Made by a program: the position numbers and the translations under genes. Shown here piece after piece: positions 1 to 64,000 of a stretch of DNA of 64,000 nt (the first letter of the stretch is position 1; each line of letters begins with the position of its first letter). The stretch is taken from the IMG/VR virus record IMGVR_UViG_3300027797_000021, positions 27,617-91,616 of that record, one strand, 5' to 3'. The notes beneath the pieces were generated by a model. That model ran no database searches and was not told the DNA's origin. It was given only the letters and a program-made list of their open reading frames with translations. The DNA is from a virus.

Positions 1-1413
1 AGAGTCACCAATGGCACCTGTGTTGGTGCTGATTAGGCGTAGGTCTGCTCTGGCTGCACCTACTGGTGCTGTACCTGAAATAGACAGACGGGTACTCGTA
101 GTGCAGGCATTGGCAGAACTATTTGCCAAACTAATAAAAACACCTGCGCTGTCGTACCAGTCGATACGTGCGCTGTAAGTTCGCGCACCTACAAGTCTCA
201 AGACTTGTGCAGAGAAAGTGTAACTTGTGCCCTCCGTTATAGGGAACACGCCAGTGCCGCCGCATGAGGGACCGTACGCAGCTGTCACTAATGCAGATGA
301 CACCATTGACCATGAACCACTACCACCCGCAATAGTACCAGCCGTTTTCGTATTCGTACAAGAGGTGCTCGTCGTATTCCAGTTTGCAACATCAAACTCA
401 AACGACGGGTTAATGATTAAGTTGGCACGTCCGACGAGTTGGGAACTACTAGCGTGTGCTGTACCTGTCCACATTTTGCCTGCCATGCTACCGTCAAAAT
501 AACTGCCCAGTGCTGATGACTGTTCAAATAAAATATTATCAAACTTAGTTGTCCAACCAGCAGTTAAGCCAGTAGTCCCTGATGCCAAAATTATTCTTGC
601 TTTAGTAGCAGTTGCTGGGGCAGTCCCAAAAGCAGACCTTCTCACCCAGCCAGCAAGTGTAGTTAAGTTTCCACTTCCAGCACTTGTATTGTCAGATATA
701 TAAGTACCTGCAGATGTAAACCACTGAACTCCAATATAAATGTTCCTTGTAGAACCAGAAACATTACGGCAATAAGCGCTTAGATAATATGGTGTATTTG
801 GTGTAACAGTAATAAAATCATGATAAGCCAAGTTGTAGTCTGTTGCGCTTGAAGTTACAAGAAGATCGCCAGAGCCAGAATAAGGAGAAACAGTGTTTCT
901 GCTTATTGTTGCACCACTTTGTCCAAGCCAATTATTTGTACCTGTCCCAAACGACGGATTAGCTATTAAGTTCACACGAGTTTTAGACCAAGTTCTTGTA
1001 ACCTGCGTTTCTATGGGGGCAACCTCGAAATACTTTCCTGTTGTATTACCCGTTGTCAAAGGAGTGATAAATATTTTTCCTCCGCCAGGACCAGTATCTC
1101 CAATTTCGTATTGTGGATAGGAATAATCGTCATAGATTTGTACACCAGGTATATCGTAAGACAGTCCATCATCCAAGTTTACAGTTAAGTTAATATCATT
1201 AATGTCTCCAATAATATATGTCAATTTTTCCAGTATACTTGCATCTGTGTTTTCTAATTCATTAAGTATTCTTGAAAAATCAGTTTTTAATAAATTACTT
1301 TCTAAGTTTTCAGACAAACTATTTCTTGGAGACTTAAATTTTATTCTATTCAATTGGAATAAAGGTTCTCTAATTCTATATTTATTTTCAGTTTTATTAA
1401 AAGTAATAGCCAT
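1..1413 (-). CDS. Receptor-binding/tail-appendage protein with tandem CBM4/9-like domains, 3'-truncated by the window edge (absent from the ORF track)
   Basis: Manual translation from ATG at 1413 (MAITFNKTENKYRIREPLFQ...) stays open to position 1. It contains YEIGDTGPGGGKIF...YFEVAP and two repeats starting NLIANPSF / NLIINPSF with later W[FY]xSAG and GTAP motifs, typical of phage carbohydrate-binding modules. Confidence 0.75.
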   Translation of the reverse strand, partial: MAITFNKTENKYRIREPLFQLNRIKFKSPRNSLSENLESNLLKTDFSRILNELENTDASILEKLTYIIGDINDINLTVNLDDGLSYDIPGVQIYDDYSYPQYEIGDTGPGGGKIFITPLTTGNTTGKYFEVAPIETQVTRTWSKTRVNLIANPSFGTGTNNWLGQSGATISRNTVSPYSGSGDLLVTSSATDYNLAYHDFITVTPNTPYYLSAYCRNVSGSTRNIYIGVQWFTSAGTYISDNTSAGSGNLTTLAGWVRRSAFGTAPATATKARIILASGTTGLTAGWTTKFDNILFEQSSALGSYFDGSMAGKMWTGTAHASSSQLVGRANLIINPSFEFDVANWNTTSTSCTNTKTAGTIAGGSGSWSMVSSALVTAAYGPSCGGTGVFPITEGTSYTFSAQVLRLVGARTYSARIDWYDSAGVFISLANSSANACTTSTRLSISGTAPVGAARADLRLISTNTGAIGDS

Positions 1414-1414
1414 T

Positions 1415-3559
1415 TTAGCCTTCTTCGCTGTGCTTGAATTTAACTCTTATACTATCTATTGATGGAGATACTAATGGGTTACTTGACCTGTATAAATCTG
1501 CCCTATATCTAACTGCATCGATGGGTCTAGTTATCTCTGAAAAATACTTAATTTGAGACACGCCACTCAAGGATTGTGATGCAACGATTTCCCTAGAGCC
1601 AAATACATTGTCTATGGTGAATGTAAAGGATGAATCTGATACCCGTTGCCTGAATTCGTATGGATCTAGATAGGTGAAATAATCCAAGAATAAAGTTCCA
1701 TAGTCAGATATTGATTTTCCAGACATAATGTTGAAATTTATTAACCCTTGAAAATTTTTATCATACGCAATTTTTATAAAGTTTATTCCTTTTTTAAAGT
1801 TCCATTCGACATCTCTGCTAAGTGTTCCGCTAGGAAGATCAGCTATTAGGACGTCATTAAGGTATATGGCTAAGTTAAAATCTTCTCTACTCTTTGTTAC
1901 CATATGCACAGCACTGTTTTCTGAATCGCAGTTAATCTTAGCATCCAGTAGGCCTGAGCATATATCGTAAGGGCCTGGACTAATGGAGCTTAATTGATTT
2001 ACTATTGGAGAACTAACAGTTACATCTGATCCATTAACAGCGTTTACTTTTTCGCTCCATATATTTAATGCCCTATATATTTCTACTGCATTTACGGATG
2101 AGGATCTGAATATTATATAGTTCTTAAACGAATTTATTCCAGACAAAATAAACGGTTGCTTAATGACCTCTGAGCCAACTACTGCTATTCTATAAACGCT
2201 CTTACCAAAATATACAGACGTATTGGGATTCAATTCGTTTACATTAAGGGACGTTGTATTCAAGTCAATTAGCTCAAATCCACCCTTGCTCAGTCCACCA
2301 TCCTCTATGGTTTTCATAGACTTAGTTGATGATTGTAAGTTAACCGATGTTGGATTTGAATTATTATTTGCATTGATTGGATCAATCGCTATCCAATTAA
2401 AGTTTTCGATTCCAACAGCAGATGGATTATCTACTGCTACAAAATAGCTTATGTCATAGCCGGATCCCGTTTGGTGATTTACGTCAAGCGCAACTGACTC
2501 TATTGTCAATAGTCCATTGTCAGTTACTGGAATTGATAATGGTTTAGATATCAGAGTTGCTCTTTTGTCATGATATTTTGCACCTATAAAAAGGTCCCTT
2601 AGTCCAAAATTATACATATAAGGCTTGTCAGAGTTATTGGAAGTTTCATCAGCATATGTTTTAAACATAGTTAATTTAATTCTAGAGTATTTCAATGGAT
2701 TAAATGTAAAAGAAAATCTATCATAATCAGATCTTGAATTCTTTATTTTTATTTGTTCCGGAATTGAGGAATCATTTGCAGTTGCTGTTACAATTACGGT
2801 AACTGGACTTGCTGTTAACAGTGTTCCTTCAATCTTGGATATTGTAAAATTATTATTGATAGGGATATCAATATCCATTGAAGTCAAAGATGATTGTGCA
2901 GATTGATGCTTGTAGCTCCAGTATGTATCAGTTAACCCATCTAGAGCATTATCGAAATCACTGATAGAGGTATTACTGTAAACCTCTGCGCCGTTTTCAA
3001 ATATTGAAACCTTTACAGATTGAATATCCACTATAGACGAAGATATCATATCAAATATACCAGAGCTAATTTTTGGAATAGTTACATTTCCTATAGATGT
3101 ATCAACAAAAGCGTTAGTTAGGGACATGTCTATGTTATCTGTGTTTGAAAAATTATCAACTAAAGAATAAAAAAATCCATCTGAATTTAAATTAGAAAAT
3201 ATTAATTGATCCACCTTTCCTTCTAGTTCTCTTCTTTTTGTCTTTAAATTTGACAACCTTTTATTTAAAGAAGTTATTGTTGACATTAACTCATGGTTGT
3301 TTTCATTGACACATTCATATAGAATTTCTAGATTAAATAGAGAAGTTATCATTAACTCATTAAGGTCAAAATGATTAATTGTATTAGATTGATTTAGAGA
3401 ATCGTAGTCAACAGAGATAGGAATGCCAATTTTATTGCTTGAAAAATATGTATTGAATATTTTTCTTATTTCTTGCTCTGAGGGTTTATTACCAGATGAA
3501 TAAAATAGTTTGTATATATTATTTAAAAATTTTCTTTTTTGTATCGTTGCTATGTTCAT
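1415..3559 (-). CDS. Putative baseplate/peripheral tail structural protein (paralog 1 of 3)
   Basis: 714-aa ORF in the baseplate cluster with an N-terminal coiled coil, a beta-rich body and a C-terminal SPSIDSIRVKFK motif shared with its neighbours. Confidence 0.55.
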   Translation of the reverse strand: MNIATIQKRKFLNNIYKLFYSSGNKPSEQEIRKIFNTYFSSNKIGIPISVDYDSLNQSNTINHFDLNELMITSLFNLEILYECVNENNHELMSTITSLNKRLSNLKTKRRELEGKVDQLIFSNLNSDGFFYSLVDNFSNTDNIDMSLTNAFVDTSIGNVTIPKISSGIFDMISSSIVDIQSVKVSIFENGAEVYSNTSISDFDNALDGLTDTYWSYKHQSAQSSLTSMDIDIPINNNFTISKIEGTLLTASPVTVIVTATANDSSIPEQIKIKNSRSDYDRFSFTFNPLKYSRIKLTMFKTYADETSNNSDKPYMYNFGLRDLFIGAKYHDKRATLISKPLSIPVTDNGLLTIESVALDVNHQTGSGYDISYFVAVDNPSAVGIENFNWIAIDPINANNNSNPTSVNLQSSTKSMKTIEDGGLSKGGFELIDLNTTSLNVNELNPNTSVYFGKSVYRIAVVGSEVIKQPFILSGINSFKNYIIFRSSSVNAVEIYRALNIWSEKVNAVNGSDVTVSSPIVNQLSSISPGPYDICSGLLDAKINCDSENSAVHMVTKSREDFNLAIYLNDVLIADLPSGTLSRDVEWNFKKGINFIKIAYDKNFQGLINFNIMSGKSISDYGTLFLDYFTYLDPYEFRQRVSDSSFTFTIDNVFGSREIVASQSLSGVSQIKYFSEITRPIDAVRYRADLYRSSNPLVSPSIDSIRVKFKHSEEG

Positions 3560-5751
3560 GATTTTTTAACCTTAGCTATTAATTGGTAAGAATATATACT
3601 TGGAGTGAAATTTATTCTATTTTTTTTAACTATTTTTATCTTAACTAAAATATTTTTTACCTCTTTTGGTATTGTAGGATAGCTAAGGTACGATCCGCCA
3701 GATAATCTGTATTCATTCAGAACTGATTGATTAAAGAATAATACTTCCGGTATACCTGAAAAGTCTAATTGTATAGGAGATATCTGAATCCAATTACTGC
3801 CATTATCCACTGAGATATATCCTAATATAGATACATTTTTTAACATCTCCTCATCAATGTTGGAGTTAATATCTAGCATGACTGACTCTACGGGAAAATC
3901 AAAACTGAATGGTAACGAAACCATTTCCAACTGCGAATTAAAAGTTTCTTTATAAACTTCTATATCCCTTAGCCCTATACACCAGCGCTTAGCCGGATAT
4001 CTTTCCTTAGATGTTTCCAGTGGTATTGAATATTTTGTTATTCTTTCCTGAGCAGTAAAAGACTGCTCTATTACAGTTATCATATTTACCGTACTTCCGT
4101 CATCTAGCAGTGTTGGCGTGGCCTGATTTAAAATGTAAATATCTAATAAATCATCAAAGTCGTTTTGAGCAGCGTCGATTGTGTCATAGTTTTTATTTTT
4201 TATTTCATCTTCGGTAACATCTATAGAGTCTAAGAATCTTGGAACACGTATCACTATAAAATTGCCATTTATATCCTTGTTAGGAGAATTTTCTGAAAAC
4301 CATCCCTCAAAATACGCCTTCACTTGCTCATTGGATGGGTTAGTTATACTGAATTCTATAACGTAGAACTTTCTTGCAACTGGCTTCTTTTTAATAAAAA
4401 CCTCAATATACTTAGAGGCTTTTCCTAATTTTGAGTATTCTGTTGGATTTGAAATCGTAGGTAGGAGATTATATCTGTTATATTCAACCTTTTCGTATAT
4501 GTCCTTATTCAAGGCATCAGGATTAAAGCGTTCTAGGTTTGCAAAAGGGTTATTTATATTCGAGGAGGTTGGCTTCCAATATACGTGTTGCATTTCTATA
4601 TTGGAATATTCCTGCTGCTTAAATGAAACTTGAACTTTAAAGACTTGCCTCTCAGCAAATCTTACTGTTGCCTTACTGTAAAAGTATGATTTAGCCATTT
4701 GCAAGTTTAGCGGAACCAATGAAGACCCTATATATATTGGAGCATCAAGCACTTCTTGTGATACCCCATCTTTTCCATATACTACTATGCTAGTAACTTC
4801 TACATATTTCATTGAACCAAAGTATGGAGTGATATCTATGCTATTAGCAACAGAGCTATTTGAGGAAGCCAATTCCAGGTCTAGCACCAGAGGGTCTGCG
4901 GTGTTGTGAGTTGACCAATCTACTAAATCACCTTCGCCAGTATTTGAACTATTAAATTCAGATTTAATATATTTAAATTCATTTTCCCTCGCCGGAATAG
5001 AGGGTTGGGGTGTTGGTTTACTCTTGTCAACGTTCAATGCTTCATATTCAAAGTAGGTTAAGGGATTAGAATCTTTTAAGCTGGTAAGATTATTTAAAGC
5101 AGAACTACGTTCAAATATGTATTGATATTCACTGCTTTCTTCCGAGTCTGTAGCCTTGATTACTTGATGACTATTGCCGATAAAGCCTCCGGAACTTAAA
5201 ACTTTTACTAGGTTAGCATTCCATTTTTGGGCAGCAGATACAGACAGGCTCATTATTCCATTTTTAATTAATGGATTTAATCCAGCCTGTATTCTGGAAT
5301 AGTCTATCAAGTCATCGTTATCAAAAGAATCTCCTACATAATAAATATCATCAGCTGGACTTCTGGAATACATCTGTAAGATTTTAGATTTTGATGCTAT
5401 TCTTTCTGAAAATCTTTTTTCATTTTCTATTTCTGTTGAAAATAAATTAAATATACTGATCGACTTTGCATTTAAGAAGTCAACTTGACTAGCTATAGCA
5501 TTAAGGTCAGTTGAACAGCCATCGAAAAATAGATTAACTTTTGATGAGATTGGTGGCTCACCCTTAATAAACGGATAATACTGAGTTAACGGTGCACCGA
5601 TTTGTTCGCGCACTTCAGTTAGAATATTTGAATACTCACTCGCTATTTCTTCTTTAGAAAAAATTCCCCTAGAATTAACTACGTTAATTAATCTAGATAC
5701 TTTAATTAATAATTGCTGATATGTTAATAGATTTGCGGATAATTGTGTCAT
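3556..5751 (-). CDS. Putative baseplate/peripheral tail structural protein (paralog 2 of 3)
   Basis: 731 aa; its stop overlaps the start of the next gene (ATGA). GLRDIEV and TPSIYSYQLIAK motifs parallel those of the neighbours. Confidence 0.55.
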   Translation of the reverse strand: MTQLSANLLTYQQLLIKVSRLINVVNSRGIFSKEEIASEYSNILTEVREQIGAPLTQYYPFIKGEPPISSKVNLFFDGCSTDLNAIASQVDFLNAKSISIFNLFSTEIENEKRFSERIASKSKILQMYSRSPADDIYYVGDSFDNDDLIDYSRIQAGLNPLIKNGIMSLSVSAAQKWNANLVKVLSSGGFIGNSHQVIKATDSEESSEYQYIFERSSALNNLTSLKDSNPLTYFEYEALNVDKSKPTPQPSIPARENEFKYIKSEFNSSNTGEGDLVDWSTHNTADPLVLDLELASSNSSVANSIDITPYFGSMKYVEVTSIVVYGKDGVSQEVLDAPIYIGSSLVPLNLQMAKSYFYSKATVRFAERQVFKVQVSFKQQEYSNIEMQHVYWKPTSSNINNPFANLERFNPDALNKDIYEKVEYNRYNLLPTISNPTEYSKLGKASKYIEVFIKKKPVARKFYVIEFSITNPSNEQVKAYFEGWFSENSPNKDINGNFIVIRVPRFLDSIDVTEDEIKNKNYDTIDAAQNDFDDLLDIYILNQATPTLLDDGSTVNMITVIEQSFTAQERITKYSIPLETSKERYPAKRWCIGLRDIEVYKETFNSQLEMVSLPFSFDFPVESVMLDINSNIDEEMLKNVSILGYISVDNGSNWIQISPIQLDFSGIPEVLFFNQSVLNEYRLSGGSYLSYPTIPKEVKNILVKIKIVKKNRINFTPSIYSYQLIAKVKKS

Positions 5752-5761
5752 ATAAGTCTCT

Positions 5762-8365
5762 TTATCTTAAGTAGGAATTTAATTTTCCATAATATGGATC
5801 ATAGTTTATTGTTTTCATTTTTAATATTAAACTATCAATTGATATTGGATCTGTTGATTCCGTTATGTTTTTTCTTAGAATTATCCTAAACCTTAAGTCA
5901 TTTGGAATATACTGATATATTACCTTAAAAGCAGTATTTATGTTTTTATTAAAAACAATTCCTTGTCCACTGTGAATAAAAATGGTATCATTGGTATCAT
6001 AAAAACTATTCGTCTGAGAAGTAGAAGTGTAGTTAGTTATATTAAGGGCATAAGATCCATCTGATAGCTGAACCCTTACGGGAGAATATCCGGCAAAGTT
6101 TCCTATAAAACTAGTACCAGTAACTTTGCTGAAAAAAGCGTTAGTTGCAGCGCCGGCGCTAATGTACGGAGTATATGATAACCTAATATAGCTATTTGAA
6201 TCAGTTTGTCTGAATTGTTCACCTGGTCCATTTTCTGTCCCAAAAGATTTAACTGATTCAAGAAATATATTTTGTCTAGTAAAATCAATTTCATCTGGTG
6301 AAGACGTGGAATAATCTAAGGAGTAGCTAGCTACGTAAGTGTCTGCCTGATTCAAGGATTCAATGGACAACGTAATTGTTTTATTACCATTGGAATAAAC
6401 ATAACTAGCGTTACCTCTTGGTATCAACATGCCATTCTTGTAAACATTGATCGAATTATCTATTGCGCTAAAGCGAAGCGTTGCTTTTTTAGATGCTGGA
6501 TCAAAAAATAATATTTCAGATTCTATAAAAGAAACACCATAAGGAACTATCGGAGTCCAATCTGACTCTCGGTTTGGGGCAGGCTTGTTAGAAATGGATA
6601 CTTCATAAGAGGCTGCAGAGCTTAGATCTAGCCCGGAAGGTACTAGCGAGAGGGAATTGTTTGCCTGATTAATCTTTGCCTTTAGGGCAGTTACTTGCCC
6701 ATCTACTGGAATTTTTTTACTAACAAAAACAGCTTTATTACTTGCTTGATCTAAAGTTTCAATTAGCTCTATAGACTTTAGTGAAAATGAATACTCGTAA
6801 GATTCTTCAGATTCTGTTATCTGAGAATTATTAACTGCATTGATGTTGGGGAAGGAAATCATTGGATCAGAGAATTGATTACGATAATCTGCCATTGTAT
6901 TAGATGAATTATACTGAGTAAATCCAGGTTGATTAATTCTACTTGTAACCCTGCTATTCATTCCCATTTCTAAATATTCTTTGTTATCAAAAATATTTAA
7001 TTTACCAGAGAACCCGTCCAACATCGTATTGACTAGGTTAACAAATATTGGAGTATTAGAAAATACATTTGTGTCTTCCATAATTAGAGAATTGAAATCT
7101 TTAATTTGTTCATTTAGGGTTGAGATATATGAACTAAACTCAGCGGGAAATCTGTAAGTATAATAATCGTTATCTAGGTAATTGTTTTTTGATAGGCCAG
7201 CTATGGTATTTTTTCTAACAAAAAACCAATAAACTATATCTTGAAATTTGCTAAACCTTTTAGCTCTATCATTAATTACTGCCTTTACAAAGGAGTCTAA
7301 TACTCTTGCATTTAGCTCTGAGGACAACGCAGTCTTATTCGATCTGGTATAGTTTGATTGATTAAAAATAAATATAACTTTTTTTACACTTTTTTGATCA
7401 AATCTTAATTCGAAAACTCCATTGATTAGTCTTGGCTCATCTAGGAGGGTTGTATAATTTTCTGCGGCACTGCTATTGTTTGACTGCTGTGGAGAACCAT
7501 GAAATAGTACTACCTGAAGAAGTTGAAAGTTATTAGATTCATTTGGATTAAATCTAATAGTATCAATATTTACGCTACGTTGTAAATCGATTTCAGATAA
7601 TGTGACTGCCCCTTTAATTAGAGAGTAATCATACTTGATATATTTTAAAGATTCTGTGATTTGAGAATCAAGTATAACCGGGCTCTTAACAGTTATGGTC
7701 CATGAGTCTGATAGGTTATCATTAAATAAATTAAAGAAATCATTATTAGTAGTTATGTAATTACTATAATTTGTTTTAATATTAATATTTTTAATGTTTC
7801 TAATTATATTTTTTATATCTTGAGAGTTGCCAATTTTTAAAACCCCAAGAGATCCATCTACAAAAGCGTTGCCGTTTTCTCCAAATTGAACATTATCTCT
7901 ATCGGGAATATTAAATCTGACATTATCTGACCTGTAGTCATTAATGAAACTGTCAAATTTTTCTATATAGTTAGCGTTAAAAAGATCATCTTTACCAGAT
8001 ATGAATTCGTAATTATCAATAAATAATTCTAATTTATCTAAATCATTTTGAACTTTATCTATTTCTGAAGAAAAAATATCCACCATAGATGACAACACTA
8101 GACCATGGGCATTTGCTGCAGAAAAAAGTTGTTGCTCCCTTAGATATAGATTTCTAAATGAGTCAATTAATATTTCTTTTGAGATTACAGAGAATGCTGG
8201 TATCCGTGACGCTGAAAAGTTTTTGTCAACTACATTAGCATTTATTTTATCTACTAGTGATGATAGTTCTACTTTAGAAATTTTCATACTTTTGATTAAA
8301 GAAGAAATACTAGTTCTAGTTGAAGAAGAGTATTGATTTATGGTTTCTGGTAAATAATTTAACAT
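5762..8365 (-). CDS. Putative baseplate/peripheral tail structural protein (paralog 3 of 3)
   Basis: 867 aa with the same layout; SLKSIEL, VSKKIPV and PISIDSLILKMK motifs. Confidence 0.55.
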   Translation of the reverse strand: MLNYLPETINQYSSSTRTSISSLIKSMKISKVELSSLVDKINANVVDKNFSASRIPAFSVISKEILIDSFRNLYLREQQLFSAANAHGLVLSSMVDIFSSEIDKVQNDLDKLELFIDNYEFISGKDDLFNANYIEKFDSFINDYRSDNVRFNIPDRDNVQFGENGNAFVDGSLGVLKIGNSQDIKNIIRNIKNINIKTNYSNYITTNNDFFNLFNDNLSDSWTITVKSPVILDSQITESLKYIKYDYSLIKGAVTLSEIDLQRSVNIDTIRFNPNESNNFQLLQVVLFHGSPQQSNNSSAAENYTTLLDEPRLINGVFELRFDQKSVKKVIFIFNQSNYTRSNKTALSSELNARVLDSFVKAVINDRAKRFSKFQDIVYWFFVRKNTIAGLSKNNYLDNDYYTYRFPAEFSSYISTLNEQIKDFNSLIMEDTNVFSNTPIFVNLVNTMLDGFSGKLNIFDNKEYLEMGMNSRVTSRINQPGFTQYNSSNTMADYRNQFSDPMISFPNINAVNNSQITESEESYEYSFSLKSIELIETLDQASNKAVFVSKKIPVDGQVTALKAKINQANNSLSLVPSGLDLSSAASYEVSISNKPAPNRESDWTPIVPYGVSFIESEILFFDPASKKATLRFSAIDNSINVYKNGMLIPRGNASYVYSNGNKTITLSIESLNQADTYVASYSLDYSTSSPDEIDFTRQNIFLESVKSFGTENGPGEQFRQTDSNSYIRLSYTPYISAGAATNAFFSKVTGTSFIGNFAGYSPVRVQLSDGSYALNITNYTSTSQTNSFYDTNDTIFIHSGQGIVFNKNINTAFKVIYQYIPNDLRFRIILRKNITESTDPISIDSLILKMKTINYDPYYGKLNSYLR

Positions 8366-8366
8366 T

Positions 8367-11144
8367 TTAGTTCCAGTCTTCTCCAGCTATATCCTGGAGA
8401 TCAAAGACAACTCCAGCTGTAAGATTATTTTGAATTATACTATATATTTCTTTTTCATCAATAAAATTATCTTTAACTTCTTTTGGTATTCTAATTATAA
8501 CATATCCACCCTTAGTATAAGTGTCTCCCTGTGCAGGATATGTGTCCCAGTAGGAAAGTATTTCATCTATACTTTCAATTATTTCCGAGTTTTGAATAGA
8601 CGCCTTTACTCCGCCACCCCTTAGTCTTAGGTCTGCCAATTTTGGATTTTGCCTATTGGGATCGTTTGTTACGTATGTAATAGCTATCATTAAAGCAAAT
8701 GGATCATAATTGATGGAGAGTATGTCAAAAATTGTTGGATCATAAGTAAAGTTTACACTCTGAGTATAATCGTGATCTAATATTTCTGTGTATTCAACTG
8801 ATTGTGGATTCAGATTGCTATATGTTTTTTTATATATATTTTTTGGAGTTATATATATATAAAGTGGCTTATCAAATTCAATAACATCTGCGTTTAATAG
8901 GGGGTTTAGCGGAATCGGATCTCCATCTACCTGCCTTAATAAAATGTTTCTATTTTCGGTTGTATAACAAACCTTAATAAGGGAATTGCTTGATGGAACT
9001 AATGGACGTTTAAAAGTTATTACCCCGGTATAAGAGTTTATATCTTTAATTAATCGGTATGGTATTTCCGCCCAGTCGCTATCTATTGTTTGTTTTGTAA
9101 ATACTTTAATTTCACTCTTAATTAATCCAGATATGGATGATGAATAACTTGTTGGATGATTCCAATTTAATATTGGAGTTCTCTTTACTTTTATATTTTT
9201 ACTATCTAATATTATAGGATATTCATCAGTAACATCATAGTGCCCATGACCATATATCTTTGACCAAGAAACATTTTGTTGATCCAATGTACTATATTGT
9301 GCCAGTAAAGACTGATCTTTATAATCTTTCTTCCAGTCAAACCATTGATTTCTTGGAGAAATATATATCTCTTTTGAAAAAGCGCCGGGTGAGACGGGGA
9401 GCTCCCATGAGTCAAATTTAGATAAATTCGGACTTATTTCATTAACCTTAATAGAGCTTGAGGAATTATATCTTACGGAATATACTGGAACTAGATACTT
9501 TAGCGGTACTTTACTTGGTATGAATGTACTAGAATTATTAAGACCAAAAAACTCATTGTCACCAGGTGTTCCATCTGCATCTAGTGCGCATATTCCAATG
9601 AATATATTTTCAACATTTCTGCTTAAAGAATTTTCTGATCTTGAATAAAAGTCAAGATAGTTTAAATAATTTCCTAAGAATTCTTTTTGTCCTATATCAT
9701 AGAATCCATATTTAACGCCATCATCTGGAAACTCACTAGTAATTGAAAAGTATCCATACTGAAGATCTCTCTCTTCTAGAACGTCTCTATTATGAGATGG
9801 AATATCATTGATCGCAGATTTTATTTGGGTCATAGTTGGAATACCTTTTGCAGTGCCGTCTGCGTTACAGAAAAGCAGGATCCCCTCTCCGTAATTTATA
9901 GTGTTCTTATCGATTGCTGATAATAAGGTTCCGGATACTGTCTTCATTCGATTATTAGATAAATCATTTGAAATTGTTGTCACTAATGAATCGCCGTAAT
10001 AGGTTGCTGATGTTTCAACCTTAAGTATGTTATTATCCTTAGAAACGGAAACTGGGGTGCCCTCCAATGTAACTTGCCCCCTAGATATAACATTATCCAA
10101 AGATATGTCCGATAGCACTATAGGCTGACCTGTATTTCTGTTGCTAAACGAATCGACTATTATGTCACCATTATTATAATTGACACTATTTAAAGTTAAT
10201 TCATCTTCAGGAGTAAAAATAATAGAAGTATTTTCTCCCTCAACTTTTGAGGGATACTCAATTTTGGAAATATAGTGATTACCGTTTCTCAATGACGTTA
10301 AAGACTTAATCCTGCCTAAGTTATCTAATGGCACTAGCTTGGATGTGATTGGGGAAATATTTTGCACAGTGCCAGAAATCGATACGGTTACCGTAATTAG
10401 CTTGGGTGGAAAGTAGTCTTTATATCTTGTCTCAGTATAAGGTTCTCCAGGCTTACTCATGCCTTTTACGTCTATTCTTGCGATAGAGAAACCTTCAGCT
10501 TCTCCAAAACCAGGTATTTTATTTCCAATAATATTAACAAAAATATATTTAGCGTCTTCCCTACTTCTACCGTTCATGGGAATCTTTATTTCCCCCGACT
10601 GTGCCGATAAATCTAGTAATTCAATTCCGCCAAATTTGAAAATATCAGTTTGATCAGTGGACGACCATCCAATTGCTGCAGCTTTGAATTGCCTCCATTT
10701 CGGATCTGCGTCTGCTGTAATAATAATCTCATTAACTGTCAATAGACTATCTGGTATCTTAAAAAAAATGTAATCAGACGCTATTGATGGGCCGACCGTT
10801 CCGCTAAAACTTAGTTTTTTATATGATCTATCAGAGTTAATAGAAGAGGTGGTGCCCATATTTTCTACGGCAATGATGTACTTTCTTATGTCTGGAGAGG
10901 CAAAGTTTCTCCAGCCCTCAAATACTTCTGGGGTTGACGCCTTCATATTTAACCAGAACTTAGCCAAGTACCATTTAGTTTCACTATCTACTTTGCCGTC
11001 AATATATATTTGATTATTATTTGCCTGAAAGACCTTAACGGAAGCGTTTGTTACTGGACCATATAGCCCATCAATAGCCTTATTATAGTATCCATTAGCC
11101 GCTAATGTATACTGTATGTATTTTACGTATTCATGTGATGACAT
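8367..11144 (-). CDS. Baseplate-associated protein with an N-terminal peptidoglycan-binding domain (PG_binding_1-like)
   Basis: The N-terminus YVKYIQYTLAANGYYNKAIDGLYGPVTNASVKVFQ...IDGKVDSETK matches the PG-binding DG.(Y/F)G..T..AV..FQ....DG pattern. Confidence 0.7.
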   Translation of the reverse strand: MSSHEYVKYIQYTLAANGYYNKAIDGLYGPVTNASVKVFQANNNQIYIDGKVDSETKWYLAKFWLNMKASTPEVFEGWRNFASPDIRKYIIAVENMGTTSSINSDRSYKKLSFSGTVGPSIASDYIFFKIPDSLLTVNEIIITADADPKWRQFKAAAIGWSSTDQTDIFKFGGIELLDLSAQSGEIKIPMNGRSREDAKYIFVNIIGNKIPGFGEAEGFSIARIDVKGMSKPGEPYTETRYKDYFPPKLITVTVSISGTVQNISPITSKLVPLDNLGRIKSLTSLRNGNHYISKIEYPSKVEGENTSIIFTPEDELTLNSVNYNNGDIIVDSFSNRNTGQPIVLSDISLDNVISRGQVTLEGTPVSVSKDNNILKVETSATYYGDSLVTTISNDLSNNRMKTVSGTLLSAIDKNTINYGEGILLFCNADGTAKGIPTMTQIKSAINDIPSHNRDVLEERDLQYGYFSITSEFPDDGVKYGFYDIGQKEFLGNYLNYLDFYSRSENSLSRNVENIFIGICALDADGTPGDNEFFGLNNSSTFIPSKVPLKYLVPVYSVRYNSSSSIKVNEISPNLSKFDSWELPVSPGAFSKEIYISPRNQWFDWKKDYKDQSLLAQYSTLDQQNVSWSKIYGHGHYDVTDEYPIILDSKNIKVKRTPILNWNHPTSYSSSISGLIKSEIKVFTKQTIDSDWAEIPYRLIKDINSYTGVITFKRPLVPSSNSLIKVCYTTENRNILLRQVDGDPIPLNPLLNADVIEFDKPLYIYITPKNIYKKTYSNLNPQSVEYTEILDHDYTQSVNFTYDPTIFDILSINYDPFALMIAITYVTNDPNRQNPKLADLRLRGGGVKASIQNSEIIESIDEILSYWDTYPAQGDTYTKGGYVIIRIPKEVKDNFIDEKEIYSIIQNNLTAGVVFDLQDIAGEDWN

Positions 11145-11173
11145 ATTTCTTAGCTCTCATGTACTAGTATTTT

Positions 11174-14100
11174 TTAGGGGTTGTAACTTATGAAGCTTGC
11201 TGGGAAAGTACCCAAGCCTAGGCTATATAGTTGCGCTTGGGTTTGATTAAATAATGTTTTTACAATAGTGGAAGACGCAAAATTTGCAGTGGAGAAAACA
11301 AAAATTATATTATATTTACCAAATTCGCCTTGATTAGCTAACTTACGTACGGAAAATTGAGTATATAATGCTAAACCGGCATCTGTTGAAATCGTTCCAC
11401 CCTTGAAACGAGTAAGTGTTATTATAGCGGGATTAGTTCCAGGCGCAATGACACCAACATTTTCCACTCTTATTATATCTGGTCTACTTGCGGTTGAATC
11501 GGCAATTGGAACAACAGGCGGAACTGAAGTGGTGTCGGGTGGAAGACTGGCGATGTAAGCAGCTATCGCTGCCCAGTCTATTACGTCTTCATCGCCAGGA
11601 TCACCGCCACCATCTACTGTTTGCTTCCATATCCCTGTTATTCCGTGTATATCTATATCTCCAGTATAGGGAAAAACATTTGAACTTTCTGAGACTTTAG
11701 TACTGCGTTGCAAGTTAAGGTCGTCAATGGCAGACTGAAAGTTTTTAGCTTCTGCAATAAAAGGTTGTGATTCTGGAATTATTGTTACAATATCAGGTAT
11801 TAATTCTATACCTTTTCCGTCAATTGCTATTGTGGCAGTTAATGACAGGTCACAGTCGAACCCATAAGGTTCGTCCATTCCCTCAAATGAAGTAAACTTA
11901 GAAGATAATTTAAATGGATAGGAATTAAATCCTGAAGAAAATCCTATTCCTGAATTAAGGCTTCTGGTAGATGATGTACCAGCTGGTCTTTCCACCAATA
12001 GGTGAGGCCCAAGTCCAGCTATCCTTTGTAGTGACGGAGAATACTTCTTAGTATAGGCGAGTAGAGGTCCCCTCGCTGCGCCGGATACCACAAATTTATA
12101 AAGTGAATAAGATGATGGTATGTTCTCGGTTATGCTTGGACTAGGAATTACCTCGGCATTGACGAACCCTACGTCTGGATTTGTGACTTCTACATAAAAT
12201 GTAATATCTTCAACACTAAGTTCAGCTAATAAATTACGCTGAAACTCTGGCAGCTTTTCTAGCATTTTTGTTTTTAAATAAGTGAAAATACTAGGACTAT
12301 TTGATGATGTATCTTTTGTTAAATTTCTAGCATAAACACTCTCGGAATCGACATTTTCAAATAAGATTTTTTCAGAATCTTCTAGGGCATCTGAATACAT
12401 TACCCAAGATGAGTCCCAATCTGTAACAAAATTAATTAAAGATGAAGCTGTTGTTGGCTTCCTTTCTGATTGAGACTTGCAGTATATCCCATAGGAAACC
12501 GCATTGAAAAGTAACTTGAAAGGCCCTTCAACTATTGCGGAAAAAACGTTGTTGTCATTTTCAATATTTCCATAATGAGATACAGCGTTATTGGAATCAA
12601 CCACCTTATCTGGATAAGCTAAGTTATATACTGAGTTACAGTAAGCCAGTAAATTAAATGTTGTAGCAATAATATTACCCTTAGATAGGGTGTCTACCAG
12701 ATTGGTAGAAGCGGGAATAATTGCCCCTATAGGATACTGCGCAGAGGTAGTGGCTCCGGCCTTAAGGAAAACATTGTCGTTTGCTAAAGATGAAAAGTAT
12801 TTATAGGTTTTTGGCGAACTAGCATTTCCGTTTATGAGTCTTGATCCAAATATTCCGTAATAGTCTTTTTCAAAAATATTATCCGAGAGAGACCATCCAC
12901 CATTTTTGGTAGAGTCCACAAGATAGTTAGTGTCTATCATATCAACAGTGTTCGCAGTCGCTCCATCAGACATTGCTAACTGAGTTCCTGCATTTAACTT
13001 TGATGCATTTGGACATAGTGATAGATCTAATATTAATGTGCCAAATTTATTACCCGTAAAATCATTAATTTTTTCTGCCTGTTCACGAGTAATCTCTGCG
13101 TCAGGAGACCAGACTAAAACATCATACCCAGAAATATCCGTTGTATCTATGTTCACTTTCCAATAGTCAGCTTGATTTTTATTTATACCATTTTGTGCTA
13201 ATGGATTGGTGAATTTTAGACGAGTAAGATTGAAGGGTGAGTTTTCAAGTCTATATATTGCGTATGGATTTGTATTTCCATTGTTTGTATTTTGGCTGTT
13301 TGAGCTCGTGCATAGCACTGCTGCTTTTACAGTTCTAGAAAAAGTTCCCGAAGATATGTCAGACTCAACACCATAGTAAACTTGATTAAAATTGAGGCTT
13401 CTTTTAGTTCTTGCTATTATTCGCCAGTTAAAAACTTCATAAGTTCTATAATCTTTAATAGCTTTACTGGGCACTATAACCTGGTAGCCATTTTCTATTG
13501 GTTGATTATTCAAATTGATATTAGTATATTTTTGATCTATTTTTTTTATAGAAAAATTCTTTGAGCCATAGTAGTTTGGATCGATTACAAATGACTCTTC
13601 GGGAAGTTCCTTGAAATATTTAACAGGATTTATTGTTTCGGAATATCGTAACTGAAATCCAAATACATTTCCAAGTTCATCTGATTCAACTTTATTGTAC
13701 ATTAATTTTAAGTTTATTGGTTGTTGTGGGTCTAGAAATACTAAAATTCTATAAGGAATTTCCGGGAGAGAAGTGTTATTTTCTGTCCTGAATGGTTCTA
13801 GTAAAATCTTATATTTTCTTTTATTTGTAATTGGATTAATATAATCTTTTCCAAATTCATCTAATACTTTTATGCCTAGGCTAATGATTATATCATCACT
13901 AATATAATCATCCAAAGATATTAGGGAAATAGATGATGGAGCTATCGCAAAGTATCTACTTGTATAGAAATAATGGCTAAATGAATCTGGATTTACTTGA
14001 TTTAAATCCAATAGTTCAGAGACTGTTTTCTTGTGTACGAAAGAATTACTGATTGTTATATTTTCCGTTGCAATAGAAGATGAACCATTTAACCTTCTTA

Positions 14101-14320
14101 AAATACCTAGCTCATCTGCGTACATGATTTCTGAGGAAGATGTTTCTTTAATCTTATTTTCTATAATTATTTCTGAAACATCTGTAATAAATACATTTTT
14201 TGCCGGACTAATTGATTCCGAAGTAAACCAAGATATACCTGCGGCATGCAACGGGACCTTTGCCCCTATCTTTGTTGCTTTTTCCTTGCCAGAAGTAGTT
14301 AGATTGTCAAATATTTCCAT
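11174..14320 (-). CDS. Large virion structural protein, baseplate region
   Basis: 1048-aa ORF abutting the upstream gene; beta-rich and Ser/Asn-rich. Function is assigned by position only. Confidence 0.5.
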   Translation of the reverse strand: MEIFDNLTTSGKEKATKIGAKVPLHAAGISWFTSESISPAKNVFITDVSEIIIENKIKETSSSEIMYADELGILRRLNGSSSIATENITISNSFVHKKTVSELLDLNQVNPDSFSHYFYTSRYFAIAPSSISLISLDDYISDDIIISLGIKVLDEFGKDYINPITNKRKYKILLEPFRTENNTSLPEIPYRILVFLDPQQPINLKLMYNKVESDELGNVFGFQLRYSETINPVKYFKELPEESFVIDPNYYGSKNFSIKKIDQKYTNINLNNQPIENGYQVIVPSKAIKDYRTYEVFNWRIIARTKRSLNFNQVYYGVESDISSGTFSRTVKAAVLCTSSNSQNTNNGNTNPYAIYRLENSPFNLTRLKFTNPLAQNGINKNQADYWKVNIDTTDISGYDVLVWSPDAEITREQAEKINDFTGNKFGTLILDLSLCPNASKLNAGTQLAMSDGATANTVDMIDTNYLVDSTKNGGWSLSDNIFEKDYYGIFGSRLINGNASSPKTYKYFSSLANDNVFLKAGATTSAQYPIGAIIPASTNLVDTLSKGNIIATTFNLLAYCNSVYNLAYPDKVVDSNNAVSHYGNIENDNNVFSAIVEGPFKLLFNAVSYGIYCKSQSERKPTTASSLINFVTDWDSSWVMYSDALEDSEKILFENVDSESVYARNLTKDTSSNSPSIFTYLKTKMLEKLPEFQRNLLAELSVEDITFYVEVTNPDVGFVNAEVIPSPSITENIPSSYSLYKFVVSGAARGPLLAYTKKYSPSLQRIAGLGPHLLVERPAGTSSTRSLNSGIGFSSGFNSYPFKLSSKFTSFEGMDEPYGFDCDLSLTATIAIDGKGIELIPDIVTIIPESQPFIAEAKNFQSAIDDLNLQRSTKVSESSNVFPYTGDIDIHGITGIWKQTVDGGGDPGDEDVIDWAAIAAYIASLPPDTTSVPPVVPIADSTASRPDIIRVENVGVIAPGTNPAIITLTRFKGGTISTDAGLALYTQFSVRKLANQGEFGKYNIIFVFSTANFASSTIVKTLFNQTQAQLYSLGLGTFPASFISYNP

Positions 14321-17300
14321 TATTCTTCCTCATGGTCTGGATGCAATTGCGAGTAATCAGATATATAGTACGGAGTAGAGCCCATCAAACCCATTTGATA
14401 TTGATCGTATCTATTTAGCGGAATCCATTTTGGAGGTGACCAATTTGGTGTCGAATTATATGCGTAAATAATCTCTGCATTGGAGTGCTCATATGCAAAG
14501 CTGGGAGTTGCTAATATCTGTGAGTTTTGTTGCCTATTTATTGTATATATATTTGGTAGTGGGATATCATTCTCATCACTATATTGGATAGAATCGTATG
14601 ACTCATGCCAGTAAATAACATCTCCAGATATAGTAACGTCATTGGACAAAAGAACTTCTCCACTAGAAGTCAAAATAGACGTAATAGCTTCTTCGTTAGA
14701 GATATTTACCCGAGCAAACCAGTATCCCGGCGTGCTTGAGTCACTGGCTGTAATTTCATTAGATATGGTAAATTCTCCATTTGAATTAGTATTAATCACA
14801 TAATCTGGCGTAGCTGCAAACAAGTCTTTTAACGTCCTGCCGACATTCCAGGAAAGCTGGACTTCATTATTAAAGGGTTTATTCTTCCAGTAAATTTTTC
14901 CAGATATTGATACCTTACTGATGCCATCGGCATTTATGTTAATGTCGGACGCAGCTGCCTTAACTGACAAATTAAATGGGTCATTTCTATTTATTGCAAA
15001 TGGCACCTTTAAGATGTATCCTTCGGAAGAGCTATTTTGCTCACCATTCGGGGTGGCAGATCCTATTCCAACAATATCAATTACTCCCTCGCGATATACT
15101 GCTGGTATGTCACCATCATATCGAATGATGGCTGTTGCTAATCCATTATCGCTTGTCGTTATGAATGATGGTGTAGCTGAAATTAAATCACCAGAAATAG
15201 CAAATGTTTGACCTGGCTTTAGATTATATTGATTATCGTGAGATACCAAAGATAAATACATTAAATCTGAAGTAGAGTCAGAGATGTATGCTGGTGATAA
15301 ATGAGCTTCAACATGCGAAAATGGATAATCTTCTTTACTGACATATATGTATCCTTCATCTATCGGATTTAAGGATGAATTCAGATGTAAATTAATTGGA
15401 TATGTAATGTCGTTAATTGAATTTTCATAAGTAATATTATATGAAGAATTTGAGTTTGGAGTTGAGCTGAAATAAATTACTGAATTATATGCGTCAGCAA
15501 TAGGGTCATAAACGTCATTATCGAGATACCATGCATTATTTACCTTATACGAAACTAAGTATTCCCTATCGTATATGAATGGTGTGGCTGCACTTTGGGG
15601 TGTAGCTTCATTGGTCAGTGTAATTTGATTTTCGCTTACAAGTATAGTATCTAATACTTCTTTGCCAGTATAATTATCTAAGACTGATACATTAGATATG
15701 TCTTTATACGCTAAATAAATTATTTCATTTGCGCTGGCATTAACTATTTCAGAGTTTTCAAAAGTTAATTTTCCAGGAGTAGCGGCGTCTTCAAATGCCA
15801 TATTTCTATAGTTCTGACCATCAACATCAACAAGTACGGGGGCGCCATTCCTAGGCGTATTTAAAAGGTTGACACTGAAGAATCTTCCACTAGAAGATTC
15901 CGTAACTGGATTTGCATATATGTAATAATCATTTTCTTCCAGGTATATCCAACCCGTGTGTAGTGCTGATCGCTGTTCTTGAATTAAAAACTTATCTTTT
16001 TTAGCATGTACGTCTATGTAAGTTTCTACATCTTGACTAAACGAAGAATTTAAATTATTTAAAAGCGCATCTTGAGATTCAACGTATGCTTGAACTGAAT
16101 TTTGTGCAGTATTTAATGTAGCGTCTTTTATGATATATACATCATCTTGGAGAAGGCCGAAAGATTCTTTACTCAAATAAATTTTACTTAAAAAAGAATC
16201 AGTATTAAAATAAGAATTTAGCGGATTCTCCCCGGTCTCATATACGTTATCTAGCGAATCTATGTATCCACCAAAAAGATTAGGAGTTGTTTGGGCTGTA
16301 AACGATTCATAGGCATCAAAATATATTGGATAATAACTTGATGTAGCTGATTCGATCAGCAAGTAGTGTGGTGTTGACGCGTAATTAATTGTTGCAGAGT
16401 TAAAATAATTAGATGATCCGAGCGATATATTTGAAGAGCTGAATGGTTTCCATTTTATGTTTGGAGAAGATGGAACTAAATACTGCGAATTGTCATCTGG
16501 ATTAATGGTTCTCCCGCCAATAATATTTGTTTCTATATCTTCTGATCCAAAGTATCCAACCCCATTTGGAGCGCTGACGTCTACATAAAGATACTGAGGC
16601 GTTGCGTCGAATGGTAAGATTACTCTATCTAACATCTCATTTACGTAAATGGACTTTGTCGAGGTACCTAAGATGGTAGGATCATTTTGCGGATTCAGAC
16701 TAAAAGTAGATTGTAATGGGTTCGTGTTTAAGGATGCTATCTTTGTTGAGTAATCGGTAGATCCAATTTTTATATTAGCGTCTTGGGGGCGCCTATTTGG
16801 AGTGGCCATTGATATTTGAGAATTGACAGTTGGGTTAACGTAGTAACTTGGAGTACTAGTGGAAAATGAAGCACGATAGCTTGCAGTTGCAAGAGAAGTA
16901 TCGTATGCTTGGGACACATAATTCCATCCGCCATTTGAGAATACTATTTTTACTGAAGAAGCGTCATTGAAGGTAATACTATTAGTTATAGGAGACGCGT
17001 GAGTATTGAGGTAGATCTGATTATATACTTTATCTTTGAATACTACATCAGGAATGGTATTGCCCTCTTGATCAAATATTCTAATATAGTTAAATTCTGG
17101 ACTAGCAGAACTTGTAGCTGGTAATCTATTGCCAACATAAAAATCTTCTCTATTAGTATAGTTTAAATTTGAATAAAATGTAGAAGGAGTGGTGTAGTTA
17201 TCATGTGGTGGCATTATTATTTCATATGTCAGCCCAACTCCAACATCGGCTTTATTGACATTATTTACTTTCCCAGTGCCTGAGATATGAAGACCATCGG

Positions 17301-19788
17301 ATTTAGTTACAACTCTTAAAGCCAAGTTATTGGTGGGTGTTGTGCCACCAAGTTGTGCGCCAGGAATAGTAATTACATTACCTACTTGGTAGTTTGAACC
17401 ACCGCTGGTTACGGTAACTACAATGTTTCCAGGAACAAAACCATTAAGCGACCCAGTTTTCTGAATAGTAAATACTGCGCCAGAACCAGCAGTGCCAGAG
17501 GATCCCCCAGTGACTGTGCCCGTTACTCCAGTAACGGTTCCCGACCAACCTGCAGTGCCAGTTCCAGTCCCAGGTCCAGTCGCAGTAAAAACAGTACCAA
17601 TCGTATTATTTGCTGCGCCAATTGCGGTAAAGTCCGTTGTACCAACGGTGACTATAGTGTAACTCTGTCCACTGGCAAAATTACCTGCAGAGGTGACATT
17701 GTTCCCCGTAAAACTTGCAGTGCCAGTTCCAGTTCCAGGTCCAGTCGCAGTAAAAACAACACCAACCGTATTGCTTGCTGCGCCAATTGCGGTAAAGGAT
17801 GTATTTCCAACTGCGGAAATAGTGTAAACTCTTCCAGTCACAAAACTACCTGCAGTGACTGTAACTCCCGCAACGGTAAATGTTGTACTGCCGTTAGTAT
17901 CAAGTGCAGACTTTGGGTTTTGGTTACCCGAAAAATAAAACTGAGTAGTGCTGGCTACGGTAACTGTTCTTGTAGTATCATAGGAACTCGGTATTGTACC
18001 AGTTATCGCAACGGTGTCACCGTTACTAAGGCCATGAGGTGCTGATGTAACGTAGGATGTTGTAGCAAAGGTTGTAGAGTAACTGGCGCCAGATATGTTA
18101 ACAAACTTTCTTCTGCCAGCATTATAGTCTTGGACTGTTCTTAGGTATCTAACGTACCATGAATAGTCCACAAGGATTGGCGTGTAGGCATACTCTATTC
18201 CGGTCTTATGTACTCCGGCTATAGACATTGACCCATCGAATGATATAGTGGATTTCTCTAATGATTCTAGAATGAATCTTCCGTCAGAAAAATCTCCAAT
18301 ACCTGGCTGATAATATTCCGATAGCGGAGATGCGTCCGTATCATATATGGCAGGTATTCTAGATATACCTTCTCCGTCCATCCCAGAGTAGTCCCAAGTT
18401 CCCTCACCCCATCTAACATATCCTATATTAGATGGGTATCTATTATTTAAGTCTTCTACTAGATCTTTGAACATTTTTTCTGGCTTACCAGAAGGGGAAA
18501 AATACGGTGTTGTTTTTTCTAAATCTGAAATTTCATAAATACTTGGAAAAGCTTGAGTGCTGTCAGAGTCTACGTCTACGCCATAAGCCTTCCATATGTC
18601 CAACTCTCTTCTTAGTGTTCTCTTTAGACCGTCACTATGGATTCCTGGAATATTCTTAGATACATCTAATATTCTTTGCTTGTATCTTAAGTTAGTTTCT
18701 TTATATAGTCTTTCTAGGCCTACTCTTGCGCCAAATTCATCAAAGTTATTAAATATATTAACTGCATATTGCTCGTAAGGAGTTCCGTTTATGGAAAGCG
18801 TTACATACTCTCTCATGACAAGGATCTGTTTATCCATTGGATTATAATAATAAACATGATCTGTTATTCTACTTCTGTGAAAATCTGATAAAGAATTTAC
18901 AGGTGAAAGGATAACATCATCGCCTACAATGGTCTGGAGATTAGTTGGCACATCATAAGAGACATAGGCCCATGCAAGCATGTTTTCATCGGCGCTATTA
19001 ATGTACGCATTAATATCCCTTAGGTCGATCTCCGAAACAATAGCATCTATGTTTTCTTGAACCAATGCTGTCAGAAATTTACCACCTGTAGACTGAGGGA
19101 TAGCTAAGGAGGGGGTAGCGGGCTCTAGGGAGTCATCAAATAACTTTGTCCACGTTGGAAATCTTCTTAAGATATTCCTTGCTGAATTTGATATTACTGG
19201 AGACGTAGGCTCGTGTATGCCTATTTCCAAATAAAATAGCAGTCCCAGCGTGGATACGTCTATATTCTCAGAGAATATTTCAAGTTCTATTTTTATCCAT
19301 GGCTTAGCGTTTCTAATAAATATAATATTAGAATCAAACGATAGAGAAGACTTTAGCCATGGACCATCTTCCGTATCTGACTCATGCATCTGGATATTGA
19401 AAGAAGGTACTTCAAATCCTGGTAAGTTTGTAAAGGTATGTTTATAGGCTAGAACGTCTATTCTTGAGCTAGTATCCAGGAAGCGTATTAAGTCAGGCGT
19501 AGCTGGCTCATAAACTATTTCACCGGCATTAGTTACGTACAGTGCATTTGCGCTAAGGGGCGTCGACATATCATTAGAATAGGATGGTGAGGTTACTTCC
19601 GTGCCCACGTAAGTGTTGTCACCGATTAGATTAAGGCCATAGCGAGATCTGGTATATGAGTAGTTATTGTACTGACTATTGCTATATAGGTTTACGGGAT
19701 TAGTACTTGTCCATAGCGAATTTCCCGTTAAAGAGTCATATGTTTTAGTGAAATCTCCACTTTTAAAAAGTAACAAGTACTGCTTCAT
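14320..19788 (-). CDS. Baseplate wedge-like protein with an inserted Gly/Thr-rich fibre-type segment
   Basis: 1822 aa directly downstream of baseplate J. FDEFGARVGLERLYKETNLRYKQRILD resembles the wedge (P2 gpI/T4 gp7-type) LD..G...G..R...E.D..YR.RI motif. Confidence 0.6.
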   Translation of the reverse strand: MKQYLLLFKSGDFTKTYDSLTGNSLWTSTNPVNLYSNSQYNNYSYTRSRYGLNLIGDNTYVGTEVTSPSYSNDMSTPLSANALYVTNAGEIVYEPATPDLIRFLDTSSRIDVLAYKHTFTNLPGFEVPSFNIQMHESDTEDGPWLKSSLSFDSNIIFIRNAKPWIKIELEIFSENIDVSTLGLLFYLEIGIHEPTSPVISNSARNILRRFPTWTKLFDDSLEPATPSLAIPQSTGGKFLTALVQENIDAIVSEIDLRDINAYINSADENMLAWAYVSYDVPTNLQTIVGDDVILSPVNSLSDFHRSRITDHVYYYNPMDKQILVMREYVTLSINGTPYEQYAVNIFNNFDEFGARVGLERLYKETNLRYKQRILDVSKNIPGIHSDGLKRTLRRELDIWKAYGVDVDSDSTQAFPSIYEISDLEKTTPYFSPSGKPEKMFKDLVEDLNNRYPSNIGYVRWGEGTWDYSGMDGEGISRIPAIYDTDASPLSEYYQPGIGDFSDGRFILESLEKSTISFDGSMSIAGVHKTGIEYAYTPILVDYSWYVRYLRTVQDYNAGRRKFVNISGASYSTTFATTSYVTSAPHGLSNGDTVAITGTIPSSYDTTRTVTVASTTQFYFSGNQNPKSALDTNGSTTFTVAGVTVTAGSFVTGRVYTISAVGNTSFTAIGAASNTVGVVFTATGPGTGTGTASFTGNNVTSAGNFASGQSYTIVTVGTTDFTAIGAANNTIGTVFTATGPGTGTGTAGWSGTVTGVTGTVTGGSSGTAGSGAVFTIQKTGSLNGFVPGNIVVTVTSGGSNYQVGNVITIPGAQLGGTTPTNNLALRVVTKSDGLHISGTGKVNNVNKADVGVGLTYEIIMPPHDNYTTPSTFYSNLNYTNREDFYVGNRLPATSSASPEFNYIRIFDQEGNTIPDVVFKDKVYNQIYLNTHASPITNSITFNDASSVKIVFSNGGWNYVSQAYDTSLATASYRASFSTSTPSYYVNPTVNSQISMATPNRRPQDANIKIGSTDYSTKIASLNTNPLQSTFSLNPQNDPTILGTSTKSIYVNEMLDRVILPFDATPQYLYVDVSAPNGVGYFGSEDIETNIIGGRTINPDDNSQYLVPSSPNIKWKPFSSSNISLGSSNYFNSATINYASTPHYLLIESATSSYYPIYFDAYESFTAQTTPNLFGGYIDSLDNVYETGENPLNSYFNTDSFLSKIYLSKESFGLLQDDVYIIKDATLNTAQNSVQAYVESQDALLNNLNSSFSQDVETYIDVHAKKDKFLIQEQRSALHTGWIYLEENDYYIYANPVTESSSGRFFSVNLLNTPRNGAPVLVDVDGQNYRNMAFEDAATPGKLTFENSEIVNASANEIIYLAYKDISNVSVLDNYTGKEVLDTILVSENQITLTNEATPQSAATPFIYDREYLVSYKVNNAWYLDNDVYDPIADAYNSVIYFSSTPNSNSSYNITYENSINDITYPINLHLNSSLNPIDEGYIYVSKEDYPFSHVEAHLSPAYISDSTSDLMYLSLVSHDNQYNLKPGQTFAISGDLISATPSFITTSDNGLATAIIRYDGDIPAVYREGVIDIVGIGSATPNGEQNSSSEGYILKVPFAINRNDPFNLSVKAAASDININADGISKVSISGKIYWKNKPFNNEVQLSWNVGRTLKDLFAATPDYVINTNSNGEFTISNEITASDSSTPGYWFARVNISNEEAITSILTSSGEVLLSNDVTISGDVIYWHESYDSIQYSDENDIPLPNIYTINRQQNSQILATPSFAYEHSNAEIIYAYNSTPNWSPPKWIPLNRYDQYQMGLMGSTPYYISDYSQLHPDHEEE
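17551..17860 (-). repeat. Two-copy intragenic direct repeat, period 165 nt (55 aa)
   Basis: tgcagtgccagttccagt.ccaggtccagtcgcagtaaaaaca occurs at 17551 and 17716. The protein unit is AG.F..G..YTI..VG.T.FTAIGAA.NT.G.VFTATGPGTGTGTA. Confidence 0.9.
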
Positions 19789-19866
19789 TTAATCCTCAGT
19801 TTAACTAAAATTAATGTTTAAATAAAGTATATTATAATATATATTTTATTTATAAATAACTTATTC

Positions 19867-21036
19867 TTAATAAGTTGTCGATCCCATTATAACAGAATTT
19901 ATACTAACAGTTCCAGCTGATATATACTTTTTAATGCCTTGTAACGAAAAATCTTGTAGTGGCAGCTCTTTTCCATCGGCGGTAATGCTAGATACAATTG
20001 TATTTCTTATATAATCAGAAGATCTGTTAATTTGGTTTTCAATTTGGGTCAAGGACATGGTATCCCCTATGGTTAGTGAATTTAAATACCTCTTAACGAA
20101 TAATGATGCTTGATTTGCAATGCCGGAAGCCAAGGTCGCAGATACACCCATGGGGATTCTAATGGTAGCTGCAACTGAAACTGTAACTTTTTCTGCTATT
20201 CTAACATTGAATTTAACACCTACTGGCTTGACTGCGTTAACTGCTAATAAAATATTTTGAGGAAGATTACCTAATCCACTACTTGTTTCTGGGACTACTA
20301 CAATATCGCAAGATCCTATTCCATAAGAGCCTTCTCTAATTCTAACATCTCTTACGCCCCTCACTCCTAAGGCAGCAAACCTTACTGATTCTGCACTCCC
20401 CACTGCCTTTGACTTAATCGACGCAATTATTCTTCTTCTAAAATTAGAATCAGATTCTGAATTTATATTAGAATATACTTCTTTTGGATTATTACAAAAT
20501 ATGATTACTCCAGCTGGGGAAAAGAAATTGTGCTTTGTCAAAGAATTAACTGGAGCTACGTACGCATTGTCCGAGAAATTTGGTTCTACCCTACCGTAGG
20601 CTCTGGTTGAACCTGTTGGAATTACTACATCACCAGCTAGTTTAAAGCCATATTGTTTTGATATAAAATTTGACACGTCATTATAAACCAGTACATCTTT
20701 TGGAATAGTTATAGCCGAGCTATGAGCTTTATTTATGAAGAATTCTATATTGAAGGACTGTCTATCTTGAGAAGCGTAATCTGTTATACTCTTTCTTGTT
20801 ATCCCATAAAGATCGCCAATCAGATCTAGATTCCTACCAGAGGCACTAGATAGGTCCCCTTGCGTTATGTTGAACCTTAGTGCTTCGTAAAGATCTGATA
20901 TTTCAGAACTAAAAGCTTCCGCAAAAGCTCTAGCAATGGAACCTGGATAGACTGCCGATATTGCTGCGTCTTTTTGTAAAGAATTCAATATACTTACTAA
21001 TATATCTGATTTACTTTTAATACCATAAACGGACAT
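19867..21036 (-). CDS. Baseplate J-like wedge protein (T4 gp6/P2 gpJ family)
   Basis: ASGRNLDLIGDLYGITRK, ESDSNFRRRI and GVRDVRI...GSCDIVV...VKPVGV are baseplate-J hallmarks; it follows the gp25-like gene. Confidence 0.85.
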   Translation of the reverse strand: MSVYGIKSKSDILVSILNSLQKDAAISAVYPGSIARAFAEAFSSEISDLYEALRFNITQGDLSSASGRNLDLIGDLYGITRKSITDYASQDRQSFNIEFFINKAHSSAITIPKDVLVYNDVSNFISKQYGFKLAGDVVIPTGSTRAYGRVEPNFSDNAYVAPVNSLTKHNFFSPAGVIIFCNNPKEVYSNINSESDSNFRRRIIASIKSKAVGSAESVRFAALGVRGVRDVRIREGSYGIGSCDIVVVPETSSGLGNLPQNILLAVNAVKPVGVKFNVRIAEKVTVSVAATIRIPMGVSATLASGIANQASLFVKRYLNSLTIGDTMSLTQIENQINRSSDYIRNTIVSSITADGKELPLQDFSLQGIKKYISAGTVSINSVIMGSTTY

Positions 21037-21039
21037 TTA

Positions 21040-21420
21040 TTAATCTCCTAGATTTTGACTTATTGATAACATAATGGGTTCGTCTATATCGGATACTATG
21101 TGAATATCAAACTTAATAGTATCCCTGCTGGTTGGAACAGCGGTAATCTTAATGTTGCGTCCCTTGAAAAGGCCTTCTTTTTGAAGCCCAGCCATAATGA
21201 GAGCTTTACCAAATTCTGCTGTCTCTTTTGTCTGTGGCAGTCCGTAGAGTCTGGATAAATCTATTCCGAGTTGTGGATATATATAGAAATCTCCAGGCTC
21301 TGTCATTAGCCTTAGGTAGATTTGCTGGATATCTTCATGCAAAGAGGATGGAGCCAATCCGAGATCCCTTTTTCCATCGATAACAAAATCTCCATCTAAG
21401 GTAAAATATAGGTCACTCAT
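21040..21420 (-). CDS. gp25-like baseplate wedge/sheath initiator
   Basis: 126 aa; QQIYLRLMTEPGDFYIYPQLGIDL fits the gp25/gpW L.T..GE....P.FG motif. Confidence 0.8.
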   Translation of the reverse strand: MSDLYFTLDGDFVIDGKRDLGLAPSSLHEDIQQIYLRLMTEPGDFYIYPQLGIDLSRLYGLPQTKETAEFGKALIMAGLQKEGLFKGRNIKITAVPTSRDTIKFDIHIVSDIDEPIMLSISQNLGD

Positions 21421-22057
21421 TTACTGCCTCTAATGCTAACTGGTGTGCCTGCTCGAAGGATATTCCCTCTTTCATAAGACTTATCATATATACGATATGC
21501 TCTTTGGAATAATCTGATTGATATATTTCCAGTAAACCTATTTGCTCATTTGTCAATCCATCTATACTATATTCTGATTGATAATTTTGCTTTAATTGGT
21601 CGACTACTGGAGCAAATCCATACTCACCAGTTATAGTAATGGGCTTTTGCTTTTCCTCCTGGTCATATTTCTTAGCTATATCTAAATAATAGCTAACGCC
21701 ATTCTGGGCAGAATGTATCGATTTAGTATTTATTTTCACTAAAGTTGGTTCAATATAGGACGAGGCTGCATAGTTAAAATTGTAGCTATTCCACCTAAGG
21801 CCATCTTCTTTCGTATGCATTCTGACGGAGTCGCCAAAAAAGGATATTGACTTTGATCTTGCGCTAATAATTATTCCTATACCGGGAGCAGCAAATATTT
21901 CTATATCCCCTTCGTCATTTAACCTAATAAAACTAGATAAGTCGGGGTGCGTTAGTCCAACTTCTCTATCGGAAAATTCTTTTCTTTTTTTCATTTCAGA
22001 AGATACAGGTAGAGCTGGATCTTGGTAATTAATATTATTCATTGACCGTCTGCTCAT
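21413..22057 (-). CDS. Putative spike-associated protein
   Basis: 214 aa between the OB-fold spike gene and gp25; HPDLSSFIRLNDEGDIEIFA resembles spike beta-helix strands. Confidence 0.45.
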   Translation of the reverse strand: MSRRSMNNINYQDPALPVSSEMKKRKEFSDREVGLTHPDLSSFIRLNDEGDIEIFAAPGIGIIISARSKSISFFGDSVRMHTKEDGLRWNSYNFNYAASSYIEPTLVKINTKSIHSAQNGVSYYLDIAKKYDQEEKQKPITITGEYGFAPVVDQLKQNYQSEYSIDGLTNEQIGLLEIYQSDYSKEHIVYMISLMKEGISFEQAHQLALEAVNE

Positions 22058-22425
22058 TAGTGGACCATAAACCTTGGTATTCCGGTGTTTACCCTGTATT
22101 GATAGGCTCTATTATATCCAGAATTTGTATCGTCATAATAGTTTATTACATAAGGCTTTGCTTCATTATTATCTCTGAAACCTATTAGACACCTAGAGCC
22201 TGGTACCGGAGCAACAATCTGGACTCCCCTAACACTGGGGCATACTACGTCTTTAACTATATTTCCTATGTTTTCTGAATGATGATCTTCCAATACTACA
22301 ACTGCAGTGTTGTTACTATTATTGTAGGACATGATTACTCCAGGCCTTGATCTTGACCTTTGCATCTGGGATAGATCAATTTGGTCTTGTATTTTCTTAT
22401 CAAATTTTGGATAATTGGCTGGCAT
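22057..22425 (-). CDS. Baseplate spike OB-fold protein (gp5/gpV N-terminal-like)
   Basis: 122 aa; PGVIMSYN...TAVV...P.PGSRCLIGFRDNNEAKPYVI fits the gpV/gp138 OB-fold pattern. Confidence 0.65.
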   Translation of the reverse strand: MPANYPKFDKKIQDQIDLSQMQRSRSRPGVIMSYNNSNNTAVVVLEDHHSENIGNIVKDVVCPSVRGVQIVAPVPGSRCLIGFRDNNEAKPYVINYYDDTNSGYNRAYQYRVNTGIPRFMVH

Positions 22426-22456
22426 AAAAGATCTCCTTATTTATGAATTATTGTGC

Positions 22457-24715
22457 TTAATCATTTACTAAATATTCTCCATTTAGCCATCTATCGATGT
22501 ATGTGGCAGAATTCTTGCCTTGTGTACCAGCATCCTTGGCGTATACGTCTTTAACCCATTGTTTCAATGCTGCTTCAGTGCCTCCACCATTTACGTAAAC
22601 TTCTACGGCGTCGCTAAACTTAACTGATCCTATCCATCCATATGGGTCTTTGTAATTATCTCCCCACGCTTGGAATTGATATCCGGTTTCTGGGATCGTT
22701 CCTAATTTTGTAAAAAGATAAGATGGAGGACCTCCCGTCCTCAAGGTGTAAAACATATATGCCTGGTTTAATGGTATCCAAACCCTACGGTCAACTAGTT
22801 CTCTGAGTTTTTCAACAGCACCGTTGTGACTGCCTGAATAAAATAATTCTAATTTATATTTTTCATTTAATTTTTCATTATAATTATCCACAGTAGGAGG
22901 TTGTTCTCCCGGATAAACTGTAGTCCAATTCTTGCTTGCTAGCTGCCATCCTTGCATCTGTTCTTTAGTCGTTGCATCTGTTAATTCATAGATTTTTCTA
23001 CCGTGCGCTGATCCATCGCCAGAATTTCTGCTAATTGTTCCATTGCTATATTCCCTAAATCCACCAGCGCCCATATTAATTTGAAATATACCCAAAGACA
23101 TAAAGTCTCCACTTAAAGTTTTCGGATTGCATGAAGTCGGATTACCTCCACCACTTTCCCTAACGGTAATTGCTGCAAAAATTGCTGCGGTTTCTTTTCC
23201 GCATACTGTGGTATGTAGCAGCTCGTAAACTGCGTCTCGCCCTATATTCTCTCCCCAACGACCATAATAATTTGTTGTAAGGTTAGAACTAGGAGCGACT
23301 ACTGTCGGAATGGGAATTAAACCTCCATCGATAGGATCAATCATATACCCAGGAGGTATTTCACCATTAGTACCTTCGTCAGGAACAATCCCTGCTGGAG
23401 TCATTGCTCCGCCGGGGCCAGTATATTTTCCTGCGCGCATTCCACTAAAGCTTAGGTGTATATGATTGGTATGGTTATTGTCTCTATTGTCGGCAAAAAA
23501 GTTTACATATTCTAGCCACGGTCGACTCAGTTTAAATGCGTTGGTACTTGCATCATTGTTGCCACTTTGGTCGACGCCATAACCAATGGCGTAGTCTTGA
23601 TGAATGCACAATAGGTCTGGCAGCAAGTACGGAGCTACATCCCCTAAGGTGTCCAGTAGTAATGTTAAAGCACCGTCGTATACGTCTTTAGTAACTCCGG
23701 GACTCAGATTTATTGCATCACTATTAATGTTGCCAACTGAAAATATGTCAACGGCTCTTCCACTAGAGTGATCGCTCAGCCATACGTTACCTTCATCATT
23801 TGGTTGCTTTGTCAACGCTCTTCCAGCACTGAATTGGCCATTAATAACTACGCCCTTTGAATGTAAAGCCAGTAGCAGCTCTATTAAAGCAGGAGCTACA
23901 TAGGCATTTATGTCCGTTGGATCTTCTAGAATAATATCTTTAGAAATGATCCTCTGTGACTCACCCACTATGGCATCTGGAAAATATGTATCTTCTCCGT
24001 TAAATACCGTGATTCCATCGGCAGCATATGTATTTGCAATGTCAAATTTAAAACTTGTATCAGTAAAAGTACTAGGATACTTGGAACGCAATACATCTAC
24101 TCTTTCTTGATACCATCCTTTTTCTTGTTCCGTCATTTGACTAAAGAGTGCTACATTTCTCATTCCTGCACTCTGGGTTTCGGTGGATGGTATGTTATCT
24201 CCGGTAGATGGATCTGCTCTAGTGCCTGAGGTCTGTGTACCGTAGTTACCAACACTTATCTGCTGCATATTGGCTATTGAACTACTAACAAACGATCCAC
24301 TAAAATTTTTTCCACTTAATGAATTTGCTATAATTCTATTGATTGCAGCTCCTCCAGTTAGTGTACTAGACGCCTCATCCTCTCGTTGACTTTCAGGATT
24401 GTTAACCTTAACATTTGGATTTTCTTGATTGCCCGCTGACGCTATTGATCCGCTACCTGTAATTAATGTATTTAGTGAAGAGGATACACTTTTATTCATT
24501 GCGGCAACGGCATACTTTGGGCTTCTAAAGAACGCATCACCATTTATCACATCGGATAGTGTTCTCGCGCTCAATGTTTGACCAACCATGGGTCTACTTA
24601 CTGAGGCGCTAGTATTTTTTACTGGCGTTTTTCCACCCGGAAAAAAGTCTGCGTGCAACGAAGTTGCAAATGATGCTGAATCGGCTAAGGCTGCATTATT
24701 AAAACTAAAAGACAT
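22457..24715 (-). CDS. Virion-associated peptidoglycan hydrolase (M15-like Zn peptidase plus lysozyme-like/SLT domain)
   Basis: SDHSSGRAVDIF (HxxxxxxD) and NHTNHIHLSF (HxH), followed by AAITVRESGG...SLGIFQIN (SLT-type ES and G.FQ motifs). Confidence 0.7.
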   Translation of the reverse strand: MSFSFNNAALADSASFATSLHADFFPGGKTPVKNTSASVSRPMVGQTLSARTLSDVINGDAFFRSPKYAVAAMNKSVSSSLNTLITGSGSIASAGNQENPNVKVNNPESQREDEASSTLTGGAAINRIIANSLSGKNFSGSFVSSSIANMQQISVGNYGTQTSGTRADPSTGDNIPSTETQSAGMRNVALFSQMTEQEKGWYQERVDVLRSKYPSTFTDTSFKFDIANTYAADGITVFNGEDTYFPDAIVGESQRIISKDIILEDPTDINAYVAPALIELLLALHSKGVVINGQFSAGRALTKQPNDEGNVWLSDHSSGRAVDIFSVGNINSDAINLSPGVTKDVYDGALTLLLDTLGDVAPYLLPDLLCIHQDYAIGYGVDQSGNNDASTNAFKLSRPWLEYVNFFADNRDNNHTNHIHLSFSGMRAGKYTGPGGAMTPAGIVPDEGTNGEIPPGYMIDPIDGGLIPIPTVVAPSSNLTTNYYGRWGENIGRDAVYELLHTTVCGKETAAIFAAITVRESGGGNPTSCNPKTLSGDFMSLGIFQINMGAGGFREYSNGTISRNSGDGSAHGRKIYELTDATTKEQMQGWQLASKNWTTVYPGEQPPTVDNYNEKLNEKYKLELFYSGSHNGAVEKLRELVDRRVWIPLNQAYMFYTLRTGGPPSYLFTKLGTIPETGYQFQAWGDNYKDPYGWIGSVKFSDAVEVYVNGGGTEAALKQWVKDVYAKDAGTQGKNSATYIDRWLNGEYLVND

Positions 24716-24724
24716 TTATTACTC

Positions 24725-27700
24725 CTACGTTCCCGGATTCAATGTGACTTGTCTTGGAATTAGTGCAGATTCTTCTGCGCTAATAACTGATTGGGACTCC
24801 ACTTGAAGCTGCTTTGCATAAACTGTTGCAAGATTATTAACAACTAGTTCCCAGTTTAGAGTAACCGGATATCCATCTTCGTAATATTCATCCCAGAATA
24901 TAGTAGGCCAATCATTAGACTTTTCATAAGTTGTTTCTAATACCTTAAAGCAAACTAGATTATTGTAAAATCTATTAAAGTCTTCTTCCGTCAGTCCATA
25001 ATTTGCCATTGATTGTGCAGAAAGATCCAATGGTGGATTATATTGAATATCCAAAGTAGCAATTTTTTTCATAATATTGGATCTTTTTATATAAAGGGGA
25101 GATTCCTCGTACACTGAAGCAAAAAACTTTTTACTAACATCATCATCTGTGCCTGTATCTGATACTGTAGGAACAATTATCTTCCCCTGATTTGCAACGA
25201 AACATCCCCTGACAAAATCTTTTGCTTGATTGATGACTGATTCTGGCTGATAGTACCAGACCGTCCCTAGTGCTCTTTTCCCTTCGGCGCCGTCGAAAGA
25301 GTCTTTTGTATAGTTTTCAAATCTATTCTCAGCAGCGCCGGGTTCAAACTGAGCTTCGAATATAACATCATTACTTGAGCTATTGCTAACTTTCATTCTT
25401 AATACAAATACTTTATTAGCTATTTTACTCTGCGTATAAATCTTAGCTCTACCGCCAGGGGTTGAGGTAGATGTTAGATTCGTTGTATCCCCAAATGGAT
25501 CGTTAACATCTCCACCTGGTTCACTTGGGATTTCTCCCACTCTCATGGTATTGGTTTCGCCTGTGTTCATTCCATCAAATCTGACAGTAAAAGTTGCTCC
25601 AGAAATAACGTCCTCGACATCAAATGTGTCGCCGTCTTTAAACTTAGTAACTGTTGCTATTACCTTAAATAGGGATGTTTGCAGGGCAGTTTTCTCTGGA
25701 CCAAGTCCGCTAAGACTAAGTACTCGAGCGTGTGTTAGAGCATTTTCGTAATCAGTATATCTGACTAGATCTTTTATTTCAGTTTCTTGCCATCCAAGAC
25801 TCTTTAGTAGGTCGTCGCTTCTAATAAAGGCATTGCCTTCAGGCGTTTTTACTTTTGTTCTTGCTCCTAATATTCCTGGCAGTAAAGCTTTTGTATGGTA
25901 CCTACCTACTACCATACCTTGATTATATGATAATCCTGCGTCCATTGGTTGACCATTTTTATTTAGATACTGAACATAGCAGCCATGCTGATCGAGTACG
26001 TTATCCCTCAGCCATGTCCAGCCCTTCCAGGCTAATTGCCCAACGATTGGAACTGCCCTTGCCAAAGATGCTCCCACGACTGCTATAACAGTATCTGCCC
26101 CCGGCACTTTAGCTTGCCCGGCTCTTGCTATTTCGTCTCGTGCTCTATCCGGAAGGCTTAGCGCAGTTTGATTTGCCATAATATCTTTCATCAAAGCTGA
26201 GGATCCGTGTGTATACTGAATTCCGCCAATCATCTGTGTACTCAAGGAGTCTGCTAGTGCATCTACGGAAATGTTTCCACCCATGTTTATACCAGAGTTC
26301 GATGCCATAATATTATCCATGTAGAATCTAGTATCATTTCTTAGATTCTGCATACTGAGCCATGAGTGCAACCATGTTGACATAAACCATCTGGAGGGAT
26401 CATTAACTGTAACTAAGGCATTGGGTGTGATGCTGGTAACGTATCCCATCTCTGAAGTGAAGTGATGAACTACTTGCTCTACCTCAAATATTCCATACAT
26501 TCTACTATAGACATCAGATAGATACACTAAGTCGTGCGGTCTAATATCTGGATTTCCCACTAAAGTGAGTTCTCCACCATAAATATCCTTAATGGATTCC
26601 TTTAGATGGGATAGTGCCACTCTTCTCGCGGACAGTTCATCTGGAGTGCCTTGTAAAGTTTTTGCATATCCCCTAAATGTTTCCAGGGGGTGCATAAAGG
26701 GGTGAAGAACTCCAAGGAATCCAGAACCAACCATATTATCATAATATAATCCGGTCTCAACTGTAGTCTCTGTTTGACGCTCTGATGGAGCCCCTTTATC
26801 TAATGCAACCGTTACTGGATTTTTTCCATCAGAAACCGCTGTAATAACAGTTGAAACGTTATTTAAATTTTCTTGAATTTGATTGGATATAATATGAGAA
26901 AAAGAACTTAAATAATGTATTCTTTGGAATGGCTGGCGAACCTCTACTACAGGCTCTCCATATTCTCTAGTGAATGGATTGTCAACTGCCCTTAACAGCG
27001 TTCCTGGTCTTCCGAGTGAATAGTATATTGAATCATTTAATACTTTATTAAGAATATGAGCCTGCTTACTAAAGTTCCCAACCTCAGAAAGTGCATATCC
27101 CATCTGCATCATGCTCAACTTAAACATGCCCAAGAGTGAGCTCAGGCCATCTCCAATGGCTCCAAGTATTGGACCAATATTAGCGTTGTAGAAATCTGAT
27201 ACGTCTTCATCTATTCCACCAATAAACGTTGAAGAGTTACTTCCCTCTCCTTTTGTCGAAACTAAAAGCTTTAGGAATTTACTATTGTCTTTAGCGTATT
27301 GGCTATATGGATTAATGAATGCTTCAAATACTTTATCGATTGGCTTAAAGGACCACTGTCCATCTTCGCCTCCTCCGCCAGATGTAATTGCACCACGTTT
27401 TCTGTCTGGCTTAAGCACTAGCCAAGCTCTACCATATCCAGAGCTCCAAAGCTTTTGCCTGAATAACCCAACCATCAATAGGAATAGTTGCTTAGGTGTC
27501 TTAACTGCTTCTGATAAATTTATTGCAGTTTCTGGATTATCTTTATTCTCAATTGAAATTGAAAGCGCGTTATTAATTACCTGTGTTTCAAAGAAATTTG
27601 ACCTGATACCATCTAATGATTTAGAGATAACACTATTGAAATACTGTATAATTCCAGCGTCGCCTTGAACTCCTTTACTCTGATAGTCTATATAGTTATT

Positions 27701-30700
27701 TGTAATAAACTCCACAGCATCTTTTTTATCTTGAGGTGTAGATTTAGTGGAACCGTAATTGCTTCCATATTGAGTTTCTGAATTAAAGAAATCGGAACCC
27801 AATAGAATGGCTATTTCGTCTACTCCTGTACCTTCAGTAGCAGAAAGACCAGGAATGGTTACATTGGATTGTGAGAAATTTTGAAATGAGGTAACATTGT
27901 TTCCTCCTAGTATTCTTGAGAATTCTGGAGGAAATTGATCTGTTGAATCAGCGTCCATACCATATGTCTTAGTAAATATAGCCTTAACGCTATCATAAGT
28001 ATGATATCCAAATCTGAACTGATCCCATATGTCACTTGCCTGATCAAGTGTTCTTCCGTTTCCAGCTATTACCGAAACATTAGGGTCATAATTCTCATCA
28101 TAAAAAGATCTAGCTTCAACTGATGTGCTATCCATTGGCGAATAGACGGCGGCAAAGCCGACTCGCCCACTGCCAGAATCCTCATCTCCTGTCGTATAAA
28201 GCTCAGCATCGAGGCGTTCATATAGCTTACCCTTATCTAGGGCATTGTAATCCTTGTCTATAATTGCCTGAAAGTATCCTGGATTATCTCCGCTTTTAAG
28301 AATATTTCCACCATACTCATAATTCATAGTAGTGACTCTAGCGTTCTGCGCAGAATACTCTTCTAGTGAGCTATCCTTGTCGGCATCAATCTTAAAGTAA
28401 TCTCCTACGCTAGGTTGACCAAAGTCTCCAGGACCAAAAACTTTTGGTGAAGCAATAAACTTATTACTGTCGCCATTGTCATTTATGGCGTATGCTCCAA
28501 AGCCAATAATATATGCAGTTGCGTCATTGGTGTCGTAAAATCTTTTTGCTGGGGCTGCTTCTGCTGCAACGACTCCCAATGGGGTACCATCTGGTACGAA
28601 AGCAAAGAGGCAATCAACATCTCGTGGGAAGGTGCTTAAACCGCTTGCTTTTTCCAATTGAGCGTATGTGCTATTTGCTATGGTCATATCTAAAGTATTC
28701 GAATCATAGCTTTGCAAATTGGCCCAAGCGGGTAAAGATTCTGAGAGTTCACCAATTAAATTAGCTCCTTCATTGAACTGAGATACAAATGTTCCTAAGT
28801 ACCATGCAGCGTCGGGCGACACAACTGCTGCAACTTCGTCATCATTATCCTCTCCCCACATAAAGTACGCCGGGGCACAAACTACTGCTCTTCCCGTTAA
28901 CGGGCTGAATACAAGTACTCTTCTTTTTTTGTAATCGCTTGCTGTTCCATATAGATCTTCATTGGGGAAGTAGGTATCTTTAAATTTACTCAGTGATGCG
29001 TCGGGGATAGGGCCATCGGACGTGGTGGGCAAGTAGGGCCATTTCATTGCTATGTAGAATTGTTCTTCCGTTGCAGTTGCTGGACAGCCCCATTCTTCAT
29101 ATGTTATTTGTTGATTTAATTCATATTCAAAACTGAAATCATCCGAATTCTCTTCCTTTTGAGCAGTAGTGCTATTGATCATTGTAAAGCCCACTAAGGG
29201 ATAGTTTTCTTTCTGTAAAGAAGAGACAGACGGCAGCGGCATTCTTGCGACAGTAGTTTGATCTAGGTTCAAAAACTCCACGCCAGAAGAACTAATAGAA
29301 TCCATAAGACTCGTAAAGCCTAAGGGCCTATCTAGCTCCAATATGCCAGAACTAGGCCTTACAGTAATCTCTGTCTCTTGTAGAAAACGCGATTCTAGTT
29401 GAAGAAAATATATTAAGTTTACTGCCAGCGTAGCTCCACCCTCTGTGTAGCTGGACGAATTTATGGCTTCCTTATATCTCTCCATCATATCTGCTTGATC
29501 TTGCTCAAGATCATCAAGATCATTAGTATCAACTTCGTTTCTTGCTGAAAGAAATTCAGCGAATTCAGAAAATAAACCACCATCTCTAACTTCGTAAGAT
29601 TTGCTATCTAAAACGGTAGTTTCAGATATCGTATAGTACGGGTACTTAAATCTTACTGGAAGATTATCTAGTTGTCTATGATCATAACTAGGAGTTAAGG
29701 GTGCATAAGTTGTGGGATTAGTGCTCACTGGTAAGTGAAAGCCCATTTTAACTTTACCAGAACTAATAGGGAGTTTAGAGATAATGATTTCATTATCATC
29801 TTCATCTTTACTAGTTCTTATTTTTGCTAGATTTGAATTAAAATTTAATAACTTTCCTGTTAGACTTTTTGTTGGAGCATATTCTCCAGTGGAAGATGCT
29901 TGGTCTTTTGCTAGTCCAGCCATGACATCACTAAGCTCTTCAGATCTCTTAAATGCCTCATAGTCTGCTAATGAGTTAGATTGTTTATTGACATTGTTCA
30001 TAATTGTCTGAATATCGTCATTAGGACTTCTATCTTTTGGATAGCCTGGAAGATTTAATTCATTAGCTTTCCTTACGCTTGGAAAGCCCGTAGTCACTGG
30101 AACTACACCGGAAGTATATAACCAATGCGGCTTTCCATAAAAAATAGTAGATCTATCCTCAAAAGGTCTAACTGCTACTATATAATTTGGCAGTAGCCTT
30201 GCGCACATTTGGAAAAGATCCCATACGGTTCGCATGTATGTTTGTGCTCGGAATGACACTTCGTCAAATCCACTTAAGTCATCATCAGCGTTGGGGGCAA
30301 TTATTCCCATTGTCCTAAATACATTAGTGCCACCCCTACCTCTCAGTAGGCCCATGAGAGCTCCACCTCCAGCTATTCCTGCTATAACATTAACTCCCGG
30401 TATAGCAGCAATGCCTGCTGTTAGTCCACCTAGTAGGACATTCTTGACAGCCCCTGCCCGTCCTTCTGCTGAAATGAGTTTATTACCCTCAACATAGGAA
30501 TCTATGGCAGCACTAGCAGAAACTGACTCATTTTGAGCTTCTACTATTAATCTGTTCCATGATCTATCTGTTCCATTTTCTAGATATGCTTGTCCAGCTA
30601 AAGTTTTTCCATCACCCTCAACCAAAGACGCTGCAGTCAGCCATCCATCGTCTAGATCTCCACCTAAGAATTGTGCGAATCCGGTTCCATTTCCAGGATA

Positions 30701-33700
30701 AATATTTCTTTTATATAATTCAAGATCTACTTCTGAAGAAAAATTAGACATTAGTTGACCCATACTGGTCATCACTCCTCCATTGCCAAAAAATGCGTTC
30801 TCATTTCTTGAAAATACATTTGTTGATAACTTAAAAGTTGCGGCGTTAGCTGCTCCACCAATATCTCCCTGCCCAACGTTAGAGTAGGCATTGGTGACAA
30901 CGTTTCTCAATCCATCGGCTCTTTGTCTTTCAACTTCGTTGAGTGGCTCATATAGTATTGTACCAAAATGTCTAATGCCAAATCTATTTTCAGAAAAAAC
31001 CGTTCCCAGAGTTGCCCTAGCTATTGCTTCGCGAACCCTAGATGCTCCCATACTTAAGAGTCTAACCATTAAGTCTCTTGGCTCCGAAAGGTACATGCCA
31101 GTATCTACTCCGCCATCAATTTTTCCAGAGTCACCTTTTTTATTTGTTGAGTTAACAACAGCGCCAAGTTCAATTGCGTCAGATTGGGCAGTGATAGTAA
31201 CTATTTCCCCTTCTTCAACATTTGTTATAACTCCATTGAATAGCGTTTGCAGTGAGTTTGGATTCGAGCCATACCCACCTCTTAAGTGAAGTCTAACTCC
31301 TGGCTTTAATCTTATATTATTAATGTCAACAACATAATCATTTCTCATTCCGGAAATAATATTTTTAGCTATATTTAAAGTTCTATCTAAGATGGCGCTG
31401 ATTCCATCGACAGCACTTAGGGGATCCTTATTCAGGTCATCATTACCTGCGTTAAATATATCTGTAGACGGGCGCGTTGTTAACTTGGAGTACATGTTTG
31501 AAACTCTCAATATTAATGTGTCTCCTAATAAATCTTCAGATGATACAACTGAAAAATCTATAACAGACTGAAGTCCATAGAAATTATCGAATAATTTGAC
31601 ACCTGCAAACATTCCACCTTCATCTATAAGCCATAGCATGTAAGTGGGGAATGCTCTAATCATGCGCCCAGATATATCTCTATATTGGACATCGTTAAGC
31701 ATTTTTTCCATATGGTTATTGAACGAGCCATCGTAAGCTTTTTGATATGCGGATAACGGCTGAGCTCCACTAATTCCAGTTAAAGAATTGGTACAACCAA
31801 TATCTGGAGTTTGCATATCTTTCGTATAATTACTTTCAAACTTTTTTGCGCCATCAGATTCAACTCTAACATTAGTTCCTTCTATTGTAAGGTAAAATCT
31901 TCCGGTGTCTTTATTGATGTAGCCGAAATGCGTTCCTAGAGCACTATACATTATTGCTGGGATTTCATTAGCGTCTTGTTCTTCGGGATTAGTCAGTGGA
32001 AGTAAGTTAATAATTTTATGGAATTCAACCTCATCTGGATCAAAGCTAACAAATTCCTCTTCTGCTAAATGGGAACTGGCTAATACTTGTGCAATAATAT
32101 TTTCCGTTTGCGAACCAGTAATGCCAACATTTCCTACGACAAATGGTGCTCCATTAAACTCTTCAAAAATTTGGCTTCCCTCTGATGACTGTGACGCTAA
32201 AAATATATAATCAGTTAAAAGTGCAATCTTTGAATAATTGTTAATAGTATTATTGTCTGGTTCCGATGTAACTTGTTGAAACAATGCAATAAAGTTATGA
32301 ATGCTGATTCCGGACTCATTTACATAGTCTATCATTTCATTGATTAGATCTTGATTTGTTTGTCTTCTAGATTCAATCGCAGCAACATTAGCAGCATCCG
32401 TGAATGAGTATCTTCTCATAAAGTCTTTAATGCTATTTTTTACAGATTCAATTTTTCGTTCGATAGCTTCAGCCCCTCTAGGGCCATCAGTATTTCTTGC
32501 CCAATGATCTGAACTATCAAAAGTAAAAGCTTTAGCTAAGTCTACTTGAGTAGTATTGTTATTGATAATGTCACGATCAAACATTTCGAAACTTCTAAAA
32601 TAGAAATCTGGATCTAGGTTGCCAACAATATCTCCATTCTTATCTTTTACACCCAATGGAAGGTCAGGATAAGCGTTGAATGAGCCCCACAATTGCTTCA
32701 TTCTTAAGAAAGGATTTCTCTTCGTGCCAAAATGGTCAATTAAGTCTTTTTGCTGCTTTGAAGAAATTTTCTCTCTCTGCTGCTGGAATATATCAAAGTC
32801 AACTAGGCTCAGTTGGACTGAGTAGACATGTGGGTAATTCGGTATTGTATCGACCTTATAGTTAAGTGGCAATACATATTTAATGCCAGATAACGCAGTT
32901 ATAATATTTTTAATTCCTAAGAATCCTATAACCCCAGTAGAGTGTTCTAGTCTAGCTAGACCATTAACATGGTCAAATACTGATCTAATTTTTAATAATT
33001 CTTTTTCACCAAAGACAGTCATGGACACATTAATGTAACTATCTTTTCCGCCAATGTATTGATAGCTAGGCTCATCTTGCATTTGGATTTGTAGCTTTGC
33101 TAAATTATTACCCATGGACACACTAACGCCGTTAACTATGGCACTTTTTGGATCTAGATCCACACGATTCATTGGAACTTCCCACTCATTAAAGTGGTAA
33201 TCCCCATCTTTCAGCCTAGTTGCCTCCATCATATTCTTAACAAAGCCATCCGTAAAGAATCTTTCGTACATATTTACTTGAAATAATTCGGTTACCTGCT
33301 GTGTAACTTTTTCTCTATCTGGTTCTACCCCGGCACTTTTAGTCTGTCTAACAATTTCTTCGTCAATCAATATATCTAATACGGATCCAGATTCGCCGGC
33401 CTTAAGGTCAAATAGATACTTTATCTGATTCAAGCTTTTATCTGATGTTAGCACTCCGTATAAGAAATAAGACTCTTCAGTGCTAGAGTATTGATAAAAA
33501 TATCCGGCTACCTCAACTCTTTCATCTGGCCCCAAATAATCCAAGAGCCACTTCTGTTGTTCTTGGTCTAGCCTAGTTGCATTAGCAATAACAAAAGATT
33601 TTGCTAAATAAAGATAAACTTTTTTCTTGGTGTCAGTAGTGGAGATGCCTGCGGTCAGGCTGTCAACTGCCTGGCTTATAAACGTTTTCATGCCCTTTGG

Positions 33701-35992
33701 AAAGTTTGATTCTAAAGACATAGATTTAATTCCATCTATATCTTTTATCAAAGGACTGTTAACAGAGCGCTCTATTCCGAATGAATTAAGAAGCCTATCC
33801 CAAAGTCCAGACGCTGTATCATTTAATATTTTTTCTTGATCACTTCTAAATGAGGTATTGTCCGGTAGAAATATTTTTGTTTGAGTTTCTGCTGGAGTAA
33901 ATAAAGTTATGTTACTTCCATCTCTCCATTGAGAAATTATGTTAGTTTCCAAGACGTCATTCCTAAAAGAGTTTAGATAAGTAAGTTGCACGTCTTCTGG
34001 CAGTACATTTATGTCAAAAATTTCAGATTGAGCTTCAAGTCCGGCAGCCGTTAATGCACCTTGATCGACCGCTGTATCAACAACCTTATTGTCAGAAGTT
34101 TTTATTAAGAAACTTTCATTGACATACCTATGCATTTCTCCGGCTGCTTTACCCATATACTGACGATACTTACCCCAGTGTATTGCCTGGTTGAAATCTT
34201 TTAACATTGGCAAGAAAGGCTTGTGATTAAAGTGGACCATTTCTAAATCGATAACAAGAGCAAATGGATAATTGGGAGCTGTTGCAATAGACATATTTGA
34301 AAGTCCAACGGCAGTAATGCCATGTACCGAATTTAGATAATCATTCTTAATCGGCAGGATCGGAGAATATTTGAATGCAGCTACTAGGCCTCTAAGCGAT
34401 GACAAGAATTTATCTATTTTTACTTCGTCATCTCCGCCATTTTTAAAGTCAATCTTAAAACTTTCATCTAGATTTAGCGTTGCCGCATCGGAGATTGATA
34501 AGCCCCATATCTCTTCATAATTGGGAAAGAACAACCTCATAGAAATAGTAGTTTCTTTATAGCCTGCGTTAAATTTAGGTGTGTTTTTCTGTCTGATTGC
34601 TCCACCTGTTAATGATCCTGTTTTAAAATTAGAATTTACGCTAATTGAAACTGGAGGAACATAAAAGTTAGCAGCTCCCAGCCTGAGATGAAATATATCT
34701 GGTTTTCTGGGTGGAATATTTTCTCTAAATGGGAAATCTACAAGTGCTTGTTTAATTCTTTGTGCGGTATTTTCTACTCTAAAAGCTAAGGTGAATATTG
34801 CTTCGCCACCTTTAGTAATTCCAAAAGCTTTTTCTAGTGAATCCATTGCGTCAGCTTCATTGTTCAATGTATCTTCTGCGCCACCACCCTTGCCATTATT
34901 CGAGTAGTCACCGACCGCGGCCAGTGCATCAAATACAAATGTAACTAAACTTGGGAAATAAAAATTAATTATAGAAAATGATATTGGATCTTTTTGAAGA
35001 TTATAAACTACTTCACTTAATATTGTTAGCCATGGCGTATCTATTTCAGGACTAGTATATTCATCCATTGACCTTTTGGCTGTTGCAACGCTCTGCAGTC
35101 TTTTCTTTGCAAAGTTGCTAATTTCATAAGCAAATGAGGCCAGCTGTAAAATTCCGCTTGACTCTAACCTAGCGTAGATGGATTTAGAAGTTCCAGTATC
35201 TAATTCTATCGGACCAGAGGCGCCTAAACCAAAAATTCTACTGGTTGCGCTTTTTGTCTTCTCATCAGCCTGAAACTCGGAGCCCCTGTTTGTCGAGAAG
35301 TATTTTTTTATTACTCCATCAACATCATTAGTTTGATTTATTGGATCACTGCCGTACACATTATGTAAAAATATTCTAAAGTCTGTTAGGTAATCCTTGG
35401 TGACTTCATCTTCTGTATTATTATCTTCTAGCTCTTTATCTTTTTCTGTTGTATTAATTTTTTCTTCTAGCTCAAGAGCAACTAGATCTTCATCAGTTAT
35501 TCCGTCTTCACCTATGTAACTTTTCCAGATATTAAGCCTGTCAATAATAATTGACTTAGCTGTTTCCATTGTGATTTTTTTTGCACTATAGCTGATTAAG
35601 TAGTAATTAAAAAACCAATTTAATGCTTCATCTGCTGATGGATTATCTAGAGTGGCAAATCCAAAATTAAATGCCCATGTCTGAAATGTCTCAGTTACAA
35701 ATAGTAAATTTGAATCTTTATCTAAAATTTCGCAGTTTGCCAAACGGAGTGTTGACAAATAGGCGTATTTATCGCCTGTATTTTTAAAATCATTATCACT
35801 TGCAAAAATAAGGGCCCTTCCACCTTGATTACTATCGTAACCAATTATTTCTGGGTAAGCTCCTGGTAGAGTCAGGAATGCATGCATCTGCCTTTCATTG
35901 AAGCCCCTAATATCTTCAATTGTTGAATTAATACGATTTTCATTTTCGGATAGATACTGTAAGACTATTTTTGCTATTGGATTAATTGCCAT
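24725..35992 (-). CDS. Giant multidomain baseplate hub protein with a C-terminal thermonuclease-like domain
   Basis: 3755 aa. Hub motifs LKPGVRLHLRGGYG...LFNGVITNV and GELTLVGNPDIRPHD...FEVEQVVHHF are gp27/gpD-like; the C-terminal KFKDGDTFDV...VRFDGMNTGE is SNase-like. Confidence 0.7.
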   Translation of the reverse strand: MAINPIAKIVLQYLSENENRINSTIEDIRGFNERQMHAFLTLPGAYPEIIGYDSNQGGRALIFASDNDFKNTGDKYAYLSTLRLANCEILDKDSNLLFVTETFQTWAFNFGFATLDNPSADEALNWFFNYYLISYSAKKITMETAKSIIIDRLNIWKSYIGEDGITDEDLVALELEEKINTTEKDKELEDNNTEDEVTKDYLTDFRIFLHNVYGSDPINQTNDVDGVIKKYFSTNRGSEFQADEKTKSATSRIFGLGASGPIELDTGTSKSIYARLESSGILQLASFAYEISNFAKKRLQSVATAKRSMDEYTSPEIDTPWLTILSEVVYNLQKDPISFSIINFYFPSLVTFVFDALAAVGDYSNNGKGGGAEDTLNNEADAMDSLEKAFGITKGGEAIFTLAFRVENTAQRIKQALVDFPFRENIPPRKPDIFHLRLGAANFYVPPVSISVNSNFKTGSLTGGAIRQKNTPKFNAGYKETTISMRLFFPNYEEIWGLSISDAATLNLDESFKIDFKNGGDDEVKIDKFLSSLRGLVAAFKYSPILPIKNDYLNSVHGITAVGLSNMSIATAPNYPFALVIDLEMVHFNHKPFLPMLKDFNQAIHWGKYRQYMGKAAGEMHRYVNESFLIKTSDNKVVDTAVDQGALTAAGLEAQSEIFDINVLPEDVQLTYLNSFRNDVLETNIISQWRDGSNITLFTPAETQTKIFLPDNTSFRSDQEKILNDTASGLWDRLLNSFGIERSVNSPLIKDIDGIKSMSLESNFPKGMKTFISQAVDSLTAGISTTDTKKKVYLYLAKSFVIANATRLDQEQQKWLLDYLGPDERVEVAGYFYQYSSTEESYFLYGVLTSDKSLNQIKYLFDLKAGESGSVLDILIDEEIVRQTKSAGVEPDREKVTQQVTELFQVNMYERFFTDGFVKNMMEATRLKDGDYHFNEWEVPMNRVDLDPKSAIVNGVSVSMGNNLAKLQIQMQDEPSYQYIGGKDSYINVSMTVFGEKELLKIRSVFDHVNGLARLEHSTGVIGFLGIKNIITALSGIKYVLPLNYKVDTIPNYPHVYSVQLSLVDFDIFQQQREKISSKQQKDLIDHFGTKRNPFLRMKQLWGSFNAYPDLPLGVKDKNGDIVGNLDPDFYFRSFEMFDRDIINNNTTQVDLAKAFTFDSSDHWARNTDGPRGAEAIERKIESVKNSIKDFMRRYSFTDAANVAAIESRRQTNQDLINEMIDYVNESGISIHNFIALFQQVTSEPDNNTINNYSKIALLTDYIFLASQSSEGSQIFEEFNGAPFVVGNVGITGSQTENIIAQVLASSHLAEEEFVSFDPDEVEFHKIINLLPLTNPEEQDANEIPAIMYSALGTHFGYINKDTGRFYLTIEGTNVRVESDGAKKFESNYTKDMQTPDIGCTNSLTGISGAQPLSAYQKAYDGSFNNHMEKMLNDVQYRDISGRMIRAFPTYMLWLIDEGGMFAGVKLFDNFYGLQSVIDFSVVSSEDLLGDTLILRVSNMYSKLTTRPSTDIFNAGNDDLNKDPLSAVDGISAILDRTLNIAKNIISGMRNDYVVDINNIRLKPGVRLHLRGGYGSNPNSLQTLFNGVITNVEEGEIVTITAQSDAIELGAVVNSTNKKGDSGKIDGGVDTGMYLSEPRDLMVRLLSMGASRVREAIARATLGTVFSENRFGIRHFGTILYEPLNEVERQRADGLRNVVTNAYSNVGQGDIGGAANAATFKLSTNVFSRNENAFFGNGGVMTSMGQLMSNFSSEVDLELYKRNIYPGNGTGFAQFLGGDLDDGWLTAASLVEGDGKTLAGQAYLENGTDRSWNRLIVEAQNESVSASAAIDSYVEGNKLISAEGRAGAVKNVLLGGLTAGIAAIPGVNVIAGIAGGGALMGLLRGRGGTNVFRTMGIIAPNADDDLSGFDEVSFRAQTYMRTVWDLFQMCARLLPNYIVAVRPFEDRSTIFYGKPHWLYTSGVVPVTTGFPSVRKANELNLPGYPKDRSPNDDIQTIMNNVNKQSNSLADYEAFKRSEELSDVMAGLAKDQASSTGEYAPTKSLTGKLLNFNSNLAKIRTSKDEDDNEIIISKLPISSGKVKMGFHLPVSTNPTTYAPLTPSYDHRQLDNLPVRFKYPYYTISETTVLDSKSYEVRDGGLFSEFAEFLSARNEVDTNDLDDLEQDQADMMERYKEAINSSSYTEGGATLAVNLIYFLQLESRFLQETEITVRPSSGILELDRPLGFTSLMDSISSSGVEFLNLDQTTVARMPLPSVSSLQKENYPLVGFTMINSTTAQKEENSDDFSFEYELNQQITYEEWGCPATATEEQFYIAMKWPYLPTTSDGPIPDASLSKFKDTYFPNEDLYGTASDYKKRRVLVFSPLTGRAVVCAPAYFMWGEDNDDEVAAVVSPDAAWYLGTFVSQFNEGANLIGELSESLPAWANLQSYDSNTLDMTIANSTYAQLEKASGLSTFPRDVDCLFAFVPDGTPLGVVAAEAAPAKRFYDTNDATAYIIGFGAYAINDNGDSNKFIASPKVFGPGDFGQPSVGDYFKIDADKDSSLEEYSAQNARVTTMNYEYGGNILKSGDNPGYFQAIIDKDYNALDKGKLYERLDAELYTTGDEDSGSGRVGFAAVYSPMDSTSVEARSFYDENYDPNVSVIAGNGRTLDQASDIWDQFRFGYHTYDSVKAIFTKTYGMDADSTDQFPPEFSRILGGNNVTSFQNFSQSNVTIPGLSATEGTGVDEIAILLGSDFFNSETQYGSNYGSTKSTPQDKKDAVEFITNNYIDYQSKGVQGDAGIIQYFNSVISKSLDGIRSNFFETQVINNALSISIENKDNPETAINLSEAVKTPKQLFLLMVGLFRQKLWSSGYGRAWLVLKPDRKRGAITSGGGGEDGQWSFKPIDKVFEAFINPYSQYAKDNSKFLKLLVSTKGEGSNSSTFIGGIDEDVSDFYNANIGPILGAIGDGLSSLLGMFKLSMMQMGYALSEVGNFSKQAHILNKVLNDSIYYSLGRPGTLLRAVDNPFTREYGEPVVEVRQPFQRIHYLSSFSHIISNQIQENLNNVSTVITAVSDGKNPVTVALDKGAPSERQTETTVETGLYYDNMVGSGFLGVLHPFMHPLETFRGYAKTLQGTPDELSARRVALSHLKESIKDIYGGELTLVGNPDIRPHDLVYLSDVYSRMYGIFEVEQVVHHFTSEMGYVTSITPNALVTVNDPSRWFMSTWLHSWLSMQNLRNDTRFYMDNIMASNSGINMGGNISVDALADSLSTQMIGGIQYTHGSSALMKDIMANQTALSLPDRARDEIARAGQAKVPGADTVIAVVGASLARAVPIVGQLAWKGWTWLRDNVLDQHGCYVQYLNKNGQPMDAGLSYNQGMVVGRYHTKALLPGILGARTKVKTPEGNAFIRSDDLLKSLGWQETEIKDLVRYTDYENALTHARVLSLSGLGPEKTALQTSLFKVIATVTKFKDGDTFDVEDVISGATFTVRFDGMNTGETNTMRVGEIPSEPGGDVNDPFGDTTNLTSTSTPGGRAKIYTQSKIANKVFVLRMKVSNSSSNDVIFEAQFEPGAAENRFENYTKDSFDGAEGKRALGTVWYYQPESVINQAKDFVRGCFVANQGKIIVPTVSDTGTDDDVSKKFFASVYEESPLYIKRSNIMKKIATLDIQYNPPLDLSAQSMANYGLTEEDFNRFYNNLVCFKVLETTYEKSNDWPTIFWDEYYEDGYPVTLNWELVVNNLATVYAKQLQVESQSVISAEESALIPRQVTLNPGT

Positions 35993-36001
35993 TATATTTT
36001 C

Positions 36002-36451
36002 CTACTTAAACATCATATTATTGCGAACAATAGTTCTAAGTCTATCACTTGAAGAATCTTTCATTGTAACAGAAGTATAATTATTCATTATACTAGACTT
36101 TGTTTCTTTCTTGAATGAATCTAGAGTAAAATTTTGCTTTTTTGTTTGCGGGTCTTTATTGTACCTAGCCTGCTGGTGTCTTTTGCCACTGTATCCGCTG
36201 CCATTCATCTGAAGACGCGTAGTTGGGGCGTCATCTAAGCCCTCTTTAGAGTATTTAATTTTATCAGATTTCCCTGATGCCTGTATTTTTTGGCGTGATT
36301 CGCCTACAACATTTTGGGTCGGACTCTTACTGGAAGCTATTTTTGCTGCATACTTGTTTGCTGTTAAGGATCTATGAGATGTGTCTTTGGGCTGTTTAGC
36401 AGCGGCGCTGAGCGCTTTGTTTTGGTCCTTGACATTTAAAATCATATACAT
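36002..36451 (-). CDS. Small basic (Lys-rich) hypothetical protein
   Basis: 149-aa ORF filling the gap between two giant genes on the same strand; low complexity and basic. Confidence 0.55.
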   Translation of the reverse strand: MYMILNVKDQNKALSAAAKQPKDTSHRSLTANKYAAKIASSKSPTQNVVGESRQKIQASGKSDKIKYSKEGLDDAPTTRLQMNGSGYSGKRHQQARYNKDPQTKKQNFTLDSFKKETKSSIMNNYTSVTMKDSSSDRLRTIVRNNMMFK

Positions 36452-36457
36452 TTAACC

Positions 36458-39400
36458 TTAATAAGATCGGGCCATCGATTGATATGGGTCTCTTGCCACA
36501 TCCGGGATTCTATTATACATAGTACTGTTAATGCTTCCATTAGTAAGTCCTGATGCTGCTGTACTAAATTTTTGTATTTGATCTCTATCCCCGAAAAGAG
36601 ATACCCTATAGTTCATTCCGGCAGTATATCCCTGACCTCTTGCCTGAGGGACCTCTGGAGATCTTCTTGGGTAGTCAGATTCGTAGGCGGATCCTCCTGG
36701 CAAAAGTGGTGGACCGGAAATGTCCTCCTGGGTATGGTCTTTCTTGTTTTGATACAAAAAGCTTGCTGCTATAGCCAATCCAGTACCTATTGCTGCGTTA
36801 CGGACATTCGACTTACCAAACTGTTCTGCTAGGTATTGTTTATTAATTCTCTTGTAGGCCGTTGCTGATGAGGTAGATTCCCCGTTACCCGATAGGTCCC
36901 TGAGTGTGTCGGCAACTATACTAGAGGTTTGATCTGTAATGTCGTCTGCAGTTCGAAGAATATTACTTGAAGCTAAATCTCCATTTAAGAAAGCTGCAGC
37001 TTCCTTGTCTGCTTGTGCAGTTTGTTCAAAAAGAGTCTTGCTTTTCAGGGCCGTAGCTATCCGCTGCTCTTCCATATTGGCTGCCCTCTCAGGGGCTTGA
37101 CCTTTTATGAGTGATGAAATCACGGAAGAATTATTACTTGTTCCAAAGAAGTCCTCTGCAAAATTCAAGTCTAATCCCTCATCTAGAATGCCAGCTTTTT
37201 GGGTATCAGAGATACCGCCAAAAATGTTATCGATATATTGTCTTAATTCCAGATTTCTGGTTTGTTTTTCATATATAGATTTTTCTTGTGAGATTTTCAT
37301 GTATCTTTGAAAAAGATTAGCACTTGTTCCATCTGGCCTCATAGATGAGTCTGGCAGTTTTGTAAAAAAATCTATATCTATATTCTTTTTTATTCCACTA
37401 TATTGAAGGGCGTTAGTCATTTCGTAACCAGATATACCCATTGACCTTTGTACGTCCTGCACTCCTTCTAAGAGCTTATCCCCTAATTGCATTTTTCTTA
37501 TTTCCATTTCTATCTTTGCCATTTCCCCTCCCCCATCTTTATCCATGATACTGCCTAAGTCTTGTATTGATTTTATCAACGCTGCATTTTCGTCTAGTAT
37601 TTTCTCTGAGGCAACCTGAGAACGCTGTGTAATCCTAGAAGCTAGTTCTTGCTCTCTAGATATTTGTGAGTTTGCACTTAACCTTCTCTTGGCATTCAGA
37701 TAATAATCGGAAGCATTGGCTATATCTACCATTTCCGAAACAGATCCCTTTGCTATAATTCCTTTAGCCCTTAAGAGTTGCTCTACTTGCTCAAATTGAT
37801 TAGATTGTGCAGCTGCGCTAATGTCTGATATGTCTGCATTGGGATCCGCCAATGCCATTCCCTCTGATAGGCTTTTAGCAAAAGTCACAAGATCAGTCTG
37901 ATTCATTTTTCCACTAGTTAAAAAAGCTTCATCGAGTACAAGGGCTTTGCGTTTATCCGATGGATCCATTCCATCAAGTTTGTGTTTTTGTCTTAAATAG
38001 CCAAACATTTTTCCATACTGCTCGATTGTAGCATTGCCCATTTCATTTAGGTTGGTACTCTCTCCATATATTGCCTTGAGCATTTGTTCAGATTGTATGG
38101 TGCCCATGCTTGCGGTCCGAGCTGTGTGCTGCATGAGTTGTCTACTCGAAGAAATGCTAGCGGGAAAAAGATTCATCTCGCCGGAAGTAAAAGTTTGAGT
38201 CATGTCAATGACACTTTCAGCGGAAGGGAAACCCATTAATAATTTCTTATTTAATAAATCCTGTTCTATACCGGGAACTGCGCCTAGCATATCTTCAATT
38301 TGCCTAAGACCGTGGCCGACTACAGTTGCTCTATTGACATATTGTCCAAGTATATTTTTATTTGCTATTGCTGAATCAATGCTTTTATTAATAAAAGTTT
38401 TACCATATAGAGCGGCTTTTTGTTCTGTGTTAAGTCCCAAGTTTTCAATTTCATCGTAAAATTTTTGAGATAAATCACTTATTGCTGCTCTGCTATCATC
38501 TAAATCTTTTCCACCTAAGTTTGAAAGATTTTTTCTTTGCGTTTCTAATTCTTTTACAATTTTACCTAATCCTGTTTTTTTCCTTGCATCTATTGTGTCA
38601 TCTAGATTTGAGAATATGCTAGATTCAAGTGGCATGTCAGCAATTTTTGCTTCTAACCTTTGGAATCCAAGTGACATTAACGCTGGATCTTCATTCCCTA
38701 GCGCAATTAGCTTTGTTGCAGAAAAGTTTTCTATTGTGTTTTCGCCAGATTTTAATACTCCAAGTTTTTCAAAAAAGTTTCTATTGAAATCTCGCATTCC
38801 AGTTCCGGCAATTCTTTCACCTGTAGTATCATCAAACTTAGCGCCACTCACCCTATCATTAACATCGATTGTCAATTGCTCTAGCATTCCCATTGTATTC
38901 GGATTAAAAAGATCGTCTGACATTCCAGTTCCATCAAGAGCGCTGGATAAAACTTTATACTTAGAATCTTCTTCAGCCATCTTACCTAAAGTATCCATAA
39001 AGAATCTATTTTTACCGAATACTTCACGATAGCTTTCTATATCATCAAATCTAGTGAGGCCAATAACTTCGCCCATTGAAGTAGGTTGGCGGACTATGGC
39101 AGCAGCTAGCTTGCGCTTACCTTCAGACATGTATGTACCAAGTATGGGTAATCCCTTGTCGTCTAAGTCGAAGCCACCAAGTGCGTGATAAAACTTTCTG
39201 ATATCTCCTTCACTAAAGAGAATATTATGATTAGACACTCTGATACGTGCAATATCTGCGGAAATTTCATTGCCAGCTTCACCTATTTTTATTGAAATTG
39301 GTTTTCCTGATAATATTTTTCTTCCAGTAGTTCCCGTCATTGCATTTGCTTCGGAGTTAAGAGCAAATCTATACACGTCACCAACGACTGGGAGCTTCTG

Positions 39401-41293
39401 CCCATTCTTGGTTTTGTACAACTCAGATTGATACCATTTAGATAATAGATTCATATATTCTGGAGAATCATTAATACTTATGCCGCTATTGTGGAGGTCT
39501 AAAATTCTTTGCTGGAAGTCTCTACTCATCATTTTTGAGAACTGCTGGTGTTCCATAAAGTCATCAATGTCTAGCTCTGCACCTTTTCTAATTGCTCTTA
39601 GGACCTCACTATCTTCCTTTAAGCGCCCGCTAGATAATACAGCCTGGAATTCATCCAGTACATTTTTCGAATGGGCTTTAGCTATTAGCTTATCTTCCTC
39701 GCTTCCAAAGGCTGCGTTATGAAAAGCTACTAACATTGGATCGGTATACACCCTAGAAGTAGCTTCGGCTAGTCCGCTGAAGTTTACGATTGGAGTTCCA
39801 GCTGCTATTCCTGTCTCTTTTTTTAGTCCACTGATTGCAGTAATAATTCCATATTTATCAAATCTATCTGAAAACTTTTTAAATTGAGCTGCCGTTTTAT
39901 AGGAATAATCTATTCCTCCAATTCGCACAGAACCTCTAACTGAACCTTGAGACAACCCTATAGCTTCTCCGTCTTTACCTATGCTTATCTCAGCTATCTG
40001 CCTTCTCAACTCAACCTTGCGAATCATTGATTGTTCGTCTCTATTTTGTGTAAGACCTAATAATTCCTCTTGTAGGTTTTCCCTTAATCTTTTCGCGTAC
40101 TTTACGTTCACTAGTGACGATCCATCTCGACCTTTTTCTAGTTCACTAAAGAGACCTTTGAGAACATTTTTAGTGTCCTTATCTGATTCATTTTTTAGTA
40201 AATTTTTTACTTGCTCGATACCATATCTTCCCTCTGCGGCATCTATGTCTCCAGTTCTAATGGCTTCGCTTATTAGATCCCTCAGTGAACTTTTTATTTC
40301 GGCAGATTTTGAACCAAGCTTTTTTGATGCAATTATTTCATCTAACACTTCATCAACATATTTATTTGCTTCTTGACGTGCTGTTCGGCCGCCTTCGTAT
40401 TCAAAGGATTCCCTTACATATGCTGCCACATCTTGTTGCTTAACTGATTTTCCTAATGATGTATCTCTACCAAAAGCTAGTGCCATTGTTTCGAACACAT
40501 TGTCAATATTCAGTGTCGCTTCAGATAACTGTTTCATTATCTGTTCAGAGCCAGCGCCCGTAGCACTAAGGGGGATCTTGGTACCCAGGAAGGACTGCAT
40601 AAGGTCACCCGATATGGATATTTCTCTTGGAGATAAAACTCCTTTTAATCTTTTTGGAAGCTTTGCAAATAACTTAGATAGGCCTTCGTTTCCGCCTTTT
40701 ATTGCTTCATCCAATTCCCCTGGAGTAAATAAAGGTTTTCCACTTTTTGACATTGTTTCAAGTGTTTCCTGCATTGATAGGACTCGATCACCTTGTCTAA
40801 GATTAAGGGCCATTGCTCCATCATCAGTAGGGAAAACTAATCCCGTTCCCTGTTCTTTCATTTTTTTCAAGAAATCTGGAATACTTTGAGATCCAACTTT
40901 TGCTTTATGGATTATAATTTGAGCACCGTATTGCTGATCTCCAGTAAATCCTAATTTTTTATTAATATCTTTTAATACTTGAGCGTAGTCTCTATATTCT
41001 GCGGGGCCAAGGGATCCTGGCGCAATATCCGCAAGTTCGGTCGCTCCAAAACCAGATAGATACTGCACAGCGTCTTCTAGTGAGTCAGTTACTAGCCGTG
41101 CTGATTGTCCCCGATTCAATCTTAGGGAGTCAACATAAGTTGATCTAAATTTTAGTTTTCCGTCAACCTCTACAGGCTCTATTAAACCCTTTTGACCAAA
41201 GTAAGTTTTACTTAAAGCTTGTTTAGCTAAAAGTATTTGCCTCTCCATTGGCATGGGAGATAGATAGGACGTGATTAATTCACTTAAAGCCAT
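36458..41293 (-). CDS. Large virion protein; candidate single-subunit two-barrel RNA polymerase
   Basis: 1611 aa with the ordered motifs RDGSSLVN, VR...YKTA...SGLKKE, ALGGFDLDDK and IVRQPTSMGE (see findings), plus a C-terminal hydrophobic segment. Confidence 0.5.
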   Translation of the reverse strand: MALSELITSYLSPMPMERQILLAKQALSKTYFGQKGLIEPVEVDGKLKFRSTYVDSLRLNRGQSARLVTDSLEDAVQYLSGFGATELADIAPGSLGPAEYRDYAQVLKDINKKLGFTGDQQYGAQIIIHKAKVGSQSIPDFLKKMKEQGTGLVFPTDDGAMALNLRQGDRVLSMQETLETMSKSGKPLFTPGELDEAIKGGNEGLSKLFAKLPKRLKGVLSPREISISGDLMQSFLGTKIPLSATGAGSEQIMKQLSEATLNIDNVFETMALAFGRDTSLGKSVKQQDVAAYVRESFEYEGGRTARQEANKYVDEVLDEIIASKKLGSKSAEIKSSLRDLISEAIRTGDIDAAEGRYGIEQVKNLLKNESDKDTKNVLKGLFSELEKGRDGSSLVNVKYAKRLRENLQEELLGLTQNRDEQSMIRKVELRRQIAEISIGKDGEAIGLSQGSVRGSVRIGGIDYSYKTAAQFKKFSDRFDKYGIITAISGLKKETGIAAGTPIVNFSGLAEATSRVYTDPMLVAFHNAAFGSEEDKLIAKAHSKNVLDEFQAVLSSGRLKEDSEVLRAIRKGAELDIDDFMEHQQFSKMMSRDFQQRILDLHNSGISINDSPEYMNLLSKWYQSELYKTKNGQKLPVVGDVYRFALNSEANAMTGTTGRKILSGKPISIKIGEAGNEISADIARIRVSNHNILFSEGDIRKFYHALGGFDLDDKGLPILGTYMSEGKRKLAAAIVRQPTSMGEVIGLTRFDDIESYREVFGKNRFFMDTLGKMAEEDSKYKVLSSALDGTGMSDDLFNPNTMGMLEQLTIDVNDRVSGAKFDDTTGERIAGTGMRDFNRNFFEKLGVLKSGENTIENFSATKLIALGNEDPALMSLGFQRLEAKIADMPLESSIFSNLDDTIDARKKTGLGKIVKELETQRKNLSNLGGKDLDDSRAAISDLSQKFYDEIENLGLNTEQKAALYGKTFINKSIDSAIANKNILGQYVNRATVVGHGLRQIEDMLGAVPGIEQDLLNKKLLMGFPSAESVIDMTQTFTSGEMNLFPASISSSRQLMQHTARTASMGTIQSEQMLKAIYGESTNLNEMGNATIEQYGKMFGYLRQKHKLDGMDPSDKRKALVLDEAFLTSGKMNQTDLVTFAKSLSEGMALADPNADISDISAAAQSNQFEQVEQLLRAKGIIAKGSVSEMVDIANASDYYLNAKRRLSANSQISREQELASRITQRSQVASEKILDENAALIKSIQDLGSIMDKDGGGEMAKIEMEIRKMQLGDKLLEGVQDVQRSMGISGYEMTNALQYSGIKKNIDIDFFTKLPDSSMRPDGTSANLFQRYMKISQEKSIYEKQTRNLELRQYIDNIFGGISDTQKAGILDEGLDLNFAEDFFGTSNNSSVISSLIKGQAPERAANMEEQRIATALKSKTLFEQTAQADKEAAAFLNGDLASSNILRTADDITDQTSSIVADTLRDLSGNGESTSSATAYKRINKQYLAEQFGKSNVRNAAIGTGLAIAASFLYQNKKDHTQEDISGPPLLPGGSAYESDYPRRSPEVPQARGQGYTAGMNYRVSLFGDRDQIQKFSTAASGLTNGSINSTMYNRIPDVARDPYQSMARSY

Positions 41294-44200
41294 TATCTAA
41301 CACCTGCATTAATATCAATTTGTTCCGATCCAAAAGGATTCATAACTGGAATAACAGATCCTGATACACCCATACCACTCATTAAGGATCTTAGTCTTGA
41401 AGCAGTGTCTGTCTGGGATCCGGTTCCACCGCCAAATCTAGGATAGCTAGGATTGGATAAACTGGCTTCTTGTATCTGTTGTGGATAGTAACCCATTTGC
41501 GACATTTCCAGTCCCATATCTTGACCAATCTTTATTTTAACTTGATCCATGCTGGTATTTGGGTGCCAACCTTCCCAATTTTCGTTTGGTAATTCGTTCT
41601 TGGAAAAATAATCAGTTAACTCTGGTCTCTTTTCTACTTCCATGCCCCACGCAGCTTCGTATATTCTTCTCTCAAGTCTTCCAGCTGTTGATAATATTCT
41701 TTCTCTTTCATTTACGGGAGCATTGATCATGGCTTTAAAGTGTTCCCGTTTTCTTTTTGGTATTGCCAAAGAAAGTGACTCTATGTCAGTTCCGTATTTG
41801 CCTGAACCTATTTCTTCTATTGGGGCGCCATACATTGTTCTTTTAGCAGCTGACTCATACTGAAAGGCTGCGCCCCTATCTCCAGCCATGCTAGCCATTT
41901 TAGCTAATCTAGTATTTTTAGTATATGTTAGGATGTCTGCGTACTCTTCTAATGCAAGTTCCTTTTTCCTAGTCCTCGGCATGAACTGCTCGCCAGTAAT
42001 GGCTTCGTTTGCTGAATGAAGTGAGGAAACACTAAATCCCGTCACTGCTCCAAGTGTCGACATTACAAATTTTCCTTTGCTAGATTGCCCAAAAAATGTA
42101 CCAGCTACTGCTAATGTAGCTGCTGCTGTTATGGGATCTCTATTCCCAGCTTTATTGACCATTGGAGCTATAAAGCTTTCAAAAGGCCTTTGCCATTCGG
42201 GGAAGGTTGCGCCATATACGTTGTTTCTTTCCCATTCTTCTGTTGATGTTTGTTTATTTATAAACTTCTTATTAATGAAAGTATCTCTATGCGCTAGCAT
42301 TTCGCCCACCCTACTTACTGCATGAACAGTAGGATGCATGCCCATTTCCTCAGGGGTGCTATCTTTATACTTGTATTCGGTGAAGTTTTTCTTCTGTTGT
42401 ATTGATACTGCGCGTTCTCTAAGTTCCTGAACCCTTAACTTATCGGTAGGATTATCTACCATAGAATCTATGGTTTTATCTAACGATCTAAATTGCTTTG
42501 AGTATGGAGCGACGTCTCCAAGTATCTTATACTGATCCATTACCCCGTATCTGCCTGTGGCATCTGGACTTAGCCTATTTAATCTCTCATAGGCTACTCC
42601 GGGTAATCTGAGTTCTCCTTCCGGAACCTTTGTAAACGGGTCACCTGTAGTGAAATCCGTAAAGTATTCTGATCCCGGGAGGAATGGATACTGCTTACCC
42701 ATTGTATTCTTAATCGGATTTATGTAGTCAATTCCCGATCTTTCTTTAGGTATAAATCTTCTTGTTATTTCTGAAAACTCTATAGAACCTATTTGCTTTC
42801 CGCCCAACATGGGGATGTCTCCTAGTCCTCCTAGGTTCATATCCCAAAATTGCCTTCCAGTTCCATATGCTTTAGAAGCCGATTGCAAAACTGACCTTTG
42901 TGGCGCCAAGTCCGATTGACCCAATCCAAAGCTTTCTCGTACGCTGCTTGCAGCAAAGCCGTAAATACCTAGCATTTCTTGAGTCCTATATCCAAGTTCC
43001 TGTGCTTGGATTTGTGGATTACCCGCATTTATTGGACTTCCAGCCGGAACAATACGCTGCGGCATAACGCCAGTCATCTTAGGTGCTCCATAGGCCATCT
43101 GCATATACTGATTATTAACGCCGGATATTGTATTTCTAGTTTCATTTCTAGCGGTATTAAGTGACCCCGCTCTTCCGGCCAGCATTGCGTTAGAAGATGC
43201 CTGTGTGCCGTTTGGAGGGCCTCCAGATCCCCCCATGGCCATTCCACCTGCAACTCCTCCCATGCCCCCAAAAACGCCACTTCTGCCATTAATGTATGGA
43301 TCTGCATTATAAGCTCCAGATTGACCAGCTGGCACGTAGTTGGCTAGTCCCGCAGCAACCTCTTGTTGATGCATCATAGTCTGAGGTTTTAGTATTTTTC
43401 CAACAGTGGCATTGAGTGCTGGAACAAGCGGACCGAATGGCCCACTGAAGTACTCACCGGATACAGGGTATGGCCTATCCTCGGAATGCTTACGCTCAAA
43501 ACGATAGGGATCAAGCGGTCTAAGCGGAGATATGTCAGTATGGAACAGTGCCCTTTCTATTGGGCTCCCCATGCTGTCTGAGGTGAACATTGCTCCAGTT
43601 TCTAATTTACGATATATGCTTGGGCGGTAGTACATAATTTTTCCACCCATGAATGGAGTGTTACCCAATGGCCAGAATCGACCTTGCCTAATTGCTACTT
43701 CGCCTTCAAATAATTGTTCTTTCTTTTCTTCAAAATTCATTCCACCAGGAGTAATGCCAGAACCAAGAGCTTGTAAATTTCCTGCTGCCTTAGCAGCTCC
43801 GCCGATAAAGAATGGTGAGTAAACCCTTTCTCCTCTATCATCTTTTTCATTTACCATTCCACCGATAGTTCTGTCGGCGGTCATTATGCCTAAACCAGCA
43901 CCGTATATTGGCAAGATTCTCTTGCCAACCATTCCACTCGTAAATAAACTCAAAGGTGAGCCGTATTGAGAAACGTCTAACTGTAGGCCAATAGTTCCAA
44001 AATATTTATTTAGTCTTTCAACGCTGTGAGACACTGCAGCCGACGCATTAGAGTAGCTCTCAGTACTATTGTAAGTATTAATTCCTAGAGCGCTTTTTAT
44101 TGCACCGTATGGATTCCTAGCAAAAACGGTACCAAAAGTTGGAACCAGGAGAACGTCAGCGCCCTGTCCCCTTGTAGACCCAAGAACGTCTGTTGCTGAT

Positions 44201-47200
44201 TCTGATATGCGATAAGGAGCCGTGCTGAGTCTCGGGTATAATGCTTTCTTAATTAAACCAGACCTTCCTACCTCTCCTATTCTTTGGCTAGTTCCAGTGA
44301 TAAAGGGGTCAACTAGTCCTTCTGCGTCTTTTAGGGCCTCTATGGAATTTTTGAATGCGCCTCTTTGTACCGCTAGTTCACTTAGTCCAGATCTATTTGC
44401 CTTCATAGCACTTAAGTTAAATAGTGTTGAGAGTCCGGCTGCTTGCGCTTCTGCCAACTGACCAGCTGGTAAATCCTTTGCCATTTCAGTAATAATTTCA
44501 TTCATCTGAATAAAAGTATTAGAAAAATTTCGCCCTGCTGCACCGGCTGAACCTGATGCCAATAATTCATTTCTTTGAACTAAATATTTGAATAATTCAT
44601 CTTGAAGCTCATCCCCTCTTGTTAAGATTGTGGGGCTTCTTTTTCTGATATGGGACCCAGACATTAAATCTGCGTCCTGCATTATATCTCTTAGTCTTCT
44701 ACTCGTTTCATATAAGGTATCTGGCTCATAACCTAAACCCCTTATTCTGGATGCATCGTAATTCAATGACGCAAGTACATCATCGGTCATTTGTTTTGTA
44801 TCTTGAACATTAGTAAGTGAAGAGACTCTTCTACCATTAAATGTTCCTATGCCATTATCCTCAAGAACTTTCATTACTCTCTTGGGCATGGCAAAGCCAC
44901 GAGTTTGTTTTCTAAAGTTTTCAAATGACCTTAGCATTTCGCCTTCGGTGATCATTTCGCCTGCAGTACCGGGGGATCTTGCTGTCACTGCGCCAGTATC
45001 ATCTGCTATATTTACTCTAAATTGTTTCCCATTGGAATCAACTGTTTCATCCCTAAGTAGTCGTCCAAAAAAGGATGGGTTTTCTGGATCAGTTTTTCTT
45101 TTAGCGAACCTTGACAATAAACGCCCTATTGAATTTGGCTGCTCATAATCAATATCAAATTTTTGCCTAAGAGCAAGTTCTCTTTCCGGGCTAACTCCAA
45201 GTCTTTTTAATAGATTTGATCTATTTTTCCCGTCAGCAAATTCGACTTCATTGAGCGACTTTGCCTTACCTTCTGAGGCTGCGTTTCTTGCAGCTCTTGA
45301 AAGCATTTCGTTACTTTTCCTAGAAAGGGGCCTATAGAATCCTTCTAGTTCTTTTGACTGATATTGACCAGTGATTGATTCCTCAGTAAAGGACATTACC
45401 TTATGCTTAGTGCGGCCTCCGCTATAAGATAAAAAGAAATCAGCGCCTTTATCTGCGTCAGGAAGAAATGGTTGGGATACTTTTCCTTGCACTATTTGAA
45501 ATGGGGAACGGCCTGACATTTCATCAAATGAGCCTTTTCCAAGCATTTGCATTGGGTTAAAGTTAAGTATAGGAATTTTTAAATCATTACTTAAAAAGTT
45601 GCCAACATTTCTTACTGATTGCTTAACGCCAGAGAAGTCCAATACATTTCCAGAACGAGTTTTGTAAACATCTCTCATTACTGAAACGCTGGAAGATGTT
45701 GTCGTTGGATCGGCTAATGCCATTCTCTTGGATATCTCACCCAGCATTGTTTGACTATCGTCGCTAAGTCCTGCGAATAGCCCTTGACTTACACCTTCGT
45801 CTAAAGTCATTGCCTTTAATCCGAGAATATTAAATCCTCTACTAAATATGCCAGTACTTATCTGCTTTTCTCTTACTAGAAAACTTCTTAAACTATCTGG
45901 ATTATTGGTGTTTAATCCTCTTTTTCCTAGGTTTTGACTTAGTACGGCACTAGAGACTTCTCGACCATTTGCGTCTTTTAGATTTATTCCTAATCTTTGT
46001 GCTGATCTTTTAATCAAAAAATCTTTTTGGGAAACTGATAAATTATTTAAATCTGCAAAATCTTCAAAATCTGCTTTTTTAGTCTTTAATACTTTGCCTG
46101 CCACGCGAGGCATGGCATTATCAAGTATGGAATTCCATCCTTTTTCTGCTTTTACTTTTATTGCAGCTTGAAATTCTTTACCTTCAAATATTCTATTAGT
46201 ATTTTCTATAGATGTTTTCAGGGCATCTGAGCTGAGAAATCCTCCCTCAATCGAATCGTCTACCGTTGTTGAAAATCTTTTTAATATTTCCTCAAAAGCT
46301 TCATCGCCCTCTTTGATAATTTTAGTTTTGCCAATAGTTACTTTTCTACTAGTTTCTTTGACTGAAGTATTAACACTTACGTCATCTATAAACTTTCCTA
46401 AAACCCCAGAAAATCTTTCGCGACTAGAATTTGGTGCCACATCCAATATTTGTTTTTGAAGAAGCTGTTTATATTCTCGCTGCTCGACTTGCCTATAAAA
46501 CTCTGAACCACTAAACGACTTACTCCCTACGCCTCCTCCTCCGCTAGTGCCAAATTTTTCAGCCAACTTGGATACTTTGCTGGAGAAATTAGCTCGCACA
46601 TTCGTGACTACGCTTGTCAATTCATCTGCATTCATCCCAGATTTATGTAGGGCTGCGTCAAAGCTTATGGCCTTATTCACTACATCATAGCCAACTCCAG
46701 TTTTCTTAAATGTATTAATTCCTTGATTGACGCCTGAGCTAATTCCTCTTAATCCGGGTATTAAATCTATATAGCCAAAATTGCCATCTGCTCCATCGCC
46801 AAAGGCTAATTTTCGACCAAAAATTGCAGCTCTCTTTAGGGTGTTTTCGCTTGCGGAATTAGCCCAAGATTCTCTAGCTCCAGTATTTCTAACGCTGTGC
46901 ATAATAGCGTTAATGTTAGGTCGCTGATTGGCGTAGTTTTCTGTTGCCGCTCTAACTGCAGCTGACCCTTGGGCTGAAACTTTTAATGCCTGATTTGTTA
47001 TCTTGCCTAGGTCATGGCCGACTTCTCCTAGGATATCGTCTAAATCAGTAAAGCGCTGAGCAGCTTTTGTCTTAAAGGAATTGACCCCAGACGACCTTGC
47101 CACATCTCCCATTGATTGTCTAAAGTTATGAAGAGATGACCTTGCATTACCTGCTGCTGCACCTGCTGCTTCAAATGGCAGGATTGTTGTAGCTAAAGCT

Positions 47201-47898
47201 ATTGACGATTCTTTAACAAAGTCTGTAACAACATCTACGGGATTGTACCAATTGACCTTAGGCTTATCTTCTCTTCCTCCAAATATTGGATCAATTAATG
47301 CTTTTTGCCCAATGTATAGTGCCGGTAATTCATACGGCGCACGCCTTGCAGAGGCCACCATTCTACTTTGTATGGAATCTCTAAGGGCCCAGATTGCTGT
47401 TGGTTCATTTTCAATGCCCCTGCCCGCCTGATTTAATTCTGCGGAAGTAAAATAATCTCCCCTGTCAGTCAACTTTGTTTGACCTGCAGTTAGTTTGCCA
47501 TTGCTTTCGAAAACTAGATTACTATATGGGTCTAGCTGATCCGGATTTGCTCCATCTATGGCCCTACTGACGCCACCTAGTTGGTCCAATTCTTTTCTAA
47601 ATCCAGTAAGACTTTTTACTGTCCTTGAGGAAAAACCCTCTGGATTAATGGACGCCTGATCCTGAAGCGTTTTGGCTAGCTTCAGGCCACCTTCTTTAGT
47701 AAACTTACTAAGGACAAACATGGCGCCTAGAGTGGCTGCACTTGTTGCAAAGAACCTTAATACTGGGTGACCATTTAAGGCCTTACTCACAAAGCCAGAG
47801 TTAGGAGCGTCACCTCGCTCCTCATCATTCATCGTTGGTAGGTCTCTAGACGTTACATTGTAACCTAAGTTTTGTATAGGTCCTGGATCTCTTACCAC
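41293..47898 (-). CDS. Tape-measure-position giant protein (tape measure or DNA-ejection protein)
   Basis: 2201 aa directly downstream of the chaperones; mostly helical, Gly/Ala-rich, with several hydrophobic segments; GTG start. Confidence 0.5.
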   Translation of the reverse strand: MVRDPGPIQNLGYNVTSRDLPTMNDEERGDAPNSGFVSKALNGHPVLRFFATSAATLGAMFVLSKFTKEGGLKLAKTLQDQASINPEGFSSRTVKSLTGFRKELDQLGGVSRAIDGANPDQLDPYSNLVFESNGKLTAGQTKLTDRGDYFTSAELNQAGRGIENEPTAIWALRDSIQSRMVASARRAPYELPALYIGQKALIDPIFGGREDKPKVNWYNPVDVVTDFVKESSIALATTILPFEAAGAAAGNARSSLHNFRQSMGDVARSSGVNSFKTKAAQRFTDLDDILGEVGHDLGKITNQALKVSAQGSAAVRAATENYANQRPNINAIMHSVRNTGARESWANSASENTLKRAAIFGRKLAFGDGADGNFGYIDLIPGLRGISSGVNQGINTFKKTGVGYDVVNKAISFDAALHKSGMNADELTSVVTNVRANFSSKVSKLAEKFGTSGGGGVGSKSFSGSEFYRQVEQREYKQLLQKQILDVAPNSSRERFSGVLGKFIDDVSVNTSVKETSRKVTIGKTKIIKEGDEAFEEILKRFSTTVDDSIEGGFLSSDALKTSIENTNRIFEGKEFQAAIKVKAEKGWNSILDNAMPRVAGKVLKTKKADFEDFADLNNLSVSQKDFLIKRSAQRLGINLKDANGREVSSAVLSQNLGKRGLNTNNPDSLRSFLVREKQISTGIFSRGFNILGLKAMTLDEGVSQGLFAGLSDDSQTMLGEISKRMALADPTTTSSSVSVMRDVYKTRSGNVLDFSGVKQSVRNVGNFLSNDLKIPILNFNPMQMLGKGSFDEMSGRSPFQIVQGKVSQPFLPDADKGADFFLSYSGGRTKHKVMSFTEESITGQYQSKELEGFYRPLSRKSNEMLSRAARNAASEGKAKSLNEVEFADGKNRSNLLKRLGVSPERELALRQKFDIDYEQPNSIGRLLSRFAKRKTDPENPSFFGRLLRDETVDSNGKQFRVNIADDTGAVTARSPGTAGEMITEGEMLRSFENFRKQTRGFAMPKRVMKVLEDNGIGTFNGRRVSSLTNVQDTKQMTDDVLASLNYDASRIRGLGYEPDTLYETSRRLRDIMQDADLMSGSHIRKRSPTILTRGDELQDELFKYLVQRNELLASGSAGAAGRNFSNTFIQMNEIITEMAKDLPAGQLAEAQAAGLSTLFNLSAMKANRSGLSELAVQRGAFKNSIEALKDAEGLVDPFITGTSQRIGEVGRSGLIKKALYPRLSTAPYRISESATDVLGSTRGQGADVLLVPTFGTVFARNPYGAIKSALGINTYNSTESYSNASAAVSHSVERLNKYFGTIGLQLDVSQYGSPLSLFTSGMVGKRILPIYGAGLGIMTADRTIGGMVNEKDDRGERVYSPFFIGGAAKAAGNLQALGSGITPGGMNFEEKKEQLFEGEVAIRQGRFWPLGNTPFMGGKIMYYRPSIYRKLETGAMFTSDSMGSPIERALFHTDISPLRPLDPYRFERKHSEDRPYPVSGEYFSGPFGPLVPALNATVGKILKPQTMMHQQEVAAGLANYVPAGQSGAYNADPYINGRSGVFGGMGGVAGGMAMGGSGGPPNGTQASSNAMLAGRAGSLNTARNETRNTISGVNNQYMQMAYGAPKMTGVMPQRIVPAGSPINAGNPQIQAQELGYRTQEMLGIYGFAASSVRESFGLGQSDLAPQRSVLQSASKAYGTGRQFWDMNLGGLGDIPMLGGKQIGSIEFSEITRRFIPKERSGIDYINPIKNTMGKQYPFLPGSEYFTDFTTGDPFTKVPEGELRLPGVAYERLNRLSPDATGRYGVMDQYKILGDVAPYSKQFRSLDKTIDSMVDNPTDKLRVQELRERAVSIQQKKNFTEYKYKDSTPEEMGMHPTVHAVSRVGEMLAHRDTFINKKFINKQTSTEEWERNNVYGATFPEWQRPFESFIAPMVNKAGNRDPITAAATLAVAGTFFGQSSKGKFVMSTLGAVTGFSVSSLHSANEAITGEQFMPRTRKKELALEEYADILTYTKNTRLAKMASMAGDRGAAFQYESAAKRTMYGAPIEEIGSGKYGTDIESLSLAIPKRKREHFKAMINAPVNERERILSTAGRLERRIYEAAWGMEVEKRPELTDYFSKNELPNENWEGWHPNTSMDQVKIKIGQDMGLEMSQMGYYPQQIQEASLSNPSYPRFGGGTGSQTDTASRLRSLMSGMGVSGSVIPVMNPFGSEQIDINAGVR

Positions 47899-47912
47899 GG
47901 TTTTTCCTTAGT

Positions 47913-48542
47913 CTAGCCCGATCCCCATAACTTATTTGCAATGGGGTCTTGATACGCAGCTTCCCCTTCTTTCTTGGAAAGATTATGACGAGCAGCTTTG
48001 ATTTTTTCTTTTTCTACTTCTTCTTGTGGATCAATCAATTGCAAAGTCAAATTGGTTGACTCCATGCCATTCATGTTCTGTTTAATCTCAATTATTTTTT
48101 CTGAAAGAGCTACATTTTCAGCTAACTCAGAGAATGTCATATTCTCTAAATCATCCGGGGTATATGTAGATATAGTAGCGAGAACAAAGGCTTTCATTAA
48201 ATTTTTGACCTCAGTAGCTTCATATCTTTTTTCCTCAAGAATATTCTTAGCTAAGGATACGGTAAAGAATCCGGATATATTCAATATCTCTTGAGACAGT
48301 GAAGACACTGCCCCAGGAGATATCGACATTAAATCAAAATTTTCTGGATAAATAATAGCGTACGACAGAATTAAGTCTTCCATGTCAGCGGAAGAAAAAC
48401 CATCTAAACTTTGAAGATATAATATCTTATTATATTCTTTAAAAGTTAATTCTCTAAAAACTAAAGTTTGACTTTTTACATCAACACTATAGATTTTTCC
48501 ATATTTACTTTTTAAGGTAAATACTAACTCTGGGTCTATCAT
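47913..48542 (-). CDS. Tail assembly chaperone-like protein (paralog B)
   Basis: LKSKYGKIY...LVFRELTFKEY; lies between the tube genes and the tape-measure position. Confidence 0.6.
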   Translation of the reverse strand: MIDPELVFTLKSKYGKIYSVDVKSQTLVFRELTFKEYNKILYLQSLDGFSSADMEDLILSYAIIYPENFDLMSISPGAVSSLSQEILNISGFFTVSLAKNILEEKRYEATEVKNLMKAFVLATISTYTPDDLENMTFSELAENVALSEKIIEIKQNMNGMESTNLTLQLIDPQEEVEKEKIKAARHNLSKKEGEAAYQDPIANKLWGSG

Positions 48543-48545
48543 AAA

Positions 48546-49103
48546 TTACAGCTGTCTTACCTCTAAGGCAACGAAACCTGAAGCTTCTAATACCTCTTGC
48601 GCAATTAACGAAGGGAGACCAGCCATGAATCCAGCAGAGTTATTCTTGTCAAACTTAGGATAAAGCATACATAGCTCTGATATAGTTTCTTCATTCCAGA
48701 GGTTAGCTTCTGCCGTAGTTAGCTGTCCTGCTTGAACCAGCTGTTCCATTTTCTTAACAATCTGCTTATACTCAGCGCGATTCAAAGATCTCCATACAAT
48801 ATGCTTATCGTAGGTAATGGAAGTCACATAAATGTCACCATATTGCTTTTTCCAATCCTTGACAGTACCTGCTAGCGGTCCGCCATCCCAAATTGCCTCT
48901 TCGTCTGGAACATCCTCTATATCCTGGTAGTCAGCGTCATTTTGCACTGGCTGCTCTTCATCTTCCAAATCTGGAGAATAGCCTGACGCAAGATCGCTTG
49001 CACTAGGATCATCTGACATCTCTAAATCTACCGTAGTAGTTTCAAAGTCTTCGCCAGATTCAATATCTAGATTTTTAACAACAACTTTTCTTTTAGAATC
49101 CAT
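48546..49103 (-). CDS. Tail assembly chaperone-like protein (paralog A)
   Basis: WKKQYGDIY...IVWRSLNRAEYK...AGLPSLIAQEVLEASGF, with an acidic N-terminus. Confidence 0.65.
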   Translation of the reverse strand: MDSKRKVVVKNLDIESGEDFETTTVDLEMSDDPSASDLASGYSPDLEDEEQPVQNDADYQDIEDVPDEEAIWDGGPLAGTVKDWKKQYGDIYVTSITYDKHIVWRSLNRAEYKQIVKKMEQLVQAGQLTTAEANLWNEETISELCMLYPKFDKNNSAGFMAGLPSLIAQEVLEASGFVALEVRQL

Positions 49104-49131
49104 AATTACTCTCTTTCGCTCGAATCAATTC

Positions 49132-49160
49132 ATTATATCATACTATACTTAGTGGAACAA
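49132..49160 (-). promoter_or_regulatory. Sigma70-type promoter with an extended -10
   Basis: The minus strand reads TTGTTC-N17-TATAAT with TG one base before the -10 hexamer; intergenic, about 29 nt upstream of the ATG at 49103. Confidence 0.6.
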
Positions 49161-49165
49161 CAGTT

Positions 49166-50140
49166 TTACTCACTTATAAGTTGTGTTGTGTCCCCCGTTT
49201 GTTTGTACCAATTTGACATATTACCATTTGTGGATGTCGCAGTCTGTGCTGATACCGCAGCCTGTGGGTCTGCTGAAGCATTAAAGGTAGTCTTTGTTTT
49301 GACGAAGGAAAGATTAGCCTCTGTAAAGTAGTGATCTCTTGCTATGAATTGATAACTTTCACCAATAGGCTGACCACCCGGGCCGTAGGCAATTGACATA
49401 TTTGTCAGGTTTACTTCTTGTATTACTATTTTCATAGGTTGAGAAGAATTATCAGATTTAATAGTTCTTTGATTAACGTCTGAGATCATCATTCTATCTA
49501 TGTTGTCAGAAATATTAGTATCTTCGCTTTGATATAAGTTCAATGGAGACAGTGCAACCTCTTCTAGCCCATAGACTATGATTAGATTAAATGGCGGATG
49601 GGCGCTAAAAATATTTCTATTAGAATTCTGAACGTTTTTAAAAAATGGGTCGTCAGTAGTTCTGTCCAATTGTCCTCTGGCCCAATATTTTTCTATTAAC
49701 TTTTCATCTTCTACTGTTTCAAAAGTAGATCTCATACGAGACATTACCTGATTGGCGGGGTATTTCTCTTTTGCTGCGCGTGCTCTAACATCCGCTGCCT
49801 TCTCAAGCAGTTCTGTCATTCTTCTTGGGTACTTGGAAAACATTGTTATTTCTCCACTGATGATTCTAGTACCATACATCATGGCGTCATAGTTATATGA
49901 CCAGAACCCATACAGTGGTTGTTTTTCCTGTCTTACATTAAAAGCGAAGTTTGCAATATCTAGTTCATCTTCGGGGGAAAATAATCCATCTATATATATT
50001 CTGATGTCTTCACCGCTAAAGTAATAATCATAATAATTACTAAAACGTAGATCGTTCTGTCCCCCGCCACTCCATACGGCATCTATTGTTTCATGAAGTG
50101 GGTCAAACTCTCTTATATTGTTATTGTTTCTAATTGTCAT
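49166..50140 (-). CDS. Tail tube paralog (tube initiator, gp48/gp54-like)
   Basis: YFSGEDIRI, EKQPLYG, GTRIISGEI and PPFNLII parallel the motifs of the main tube protein. Confidence 0.65.
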   Translation of the reverse strand: MTIRNNNNIREFDPLHETIDAVWSGGGQNDLRFSNYYDYYFSGEDIRIYIDGLFSPEDELDIANFAFNVRQEKQPLYGFWSYNYDAMMYGTRIISGEITMFSKYPRRMTELLEKAADVRARAAKEKYPANQVMSRMRSTFETVEDEKLIEKYWARGQLDRTTDDPFFKNVQNSNRNIFSAHPPFNLIIVYGLEEVALSPLNLYQSEDTNISDNIDRMMISDVNQRTIKSDNSSQPMKIVIQEVNLTNMSIAYGPGGQPIGESYQFIARDHYFTEANLSFVKTKTTFNASADPQAAVSAQTATSTNGNMSNWYKQTGDTTQLISE

Positions 50141-50922
50141 CTTGGAGGCTGCACCTGAGTTGTATTGTTTTCGTTCTTTTTAGGATTGTATTTACTTTCA
50201 TAATATTCTTCTTCATTTAAAGAAGCTAGTTCTTCTACTATGAGATCCCCAAATATATTAGATCCAATATTCATATCTCTAGCTTTCATCTCCGTGGTAT
50301 AGGATGGATCTCTTGGGTCTAAATCATCATTCGGAATTTTTATTAAAGGCTGAATTCCTCTAGCCATATAGGTGTATGTCTGCTCTGTTATTAGGTCATC
50401 TATCGATAAGGTTTGACCTTCATCAACTATCGTGATACCAAAGATTTTCATTTTTGCCCCAACTCCGTATTCATTAAAAAATGTAATGACAATATCGAAA
50501 GGTGGCAACATGTCTGCTAGAGGAGCAAAGAATCCTTGCTTTCTAGCAAGGTATTCTCTAAATTGCTTTATTCTATAAAAAGCGTATTCGTTAAAAACAG
50601 TAAATATTAGGCTTCCGGCGATTGTTCTTCCGCCCTTAACAAATCCCCTAACATTTACATGCCCCAATGTTCTTATGGGTGAATTTTCCCTATGTATAGA
50701 GTATGAAATAGTTTGAAGTTCACCGAGAGTTATTACGTCGCCGGTAGCTTCAACGTTGCCCGTTTGCCCTATGACGGGAACTATCATCGTTGCTACTGCA
50801 TCTGCTCCAGAGAAGGACATATTCGACATGTATTTATCAAAGTCAAATAAATCATTTCCTGACTTTTCTTTAGTCTCTTCTTTTCTAGTCAGCTTAAAAG
50901 GGAACGATTGCCCTTGTGCCAT
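50137..50922 (-). CDS. Tail tube paralog (tube initiator-like)
   Basis: SFSGADAVA, RENSPIRTLG, RTIAGSLIFTVF and LPPFDIVITFFNEYG are nearly identical to tube-protein motifs. Confidence 0.7.
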   Translation of the reverse strand: MAQGQSFPFKLTRKEETKEKSGNDLFDFDKYMSNMSFSGADAVATMIVPVIGQTGNVEATGDVITLGELQTISYSIHRENSPIRTLGHVNVRGFVKGGRTIAGSLIFTVFNEYAFYRIKQFREYLARKQGFFAPLADMLPPFDIVITFFNEYGVGAKMKIFGITIVDEGQTLSIDDLITEQTYTYMARGIQPLIKIPNDDLDPRDPSYTTEMKARDMNIGSNIFGDLIVEELASLNEEEYYESKYNPKKNENNTTQVQPPR

Positions 50923-50940
50923 ATTATTCTCCTATAAATA

Positions 50941-50976
50941 AAAAGGTGCATGGAAGAAGCCTCCCATGCACCTTTT
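50941..50976 (-). terminator. Rho-independent terminator after the tail tube gene (symmetric, potentially bidirectional)
   Basis: Perfect 13-bp inverted repeat AAAAGGTGCATGG-N10-CCATGCACCTTTT, followed by a U-tract on the minus strand. Confidence 0.85.
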
Positions 50977-50994
50977 GCGTAAAATTACACTCTA

Positions 50995-51657
50995 TCAGGG
51001 TCTGATAATTGTGGTGTTCAATCCCTCAGGCGTAATACCTACCAGGTTAGTCGGATCGACAAGCGTATCATTTCTGATAACGTACATCGGTCCAAGCTCA
51101 CGGGCTACGTAAGTCATTGTTTCTTCGATAACGATGTCATCCATCGATGCTCCTGAACCTTCGTTCAAAAGCTCAACACCGAAGATTGATCTTACGGCTG
51201 CCTGACCATATTCATTAGCGAATGTAACAGTAATGTCAAAAGGAGGAATCTGATCCGCATAGTAAGGAACTTTTCTTACTACGCCAGTCTTCTGCTCATT
51301 AACATCAGCGATACCGCGTCGATGGCCATTGTCACCGGGCAATGTGTTGTGACTTCTTGTGTAAAAGTCCATGGGTCTGTTTTGCGTATAGTTTTGTTCC
51401 AACATCTTATACAGTGCCGGACGATCAAAAACCGTAAAGATTAAAGAGCCAGCTATTCCTCTTTTTCCTCTTGAGAAGGAACGAGGATTAGGCGATCCCA
51501 TGGTATAGATTGGGGCCTTTTCTCTAGTAACAGAGAAAGTGATGCCTGATAAGGCGCCAATTTCTACGCCACCAAATGTGGCTACAATGTCTGCTCCTGA
51601 GAACGTGGTGTAAGTATTAAGATACTTATTAACTGATGTATATTCTTCTGCTGCCAT
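50995..51657 (-). CDS. Major tail tube protein
   Basis: 220 aa directly after the sheath gene, with a strong SD (AGGAGG) and a terminator after it; TFSGADIVATF...REKAPIYTMG...RGIAGSLIFTVFD. Confidence 0.75.
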   Translation of the reverse strand: MAAEEYTSVNKYLNTYTTFSGADIVATFGGVEIGALSGITFSVTREKAPIYTMGSPNPRSFSRGKRGIAGSLIFTVFDRPALYKMLEQNYTQNRPMDFYTRSHNTLPGDNGHRRGIADVNEQKTGVVRKVPYYADQIPPFDITVTFANEYGQAAVRSIFGVELLNEGSGASMDDIVIEETMTYVARELGPMYVIRNDTLVDPTNLVGITPEGLNTTIIRP

Positions 51658-51683
51658 TTAAGTTACCCTCCTAGTCGGTAAAT

Positions 51684-52955
51684 TTATAGACTAATGGCCA
51701 CTCTGACTTCGATCTCTTTGAGTTCGAAGGCAGGTGTTAAAATAAGGTCTACAACCGCCTTGTTTTCGTTCGGGATATAAGAGACCGTAAAGTCACTACC
51801 GAGCAAGGCTCCTACAATTTGCATACCTCTCAAGCCAGAAGTAATTGCTGTTTCCATCGCATTTCTTGTTTGAATATTTGATGGCTCACCAACGAATCTC
51901 TGGCAGGCTTGTCTAACAACCGATGTAGCATCATTAATGATTCTCTTGGTTGAAAGACGAGTATAATCTGATGTTGACCAACTAAAGGTTAATCCATCTC
52001 CAAATACTGGGATCTTATTAAAGTTAACAACAACACTGTTTACGCCCTTGTCTGACAAGGCAGTTTGCTGCGTTCTAGTGGGGGAGTATCTTATAGCCTC
52101 GACATTGTAAGCTGCCTTATTAACGACTGAACTGTATGAAGGAAGTATGCTTATAGTTGCCGCCATATGTGTAGCTCCATTTGCATAACCAAAATCAACG
52201 CTTCCAGAAGAGTAGTTAACTGGCTTAATTTCTGTAGCAACAACTACCACATAGGGACCAGTCTCTTTTAGTAGGTCGCTATTGTTTCTAACTGGAAGAC
52301 TAGTAAGAGCCAAATGTGTATTGACATTTCCTGGAGTCATAGTCTCCGATGTTCCAGCGTATGGATTAACTCCCATAATTGCTATGCATGGATTGATATT
52401 TTCCGAAATATCTTTAACTTTTGCCGAAACCTTATACGCCCAGTTATAAGCGACGGTAGCAGAATTATCTGCATAGAATCCTACTGCCGGAGCAGTAGTG
52501 CTTGTGTTCGGCGTTGCACCTGTGAGGTCCCAGGTATATGGGTGACCACCACGACCCCAAGGAACAATGATGTCTGGGATGCAAGACTCTGCAGCAATGA
52601 ATGCATCGTCGAAAATGTCTACTGAGACGGGAGTGGCATCACTGCTTAAGCTAGTAACAGCTCCAGTAGATGGAACAAATACGGTATTGCTTGGTAACGG
52701 AACGATATACATTCTTCCGGCTCCAGCAATGAGCAATTCAAGGAATGCTCTGTGTGCATCTGATCCGTCACCAAAGGCAGAGATGACATCAGCTTCGTTT
52801 GAAACTCGTACGACATCAAGGTCAGCCACTCCACCGGTTAGATTTGGGGTGCTGCGCTTTGCAATTGCAACAATTCGAGGACCAGCTGGTGCGTCCTGAC
52901 GTGAGACGCTATAGAAGCGATCTCTGATTAAAGTTTTTACTCCAGGTATACCCAT
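51684..52955 (-). CDS. Tail sheath protein
   Basis: The C-terminal LSDKGVNSV...YTRLSTKRII...FVGEP...VDLILTPAFELKEIEV is typical of the contractile-sheath C-terminal domain. Confidence 0.85.
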   Translation of the reverse strand: MGIPGVKTLIRDRFYSVSRQDAPAGPRIVAIAKRSTPNLTGGVADLDVVRVSNEADVISAFGDGSDAHRAFLELLIAGAGRMYIVPLPSNTVFVPSTGAVTSLSSDATPVSVDIFDDAFIAAESCIPDIIVPWGRGGHPYTWDLTGATPNTSTTAPAVGFYADNSATVAYNWAYKVSAKVKDISENINPCIAIMGVNPYAGTSETMTPGNVNTHLALTSLPVRNNSDLLKETGPYVVVVATEIKPVNYSSGSVDFGYANGATHMAATISILPSYSSVVNKAAYNVEAIRYSPTRTQQTALSDKGVNSVVVNFNKIPVFGDGLTFSWSTSDYTRLSTKRIINDATSVVRQACQRFVGEPSNIQTRNAMETAITSGLRGMQIVGALLGSDFTVSYIPNENKAVVDLILTPAFELKEIEVRVAISL

Positions 52956-53003
52956 TTTGTTCTTTATCCTCCAAATTTCAAAACTCTATTTGAATCTCTC
53001 TTT

Positions 53004-53010
53004 ATAGTAA
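53004..53010 (-). promoter_or_regulatory. Candidate late-promoter motif TTACTAT
   Basis: Intergenic, about 49 nt upstream of the sheath ATG; the same motif is at 60963-60969 and 56813-56819, about 30 nt upstream of other starts. Confidence 0.35.
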
Positions 53011-53069
53011 CACACAACTTATAAAAACAACTACAAACTTAATTTTGGCAGAGATTAATATATACCATA

Positions 53070-53936
53070 TTAGCTATTGGGTGTTGCGCCCTGGAAAAGA
53101 TCTATGACATTACCTTCCGTTCCAGAGTAATTGGGAGTAGCAGCGTGCATCTCTTTAAGGAGTTCCTTCTCATAAGCCATCCACGTTCTTGCATCAACAA
53201 CAATCTTTTCAATTCTATTATTAGCTATTGCAAACGTTTTTTCAGTAGTTAACATATATGTGACGGTTCTTTTATGTATATCCTTGCCGTCTCTGTTTAT
53301 TTCTGAGTCTGACAGTCTCCTAGAATAGACTAATTCAGATGCGCCTGCGGCTTTAAAAATTGAAGTATATTCCAGCATAAAGTCCTCAAAGGCTTCCATG
53401 ACCTGATCACACAGAACTGCCGCATCAAGATCATCTCTGGTTGTCGTACTATTTGGCCCTTGGAAAGTTCCAACCTTGCTCATTACCGTAAAGCCTACTA
53501 CATTTTGAAATTTCTGACCATAGATTGTTACAGAATTAGAAAGTACATTTTGGCGCATTCTTGGCTTTGGCTCTGTCGTGTGGGATTTTCTTAGCTCTAA
53601 ATGATAACCGATTATTGCTGGAAAGTCATCTAGTCCAACATTTGTAGAAGACGGGGCTGACGAAAGATCTCTTGTGGAGTTTTCAATAGATCCAGAGTCC
53701 TTATACGTTACGGATGATTCTCTATTTATACTTAATGGAAGTATTGGTATTGTTGGATAGCTTTCTTCCCATATTTTTTTAACTAAGCTAACAAACTCTA
53801 GGTAAGTTAGATTTCCAGTGTATACTTCCTCAATTCCGTCACTATCTAACCTACGATAACCAGGAGCCTGCAGAGCAGGTAAACCATATCTTGCGTTTTC
53901 AGAAAAGTGAGGAAAATCTCTATTTAAGTAACCCAT
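53070..53936 (-). CDS. Putative tail terminator/tail completion protein
   Basis: 288 aa just upstream of the sheath; the GQKFQNVVGFTV...FEDFMLEY...RTVTY pattern fits a tail-completion fold; position supports this. Confidence 0.5.
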   Translation of the reverse strand: MGYLNRDFPHFSENARYGLPALQAPGYRRLDSDGIEEVYTGNLTYLEFVSLVKKIWEESYPTIPILPLSINRESSVTYKDSGSIENSTRDLSSAPSSTNVGLDDFPAIIGYHLELRKSHTTEPKPRMRQNVLSNSVTIYGQKFQNVVGFTVMSKVGTFQGPNSTTTRDDLDAAVLCDQVMEAFEDFMLEYTSIFKAAGASELVYSRRLSDSEINRDGKDIHKRTVTYMLTTEKTFAIANNRIEKIVVDARTWMAYEKELLKEMHAATPNYSGTEGNVIDLFQGATPNS

Positions 53937-53937
53937 A

Positions 53938-55530
53938 TTATGCTCCTGGACCAGCTGCTAGTGAAAAGTCTACCCTCTTTAATCCAAGGGCTGAAAGTAA
54001 TGCTATTTCAAAAATGAATACACCTCTTTGCGTTTCTGATGCCTGAACATTAAACGAGAAGTCATTTATTATTAAGTTTGTTTTAAGTGATTGTAAGAAA
54101 TCTTTAGTTTCAGAAACTATTTGGTCAAAAGCCATAATATCAAAATGGGACACTGCCTTTATTTCACTGACAACAAGCGATATTAGTCTCATTTGTGCTA
54201 GCTTAGTGAAGGCAGATCCTTCGCCAGCCATTGTATATTCATTAGTCAAATATACTTCGAAAGGTACTGCTCTTCTTGTCTTCTTTCCACGATATAGTGT
54301 ATTAATTCCCAAATCTTCTAGTCTCAAATACTCAGCTTGAGTGAGATCATTGCCGAATAAAGACATAGCTCCTGGTATTCTAGCTCTAACTAAAGCCCTA
54401 CTAACTGGAGCAGCGGATATCATTCCTGCGACTGCTGCTGCTGCATTCGAAACATAGCTTAACTTTATTTGAGGGTGCTGGAAAACCATTTCTCCATATA
54501 TTGGAACTATGTATCGACCCTTATCAGAAGATATTTGTCCAGTTTGATTATTGTAAATGGTAAATTTATCAGTAAATATAGGATTTTGTTCTATTATGTC
54601 TATGTCTGAGGCAGTAATGCCATTAGTTCTAGAGCCAATAATCCCTACTTGAACATTTCCAGTATTGTTGTGAAAATCAGAGCAATAAGTTGCAAGTTGC
54701 GTTACAAAATCTACTGTACCGGTATTTATAATGGAAGTTTCAAGTGGAACAATTATGTCTACAAAATCTAAATCTATTATATCTTGATAAGTCTGTTGAA
54801 GTCTTTCGTAATATTTTTCATAAAAAGTTTGAGAACTAGGGGTTGCTTGATCTCGATTAAATACTGTAGTAGATATAAATCTTCCTTCATAACTATCAAC
54901 ATACTCTATCATCGGCGCTGACGCACAAATCATTATATCTCTCGCCCCACATGAGTAAGCGTCTAAGACACCTCGCAAAAGCGGACTACTAAGATCTGCC
55001 TGGAGTAGATTAACTGCTTGTTGTATAGAATCAATTCTTACTGGAAAGTTTAAATCGATGCCGTCTGCGTGCCCTATTAATAGTAGCGTACTTGTATTGC
55101 TTGTGTTCAGCTGTTGATATGTAGGTCTGTAGCTGATTACGCTTGATTTTGGAGCTACGATTGTGGCGGGTGACAATGTGCTAGTGGATGCTTTTACCTG
55201 AAATACTGAAGCTACATTGATGTTTCTAACTGCGCTATTCGTTCTAGCTAAAACAGTGTAATTATACTCGTAAAGATTGTCAGGAACAGTATAATGGAAA
55301 ATATACTCTCCATTGGTGACTTTTTCTATTCTATTGCCCGTAGCTTCTGGATCTTGAGAAAGATACAGATAAGGGCCATCAATTACTGCGCCTGCCCCAC
55401 TTTCACCTCTAAGCACGTATATGCTTATATCTACGGGCGTGGCTAAACTAGCTGGATCATAAATTGTTCCATCAAAATCTGTAAATATAAATCTAAATTG
55501 AGCTGTCTGCCCCTTGGATAAAACTAACAT
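53938..55530 (-). CDS. Second sheath-like protein with an N-terminal Ig-like domain
   Basis: Start reassigned to MLVLSKGQ (ATG at 55530). LLIGHADG, LLRGVLDAYSCGARDI and LEDLGINTL...FTKLAQMRLI...INDFSFNV are sheath-type motifs. Confidence 0.6.
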   Translation of the reverse strand: MLVLSKGQTAQFRFIFTDFDGTIYDPASLATPVDISIYVLRGESGAGAVIDGPYLYLSQDPEATGNRIEKVTNGEYIFHYTVPDNLYEYNYTVLARTNSAVRNINVASVFQVKASTSTLSPATIVAPKSSVISYRPTYQQLNTSNTSTLLLIGHADGIDLNFPVRIDSIQQAVNLLQADLSSPLLRGVLDAYSCGARDIMICASAPMIEYVDSYEGRFISTTVFNRDQATPSSQTFYEKYYERLQQTYQDIIDLDFVDIIVPLETSIINTGTVDFVTQLATYCSDFHNNTGNVQVGIIGSRTNGITASDIDIIEQNPIFTDKFTIYNNQTGQISSDKGRYIVPIYGEMVFQHPQIKLSYVSNAAAAVAGMISAAPVSRALVRARIPGAMSLFGNDLTQAEYLRLEDLGINTLYRGKKTRRAVPFEVYLTNEYTMAGEGSAFTKLAQMRLISLVVSEIKAVSHFDIMAFDQIVSETKDFLQSLKTNLIINDFSFNVQASETQRGVFIFEIALLSALGLKRVDFSLAAGPGA

Positions 55531-55532
55531 TT

Positions 55533-55904
55533 TTACTTCTCTCTTGTGGCTCCGACAGTCCAATAGTTTATTTTCCCGAACCTACCCCTAACTGCAGTGG
55601 CTGCAGCTATGCTGAACATCGTATAATTTTTACTTGATTTTAAAGAATAATTTTCATATATTCTATCCCCCTCTTTGGGGAAGATATTTTCTTCAAAATA
55701 ATATACTGCGTCGTAGTTAGTTAAAATGCCTTCTTGAGTTTCAGTAGAAGAATTTGCATTAGTGGTGCCGGATTGTCCCACTTGACGTGTTGTTACTCTT
55801 TCAAAACGATCAGAATGGTTTCCATTATCCAGCATTCTCTGTATGTAAACGTCGTGTCCCCATTGTCTAAGTATACGATTAAATGATTTCTTTGCATCAA
55901 TCAT
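55533..55904 (-). CDS. Putative head-closure/head-tail joining protein
   Basis: Likely start MIDAKKSF (ATG at 55904). ILRQWGHDVYIQR...YYFE...PKEGDRIYE resembles SPP1 gp16-type stoppers; neck position. Confidence 0.5.
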   Translation of the reverse strand: MIDAKKSFNRILRQWGHDVYIQRMLDNGNHSDRFERVTTRQVGQSGTTNANSSTETQEGILTNYDAVYYFEENIFPKEGDRIYENYSLKSSKNYTMFSIAAATAVRGRFGKINYWTVGATREK

Positions 55905-56781
55905 AGCTTCTGAAACCTCTCTTTGGCATTGGGTCATCATTTATGTTAGTTGTTCCATTTGGATCATACAATTCTCTGCCAGACGGATATACAATTTTAT
56001 CAGTTAATTTGCTGTCATACATAGACAGGCCTGGTAGATTTTTGGGCTGGAATCCTCTTGGGCCAACTTTTGCTGCTAGCATTTCTTTTCTTAGTGCGGC
56101 AGCTATCTGACACCATGTCGTAGCATTGTCTCTGGTTACTCTATTCCTTGGTATGGATTTATTGGTAATGCTTAAATCGCCAAGTGTTAAAGACATTTCG
56201 TCGTCACCACCTAATCCATAGGTTCTCGAGAGCTCACAGGCTGTTGCAGCCTTTATGTATTCAAGAACTGTAAATGACAGATTCGATCCATCTTCTGCGT
56301 CTAAAAGATTATAAATAGCTTTTACTTCTGTTGAATAATTATAAATTATTTCACCTATCTCAAGAAGCGAGGCGTCTGGGAAGTAAGCCAAAAGAGACTC
56401 AGGATCCAAATATAAAGGAGTAACATCTGGCGCAAAAGTTATGCTCTCGTCACTTTTTAATATAATGGTAGGCTGATATTCTTCTACCGTAGAACTAACA
56501 TATAGTTTTTGTTCTACTACTACAGTATTGGAATTAGCTAATAAGCCAGTAAATTTAACAGTATATGCGCCAGCTACAGTTGGAGTGTAATCATAATAAA
56601 AAACTGAACTAGATATCTGGCTAGAGGTTCCTGAGTTTACGGTTGTATTAGAAGAGTTTTTTATTATTACTTGTGGATTTGACGCAGGGGATAGTGCTAT
56701 TTCATTTCCATTGGCGTCGATATCTTTAAACTTTACAGTTATTCTAACTGTATCACCGACTATCACTGTATCTGTTGACAT
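55897..56781 (-). CDS. Putative head-tail adaptor with an N-terminal Ig-like domain
   Basis: N-terminal VGDTVRITVKF...YYDYTP...GAY (Ig-like); C-terminal YIKAATAC...SLTLGDLSIT (adaptor-like). Confidence 0.5.
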   Translation of the reverse strand: MSTDTVIVGDTVRITVKFKDIDANGNEIALSPASNPQVIIKNSSNTTVNSGTSSQISSSVFYYDYTPTVAGAYTVKFTGLLANSNTVVVEQKLYVSSTVEEYQPTIILKSDESITFAPDVTPLYLDPESLLAYFPDASLLEIGEIIYNYSTEVKAIYNLLDAEDGSNLSFTVLEYIKAATACELSRTYGLGGDDEMSLTLGDLSITNKSIPRNRVTRDNATTWCQIAAALRKEMLAAKVGPRGFQPKNLPGLSMYDSKLTDKIVYPSGRELYDPNGTTNINDDPMPKRGFRSYD

Positions 56782-56796
56782 CTTTTACCTCTTAGT

Positions 56797-57249
56797 TTAA
56801 GCGTTAGACATAATAGTAACGTCGATTGTCCCTGCCGAGTTATCCTCTAGAATAATAGTTTCTGCGCTGGAAATGGCATAGGCTTCATTCTTATTTATCG
56901 ATATTGCTATATATCCAGAGCTATACGTATCTTCGCTATTTAAACTTGAAATGGCATACGCGTTTGCGTTTATTGTACTTATTTCTGAGGATCCGTAACC
57001 GTCAAACATTGCAAAAGTCATATAGGATGACGTCTCAGTGTTTTCTATTACTCCGCTTGGAGTGATAACGGAATGACTATTAACAAAAACTAATGTGCTA
57101 TCTACAGATGGTGGCGATATAACAATAACGCCTAATATGTTTAGGCCACCAAAATTAGTAGTTAACCCAAAAGACTGAGGAGAAACTACATATACACCAC
57201 TATAATTGAAATGAGCTTGGTTATAGTCTATATCTCCATTGTAGAGCAT
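56797..57249 (-). CDS. Hypothetical virion protein
   Basis: 150 aa, beta-rich, in the fibre/neck cluster. Confidence 0.5.
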   Translation of the reverse strand: MLYNGDIDYNQAHFNYSGVYVVSPQSFGLTTNFGGLNILGVIVISPPSVDSTLVFVNSHSVITPSGVIENTETSSYMTFAMFDGYGSSEISTINANAYAISSLNSEDTYSSGYIAISINKNEAYAISSAETIILEDNSAGTIDVTIMSNA

Positions 57250-57262
57250 CTAAATCCTTTTA

Positions 57263-59396
57263 TTAGAATGTTCCACAATCAAATGTTATACCATCTATAG
57301 AACCACCGGTAATCGAAACGCTACTAGAAGCTTGCGTGGCCATTGATCCCAGTCCAAGAGTTGTTCTTCCACCAGCAGCGTCTACATCGTCAACCAATGA
57401 TCTACCAAATGTAGTGAACGTTGCTAAAGCTGCGGTGCCAGACCCCGTAAAATATGGAAGCCTGTCTGCAGCAGAAGTCAAGCCTGCTATAGCGGCAAGA
57501 TCTGCGTCATAGGCTTGAACATCTGAGCCGATGGCTAGACCAAGGCTTGCTTGTGCGGGCGCCTGATGCGCTAGTTGCTCCAGTTCCGCCATTAGCTAAG
57601 GCGATTGTGCTGCCATTCCAAGTGCCAGCTGTAATGGTTCCGACGGTGACAATACTGTCATCGCCAGAATAGGTTCCACCAGCCACTGCAGCAAGTGTAG
57701 CGTTGTATGCCTGAACATCGGACCCGATTGCAAGGCCTAGACTAGTTCTGGCCCCTGAAGCTGACGTTGCACCAGTACCACCGTTAGCCAAGGCAATAGC
57801 CGTACCATTCCAAACACCAGTTGCAATTGTTCCAACTGAAGTAAGGCTTGAGGCAGTTACTCCTGAGCCAAGAGTTGAGCCAGAGAGTACAGAAGTCCCT
57901 GCAATCAACAATGACTTGCCAGTCAGAAGATTAAGATTTTCTGAAGACGTCCATGCGTCAGTTGCGTCAATCCAGTTAAAGGTCTTATCTGTAGCACCCT
58001 TGAGTGTAAGGCCACCACCATCGGCACCTGCGTCTGTCGGGCTCGCAGTAGATCCAAGTTCGATGTTCTTATCGTCAACAGTTACAGTAGTTGAATTGAT
58101 TGTAGTGGTTGTGCCGTTGACTGTTAGATCGCCGGAAAGGACAAGGGAGGTACCAGTGGCAGCTCCGATGTTTGGCGTTACAAGCGTTGGCGTGTTAGCA
58201 AAAACGAGTGCGCCAGAACCAGTTTCATCTGAAATCACTGAAATAAGTTCTGCTGAAGTAGTAGCTGCAAAATCCGAAAGCTTATTTGCAGTAAGTGCTA
58301 CAGTACCACTGGCATCTGGGAGTGTAATTGTTCTATCTGCGGTTGGATCTGTGATTGCAAGAGTTGTTTCATGAGCGTCAGCTGTTGCACCTTCAAAAAC
58401 CATGCTTCCACTATTAAGTGTAAGTCCTGCAAATGTTACGCTTGCAGAGGTTGCTACATCTTGACCAATAGATAATGAGTGAGTTGTCCCCTCACCTGTT
58501 GTTGCTGCAGAAGAAGTAACGCCAGTTCCACCAGTTATTGTTGCTACATAGTTGCCACTAGTATTAGTTCCAAGCGCAATTTCTATAGTTGTAGAACTTG
58601 CTGCGGTTAAACGACCCTGGGCGTCAACCGTGAAGCTACCGACTGATGCAGCACCGCCGTATGAGCCAGCTGTTACTGCAGTGTTATCAAGGTTTAGGGT
58701 AAGCGTGTCAGTTGCAGAGGCCACCGATGTTAGGCCTGTGCCACCAACTATAGTGAAGGTATCTCCACCGGAAATTGTTAAATTGTCACCGTTGTCTGCA
58801 TCTACTGTAAATGAAGTAGAAATAGAAGCTGTTCCTGCTGCGGTCAAACGACCTTGAGCGTCAACTGTAAAGGTTGGAATTGCGCTAGCTGAACCATAAG
58901 ATCCTGCGGATACTGCAGTGTTATCTAAGTTCAATGTAATGGTATTAGTTGCGCTAGCGACAGATGAAAGCCCAGTTCCACCAGATATAGTTACGGTTTC
59001 TGCGTCATCGATTGTTTGCGAAGATCCCGAATCACCTGCTAAAGTAAAGTTGTATGTAGATGCAACTACAGCGCCATCTACATATGCTGTAGTTGCTACC
59101 GATGTTGAGTTGTTGCCAGCTGTTTGTGTCGTTGCAGTTGCAGAACCACCAAGGGCTAGTGTTCCAGAAAATGTTTTATTTCCAGTAATAGTTTGAGTGC
59201 CCGACAAGCCTACATAGGCGCCCAGGCCAGCAATGGCTTGAATTGTGGTTGCAGTTCCCCCTGCTCCACCTGATCCTTTACCGTAGTAAAGGACATCATC
59301 AGCTTCATTATATGCCAGCTCTGCGTTTTCAAGACTTGAGGGTGCGCCAGCAGCCCCGCCAGATGCTCTTCTTTTGATTCTGATTGTATTAGCCAT
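57263..59396 (-). pseudogene. Fibre protein gene interrupted by a 4-bp duplication (709 aa if repaired)
   Basis: Start MANTIRIKRR at 59396 with a GGAGG SD. GCTTGCTT at 57545-57552 breaks the second [17 protein letters not shown] repeat, and the downstream frame resumes the repeat and ends in DCGTF. Confidence 0.75.
58603..59050 (-). repeat. Two-copy internal fibre repeat, period 237 nt (79 aa)
   Basis: GGTGL.SVASAT.T.TLNLDNTAV.AGSYG.A....FTVDAQGRLTAA occurs twice; gcggt.aaacgacc is at 58603 and 58840. Confidence 0.85.
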
Positions 59397-59398
59397 GA

Positions 59399-59737
59399 TT
59401 AAAAATTTCCTCCATCGGTAAGGTTTTCTTCGGGGTGATTCACCCAAACTGAACCGTTGTAACGCAAAACGTTACCTGAGTTCACTGTGGTAATAGTAAC
59501 GTCAGTCAATCCATTTAGAACTGATTGAGTAGTAATTGTAGTTTCTGCAGCTATTATTCTATCTTTAACTGTTAAATGACTGCCTGCTGGACTCAATCCC
59601 AAGACCGTTTGCATGGCCTCAATGGCGTCATTTGCATTAGCGTGCTGTTGATGGTGAGGTACCGTTACTGAATTAAGCGCATCAGATGATGTAGGATTGA
59701 TCAATACGTCCAATGCTGCGGGATACTGGGTGGTCAT
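59399..59737 (-). CDS. Small fibre-associated/minor structural protein
   Basis: 112 aa; YPAALD...PHHQQHANANDAIEAMQ, then an LNGLTDV...GNVLRYNGSVWVN fibre-type repeat, ending DGGNF. Confidence 0.6.
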   Translation of the reverse strand: MTTQYPAALDVLINPTSSDALNSVTVPHHQQHANANDAIEAMQTVLGLSPAGSHLTVKDRIIAAETTITTQSVLNGLTDVTITTVNSGNVLRYNGSVWVNHPEENLTDGGNF

Positions 59738-59746
59738 AAAAATCCT

Positions 59747-60157
59747 TTATAAACTAAATATTTTATATTGTTCGTTACTCCAATTAATTGTGATGGAGAT
59801 AGGACTAGCACTAGAAGATACTGGAAGTCCAGTAGCTGTATCTATGTAGGCTAAAAGTCTTGATGTAGATCTAACTCCAGTATCTTTATATAAAACTAGA
59901 TAGGCAAAACCGCTAGTCCCGTAATCTTCTATTGTAATATTATCAGCATCAAAGACACCAGATGCTGTTGTTTTTCCGCTTAATAAACTAGTAGTTGCTG
60001 CGACTGAATCTTCACTAATGCTTGATAAGAATTCATGTGTACTTAAATTTACTGTATAAGTATTTTTTACTAATGCAATTTTTAAGTTATTGTCAGTTAG
60101 GTCAAATAAACCCTCTAGTAGGCCTTCTTTACCTTTTGTGTATAATGCATTTGCCAT
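59747..60157 (-). CDS. Small virion structural protein
   Basis: 136 aa; MANALYTKGKE...LKIALV...GVFDADN...LLAYID is a pattern common in phage minor structural proteins. Confidence 0.6.
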   Translation of the reverse strand: MANALYTKGKEGLLEGLFDLTDNNLKIALVKNTYTVNLSTHEFLSSISEDSVAATTSLLSGKTTASGVFDADNITIEDYGTSGFAYLVLYKDTGVRSTSRLLAYIDTATGLPVSSSASPISITINWSNEQYKIFSL

Positions 60158-60930
60158 TACAGACCCACCTCAGCCGATACGATTACTCTGTATTTATAGC
60201 CTGATTCAAAGTAATTTTTTCCATCAACATAGTAAACGGGAGTAGCGTCGTCTGACGGGAAGTCAATATATACATCTGGCTTCCATGAGTGCATCGAAAC
60301 CTCTGATGATACATTTTCCCATCTCGATGGAGTCTTTTGAATTTTCTTACGTTGAGCTTTAAAGTATTTTAATGTCAGAAAGTTTGATGCTGGACGAGAA
60401 CTGAATACAACTGTCACTCTTCCATTGTTCTCATCGTTGTTTAAATAAAAGTCACCATTAGAAGGATTAGTTGATTCTATATAGAAATTAGGATTCTTTG
60501 CTAGTATCTGATATCCAGTTTCTATATCAGCTCTTACTGATTTATCCTCTATCAACACTTCGTTAAGTACTGTTGCTTGGCTCTCTTGTAGAATTGAAGG
60601 AGTTGCCGAATTAGTTTGGCTAGTAAAGCTAATTTTTTCCTCAGCCACTGTTAGCCCAGATGAGTCAACTAAGTTAGTGACCCTGACAATATAGTCGGTA
60701 TTAGAGCTTAATACTGAATTCCAATAAAGAGTTAAAGTTCTACTGATCTGATTATAATCAGTAATTGTATTTATCGTTCTAAATGGAGATGAACTTTGAA
60801 CAGGTGTAGCTGAATCTGTTTGTACAATAAAATTAGCATTTATTAATGATGCTATCTTGATTGTCCTGCCAAATTTAATATTTACTGTATTAACAGTAAC
60901 TGTAGCACTATCTATCAAATATAAAGCCAC
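60157..60930 (-). CDS. Ig-like domain virion protein
   Basis: 257 aa with two Ig-like beta units (LSSNTDYIVRV, ESGYKYRVIV); immediately downstream of the capsid gene. Confidence 0.55.
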   Translation of the reverse strand: MALYLIDSATVTVNTVNIKFGRTIKIASLINANFIVQTDSATPVQSSSPFRTINTITDYNQISRTLTLYWNSVLSSNTDYIVRVTNLVDSSGLTVAEEKISFTSQTNSATPSILQESQATVLNEVLIEDKSVRADIETGYQILAKNPNFYIESTNPSNGDFYLNNDENNGRVTVVFSSRPASNFLTLKYFKAQRKKIQKTPSRWENVSSEVSMHSWKPDVYIDFPSDDATPVYYVDGKNYFESGYKYRVIVSAEVGL

Positions 60931-60983
60931 TCAACACACTCCATAATTATAATCCTGAACTAATAGTAATAAATTAATTCAAT

Positions 60984-61026
60984 AAAAAGCAAAGGGGCAG
61001 TAGATTTCTCTACCGCCCCCAGCTTT
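60984..61026 (-). terminator. Rho-independent terminator after the major capsid gene
   Basis: The minus strand reads GGGGCGGTAGA-GAAA-TCTACTGCCCC followed by TTTGCTTTTT. Confidence 0.8.
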
Positions 61027-61058
61027 AGGGTAATTTGTAACTATAACGACCCTAAGGT
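61025..61058. other. Hairpin containing a 20/22 match to 23S rRNA helix 69 / the I-CeuI site
   Basis: Plus strand 61037-61058 GTAACTATAACGACCCTAAGGT versus 23S GTAACTATAACGGTCCTAAGGT; stem TTAGGGT (61025-61031) / ACCCTAA (61049-61055). Confidence 0.6.
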
Positions 61059-61062
61059 TCTA

Positions 61063-62121
61063 TCAGCTTGCTTCGTTCGTAACCTGTATTTCATAGTTAC
61101 GGCTCAATCTGACGTTCTTAGCAACTGTGATACCCTCACCGTCACCCAGCATTACGATGTCGTAACGCTCCTTCATCTTGAGTGCACGAAGATCGCGACT
61201 CGGATCGTCGAACTGATCAGTGCTCATATCGTCCTTGACGAGAAGAGTACCGACTTCATTACGGTCGATGAGGAAAAGGTCTGACTTAGCTGCTGTTCCG
61301 CCACTCTTAGCTGTGAAGCTAACAAAAGGCGAAACAAGAACATTCAAGCCCATCGGGGCCGTCGAGTTCAGTGCGCCTTCTGGCGACTGAGGACGATATC
61401 CCCAACTTGTACCTACAGAAGATGCCGCTCCACCAGCGTGGAAGATGGAATCCTTGAGGAAGACCGACCACATTAATGGGTGCAGAATGAAATCTGTTGG
61501 GATATGATTTTCAGCCATAAGGATAGCAGCCATGTCCACAATGTCATCCCAGGTGACTGTCAAGTTGGCTGTGCCATTGATGTCTCTACCTGTTGTGTCA
61601 CTGTAACTACCACTGTCGTTATCGAATGCAATTGTAGCTGCATCCTTGAAACGGCTAAGAGCAATTTGCTCTTTCAAACGAGCCATAGCACGGCCGGCTG
61701 CGCGAACATGTAAACCGACAATGTCCCAAAGTGAATCAGCGATGACTTCCTCCGTAAAGGATAGCTTAACGCCCTTCTTTGAAACTTTGCCTTCTACCTG
61801 CTTTGCGAAAGCGAGTGCTTGCTCTGGATACTCTTGTCCTTCTGGGATCTCTGCTGCTTGAATAGCGTTGACTGCGGGGAACTCCAAAGAGCGTCCCTTA
61901 CCGAGACGAACAGTGGAAAGCAATGGAGTCACAAGTAGTTGTGGCTCTGCTGCTTCTTTAAGCGTACGCGAAAGAACTTTGGGGAAAAGTGCTGCTGCGT
62001 CTGGTGACGCAAAAGCTTCCTTAATTGTTACTCTGTTGTCTGCATCTATGTACCCGTCCTCAGTCAATACTGCTTCCCAAGCTGGGAGACCCGAGAGGAG
62101 CTCTTGGATTGTCTTACTCAT
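61063..62121 (-). CDS. Major capsid protein (HK97 fold)
   Basis: 352 aa; AAEIPEGQEYPE, KKGVKLSFTEEVIADS, PTDFILHP and KMKERYDI are HK97-fold motifs; AGGAGG SD and a downstream terminator. Confidence 0.9.
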   Translation of the reverse strand: MSKTIQELLSGLPAWEAVLTEDGYIDADNRVTIKEAFASPDAAALFPKVLSRTLKEAAEPQLLVTPLLSTVRLGKGRSLEFPAVNAIQAAEIPEGQEYPEQALAFAKQVEGKVSKKGVKLSFTEEVIADSLWDIVGLHVRAAGRAMARLKEQIALSRFKDAATIAFDNDSGSYSDTTGRDINGTANLTVTWDDIVDMAAILMAENHIPTDFILHPLMWSVFLKDSIFHAGGAASSVGTSWGYRPQSPEGALNSTAPMGLNVLVSPFVSFTAKSGGTAAKSDLFLIDRNEVGTLLVKDDMSTDQFDDPSRDLRALKMKERYDIVMLGDGEGITVAKNVRLSRNYEIQVTNEAS

Positions 62122-62168
62122 CGTAGGATTATTCCTCCTGTGTTAATGTTTCTTTTGTATTAATAATA

Positions 62169-62933
62169 TTAGAGTGTCAGATTGACGCGGAAAGCACCAA
62201 TGACATTGTGTACGTCCAGGTTGGCCCGGATACCTAACTTACCACTGTAGGTGCCTGCACGAGTAAGCTCGTAAACAGTCTTTAATGCACCTGGATCAGA
62301 GGGAAGTTGCATATAGCTGAGTAAGCCATCATCGAAGTTGGTAGCGAACTGCTCAACCTCAACAACTTTACCCACTTGCAACCATGGATAAGCACCAGCA
62401 GCAGATGTTGTTGCTGCGAATGCCACCGGACGACCCATGTGATCGGCTCGGATTAATGAACCAACTGTTACATCGGCGTTAACCTGTGCAACCATTGGAT
62501 ACTCTACGTAACCGTGTGTAATGAAGCCAGCGCCCTGTGAGGTACCTTTATCAAATGGTCTGTAAAGATCATATTGTGCGCAGCCAATCGGAACTGAATA
62601 GGCGCCCACAGAAATTGTGTCAGTTGAACCAGAGGTCGAGCTAGGGGTAGCGCCATCAAGCGGATCCCAGCTGGGCATAACGTCGCCCCATGATTGGCTT
62701 GAAGCGGTTCCGTTAGCGGGAACGATGCGAGCATCGCCGTTTGCATCTGCTACTACTGAAAGAATGGTACCCTTGGTGACAACGATCTCAAAACGATCAT
62801 CTTCACTATCATTGTACCATGTCGGAAGACCGGGATGGGGCAGTAAATAGGCTGCGGGGGCAATGCCCTCAGAAACTACAAACCGGCCTGCACCAGTCTT
62901 ACTATGAACCTTGCGGAACTTTGCTAAACTCAT
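62169..62933 (-). CDS. Putative capsid decoration/cement protein
   Basis: 254 aa between scaffold and capsid genes, with a strong SD (AAGGAG) and capsid-like codon usage; beta-rich (VTVGSLIRAD..G...QVGKV). Confidence 0.6.
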   Translation of the reverse strand: MSLAKFRKVHSKTGAGRFVVSEGIAPAAYLLPHPGLPTWYNDSEDDRFEIVVTKGTILSVVADANGDARIVPANGTASSQSWGDVMPSWDPLDGATPSSTSGSTDTISVGAYSVPIGCAQYDLYRPFDKGTSQGAGFITHGYVEYPMVAQVNADVTVGSLIRADHMGRPVAFAATTSAAGAYPWLQVGKVVEVEQFATNFDDGLLSYMQLPSDPGALKTVYELTRAGTYSGKLGIRANLDVHNVIGAFRVNLTL

Positions 62934-62951
62934 TTTTTATCTCCTTAAATA

Positions 62952-64000
62952 TTAAAGTTTACGTCTACCCATAAGGGCATCTACTAGTACTTGTTCAAAA
63001 GATTCGTTAGGATCCGTAGAAGTTTTTGTGACTTCCTCTTTATCAAGAGTGAGTACATTTTCTTCAGAACTAACTTCAGCTTCAGATGTTACTTGCGGCA
63101 TTGTCATATAGTCAGAAATGCGCTTGTTAGCCTTTGCTGGAGCCTTAGCCAGATCTCTTAAAGAGTCTGCCAATGAAGCAGCTGTGCGTGAAGCATGCTC
63201 GCCTATCAGGTTTTCTCTTTCATCTGCGGATTCGAAACCAAGACTAATCTTAGTATCGACAACTCTTTCTACTAGAGTTCTATGCAATGCACTTTTGAGC
63301 TTTGCATTTTCTTCTTCAAGAGACTTGATACTTGCCTTTAGGAGGTTAATATCTTGCTCAACGCCTTCTTTGTTGTCGCTGAGATTATCTTCCTCTTCAG
63401 GAGTCTCTTGATCCTCATCGCCCTTGGACAATGACTCTTCCGGCTTTTCAGCATTTTCGGAATCAGCATCTTGCACATCCGCCTTTTCTGAATCGTCAGA
63501 TGAGTTCTTTTCTTCTTCTGGATCTGCTTCTGCGTCTCCTTCGGAAAGTTCTTTTTGCTCTTCTTCTGTAGAAGTGCTTTCTTCAGTCTTCTCTTCTTCC
63601 AAAGTCACTTCGACTTCTTCTGAAGCTTCGCCTATGGCGGAAGCTGCTATATTGGAAAGATCTTCGCTTAAGCCTTCAGCTACAGCTAAAATGTCTTCAC
63701 TCTTATTAACATCTGTCATGTTACGAGTCTCCTCAGAATTATTGTTTTCAGAATCTTCACTAGATAGTAATGATTCTGTTTTATTTATATAACTTTCGCT
63801 TTCTTGAAAAGCTAAAGCAGTTAAAAAAGCGCCTTTTAGGTGTAAATAAATTGGCTTAGATTCTTTTTTCTTCATATTTGAAAGAATAGATCTATTTTCT
63901 TCAATGGAAATAATATCTTCATTATCCATATTGAGAACAAATGCTGCGCTTCTAGCTATCCAACCTTCTGAATCAGATAGTTCGGCTTTACCATCAGTAG
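62952..64000 (-). CDS. Scaffold protein (probably the C-terminal part of a prohead protease-scaffold fusion), 5'-truncated
   Basis: The frame stays open to the window edge (TDGKAELSDSEGWIARSAAFVLNMDNED...). It has a highly acidic low-complexity region and a coiled coil, upstream of the decoration and capsid genes. Confidence 0.7.
   Translation of the reverse strand, partial: TDGKAELSDSEGWIARSAAFVLNMDNEDIISIEENRSILSNMKKKESKPIYLHLKGAFLTALAFQESESYINKTESLLSSEDSENNNSEETRNMTDVNKSEDILAVAEGLSEDLSNIAASAIGEASEEVEVTLEEEKTEESTSTEEEQKELSEGDAEADPEEEKNSSDDSEKADVQDADSENAEKPEESLSKGDEDQETPEEEDNLSDNKEGVEQDINLLKASIKSLEEENAKLKSALHRTLVERVVDTKISLGFESADERENLIGEHASRTAASLADSLRDLAKAPAKANKRISDYMTMPQVTSEAEVSSEENVLTLDKEEVTKTSTDPNESFEQVLVDALMGRRKL

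Follow-up and report, generated by a model that had tools for sequence, protein, structure and literature searches.

Recurrent Ala-Thr-Pro tripeptides on selected virion proteins of a lake bacteriophage: a candidate O-glycosylation sequon

The window analyzed here is a 64,000-nucleotide stretch of a viral contig (positions 27,617 to 91,616 of IMG/VR record IMGVR_UViG_3300027797_000021). Its head, tail and baseplate genes include several whose products contain the tripeptide Ala-Thr-Pro (ATP). The relevant features are listed below in window coordinates.

1415..14320, minus strand: five large tail-fibre-like proteins (714, 731, 867, 925 and 1048 aa), used as an internal negative control
3556..5751, minus strand: 731-aa tail-fibre-region protein, one ATP at residue 544 (4114-4122)
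14320..19788, minus strand: 1822-aa baseplate-module protein, which has the most copies of the tag; its gene lies immediately downstream of that for Baseplate_J
19867..21036, minus strand: 389-aa Baseplate_J-like protein (Pfam PF04865, E = 4e-9), without the motif
51684..52955, minus strand: 423-aa tail sheath (PHROG tail sheath, E = 9e-20), ATP at residues 107 and 147
53070..53936, minus strand: 288-aa virion structural protein (PHROG), ATP at residues 266 (53133-53141) and 284 (53079-53087)
53938..55563, minus strand: 541-aa tail-module protein, ATP at residues 41 (55435-55443) and 240 (54838-54846)
60157..60930, minus strand: 257-aa Ig-like protein (Pfam Big_5, E = 3e-5) adjoining the capsid gene, ATP at residues 41, 109 and 229 (60802-60810, 60598-60606 and 60238-60246)
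61063-62121: 352-aa capsid protein, ATP absent
62169..62933, minus strand: 254-aa head-module protein, encoded next to the capsid gene on its upstream side, ATP at residue 95 (62643-62651)

No family match was found for the 254-aa protein in PHROG or Pfam, nor was any family match obtained for the 541-aa protein. The names 'second sheath', 'tail completion' and 'decoration' given in the first-pass annotation are provisional. The 1822-aa protein was placed in the baseplate because of its Baseplate_J-like neighbour, and distant tblastn matches of its orthologues adjoin 'baseplate J/gp47' genes in Bacillus jumbo phages. Its ATP tripeptides are located at residues 96, 224, 995, 1062, 1336, 1395, 1401, 1538, 1578, 1659 and 1760. 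The sequences flanking them are unrelated to each other, and hence the tripeptides are not the mark of a repeat.

The first-pass annotation of this DNA had counted the tripeptides by hand, and a recount reproduced every number: 11 ATP, 7 STP and 4 TTP in the 1822-aa protein, three ATP in the 257-aa protein, two in each of the 288-aa, 423-aa sheath and 541-aa proteins, one in each of the 254-aa and 731-aa proteins, and none in the 3755-, 2201- and 1611-aa proteins or the capsid protein. Its estimate that about one ATP or fewer should occur in the 1822-aa protein is also sound, as composition gives 0.52. The Poisson probability of the observed number is 1e-11 before correction, the lowest value of all tripeptide-by-protein tests (the runner-up is 6e-6). 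Pooled over the window, ATP is found 22 times against 4.3 expected (1.4e-9, with 1e-4 for the runner-up), which is the top enrichment among all 8000 tripeptides. In 5000 global or 50-residue-block shuffles of the 1822-aa protein the count never exceeded 4. Half of the sites in the window belong to this one protein, and the 27.6 kb of contig outside the window contain no ORF with ATP.

The residues A, T and P in other orders occur two to six times per order. The DNA word GCNACNCC is found on the coding strand 22 times in frame 0, three times in frame 1 and never in frame 2, and six times on the opposite strand. Because the excess is confined to the coding frame and the third positions of the ATP codons vary, the signal must reside at the protein level, as had been proposed from the codons at the outset, and not in a DNA repeat. 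In the 1822-aa protein, 22 of the 25 TP dipeptides are preceded by A, S or T, and the working motif [A/S/T]-[T/S]-P is present in 28 copies where 5 are expected.

The tag was originally described as a feature of exterior virion proteins. This holds for one baseplate protein and five smaller particle proteins, but not for the tail-fibre-like, carbohydrate-binding-module (CBM) or capsid proteins. The five tail-fibre-like proteins, in order of length, contain 2, 1, 1, 2 and 1 working motifs versus 1.0, 1.1, 1.1, 1.6 and 2.3 expected, and the 471-aa CBM protein likewise shows no excess. The 731-aa member of this group has a single ATP versus 0.07 expected, but its count of the working motif is unremarkable, and its place in the tagged set is doubtful.

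The sites were mapped onto AF2 models, both of which are of low confidence (pLDDT of 60-64). In the model of residues 1300-1822 of the baseplate protein, ten of the 11 motifs are confined to inter-strand coil; the exception, ATP1538, overlaps the end of a strand. The ATP sites of the 257-aa protein fall in coil or in low-confidence loops. The models agree with the loop location expected by the first-pass annotation; however, this location discriminates only weakly, since Pro-containing motifs generally tend toward loops.

A comparison with relatives shows an invariant tripeptide amid variable neighbours in five protein families; where it is replaced at all, its place is taken by STP, ASP or, in two homologues of the sheath, by DSP. 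Among 31 distinct homologues of the 257-aa protein (57-98% identity), residues 109 and 229 begin an ATP in all 31, amid variable flanks, and residue 41 does so in 29, the other two having STP. Residue 95 of the 254-aa protein is ATP in all 44 distinct homologues, although the four residues that follow it vary. In the 541-aa protein (17 homologues), the site at residue 240 is always ATP, and that at residue 41 is ATP in 8, STP in 7 and ASP in 2. One site of the 288-aa protein is ATP in 16 of 16 homologues and the other in 15, with one ASP; its residue 284 site is three residues from the C-terminus (...GATPNS-stop). Of 16 sheath homologues, 14 have ATP and two have DSP at residue 147, whereas ATP at residue 107 occurs in 1/16, i.e. 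it is private to this phage.

In the baseplate family, ATP, STP, TTP and ASP swap at aligned sites. Orthologues down to 27% identity carry 24-31 motifs each. At about 50% identity 54-75% of the motifs are retained compared to 12-14% of random triplets, and at 27% identity the respective values are 21% and 2%. Losses are offset by gains; in one comparison, 22 motifs were lost and 19 gained, for totals of 28 and 25. The tag prefers Y or F at position -3, D, E or Q at -2 and G, S or P at -1, and nearly excludes K and R, a pattern that can be described as enzyme-like. The excess is not limited to this contig: in the complete genome G006, ATP is again the top tripeptide genome-wide (58 versus 13.6 expected). 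The group to which this phage belongs is abundant and uncultured, and its capsid protein has 562 relatives in IMG/VR.

A further observation concerns lineages that have lost the tag. In 83 orthologous 50%-identity clusters of the baseplate protein, the number of ATP tripeptides is bimodal, with 6-21 in 77 clusters and 0-1 in the remaining six. These six are nested among tagged relatives on the tree, their sisters keeping 10-13 ATP, and therefore at least four separate losses must have occurred. No contig was found for the six tag-less proteins in IMG/VR, JGI metagenomes or GTDB. Their TP count is 34 versus 40 expected. Many of the former sites now read AEP, AYP, AHP, ALP or AKP: Ala and Pro are often kept, and Thr has given way to unrelated residues. 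As Pro is kept while Thr is lost, Thr appears to be the selected residue. Taken together, the block loss and the Thr-specific replacement point to a trans-acting reader of Thr. Judging from these sequence patterns, some other factor would recognize the tag as a signal, and sugar-adding enzymes of the phage itself are the likeliest such factor.

Glycosyltransferase genes, which the first-pass annotation had suggested looking for elsewhere in the genome, are indeed present. Pfam identifies three on this contig, with two matches to PF00535 (E = 2e-9 and 3e-14) and one to the GT-D-like family PF22882 (E = 6e-9). The two GT2 genes are located 8-12 kb outside the window.

G000:C1:15882-16520: GT-D-like protein, the third enzyme beside the GT2 pair, lineage-variable
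G000:C1:16533-17270: GmaR-like GT2 of about 230-246 aa, candidate reader
G000:C1:18732-19520: second GT2, 263 aa, candidate reader

The best PDB match of the 246-aa GT2 is the glycosyltransferase domain of GmaR (22ao, E = 2e-8), a similarity of modest E-value that covers only about 100 N-terminal residues, the nucleotide-binding half. The motifs FTDDCSDDNT and IDCDE are conserved in seven orthologues, in line with a GT-A domain that has a DxD motif. Both GT2 genes are conserved, with 45-59% identity and a spacing of 0.3-3.1 kb, in G006, G007 (90% complete) and G008. Among the tagged genomes inspected, these are the three remotest ones whose completeness permits a judgement. Relatives additionally encode a TOD1_MUCI70-like protein and a third GT2. 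On this contig, the stretch between the transferases has genes for an SNase, a pyrimidine-dimer glycosylase and a nucleoside deoxyribosyltransferase-like protein. These genes are DNA-related, and the transferases may therefore act on DNA, a nucleotide or some other substrate instead of the tag. Other conserved phage proteins of unknown function could also be the reader. A ThyA-type hydroxymethylase, which would be a sign of a DNA sugar substrate, is neither present nor conserved in the phage genomes examined.

The closest precedent is that of mycobacteriophages Che8, Corndog and Myrna, whose virions are O-glycosylated by phage glycosyltransferases according to accounts of Freeman et al. 2023 in PMC12363180 and PMC12619734; the glycans are described as residing at the C-termini of capsid and tail-tube subunits (PMC12619734). 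As far as these accounts go, the two systems would share phage-own glycosyltransferases and head and tail structural proteins as presumed substrates, modified inside the infected cell. The actinobacteriophage precedent invoked in the first-pass annotation is only an analogy: here, the sites are scattered in loops, the capsid protein has no ATP, one baseplate protein dominates, and C-terminal sites on capsid and tail tube are not found, only the 288-aa protein having a site near its C-terminus. The summaries of Freeman et al. 2023 in these two articles mention no three-residue sequon for Che8, Corndog or Myrna. The hosts differ as well, being high-GC Actinobacteria for the mycobacteriophages and a lake bacterium for this phage of 38% GC.

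In Listeria monocytogenes, flagellin is glycosylated in the cytoplasm by GmaR, an O-GlcNAc transferase of the GT2 type (PMC9638930; PDB 22ao). This enzyme has a TPR domain, which has been proposed to recognize the substrate, and an anti-repressor domain (PMC9638930). The phage GT2 has a similarly small GT-A domain with a DxD motif, and its presumed target is likewise Ser/Thr in a structural protein that is exposed at the surface and is modified prior to its export or assembly. Unlike GmaR, it lacks the TPR and anti-repressor domains, with Pfam finding GT2 domains only. GmaR is not known to read a short sequon.

Short sequons are familiar from other systems. The general O-glycosylation system of Bacteroidetes reportedly uses D-(S/T)-(A/I/L/V/M/T), which is also a three-residue sequon centred on Ser/Thr and found on many proteins. 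However, that system is extracytoplasmic, transfers lipid-linked glycans to exported proteins and reads other residues, and its sequon shows no excess over all window proteins (77 versus 84 expected). Polypeptide GalNAc-transferases, which are GT-A enzymes, are said to prefer Thr followed by Pro in X-T-P-X-P. Mucin-type O-GalNAc glycosylation resembles the tag in favouring Thr over Ser, Pro at +1 and small residues nearby, and in its GT2-like GT-A domain, but it is eukaryotic, takes place in the Golgi lumen and involves a lectin domain. GalNAc-transferases are absent among the solved-structure matches listed for the phage GT2s, and no specific homology was found. The HMW1C/NGT enzymes glycosylate the HMW1 adhesin in the cytoplasm at many N-X-S/T sites. 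They offer a parallel in one large surface protein with many scattered short sequons and a soluble cytoplasmic transferase, but differ in the Asn linkage and in having a GT41 GT-B enzyme instead of Thr and a GT2 GT-A enzyme.

We propose that [Ala/Ser/Thr]-[Thr/Ser]-Pro, mostly Ala-Thr-Pro, may serve as a short sequon in the loops of certain virion proteins. The invariant islands, the turnover at constant total and the block loss favour the sequon reading of the first-pass annotation, but not its extension into a general mark of the exterior virion, and the shielding of the virion surface suggested there is a speculative role. A soluble phage enzyme would read the tag in the cytoplasm of the host, either while particles are being assembled or earlier, and modify the Thr hydroxyl, with O-glycosylation as the likeliest modification. 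The two conserved GT-A (GT2) glycosyltransferases are the leading candidates for this role, and the third, lineage-variable enzyme (here GT-D-like) could elaborate the glycan. The giant baseplate protein would be the foremost substrate, followed by the Ig-like head, head-module, sheath and two tail-module proteins. That the tag is a cytoplasmic O-glycosylation sequon is, by our estimate, equally likely to be right or wrong. A more detailed version falls a little short of that: the minimal cytoplasmic sequon would be [A/S]-T-P, preceded by acidic or aromatic residues and avoiding Lys and Arg. A stand-alone phage GT2 of 230 aa would read it, lineage-specific partners would provide the extension, and selection would keep the copy number of one baseplate protein near 25-30 throughout a widespread family of lake jumbo phages.

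An alternative that we consider improbable is that another enzyme, either of the host or an unrecognised phage protein, adds something other than a sugar, through phosphorylation, Pro hydroxylation with or without a Hyp-linked glycan, or other Thr chemistry. The block loss and Thr-specific decay demand a reader without saying which, and the tag fits two known contexts: proline-directed kinases need no more than [S/T]-P, and [A/S/T]-Pro is among the contexts in which plants hydroxylate proline. However, no Pkinase (PF00069) exceeds the Pfam cut-off in five phage genomes, the one sub-threshold match being in G006 only, and a conserved Hanks-type kinase is accordingly missing among them. Prolyl-hydroxylase-like PF13640 genes do lie beside the third GT2 in close relatives, but they do not accompany the tag everywhere, being absent from the tagged genomes G006 (complete) and G007. 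In G001 they adjoin a gene for a collagen-like protein of 1394 aa, which would be a more evident substrate, and the retention of Pro with loss of Thr in tag-less lineages marks Thr as the selected residue.

We attach a similarly low probability to a non-covalent docking code, in which some phage or host protein (for instance an assembly chaperone, a protein of the fibres or decoration, or a lectin on the host surface) recognizes the exposed A-T-P loops and nothing is attached to them. Block loss, constant copy number and flank preferences would follow just as well from a trans-acting partner, the loop location is suitable, and the tagging of both head and tail proteins suits a common binder. 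Nevertheless, three residues with variable flanks make a very small epitope for specific binding, and no candidate binder was found. Moreover, the replacements (T to S, A to S or T) nearly always keep a hydroxyl, which fits hydroxyl chemistry better than shape.

It is quite unlikely that the tag is an intrinsic structural device without a reader, such as a strand end or turn cap in all-beta domains. The motifs directly follow strands in both AF2 models, and the A-x-P turn, often kept in tag-less lineages, may be structural. But a local role leaves unexplained both the essentially total loss of Thr in six nested lineages and the constant total amid positional turnover, and the similar large beta-rich tail-fibre proteins in the window show no excess. 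Finally, chance, composition, a DNA word or a repeated domain can account for single occurrences (the 731-aa protein, sheath residue 107), but as an overall explanation they are practically eliminated by the tripeptide statistics, the shuffles, the restriction to one frame of one strand, the unrelated flanks and the recurrence of the excess in independent genomes.

Glycosylated phage particles have so far been known from a few mycobacteriophages, and our literature search found no published report of a short sequon for any phage. The sequence data supply a precise [A/S]-T-P loop site with flank preferences, a short list of substrates and two small candidate enzymes. The 257-aa Ig-like protein, which is small and has three sites, could be tested at the bench without phage culture. 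If the proposed O-glycosylation is true, phages of aquatic habitats would decorate particular proteins of the baseplate and head with sugars, and one could ask how such a coat affects adsorption, particle stability or detection by the host. A compact enzyme-and-tag pair for cytoplasmic glyco-engineering might also be gained. The tag would then represent a phage counterpart of a viral glycan coat and a potentially portable glyco-tagging system.

The enrichment of the Ala-Thr-Pro tripeptide (ATP) is real and selected at the protein level, and the tripeptide behaves like a sequon with another factor as its reader. Each of the tripeptide counts in the first-pass annotation was exact on recount. 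The 1822-aa protein encoded directly downstream of the Baseplate_J gene (14320-19788, minus strand) has 11 ATP against 0.52 expected (Poisson probability 1e-11), the strongest of all tripeptide-by-protein combinations, the runner-up being at 6e-6. Shuffling this sequence globally or in 50-residue blocks gave at most four ATP, and the block shuffles rule out local composition as the cause. When 35 window proteins are pooled, ATP occurs 22 times against 4.3 expected (1.4e-9), the second-ranked tripeptide reaches just 1e-4, and each of the five other permutations of the three residues has 2-6 occurrences. The ORFs in the other 27.6 kb of the contig contain 0 ATP.

Counts of the DNA word GCNACNCC on the coding strand are 22 in frame 0, against 3 and 0 in the two remaining frames; the opposite strand has 6. 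As the word is confined mainly to frame 0 and the third codon positions of the ATP sites vary, selection acts on the peptide, in agreement with the earlier claim. A DNA-level motif is ruled out by the enrichment in one frame only, and a repeat or domain duplication by the unrelated flanks of the sites. With regard to codon usage, the tag Pro codon is CCC at 8 of 22 sites versus 11% of the other Pro codons in the tagged genes, and G/C-ending codons are mildly over-used for the tag Thr (binomial p = 0.07) and Pro (p = 0.03).

The single contig is 91.6 kb long, with the window as its right-hand 64 kb (G000:C1:27617-91616), and the completeness of the record is 43% (CheckV). The window holds a myovirus structural module; all its genes are on the minus strand and the GC content is 33-43%. 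The following features are relevant here.

Features of the structural module
Window, minus strand: capsid protein and tail sheath (PHROGs)
Window, minus strand: Baseplate_J protein and Ig-like Big_5 protein (Pfam)
Window, minus strand: five tail-fibre-like proteins
24725-47898, minus strand: three giant proteins (3755, 1611 and 2201 aa), flanked by the sheath/tube region and the baseplate genes
1-1413, minus strand: 471-aa protein with a CBM_4_9 carbohydrate-binding domain (E = 2e-13)
57507-59447, minus strand: 646-aa protein matching virion structural and tail-fibre PHROGs

IMG/VR contains 562 relatives of the capsid protein; the 80 listed show 90-100% identity and lie on contigs of up to 194 kb. 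No near-identical cultured phage was found in INPHARED by megablast, and at the protein level the cultured relatives are limited to remote Bacillus jumbo-phage baseplate matches. One contig with a tagged orthologue (CAZGYC010000035.1, locus L149) is binned into a Limnohabitans MAG and another (PXEJ01000415.1, locus L148) into a cyanobacterial MAG, and these are weak, conflicting host hints.

The motif is wider than ATP. Ala, Ser or Thr precedes 22 of the 25 Thr-Pro dipeptides of the 1822-aa protein, and ATP, STP, TTP and ASP swap at aligned sites of its close and distant orthologues. The motif [AST]-[TS]-P is present in 28 copies versus 5.0 expected (1e-12). This count singles out the baseplate protein as the sole clear case, with nominal enrichment in the 257-aa protein (3e-3); the remaining carriers were identified through conservation rather than count. 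The motif is not in excess in the five tail-fibre-like, the CBM-bearing and the three giant proteins, so the label "exterior virion proteins" in the first-pass annotation was too broad. The reported absence of ATP from the giant proteins holds over their 7567 residues. Candidate roles of these proteins are tape measure, ejected or internal proteins, and a 149-aa gene separates those of 3755 and 1611 aa. The 471-aa protein, probably a receptor-binding or glycan-binding tail component, is also without the tag. The 646-aa protein has 0 ATP despite a composition of 14% Ala, 17% Thr and 1.5% Pro.

In the related phage G006, ATP is the top enriched tripeptide genome-wide (58 versus 13.6 expected, 3.5e-19). 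A second large G006 protein of 1618 aa (G006:C1:202772-207628, locus L160) has 11 ATP where 0.8 are expected, with 3 more in the adjacent 590-aa protein; thus, the set of tagged proteins varies among lineages. In another relative, G001, the tag is concentrated in the structural block, with three single occurrences elsewhere.

Among homologues from IMG/VR loci, the tripeptide is an invariant island amid variable sequence; those of the 257-aa protein are 57-98% identical to it.

Tripeptides at window ATP sites in distinct homologues
257-aa protein, residue 41: ATP in 29 of 31, STP in 2
257-aa protein, residue 109: ATP in 31 of 31, no others
257-aa protein, residue 229: ATP in 31 of 31, no others
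254-aa protein, residue 95: ATP in 44 of 44, no others
541-aa protein, residue 240: ATP in 17 of 17, no others
541-aa protein, residue 41: ATP in 8 of 17, STP in 7, ASP in 2
288-aa protein, residue 266: ATP in 16 of 16, no others
288-aa protein, residue 284: ATP in 15 of 16, ASP in 1
Sheath, residue 147: ATP in 14 of 16, DSP in 2
Sheath, residue 107: ATP in 1 of 16, private to the phage of the window

In the baseplate family, the excess is found in all 28 IMG/VR and MAG-derived orthologues (three of them partial sequences), down to 27% identity, and the full-length ones have 11-20 ATP and 16-31 [AST][ST]P. In an alignment of 13 of the 28, about 12 sites are fixed, and many others were gained or lost in particular lineages. 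Of the sites of the 1822-aa protein, 54-75% remain motifs at about 50% identity versus 12-14% of random triplets; at 27% identity, the values are 21% and 2%. In the latter comparison, 22 sites were lost and 19 gained, with totals of 25 versus 28. Such balanced turnover means that selection keeps the number of tags, beyond their particular positions.

With residues 1-1200 of the 1822-aa protein as the query, a search of 1.84 billion cluster representatives yielded 83 full-length orthologous clusters at 50% identity. While 77 of them have 6-21 ATP, six (P0041, P0052, P0072, P0079, P0102 and P0112) have 0 or 1; in these six, [AST][ST]P is at or below expectation and TP totals 34 versus 40 expected. 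Their nearest relatives are tagged, and in a tree of the N-terminal domain they lie among tagged sisters (e.g. P0072 beside P0050, which has 12 ATP), which implies at least four independent losses. At sites shared by the tagged sisters, the tag-less proteins often retain Ala and Pro, and Thr is replaced by Glu, Tyr, His, Leu, Val, Lys or Arg; one ATP site is kept in a single tag-less protein and reads SDP, AYP, AYP, AHP and ALP in the other five. The all-or-none state and this Thr-directed decay argue for a trans-acting reader of the Thr hydroxyl and against a purely local structural role. The four of these that were queried in IMG/VR (P0041, P0079, P0072 and P0102) gave no match there, and alignment-based scans of IMG/VR, JGI metagenomes and GTDB returned tagged orthologues only.

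The flanks of 952 ATP sites in the 77 tagged clusters show preferences whose figures are indicative only, as some sites are homologous. Ala before TP is enriched 9.6-fold, Thr within A-x-P 7.8-fold and Pro after AT 10.8-fold. Favoured upstream are Tyr/Phe at -3, Asp/Glu/Gln at -2 and Gly/Ser/Pro at -1, and downstream Asn/Ser/Glu, then Ser, then Leu; Lys and Arg at -2 and -1 are at 0.07-0.10 of expectation. In an AlphaFold2 model of the 257-aa protein (two beta domains, mean pLDDT 64), all three tags are in coil, two of them in low-confidence loops. In a nearly all-beta model of residues 1300-1822 of the 1822-aa protein (mean pLDDT 60), 10 of 11 tags consist entirely of inter-strand coil, and the remaining one spans the end of a strand. 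The predicted coil location fits the exposed loops previously expected, albeit weakly, given the general tendency of proline to occur in loops and the modest quality of the two models.

As to a candidate reader, the first-pass annotation had proposed looking for glycosyltransferase genes elsewhere in the genome, and the non-structural part of the contig has three of them.

Glycosyltransferase genes
G000:C1 18732-19520: 263-aa GT2 (Pfam E = 3e-14)
G000:C1 16533-17270: 246-aa ORF, GT2, about 230 aa from the conserved start (Pfam E = 2e-9)
G000:C1 15882-16520: 213-aa GT-D-like protein (Pfam E = 6e-9)

The 246-aa GT2 retains the nucleotide-binding and DxD motifs. Among solved structures, it best matches the glycosyltransferase domain of Listeria GmaR, with E = 2e-8 across some 100 residues; this GmaR domain transfers GlcNAc to flagellin (PMC9638930). 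The 263-aa protein matches generic GT2 enzymes. G006, G007 and G008, the most distant tagged genomes examined, of which G006 is complete (231 kb, terminal repeats), each carry the two GT2 genes at 45-59% identity and with a spacing of 0.3-3.1 kb; in G009, the second gene probably lies past the contig end. The gene directly after the 246-aa GT2 varies by lineage (loci L137, L138, L139 and L088-L092): it is GT-D-like in close relatives and, by N-terminal motifs only, GT2-like in G007 and G008 and, in G006 (314 aa), similar to NAD-dependent sugar epimerases/dehydratases with a GxxGxxG N-terminus. A variable gene beside a conserved pair is what one would expect were a conserved initiating step followed by lineage-specific elaboration. 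The most likely mechanism, to which we would give an even chance, is that the conserved GT2 pair reads the tag and O-glycosylates its Thr in the cytoplasm.

The G000 genes between the transferases are DNA-related, so a nucleic-acid substrate is possible. The classical route to sugar-modified DNA via hydroxymethyl-pyrimidines is unsupported, since no ThyA-family gene was found in four nearly complete genomes and the window contig; other DNA routes are possible. The Bacteroidetes O-glycosylation sequon shows no excess.

That the tag carries some other modification is unlikely. Close relatives do possess prolyl-hydroxylase-like PF13640 genes adjoining a third GT2 and a tryptophan halogenase, as in the following island of G001, in a genome part that the window contig does not reach.

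Island in G001
G001:C1:133001-153000 (locus L100): collagen-like gene, two PF13640 genes, tryptophan halogenase (E = 1e-99) and third GT2
G001:C1:132546-136730: 1394-aa collagen-like protein with a G-x-y repeat

However, PF13640 was not found in the tagged G006 and G007, which excludes a phage prolyl hydroxylase as the universal reader, and the G001 PF13640 genes are just downstream of the collagen-like gene, whose product is the likelier substrate. The PF13640 hydroxylases probably pair with that protein instead, and those of the island may serve it; G003 has seven PF13640 paralogues within 12 kb. A phage kinase is rejected as the reader, as none is conserved among the five genomes examined. 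A non-covalent docking code is likewise a doubtful explanation. A purely structural motif, at odds with the all-or-none tag state and the Thr-targeted decay in the tag-less clusters, is improbable.

Glycosylation of the tag by the GT2 pair would differ from mycobacteriophage virion glycosylation, which occurs at C-terminal capsid and tube sites; the tags lie elsewhere, and the system is therefore not a member of that pattern. With a short, defined sequon dispersed along a baseplate protein as its site, it would represent a new variant within phage virion glycosylation.

Follow-up and report, generated by a model that had tools for sequence, protein, structure and literature searches.

Two-barrel RNA polymerases transcribe all cellular genomes, and a DxDxD metal loop together with an Arg-x-Pro loop upstream of it is treated as universal among them. 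The closest phage precedent for the locus described here is Thermus phage P23-45, which has a tape-measure-fused virion RNA polymerase, gp96, and a non-virion paralogue, gp64 (PMC10770324; PDB 8H2M/8H2N, 8F72, 8F5M). In Bacillus phage 0305phi8-36, gp146 is the putative tape measure, gp147 the hub and orf99 an RNA polymerase of the RdRP family (PMC2147016). The window analysed here is a stretch of 64,000 nucleotides from the genome of an uncultured ~200-kb lake phage, and one of its minus-strand genes translates into a 1611-aa protein without annotation, P0001. I consider it fairly probable that P0001 is a tail-module virion protein and that its aa ~380-1126 make up a single-chain two-barrel nucleotidyl-transferase of a very divergent kind, which is most likely a DNA-dependent RNA polymerase delivered through the tail. 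Because a two-barrel fold is predicted, and a DxDD motif strictly conserved, in a gene of the tape-measure slot, the phage probably brings a transcription enzyme of its own into the host.

A sequence-only reading of this DNA had placed a candidate virion polymerase at 39050-40140, which corresponds to aa 385-748 of P0001. The features of the whole gene and of its neighbours are collected in Table 1.

Table 1. Features of the P0001 gene and of the surrounding tail module, in window coordinates; residue numbers refer to P0001.
Feature	Position	Strand	Remarks
Whole gene, P0001, 1611 aa	36458..41293	(-)	Start overlaps stop of upstream 2201-aa gene (TAATG)
N-terminal region, aa 1-340	40274..41293	(-)	Holds invariant K211/K214/R215 'LPKRLKG' motif
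RNA-polymerase-like module, aa ~380-1126	37916..40156	(-)	Colinear with QDE-1 701-1161, RDR2 538-939 and P32 gp64 110-445
D390-G391, invariant	40121..40126	(-)	Sits in GRDGSSLVNVKYAKRL; within ~2 residues of QDE-1 D709 by range arithmetic
Predicted first barrel (beta-like, DPBB-B), aa ~449-516	39746..39949	(-)	VRGSVR...YKTAA...ISGLKKE carries R453, K466 and K491, on predicted strands; D518 just after
Predicted helical connector linking the barrels, aa ~519-623	39425..39739	(-)	Clamp/neck position
Predicted second barrel (beta-prime-like, DPBB-A), aa ~626-723	39125..39418	(-)	Strand, strand, helix, strand, strand, strand, helix, Asp loop, strand
Metal-loop candidate G706-G-F-D709-L-D711-D712-K713 (DxDD)	39155..39178	(-)	ILFSEGDIRKFYHALGGFDLDDK (G706-K713); invariant, 147/147
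Predicted extra beta-hairpin past last barrel strand, aa 726-749	39047..39118	(-)	Invariant R735-Q-P737...E742 at 39068-39091; AAIVRQPTSMGEV (R735-E742)
Conserved L982-G-x-Y-x-N987-R988	38330..38350	(-)	Opens 23-residue helix; bridge-helix candidate
Conserved E1026-x-x-I-D1030 motif	38204..38218	(-)	D1030 invariant; also in compact paralogue family
C-terminal region, aa 1127-1611	36461..37915	(-)	Helical up to aa 1160 in model
Hydrophobic segment, aa 1500-1514	36752-36796	(-)	AAIGTGLAIAASFLY; moderate
Invariant GPPLLPGG, aa 1527-1534	36692-36715	(-)	After hydrophobic segment
Upstream partner P0030, 2201 aa	41293..47898	(-)	Homologue of 0305phi8-36 virion protein gp145; N-terminal membrane-like segment
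Two paralogous small genes, 209 and 185 aa	47913..49103	(-)	Position of two-gene tail chaperone gp143/gp144 in 0305phi8-36
Conserved 149-aa gene between P0001 gene and hub	36002..36451	(-)	
Baseplate hub mega-protein, 3755 aa	24725..35992	(-)	Matches ORF147 (gp147) of 0305phi8-36

Homologues were gathered in three sets: 16 proteins, 55 proteins down to 20% identity, and 151 family members aligned to the family profile. Residues G706, D709, D711, D712, R735, P737 and E742 are kept in 147 of 147 members of the profile alignment, D390-G391 in 127 of 127, K466 in 129 of 130 and K491 in 134 of 135, while mean column identity in the family alignment is only ~20%. R453 is likewise invariant or almost so. 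This conservation of the motifs is far beyond chance. The four elements named in the sequence-only reading, a DG, a pair of lysines, a DxDD loop and an R-Q-P behind it, are all present in P0001 and hold as essentially invariant across ~150 homologues to ~20% identity. The upstream Arg-x-Pro 'Pro-gate' of other two-barrel enzymes is not conserved in the family: none of the residues ~43 positions before the Asp loop is conserved in the 55-homologue alignment and R685, likewise on the upstream side, occurs in just 123 of 146 members, whereas the invariant R735-x-P737 comes 23 residues after the loop.

The family amounts to about 130 clusters at 50% identity. P0001 found no match in Pfam, PHROGs or the PDB sequences, 16 family members found none in Pfam (PF05183 and PF00623 included), and tblastn of the whole protein and of its C-terminus found none in 50,697 cultured-phage records; a search of the ESM Atlas returned unnamed viral clusters only. 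Since Pfam, PHROGs and BLAST all miss the family, its genes are labelled hypothetical or tape measures in every metagenome. The P0001 gene is covered by contigs of two metatranscriptomes, which I left out of the evidence because contigs from an RNA library do not show transcription.

Structure prediction gave a 481-aa model of P0001 with a pLDDT of 88.1 and a pTM of 0.86, and an 821-aa model with a pLDDT of 79.6 and a pTM of 0.80. Two double-psi barrels are predicted in the one chain, the Lys-bearing barrel followed by the Asp-bearing one. Foldseek of the 481-aa model against the PDB ranked QDE-1, phi14:2 gp66, RDR2 and P32 gp64 at the top, and none of the Foldseek E-values against the PDB reached significance; QDE-1 and gp66 are two of the structures with which the sequence-only reading had suggested a comparison. 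An unbiased fold search of 48,161 chains placed QDE-1 and P74 gp62 first, the other matches being all short and helical, and for both models the sole long matches were QDE-1, RDR2 and phage two-barrel RNA polymerases. With the 821-aa model the aligned stretches lengthen to 333-370 residues and extend as far as QDE-1 1147-1161, beyond the bridge helix and trigger loop of that enzyme (1082-1116; PMC9508822). Against BFVD, three significant uncharacterised phage proteins came first, and pieces of crAss-like RNA polymerases, phage proteins labelled 'RNA-dependent RNA polymerase' and P23-45 gp64 followed further down. The models thus bear out the proposed polymerase fold, and aa ~380-1126 are predicted to have the two-barrel core of cellular-type RNA polymerases. 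Residue equivalences with QDE-1 rest on range arithmetic, by which DLDD coincides with QDE-1 1007-1011 and with the RDR2 loop; the L...N spacing of L982/N987 is that of QDE-1 L1082/N1087. The loop departs from the DxDxD of the two-barrel superfamily in that its three Asp are spaced one residue shorter.

By synteny with 0305phi8-36, in which the tail-module gene order is the same and gp143-gp147 are syntenic, the P0001 gene occupies the tape-measure slot, that of gp146. The 2201-aa neighbour and gp145 are homologous (E 1e-48), and the order tube, chaperone pair, gp145-like gene, P0001-type gene, 149-aa gene, hub is the same in 68 of 68 IMG/VR loci. The gene had earlier been described as lying between the tape-measure gene and the hub; the hub does lie downstream, but the upstream gene is the gp145 homologue and P0001 itself stands in the slot of the putative tape measure. 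No similarity is detectable between gp146 and P0001, gp146 contains neither DxDxD nor DxDD, and hmmsearch with the core profile found no match in the 0305phi8-36 tail region or in P23-45. P0001 shares the tape-measure slot with the gp145 homologue, and the ~485 residues behind its polymerase-like module are few for a tape measure, so that the ruler could instead be the 2201-aa neighbour. The C-terminal region of P0001, in which the last ~85 residues are highly conserved, is a candidate tail-lumen or hub-contact part. The C-terminal hydrophobic segment noticed earlier exists but is moderate only, falling below the Kyte-Doolittle 19-residue mean of 1.5.

A compact paralogue of ~850-877 aa with the pattern GGxDxDD...RxP...GE, read as GGHDEDD...RSPNDLGE, is present in three relatives (G004, G001 and G002) and in a diverged form in a fourth (G007). 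It is encoded in the arm of small genes and is non-structural; no copy turned up in the 43%-complete record from which the window comes. In hhalign the P0001 and paralogue families match over three colinear segments that span every invariant motif, each of them weak (pairwise E 0.004-0.36). RNA polymerase families of the beta-prime and T7 types are absent from five of five relatives that are 92-100% complete, and RdRP-type families from all four of these that were searched; the latter search recovered 0305phi8-36 orf99 as a positive control. The genome of 0305phi8-36 is likewise built of two arms, with the polymerase gene in the small-gene arm, but this phage has a PF05183 polymerase whereas the lake-phage relatives are without it and carry the DxDD paralogue instead. 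The P0001 family had no hhalign match to a 44-member orf99/PF05183 alignment (probability 0.3%), and the paralogue family gave only short, insignificant pieces against the orf99 family. I take a 15-column match ('GG..DG.KVV') of the paralogue family to the canonical GGxDxDGD to be due to chance, since the structural ranges put the canonical loop on DLDD.

How, then, could these observations be read otherwise? The order of Asp loop and RxP had been attributed to a circularly permuted catalytic barrel, its halves swapped so that the loop precedes the RxP strand. R-Q-P-T does follow the loop in all members, a sequence which I take to resemble the N-R-A-P-T motif of beta-prime, and the canonical place occupied in QDE-1 by R962-x-P964 is not conserved. 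The permutation is nevertheless very improbable and is not supported by the alignments: those to QDE-1, RDR2 and gp64 stay colinear across the two barrels and the Asp loop and pick up again further downstream, and the elements predicted ahead of the loop already form the canonical series (strand, strand, helix, strand, strand, strand, helix). A swap of barrel halves needs four strands and a helix, whereas the 22 residues from DLDD to RQP make up only two strands. It is also quite unlikely that P0001 is a structural tail-lumen, tape-measure or ejection protein, with an acidic motif for metal binding, for cell-wall cleavage of the RlpA/MltA/expansin kind or for a nuclease, and with a polymerase likeness due to chance or to a modelling artefact. 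Such a protein would fit the lack of a sequence-level tie to polymerases and of the DxDxD signature, and the neighbouring hub does carry a lytic domain; lytic domains are frequent in phage tape measures and hubs. However, the match extends over up to 370 residues and takes in two barrels, connector and downstream helices in polymerase order, the same motifs recur in the non-structural paralogue, and a basic pair in barrel 1 with an Asp near the QDE-1 D709 position would be superfluous for a lytic barrel. As no lytic double-psi-barrel protein was among the matches listed in any fold search, a barrel of the RlpA, MltA or expansin type was dropped.

A genuine two-barrel homologue might still do something other than early promoter transcription, such as RNA-primed or primer synthesis, RNA-templated synthesis in the manner of QDE-1 and RDR enzymes, DNA synthesis (PolD) or DNA pulling as a motor. 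The best structural matches, QDE-1 and RDR2, are RNA-dependent or dual-template enzymes, the metal loop and the placing of Arg-x-Pro are unlike those of every characterised transcriptase, and a k-mer hunt in one complete relative (G004), a crude test, yielded a coding tandem repeat only and no promoter-like repeated word. I nonetheless judge another job unlikely. The virion or tail-linked two-barrel enzymes that have been characterised so far, phi14:2 gp66 and P23-45 gp96, transcribe DNA templates (PMC10770324), the relatives have no other recognisable RNA polymerase save the compact paralogue, and a dsDNA phage has no evident use for an RNA-templated enzyme.

Returning to a tail-delivered RNA polymerase, the scheme that I infer for its catalysis, template, product, packaging, ejection and timing is as follows. 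The first barrel would give the basic residues R453, K466 and K491, with D390 as a fourth metal-linked Asp in the role of QDE-1 D709 in barrel 1, and the second barrel would give the metal loop D709-x-D711-D712, one residue shorter than the textbook motif. A lineage-specific hairpin with R735-x-P737...E742 may replace the canonical Pro-gate loop, and the LGxYxNR helix is the candidate for the bridge helix. P0001, encoded in the tape-measure slot with the gp145 homologue on its upstream side and the hub behind it, would be built into the tail lumen, be ejected ahead of or with the DNA and transcribe the first phage genes; the compact paralogue would then take over, a scheme that has been shown for P23-45 gp96 and gp64.

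If P0001 is active, the two-barrel fold tolerates a different active-site layout, with an invariant DxDD and its only invariant Arg-x-Pro after the loop. It would then be the second transcriptase in a tape-measure slot after that of P23-45 and the first in a contractile-tailed phage, and the pair that it forms with the compact paralogue would account for the start of infection in common lake phages without another recognisable polymerase. More tentatively, these proteins may represent a deep unnamed two-barrel clade with a rewired site, in which DxDD is the metal loop and the gating Arg-x-Pro comes from the post-barrel hairpin, deployed as a tail-delivered and non-virion pair in abundant, persistent ~200-kb lake myoviruses. 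Should this be true, long-tailed siphoviruses and phages with contractile tails would have tape-measure-linked delivery of a transcriptase in common, and this ancient fold would allow more variation in its catalytic geometry than is seen in any characterised enzyme.

Among known systems, the RNAi polymerases QDE-1 and RDR2 (PDB 2J7N, 7Y7P, 7EU1, 7W82; PF05183) resemble the predicted module in barrel 1, neck, barrel 2 and bridge-helix region, and in QDE-1 range arithmetic sets D709 near D390 and D1007-D1011 under DLDD. They differ in having DYDGD where P0001 has DxDD, in giving neither a PF05183 match nor a profile-profile signal, and in the place of Arg-x-Pro, which in QDE-1 stands 43 residues before the loop; the P0001 core is also much smaller and is set in a phage tail module. 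Like the proposed P0001 enzyme, phi14:2 gp66 of a crAss-like phage (PDB 6VR4) is a virion-delivered single-chain two-barrel RNA polymerase; it was second in the Foldseek ranking of the first model (E 0.039), a weak match that the second aligner did not confirm, and it differs in its length of 2180 aa, in being cargo of a podovirus-like particle and in its canonical DxDxD. P23-45 gp96 differs as well, being a 5002-aa siphovirus protein whose polymerase lies at the very N-terminus and whose loop is a canonical DFDGD at 779, and the hhalign match of the P0001 family to it covers 40 columns only (probability 0.3%). P0001 has 1611 aa, belongs to a contractile-tailed ~200-kb phage, holds its module at aa ~380-1126 with a DxDD loop and RxP after it, and shares the slot with a separate 2201-aa gene. 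Yet both would be single-chain two-barrel polymerases encoded in the tape-measure gene or slot of a tail module, both are without sequence similarity to other RNA polymerase families, and both have a second, compact paralogue among the non-structural genes, which for P0001 is seen in related genomes. The sequence-only reading's 'undescribed type' accordingly stands for the sequence family and its DxDD site and falls for the concept, since a tape-measure-fused virion RNA polymerase has already been published for P23-45 (PMC10770324).

The 1611-aa protein (P0001; residue numbers are its own unless another protein is named) comes from the structural gene module of a phage with a contractile tail. 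This module makes up the window, all its genes lie on the minus strand, and PHROG profiles recognise among their products a major head protein, a tail sheath and proteins of the tube-like and baseplate-wedge kinds. The sheath gene is followed by two paralogous tube genes, a gene of 324 aa, a pair of small paralogues (185 and 209 aa), the 2201-aa gene, P0001, the 149-aa gene and the 3755-aa hub, after which come baseplate genes and large fibre genes; from tube to hub this order recurs in 68 of 68 related IMG/VR loci. Across those loci the neighbours are far better conserved than P0001 outside its catalytic core, and the 2201-aa gene far better than the polymerase-like gene. In P2-like phages a small gene likewise sits between tape measure and hub, a position of which that of the 149-aa gene is reminiscent. 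The source record is a 91.6-kb IMG/VR contig rated 43% complete, and near-identical DNA occurs in lake and freshwater metagenomes from at least 14 studies (2017-2025). Contigs from one freshwater metatranscriptome are identical to window 36000-48000, one of them 7.5 kb long and spanning the junction of P0001 and the 2201-aa gene, and a second metatranscriptome has short pieces of the region; presence in an RNA library is not equivalent to transcription.

Locations of P0001, its neighbours, its homologues and the compact paralogue (window coordinates unless a locus or genome is named)
Feature	Location	Strand	Remarks
P0001	36458-41293	-	1611 aa
149-aa gene	36002-36451	-	Lys/Gln-rich; between P0001 and hub; kept in every locus reaching that far
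2201-aa gene	41293-47898	-	gp145 homologue
LFAKLPKRLKG, aa 208-218	40640-40672	-	invariant K211, K214, R215; N-terminal domain outside both models
P0001 homologue, relative G002	L039 9371-14204		two frames overlapping by ~10 nt
P0001 homologue, relative G003	L051 9340-14244		four pieces, one TAG
Compact paralogue, relative G004	L090 9897-12527 = G004 169897-172530	+	GGxDxDD...RxP...GE and GxYVN...ExAID
Compact paralogue, further loci	L093, L094, L096 10145-13714		

Bacillus phage 0305phi8-36 carries, in order, the chaperone pair gp143/gp144, the virion protein gp145, the putative tape measure gp146 (also a virion protein, by mass spectrometry) and the hub gp147 (PMC2147016). The sequence-only reading had put the 2201-aa gene in the tape-measure position. 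The 3755-aa hub protein matches ORF147, and the 2201-aa protein is clearly homologous to gp145 (BLASTP E 1e-48, plus further segments); with these two neighbours assigned it is P0001 that occupies the gp146 slot, and either of the two large proteins may be the one that sets tail length. P0001 has no similarity to gp146, which contains neither DxDxD nor DxDD. The 2201-aa protein has a membrane-like segment at its N-terminus and Gly-rich stretches, and its stop codon overlaps the P0001 start (TAATG). The C-terminal 485 residues of P0001 carry, towards their end, a moderately hydrophobic segment and an invariant GPPLLPGG block, which fits a part lining the tail lumen or contacting the hub.

A word-indexed search found 29 homologues of P0001, and an exhaustive HMMER search found 130 clusters at 50% identity (query aa 330-900); members are mostly 1500-1750 aa with a conserved core at aa ~370-780. 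All four motifs quoted earlier for the protein are present in the translation, with the residues as stated. Mean column identity is about 20% when 16, 55 or 151 members are aligned, yet the key residues are nearly constant: G706, D709, D711, D712, R735, P737 and E742 in 147 of 147 members, D390-G391 in 127 of 127, K466 in 129 of 130 and K491 in 134 of 135. Such invariance is typical of the active site of an enzyme rather than of a tape measure with a structural role. Two complete relatives do not encode the homologue in a single ORF. In G002 the two frames meet where aa ~660 would fall, within the second barrel and ahead of the Asp loop; the interruptions may reflect a genuine split, a programmed frameshift or an assembly error.

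P0001 has no match in Pfam, PHROGs, PDB sequences or cultured-phage genomes, and profile-profile comparison of its family with the orf99/PF05183 family (orf99 being the RNAP of 0305phi8-36) and with gp96 of Thermus phage P23-45 returned nothing. This agrees with the remark that two-barrel families have little in common beyond the metal loop (PMC10770324). The structure predicted for aa 340-820 from 55 sequences (pLDDT 88.1, pTM 0.86) has a helical hairpin and then a small barrel that bears R453, K466 and K491 on its strands (110-177 in model numbering); some 100 helical residues lead to a second barrel. The best Foldseek rows against the PDB are QDE-1, the crAss-like phi14:2 virion RNAP, RDR2 and the phage P32 gp64 RNAP, with E-values that are not significant; an independent search of 48,161 chains ranked QDE-1 first and P74 gp62 second, all others being matches to helical hairpins of 45-55 residues. 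With a longer model (aa 340-1160; pLDDT 79.6, pTM 0.80) the alignments grow to 333-370 residues and end at QDE-1 1147-1161, taking in its bridge helix (L1082, N1087, R1091) and trigger loop (D1116; PMC9508822). In QDE-1 the catalytic Asp residues are D1007, D1009 and D1011, barrel 1 adds a fourth Asp (D709), and R962-x-P964 forms the Pro-gate loop (PMC9508822); arithmetic on the aligned ranges would place the P0001 DLDD no more than about 4 residues from D1007-D1011, and D390 no more than about 2 from QDE-1 D709. In a library of predicted viral structures, three matches are significant (E 3e-9 to 1e-7), all to phage proteins without characterisation; next come pieces of crAss-like RNAPs, phage proteins that carry the annotation RNA-dependent RNA polymerase, and P23-45 gp64. 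On these matches I assign the modelled core to the two-barrel polymerase fold; my confidence in this is moderate to good, and each single score is middling.

The candidate active site is not canonical. Its metal loop is DxDD instead of DxDxD, and an invariant R735-x-P737...E742 follows 23 residues later, a loop and an order that the sequence-only reading had already given. At the canonical upstream Arg-x-Pro position the family alignments show no conserved residue, R685 being retained in only 123 of 146 members. That reading explained the late RxP by circular permutation of the catalytic barrel, and here I found no support for it. The alignments with QDE-1, RDR2 and gp64 are sequential and colinear across both barrels and further. 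In the model the second barrel runs strand, strand, helix, strand, strand, strand, helix, DLDD loop, strand, so that the canonical order is already full ahead of the loop, and only two strands separate DLDD from RQP where a half-swap would need four strands and a helix. The simpler reading is that R-Q-P sits on an extra, lineage-specific hairpin predicted after the last barrel strand. The sequence-only interpretation is supported in part, for the two-barrel fold and not for the permutation. Less probable rivals are a polymerase homologue with another template or product, a structural or lytic protein with a fortuitous likeness to polymerases, and the permuted barrel. Overall, P0001 is probably a sequence-orphan, virion-delivered two-barrel RNA polymerase of the tail module.

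Among five relatives of 92-100% completeness, beta-prime and T7-type RNAP families are absent from all five, and RdRP-type RNAP from all four that were searched, with orf99 detected as positive control. Scanning the 205-kb relative G004 for the motifs turned up an ORF of 877 aa in which GGHDEDD is followed, after 24 residues, by RSPNDLGE. Its family (at least 230 proteins of ~850 aa, without a Pfam family) is also represented in G001 and G002, and a closer relative of the window's phage, G007, has a diverged, longer form (HGTHDGDD...RIPNGAGEYS, at least 1190 aa, cut by the contig end); the family is absent from the window's own record, which is 43% complete. Compared by hhalign, the P0001 and paralogue families share three colinear segments (DG, R, K, K, D; GGxDxDD...RxP...GE; GxYxN...ExAID) that are individually weak (pairwise E 0.004, 0.06 and 0.36) and jointly hold all invariant motifs. 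In G004 the paralogue belongs to an arm of 56 kb that is made up of small genes on the plus strand and lies opposite the structural arm, the place that orf99 has in 0305phi8-36.

By analogy with P23-45 and crAss-like phages, P0001 would be assembled in the tail together with the gp145 homologue, exit through the tube at infection and transcribe the first genes of the incoming DNA. D709/D711/D712 would carry out two-metal catalysis with D390 assisting, K466, K491 and R453 would hold RNA and nucleotide phosphates, and the R735-P737 hairpin may be a stand-in nucleotide gate. Transcription of the next gene class would then fall to the compact paralogue. In P23-45 the virion RNAP is fused to the N-terminus of the 5002-aa tape measure gp96 and transcribes the gene for gp64, a compact non-virion paralogue (PMC10770324). 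A two-barrel RNA polymerase delivered with the virion from the tail module is therefore of a kind already known; an invariant DxDD loop in such an enzyme would be unprecedented.

Follow-up and report, generated by a model that had tools for sequence, protein, structure and literature searches.

The window analysed here is a stretch of 64,000 nucleotides at the end of a viral contig of 91.6 kb with a completeness rating of 43%. Near-complete relatives of this phage are about 193 kb in length, and the source is an uncultured lake phage of approximately 200 kb. The genes around the 3′ end of its major capsid protein gene are all located on the minus strand, and no tRNAs were found in the 64-kb window. 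Just past the capsid stop codon lies a compact RNA element in which two sequence blocks are part of a hairpin that is followed by an intrinsic terminator. The features are as follows.

61063..62121, minus strand: major capsid protein gene, 352 aa (PF25209 Phage_capsid_4, 1.3e-16; phrog_3922 major head protein, 4.6e-27)
61063-61065, minus strand: capsid stop codon TGA
61059..61062, minus strand: linker UAGA, the 4 nt between the stop codon and the element (0-12 nt in 108/115 relative variants)
61050..61057, minus strand: block 1, CCUUAGGG, the 5′ arm of the hairpin, which complements 23S positions 1923-1930 with a G·U pair at U1923
61048..61049, minus strand: spacer UC, 1-3 nt long and variable among relatives
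61037..61047, minus strand: block 2, GUUAUAGUUAC, located in the loop, the exact complement of 23S positions 1910-1920 and nearly invariant in the family
61032..61036, minus strand: 3′ part of the loop, AAAUU, 2-7 nt long and variable in sequence among relatives
61023..61031, minus strand: 3′ arm, ACCCUAAAG, which pairs with block 1 and varies among relatives, with pairing kept on the mRNA strand only
60983..61020, minus strand: intrinsic terminator, GGGGGCGGUAGA-GAAA-UCUACUGCCCCU and then UUGCUUUUUA, which directly abuts the hairpin

The capsid mRNA (minus strand) reads ACCUUAGGGUCGUUAUAGUUAC beginning 4 nt past the stop codon, which corresponds to plus-strand positions 61058 down to 61037. 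An earlier note on this DNA had the coordinates, the sequence and the 4-nt distance right. The plus strand at 61037-61058 is identical to bacterial 23S rRNA positions 1910-1931 at 20/22 nucleotides. This rRNA segment reads GGCGgCCGUAACUAUAACGGuCCUAAGGUAGCGA in a true 23S gene fragment and in the Rfam bacterial LSU consensus, just as the note had given it, and GenBank records annotated as '23S ribosomal RNA' match the motif at 20/22 positions on the opposite strand. The mRNA is complementary to 23S at 20/22 positions, and the remaining two are G·U and U·G, the wobble pairs that had been claimed. The target of block 2 (23S 1910-1920) consists of the helix-69 loop and its two closing pairs. In the Rfam LSU consensus, helix 69 has a 6-bp stem (GgCCGU/ACGGuC) and a 7-nt loop (AACUAUA).

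There is exactly one 22-mer in the window that matches the full 23S sequence on either strand at 20 or more of its 22 positions, and 40 shuffles of the window gave a mean of 0.05, with 1/40 containing any such match. Thus a single 20/22 match in 64 kb is borderline against chance on its own, as the note itself had cautioned. The sequence TTAGGGTTAC, found within an ORF of the unrelated Pectobacterium phage PcaP2EGY, is a 20/22 look-alike of the motif that shows how chance matches of this quality arise. The match in the window is more than chance because it is conserved in relatives. Second copies of the element, or a sense partner for it, were sought in four related genomes (G000-G003), and there are none beyond chance. 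The word GATATAGTTAC at window positions 58984-58994 (plus strand) matches block 2 on the opposite strand with one mismatch, which is at chance level by control counts. It is located within a 646-aa tail-fibre-like gene 2 kb downstream, and the same word is present at the same distance in the close relative G003.

A capsid-protein search of IMG/VR yielded 562 related stretches, with protein identities of 90-100% in the best 80 of the 562. Nearly all capsid relatives whose sequence extends past the stop codon carry the same series of features, in which CCTTAGGG and GTTATAGTTAC are separated by 1-3 nt and precede a stretch that varies, a complementary arm and a terminator. The pattern CCUUAGG-R-(1-3 nt)-GUUAUAGUUAC is present near the capsid stop codon in about 240 viral contigs among the matches listed. 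Pattern scans of viral contigs revealed at least 120 more with CCTTAGGG, approximately 38 with CCTTAGGA and 3 with CCTTAGGY, although these scans required parts of the motif and so carry an ascertainment bias that is countered only by the loci retrieved through the capsid protein. Most family members also share one ancestor, and these counts are therefore not counts of independent events. Within the family, CCUUAGG is invariant and is followed by G in most representatives, A in approximately 38 contigs and C or U in 3. A purine at this eighth position, as pairing with U1923 would favour, is common and not obligatory, given that the C and U forms are present in 3 contigs that represent few independent events. 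There is one copy of the element per genome. When the motif was searched for downstream of the capsid genes of relatives, as the note had advised, its start was found 0-12 nt past the stop codon in 108/115 variants.

The extent of this conservation was measured only with loci retrieved through the capsid protein, which avoids the bias of retrieval by the motif. The 33 unique loci of this set have a nucleotide diversity of 0.414 at third and 0.035 at second codon positions of the capsid gene, compared with 0.034 for block 1 (CCTTAGG) and 0.070 for block 2 (GTTATAGTTAC), both of which are non-coding. The level of constraint on these non-coding blocks matches that on second codon positions. Change has meanwhile accumulated in the linker and spacer, in the 3′ part of the loop, in the 3′ arm and in the terminator stem, whose sequence varies among relatives with compensation. 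The motif has been lost in one lineage (L062 and L071). There is also a sub-lineage (L078-L081, L172, L204 and L225) in which a whole extra hairpin, GUCACUGAAAAGUGAC, is inserted in the 3′ part of the loop while both blocks remain intact. The earlier note had named an absent or unconserved motif in the capsid 3′ UTRs of relatives among the grounds for abandoning its idea, and the clear outcome is the opposite: the motif is widespread and its blocks are low in diversity. The RNA module at the extreme 3′ end of the capsid mRNA is real and under strong selection.

Selection falls exactly on the part that is complementary to 23S rRNA (positions 1910-1920 and 1924-1930/31). The conserved positions face universally conserved rRNA bases, and the variable spacer faces positions 1921-1923, which are lower-case (variable) in the Rfam consensus. 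Some relatives are nearer to the exact anti-23S sequence than the window is (for example CCUUAGGACUGUUAUAGUUACG), and there are block-2 variants that break a pair with 23S (GCUAUAG, GUUAUAUUUAC, and A or U at the first base). The proposal that all 22 nucleotides can pair holds for the window, where both differences are compatible with wobble pairing. It does not extend to the family as a conserved feature, since spacers that allow a continuous, uninterrupted 22-bp duplex with 23S are found in only 25/64 variants.

The predicted minimum-energy fold of the element is a 7-bp stem (UUAGGGU/ACCCUAA) closing a 17-nt loop that is mostly open, in agreement with the fold that the note had drawn. Within this loop, a weak 3-bp inner helix is predicted over the ends of block 2. 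The terminator that had been placed just past the element is indeed located there, and is composed of a 12-bp stem plus a U tract at 61020-60993, directly 3′ of the hairpin. There is no U tract on the hairpin complementary to helix 69, which thus does not qualify as an intrinsic terminator itself; the next hairpin is the terminator.

Covariation supports the stem. Pair counts were made with our own script because MAFFT alignments of the trimmed hairpins were gapped at the ends and could not carry the structure. The 3′ arm of 56 unique hairpins was located by a score that gives G·U and A·C equal weight, and their six core pairs comprise 268 Watson-Crick pairs, 52 G·U pairs, 2 A·C pairs and 14 mismatches. 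At the eighth base of block 1, the pair is G-C in 42 hairpins, G·U in 3, A-U in 6, C-G in 2 and U-A in 1. The first base of the spacer pairs with the base preceding the 3′ arm, and the two change together, with this next inner pair being U-A in 27 hairpins, A-U in 5, C-G in 5 and U·G in 5. Thus two pairs change on both sides, and the covariation that the note had asked about favours the stem, with both pairs beating all 5000 partner shuffles, albeit among related sequences whose changes are not independent events. The changes in the 3′ arm are C to U opposite G and A to G opposite U, which keep pairing on the mRNA strand only. The ratio of 52 G·U to 2 A·C pairs indicates that the structure is an RNA on the capsid-mRNA strand, and its direction is unambiguous. 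A stable fragment of approximately 75 nt that contains the hairpin plus the terminator may also exist.

The capsid gene is found in lake metatranscriptome assemblies (RNA libraries) from 18 studies. In two studies, the RNA-library contigs of this gene stop at 61030 and 61056, which is a weak hint of transcript ends, given that such contigs carry no strand, end or level information and that assemblies also break at hairpins. Several other observations concern the surroundings of the element. The G+C content steps sharply at the capsid terminator (window 60000-62000), from 47-49% in the capsid and scaffold genes to 34% in the next 1 kb, which corresponds to an Ig-like domain protein. Relatives diverge abruptly just beyond the terminator, as at a mosaic junction. 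The sequence (T)GTTACTAT(T/A)A is kept between the capsid terminator and the next gene in nearly all relatives. The corresponding word TTACTATWA is present at 60961-60969, 53002-53010 and 56811-56819 (all minus strand), with 7 copies in the window versus about 3 expected, and probably belongs to the promoter of the gene downstream. We considered whether the motif could be this promoter word in reverse but dropped the idea, as there are only 7 window copies and few are in promoter-like settings. An extension of the capsid protein by read-through or frameshifting was also ruled out, because all three frames close within the motif.

The letters of the motif are also found on other scaffolds. In a second capsid lineage (phrog_1623), whose protein has no significant similarity to the capsid of the window (BLASTP E 0.45), the motif letters again follow the stop codon. 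The predicted stem of this lineage (GGACGUUAU/AUAAUGUUC) leaves block 1 unpaired and half of block 2 paired. In two of its members (L187:1528-1612, minus strand, and L226), the sequence CCCUAG, which is able to pair with block 1, doubles as the 5′ half of the terminator's stem, such that block 1 and the 3′ half of the terminator could compete for it in an attenuator-like manner. Fold predictions place the entire motif within the loop of an unrelated stem in one contig (L321), and inside a larger hairpin after a terminase-like ORF in another (L315). In a third (L107), the exact 22-mer follows a 195-aa ORF and the 3′ arm is missing. The invariance of block 1 despite its varying partner, together with the invariance of the loop block, indicates a constraint on both blocks beyond hairpin formation. 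Selection acts on the letters rather than on the fold, and a linear sequence of 18-19 nt that is kept on different scaffolds with a flexible spacer points to a base-pairing partner.

Our best reading is that the element acts through base pairing to the helix-69 region in the host 23S rRNA, which is a proposal drawn from sequence comparison that we hold with about as much belief as doubt. The observed conservation, strand, structure and complementarity lead us to infer this partner, and every downstream effect described here is conditional upon it. Helix 69 is the central intersubunit bridge of the ribosome and meets tRNAs, release factors and the recycling factor. First contact would be made between the phage loop sequence UAUAGUU and the 7-nt helix-69 loop AACUAUA, after which pairing would spread into block 1. 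Both features expected of such a kissing interaction are present, with block 2 in the predicted loop and its target AACUAUA in the helix-69 loop, and the pairing itself is a thermodynamic estimate. The predicted net duplex gain after opening both hairpins is -17.1 kcal/mol, versus -2.6 ± 1.7 for shuffled targets. Because continuous 22-bp pairing is available to only 25/64 variants, the model must consist of two helices of 7-8 bp and 11 bp that are separated by a small internal loop.

Helix 69 takes part in bridge B2a of the 70S ribosome, where tertiary contacts hold it in place. For this reason, and because pairing beyond the loop needs the stem to open, free 50S subunits or assembly intermediates would be the realistic targets. 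Since the element starts 0-12 nt past the stop codon, its 5′ arm must be melted by a terminating ribosome, and the module would therefore be exposed as the 50S subunit is released. The exposed module would then probably capture or tether 50S subunits on the most abundant late message, or else interfere with subunit joining or 50S assembly. Counting against pairing is the consideration that sequestration of 50S subunits would cost the phage too.

Another possibility is that the hairpin serves as an operator to which a phage RNA-binding protein or the capsid protein binds, controlling the stability, processing or translation of the capsid message, and that the likeness to anti-23S sequence is meaningless. 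A conserved 5′ arm combined with a conserved loop is typical of protein-bound hairpins, the element is present as a single copy per genome beside one gene, and the variants that break 23S complementarity are also in keeping with an operator. However, a protein that reads structure would not tolerate the various scaffolds on which the 18-19 conserved letters occur, some of which fold differently and some not at all. Furthermore, the probability that both blocks fall on adjacent 23S segments by accident is about 1e-6 by our own calculation (which considers 18 fixed bases and a flexible spacer in about 9 kb of rRNA strands), and no candidate protein has been identified. We consider that an operator is possible and, on balance, unlikely.

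Sequences in the sense orientation of helix 69 bring up a different candidate partner. A motif scan of a genome collection identified 47 places, of which approximately 13 are true 23S genes with a variant base and approximately 30 are not rRNA. The non-rRNA copies read cGTAACTATAACgNCCCTAAGGtagcga, which corresponds to 23S 1909-1937, and they are found in Cyanobacteria, Myxococcota, Saprospiraceae, Chloroflexota, Catenulispora and Verrucomicrobia. Where tRNAs are nearby, which is the case for 20 sense loci, the segment always runs in the same direction as they do. Examples are located as follows.

L242:2040-2260 (minus strand), L249:4518-4698 (minus strand) and L256:2847-3027 (plus strand): sense copies among the bacterial loci L236-L282
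L302:7595-7615: sense copy in one viral contig

An alignment of twelve of these loci reveals a structured RNA of more than 150 nt. Both sides change in 14 of its predicted pairs, and the G·U pairs are found in the sense orientation. A helix-69-like hairpin is part of the predicted fold, with a closing pair that switches from C-G to A-U. Matches to YrlA (Y RNA-like) RNAs are present near the sense copies, above threshold in L256 and below it in L242. These RNAs share with the capsid element the same 23S segment and the same tolerance of change at positions 1921-1923. They differ in that they imitate helix 69, whereas the capsid element is its complement, and also in scaffold and genomic setting.

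It is conceivable that these helix-69-like RNAs of tRNA and Y-RNA-like arrays in bacteria and other phages, and not the ribosome, are the target, such that the capsid tail neutralizes them or is soaked up by them. The sense segment cGUAACUAUAACgNCCCUAAGGuagcga is carried by about 30 non-rRNA bacterial loci, where it is embedded in a larger structured RNA, with YrlA matches nearby and with co-orientation in the 20 loci that have tRNAs in the vicinity. In 8 loci it is the exact complement of a 21-mer of the window, and their CCC pairs perfectly with the GGG of the phage. However, the CCC form follows from the design of the genome scan, which required CCTTAGGG, and the G and A forms both occur in both classes. 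In addition, the near-complete phage relatives have no sense copy, and no TROVE/Ro60 gene was found in the related phage genomes. For these reasons, we judge it quite unlikely that the array RNAs are the target.

The hairpin might instead serve only as a 3′ stabilizer or terminator helper that protects against exonucleases, with its sequence frozen by descent. Such a function would suit a hairpin that abuts a terminator, and the ends of RNA-library contigs at 61030 and 61056 provide a weak hint in the same direction. It requires a stem, however, and not an invariant 11-nt loop, and the adjoining terminator, spacer and 3′ arm have diverged freely while the blocks stayed as conserved as second codon positions. 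This makes a purely stabilizing role very improbable.

A function at the DNA level, either as an I-CeuI-like homing endonuclease target, which the earlier note had offered as one option, or as a recombination or packaging site, is suggested by the resemblance of the plus strand to the I-CeuI site region of 23S rDNA and by the sharp G+C change at the junction, but it is contradicted by half-to-half spacing that varies by 1-3 nt among relatives, by a missing TAGCGA half-site (the stop-codon region is in its place, and only 1910-1931 is matched, at 20/22), by variation that obeys the pairing rules of RNA on one strand, and by searches in which neither a LAGLIDADG_1 (PF00961) match in the four related genomes G000-G003 nor a group I intron or other Rfam match in the window was found; it is almost certainly wrong. 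Equally improbable is the note's other option of a helix-69 mimic on the opposite strand, since although the plus strand also folds well and sense copies occur elsewhere in nature, the 52 G·U versus 2 A·C pairs contradict it, the neighbouring genes are all on the minus strand, there is no promoter-like site for the plus strand nearby and the partners that would form the helix-69 stem are absent.

The element does not correspond to any RNA family in Rfam. A scan of the window with 4227 Rfam models yielded nothing at the gathering threshold. In a scan of a smaller region, the best sub-threshold match is to RF02353 (BjrC68), with 27.6 bits versus a gathering score of 39. This RNA resembles the element in that a hairpin is followed by a G+C-rich terminator, but the match is driven by the terminator and skips the loop in the alignment, and membership was rejected on the basis of this score and the skipped loop. 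There is no DNA match to the capsid region in the GenBank phage collection. A 35-nt motif query of the same collection returned only 23S genes in 'phage' records and chance 20/22 matches, with no cultured phage carrying the element. Among such records, MZ092003.1 of Paenibacillus phage Pd_22F (L329:1360-4465) holds full 23S and 5S genes, and several short 'phage' GenBank records likewise hold complete or partial 23S/5S rRNA genes. These represent either host DNA in the assembly or transduced DNA. In full-text literature searches, we found no description of the element, or of helix 69 in connection with phages, antisense RNAs, small RNAs or tRNA arrays. We also found no description of a natural trans-acting RNA against a functional centre of mature bacterial 23S rRNA.

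There are nevertheless several known systems that share some of its features. CopA/CopT of plasmid R1 and RNA I/RNA II of ColE1 are loop-presenting antisense RNAs whose pairing starts by a loop-loop kiss. Like these RNAs, the capsid element has a hairpin that shows at least 7 nt complementary to the loop of its presumed target, from which pairing can spread into the stems, and a terminator hairpin comes next. Unlike them, its presumed target is a functional centre of mature rRNA and not an mRNA or primer, and the antisense part resides in a protein-coding message. Motif 1 of the calicivirus TURBS pairs with helix 26 of 18S rRNA, and plant-virus 3′ translation enhancers bind the large subunit. 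In these cases also, an element of a viral message is located by the stop codon or in the 3′ UTR and plausibly holds ribosomal subunits. However, those elements are eukaryotic and target 18S rRNA or bind by shape, whereas here the message is that of a phage and the presumed target is 23S helix 69. Furthermore, the capsid element has no downstream cistron on which to re-initiate, because a terminator follows. Finally, group I introns inserted near 23S position 1923 have internal guide sequences (P1/P10 strands) that resemble the element in their two-part complementarity around U1923, with a G opposite U1923. The element lacks a ribozyme core (P3-P9), in contrast to such introns, with only about 40 nt preceding the terminator and no Intron_gpI match.

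A bolder version of helix-69 pairing brings the two classes of RNA together. Perhaps helix 69 is contested ground, where phage anti-helix-69 modules and the helix-69 look-alike decoys of tRNA/Y-RNA-like arrays are direct antagonists. The module, once unfolded by the terminating ribosome, would seize or shield helix 69 of the 50S subunit that has just been released, and cells and other phages would carry the look-alike RNAs as decoys for the same players. We regard this version as unlikely as it stands.

Kulik and co-workers (2017, Biochimie 138:32, as cited in PMC12828698) are said to have treated helix 69 as an antisense (PNA) target. If our preferred reading of pairing with host 23S rRNA is correct, the capsid element would be a natural precedent for antisense antibacterials that are aimed at this helix. 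The distribution of helix-69 look-alikes in tRNA arrays across many phyla suggests that this site matters in conflicts more widely. From its sequence, the capsid-mRNA element suggests that phage messages may pair with the large ribosomal subunit in a way that is so far undescribed. If true, this would represent a new viral way of handling host ribosomes, selected in hundreds of lake phages and placed after their most expressed gene.
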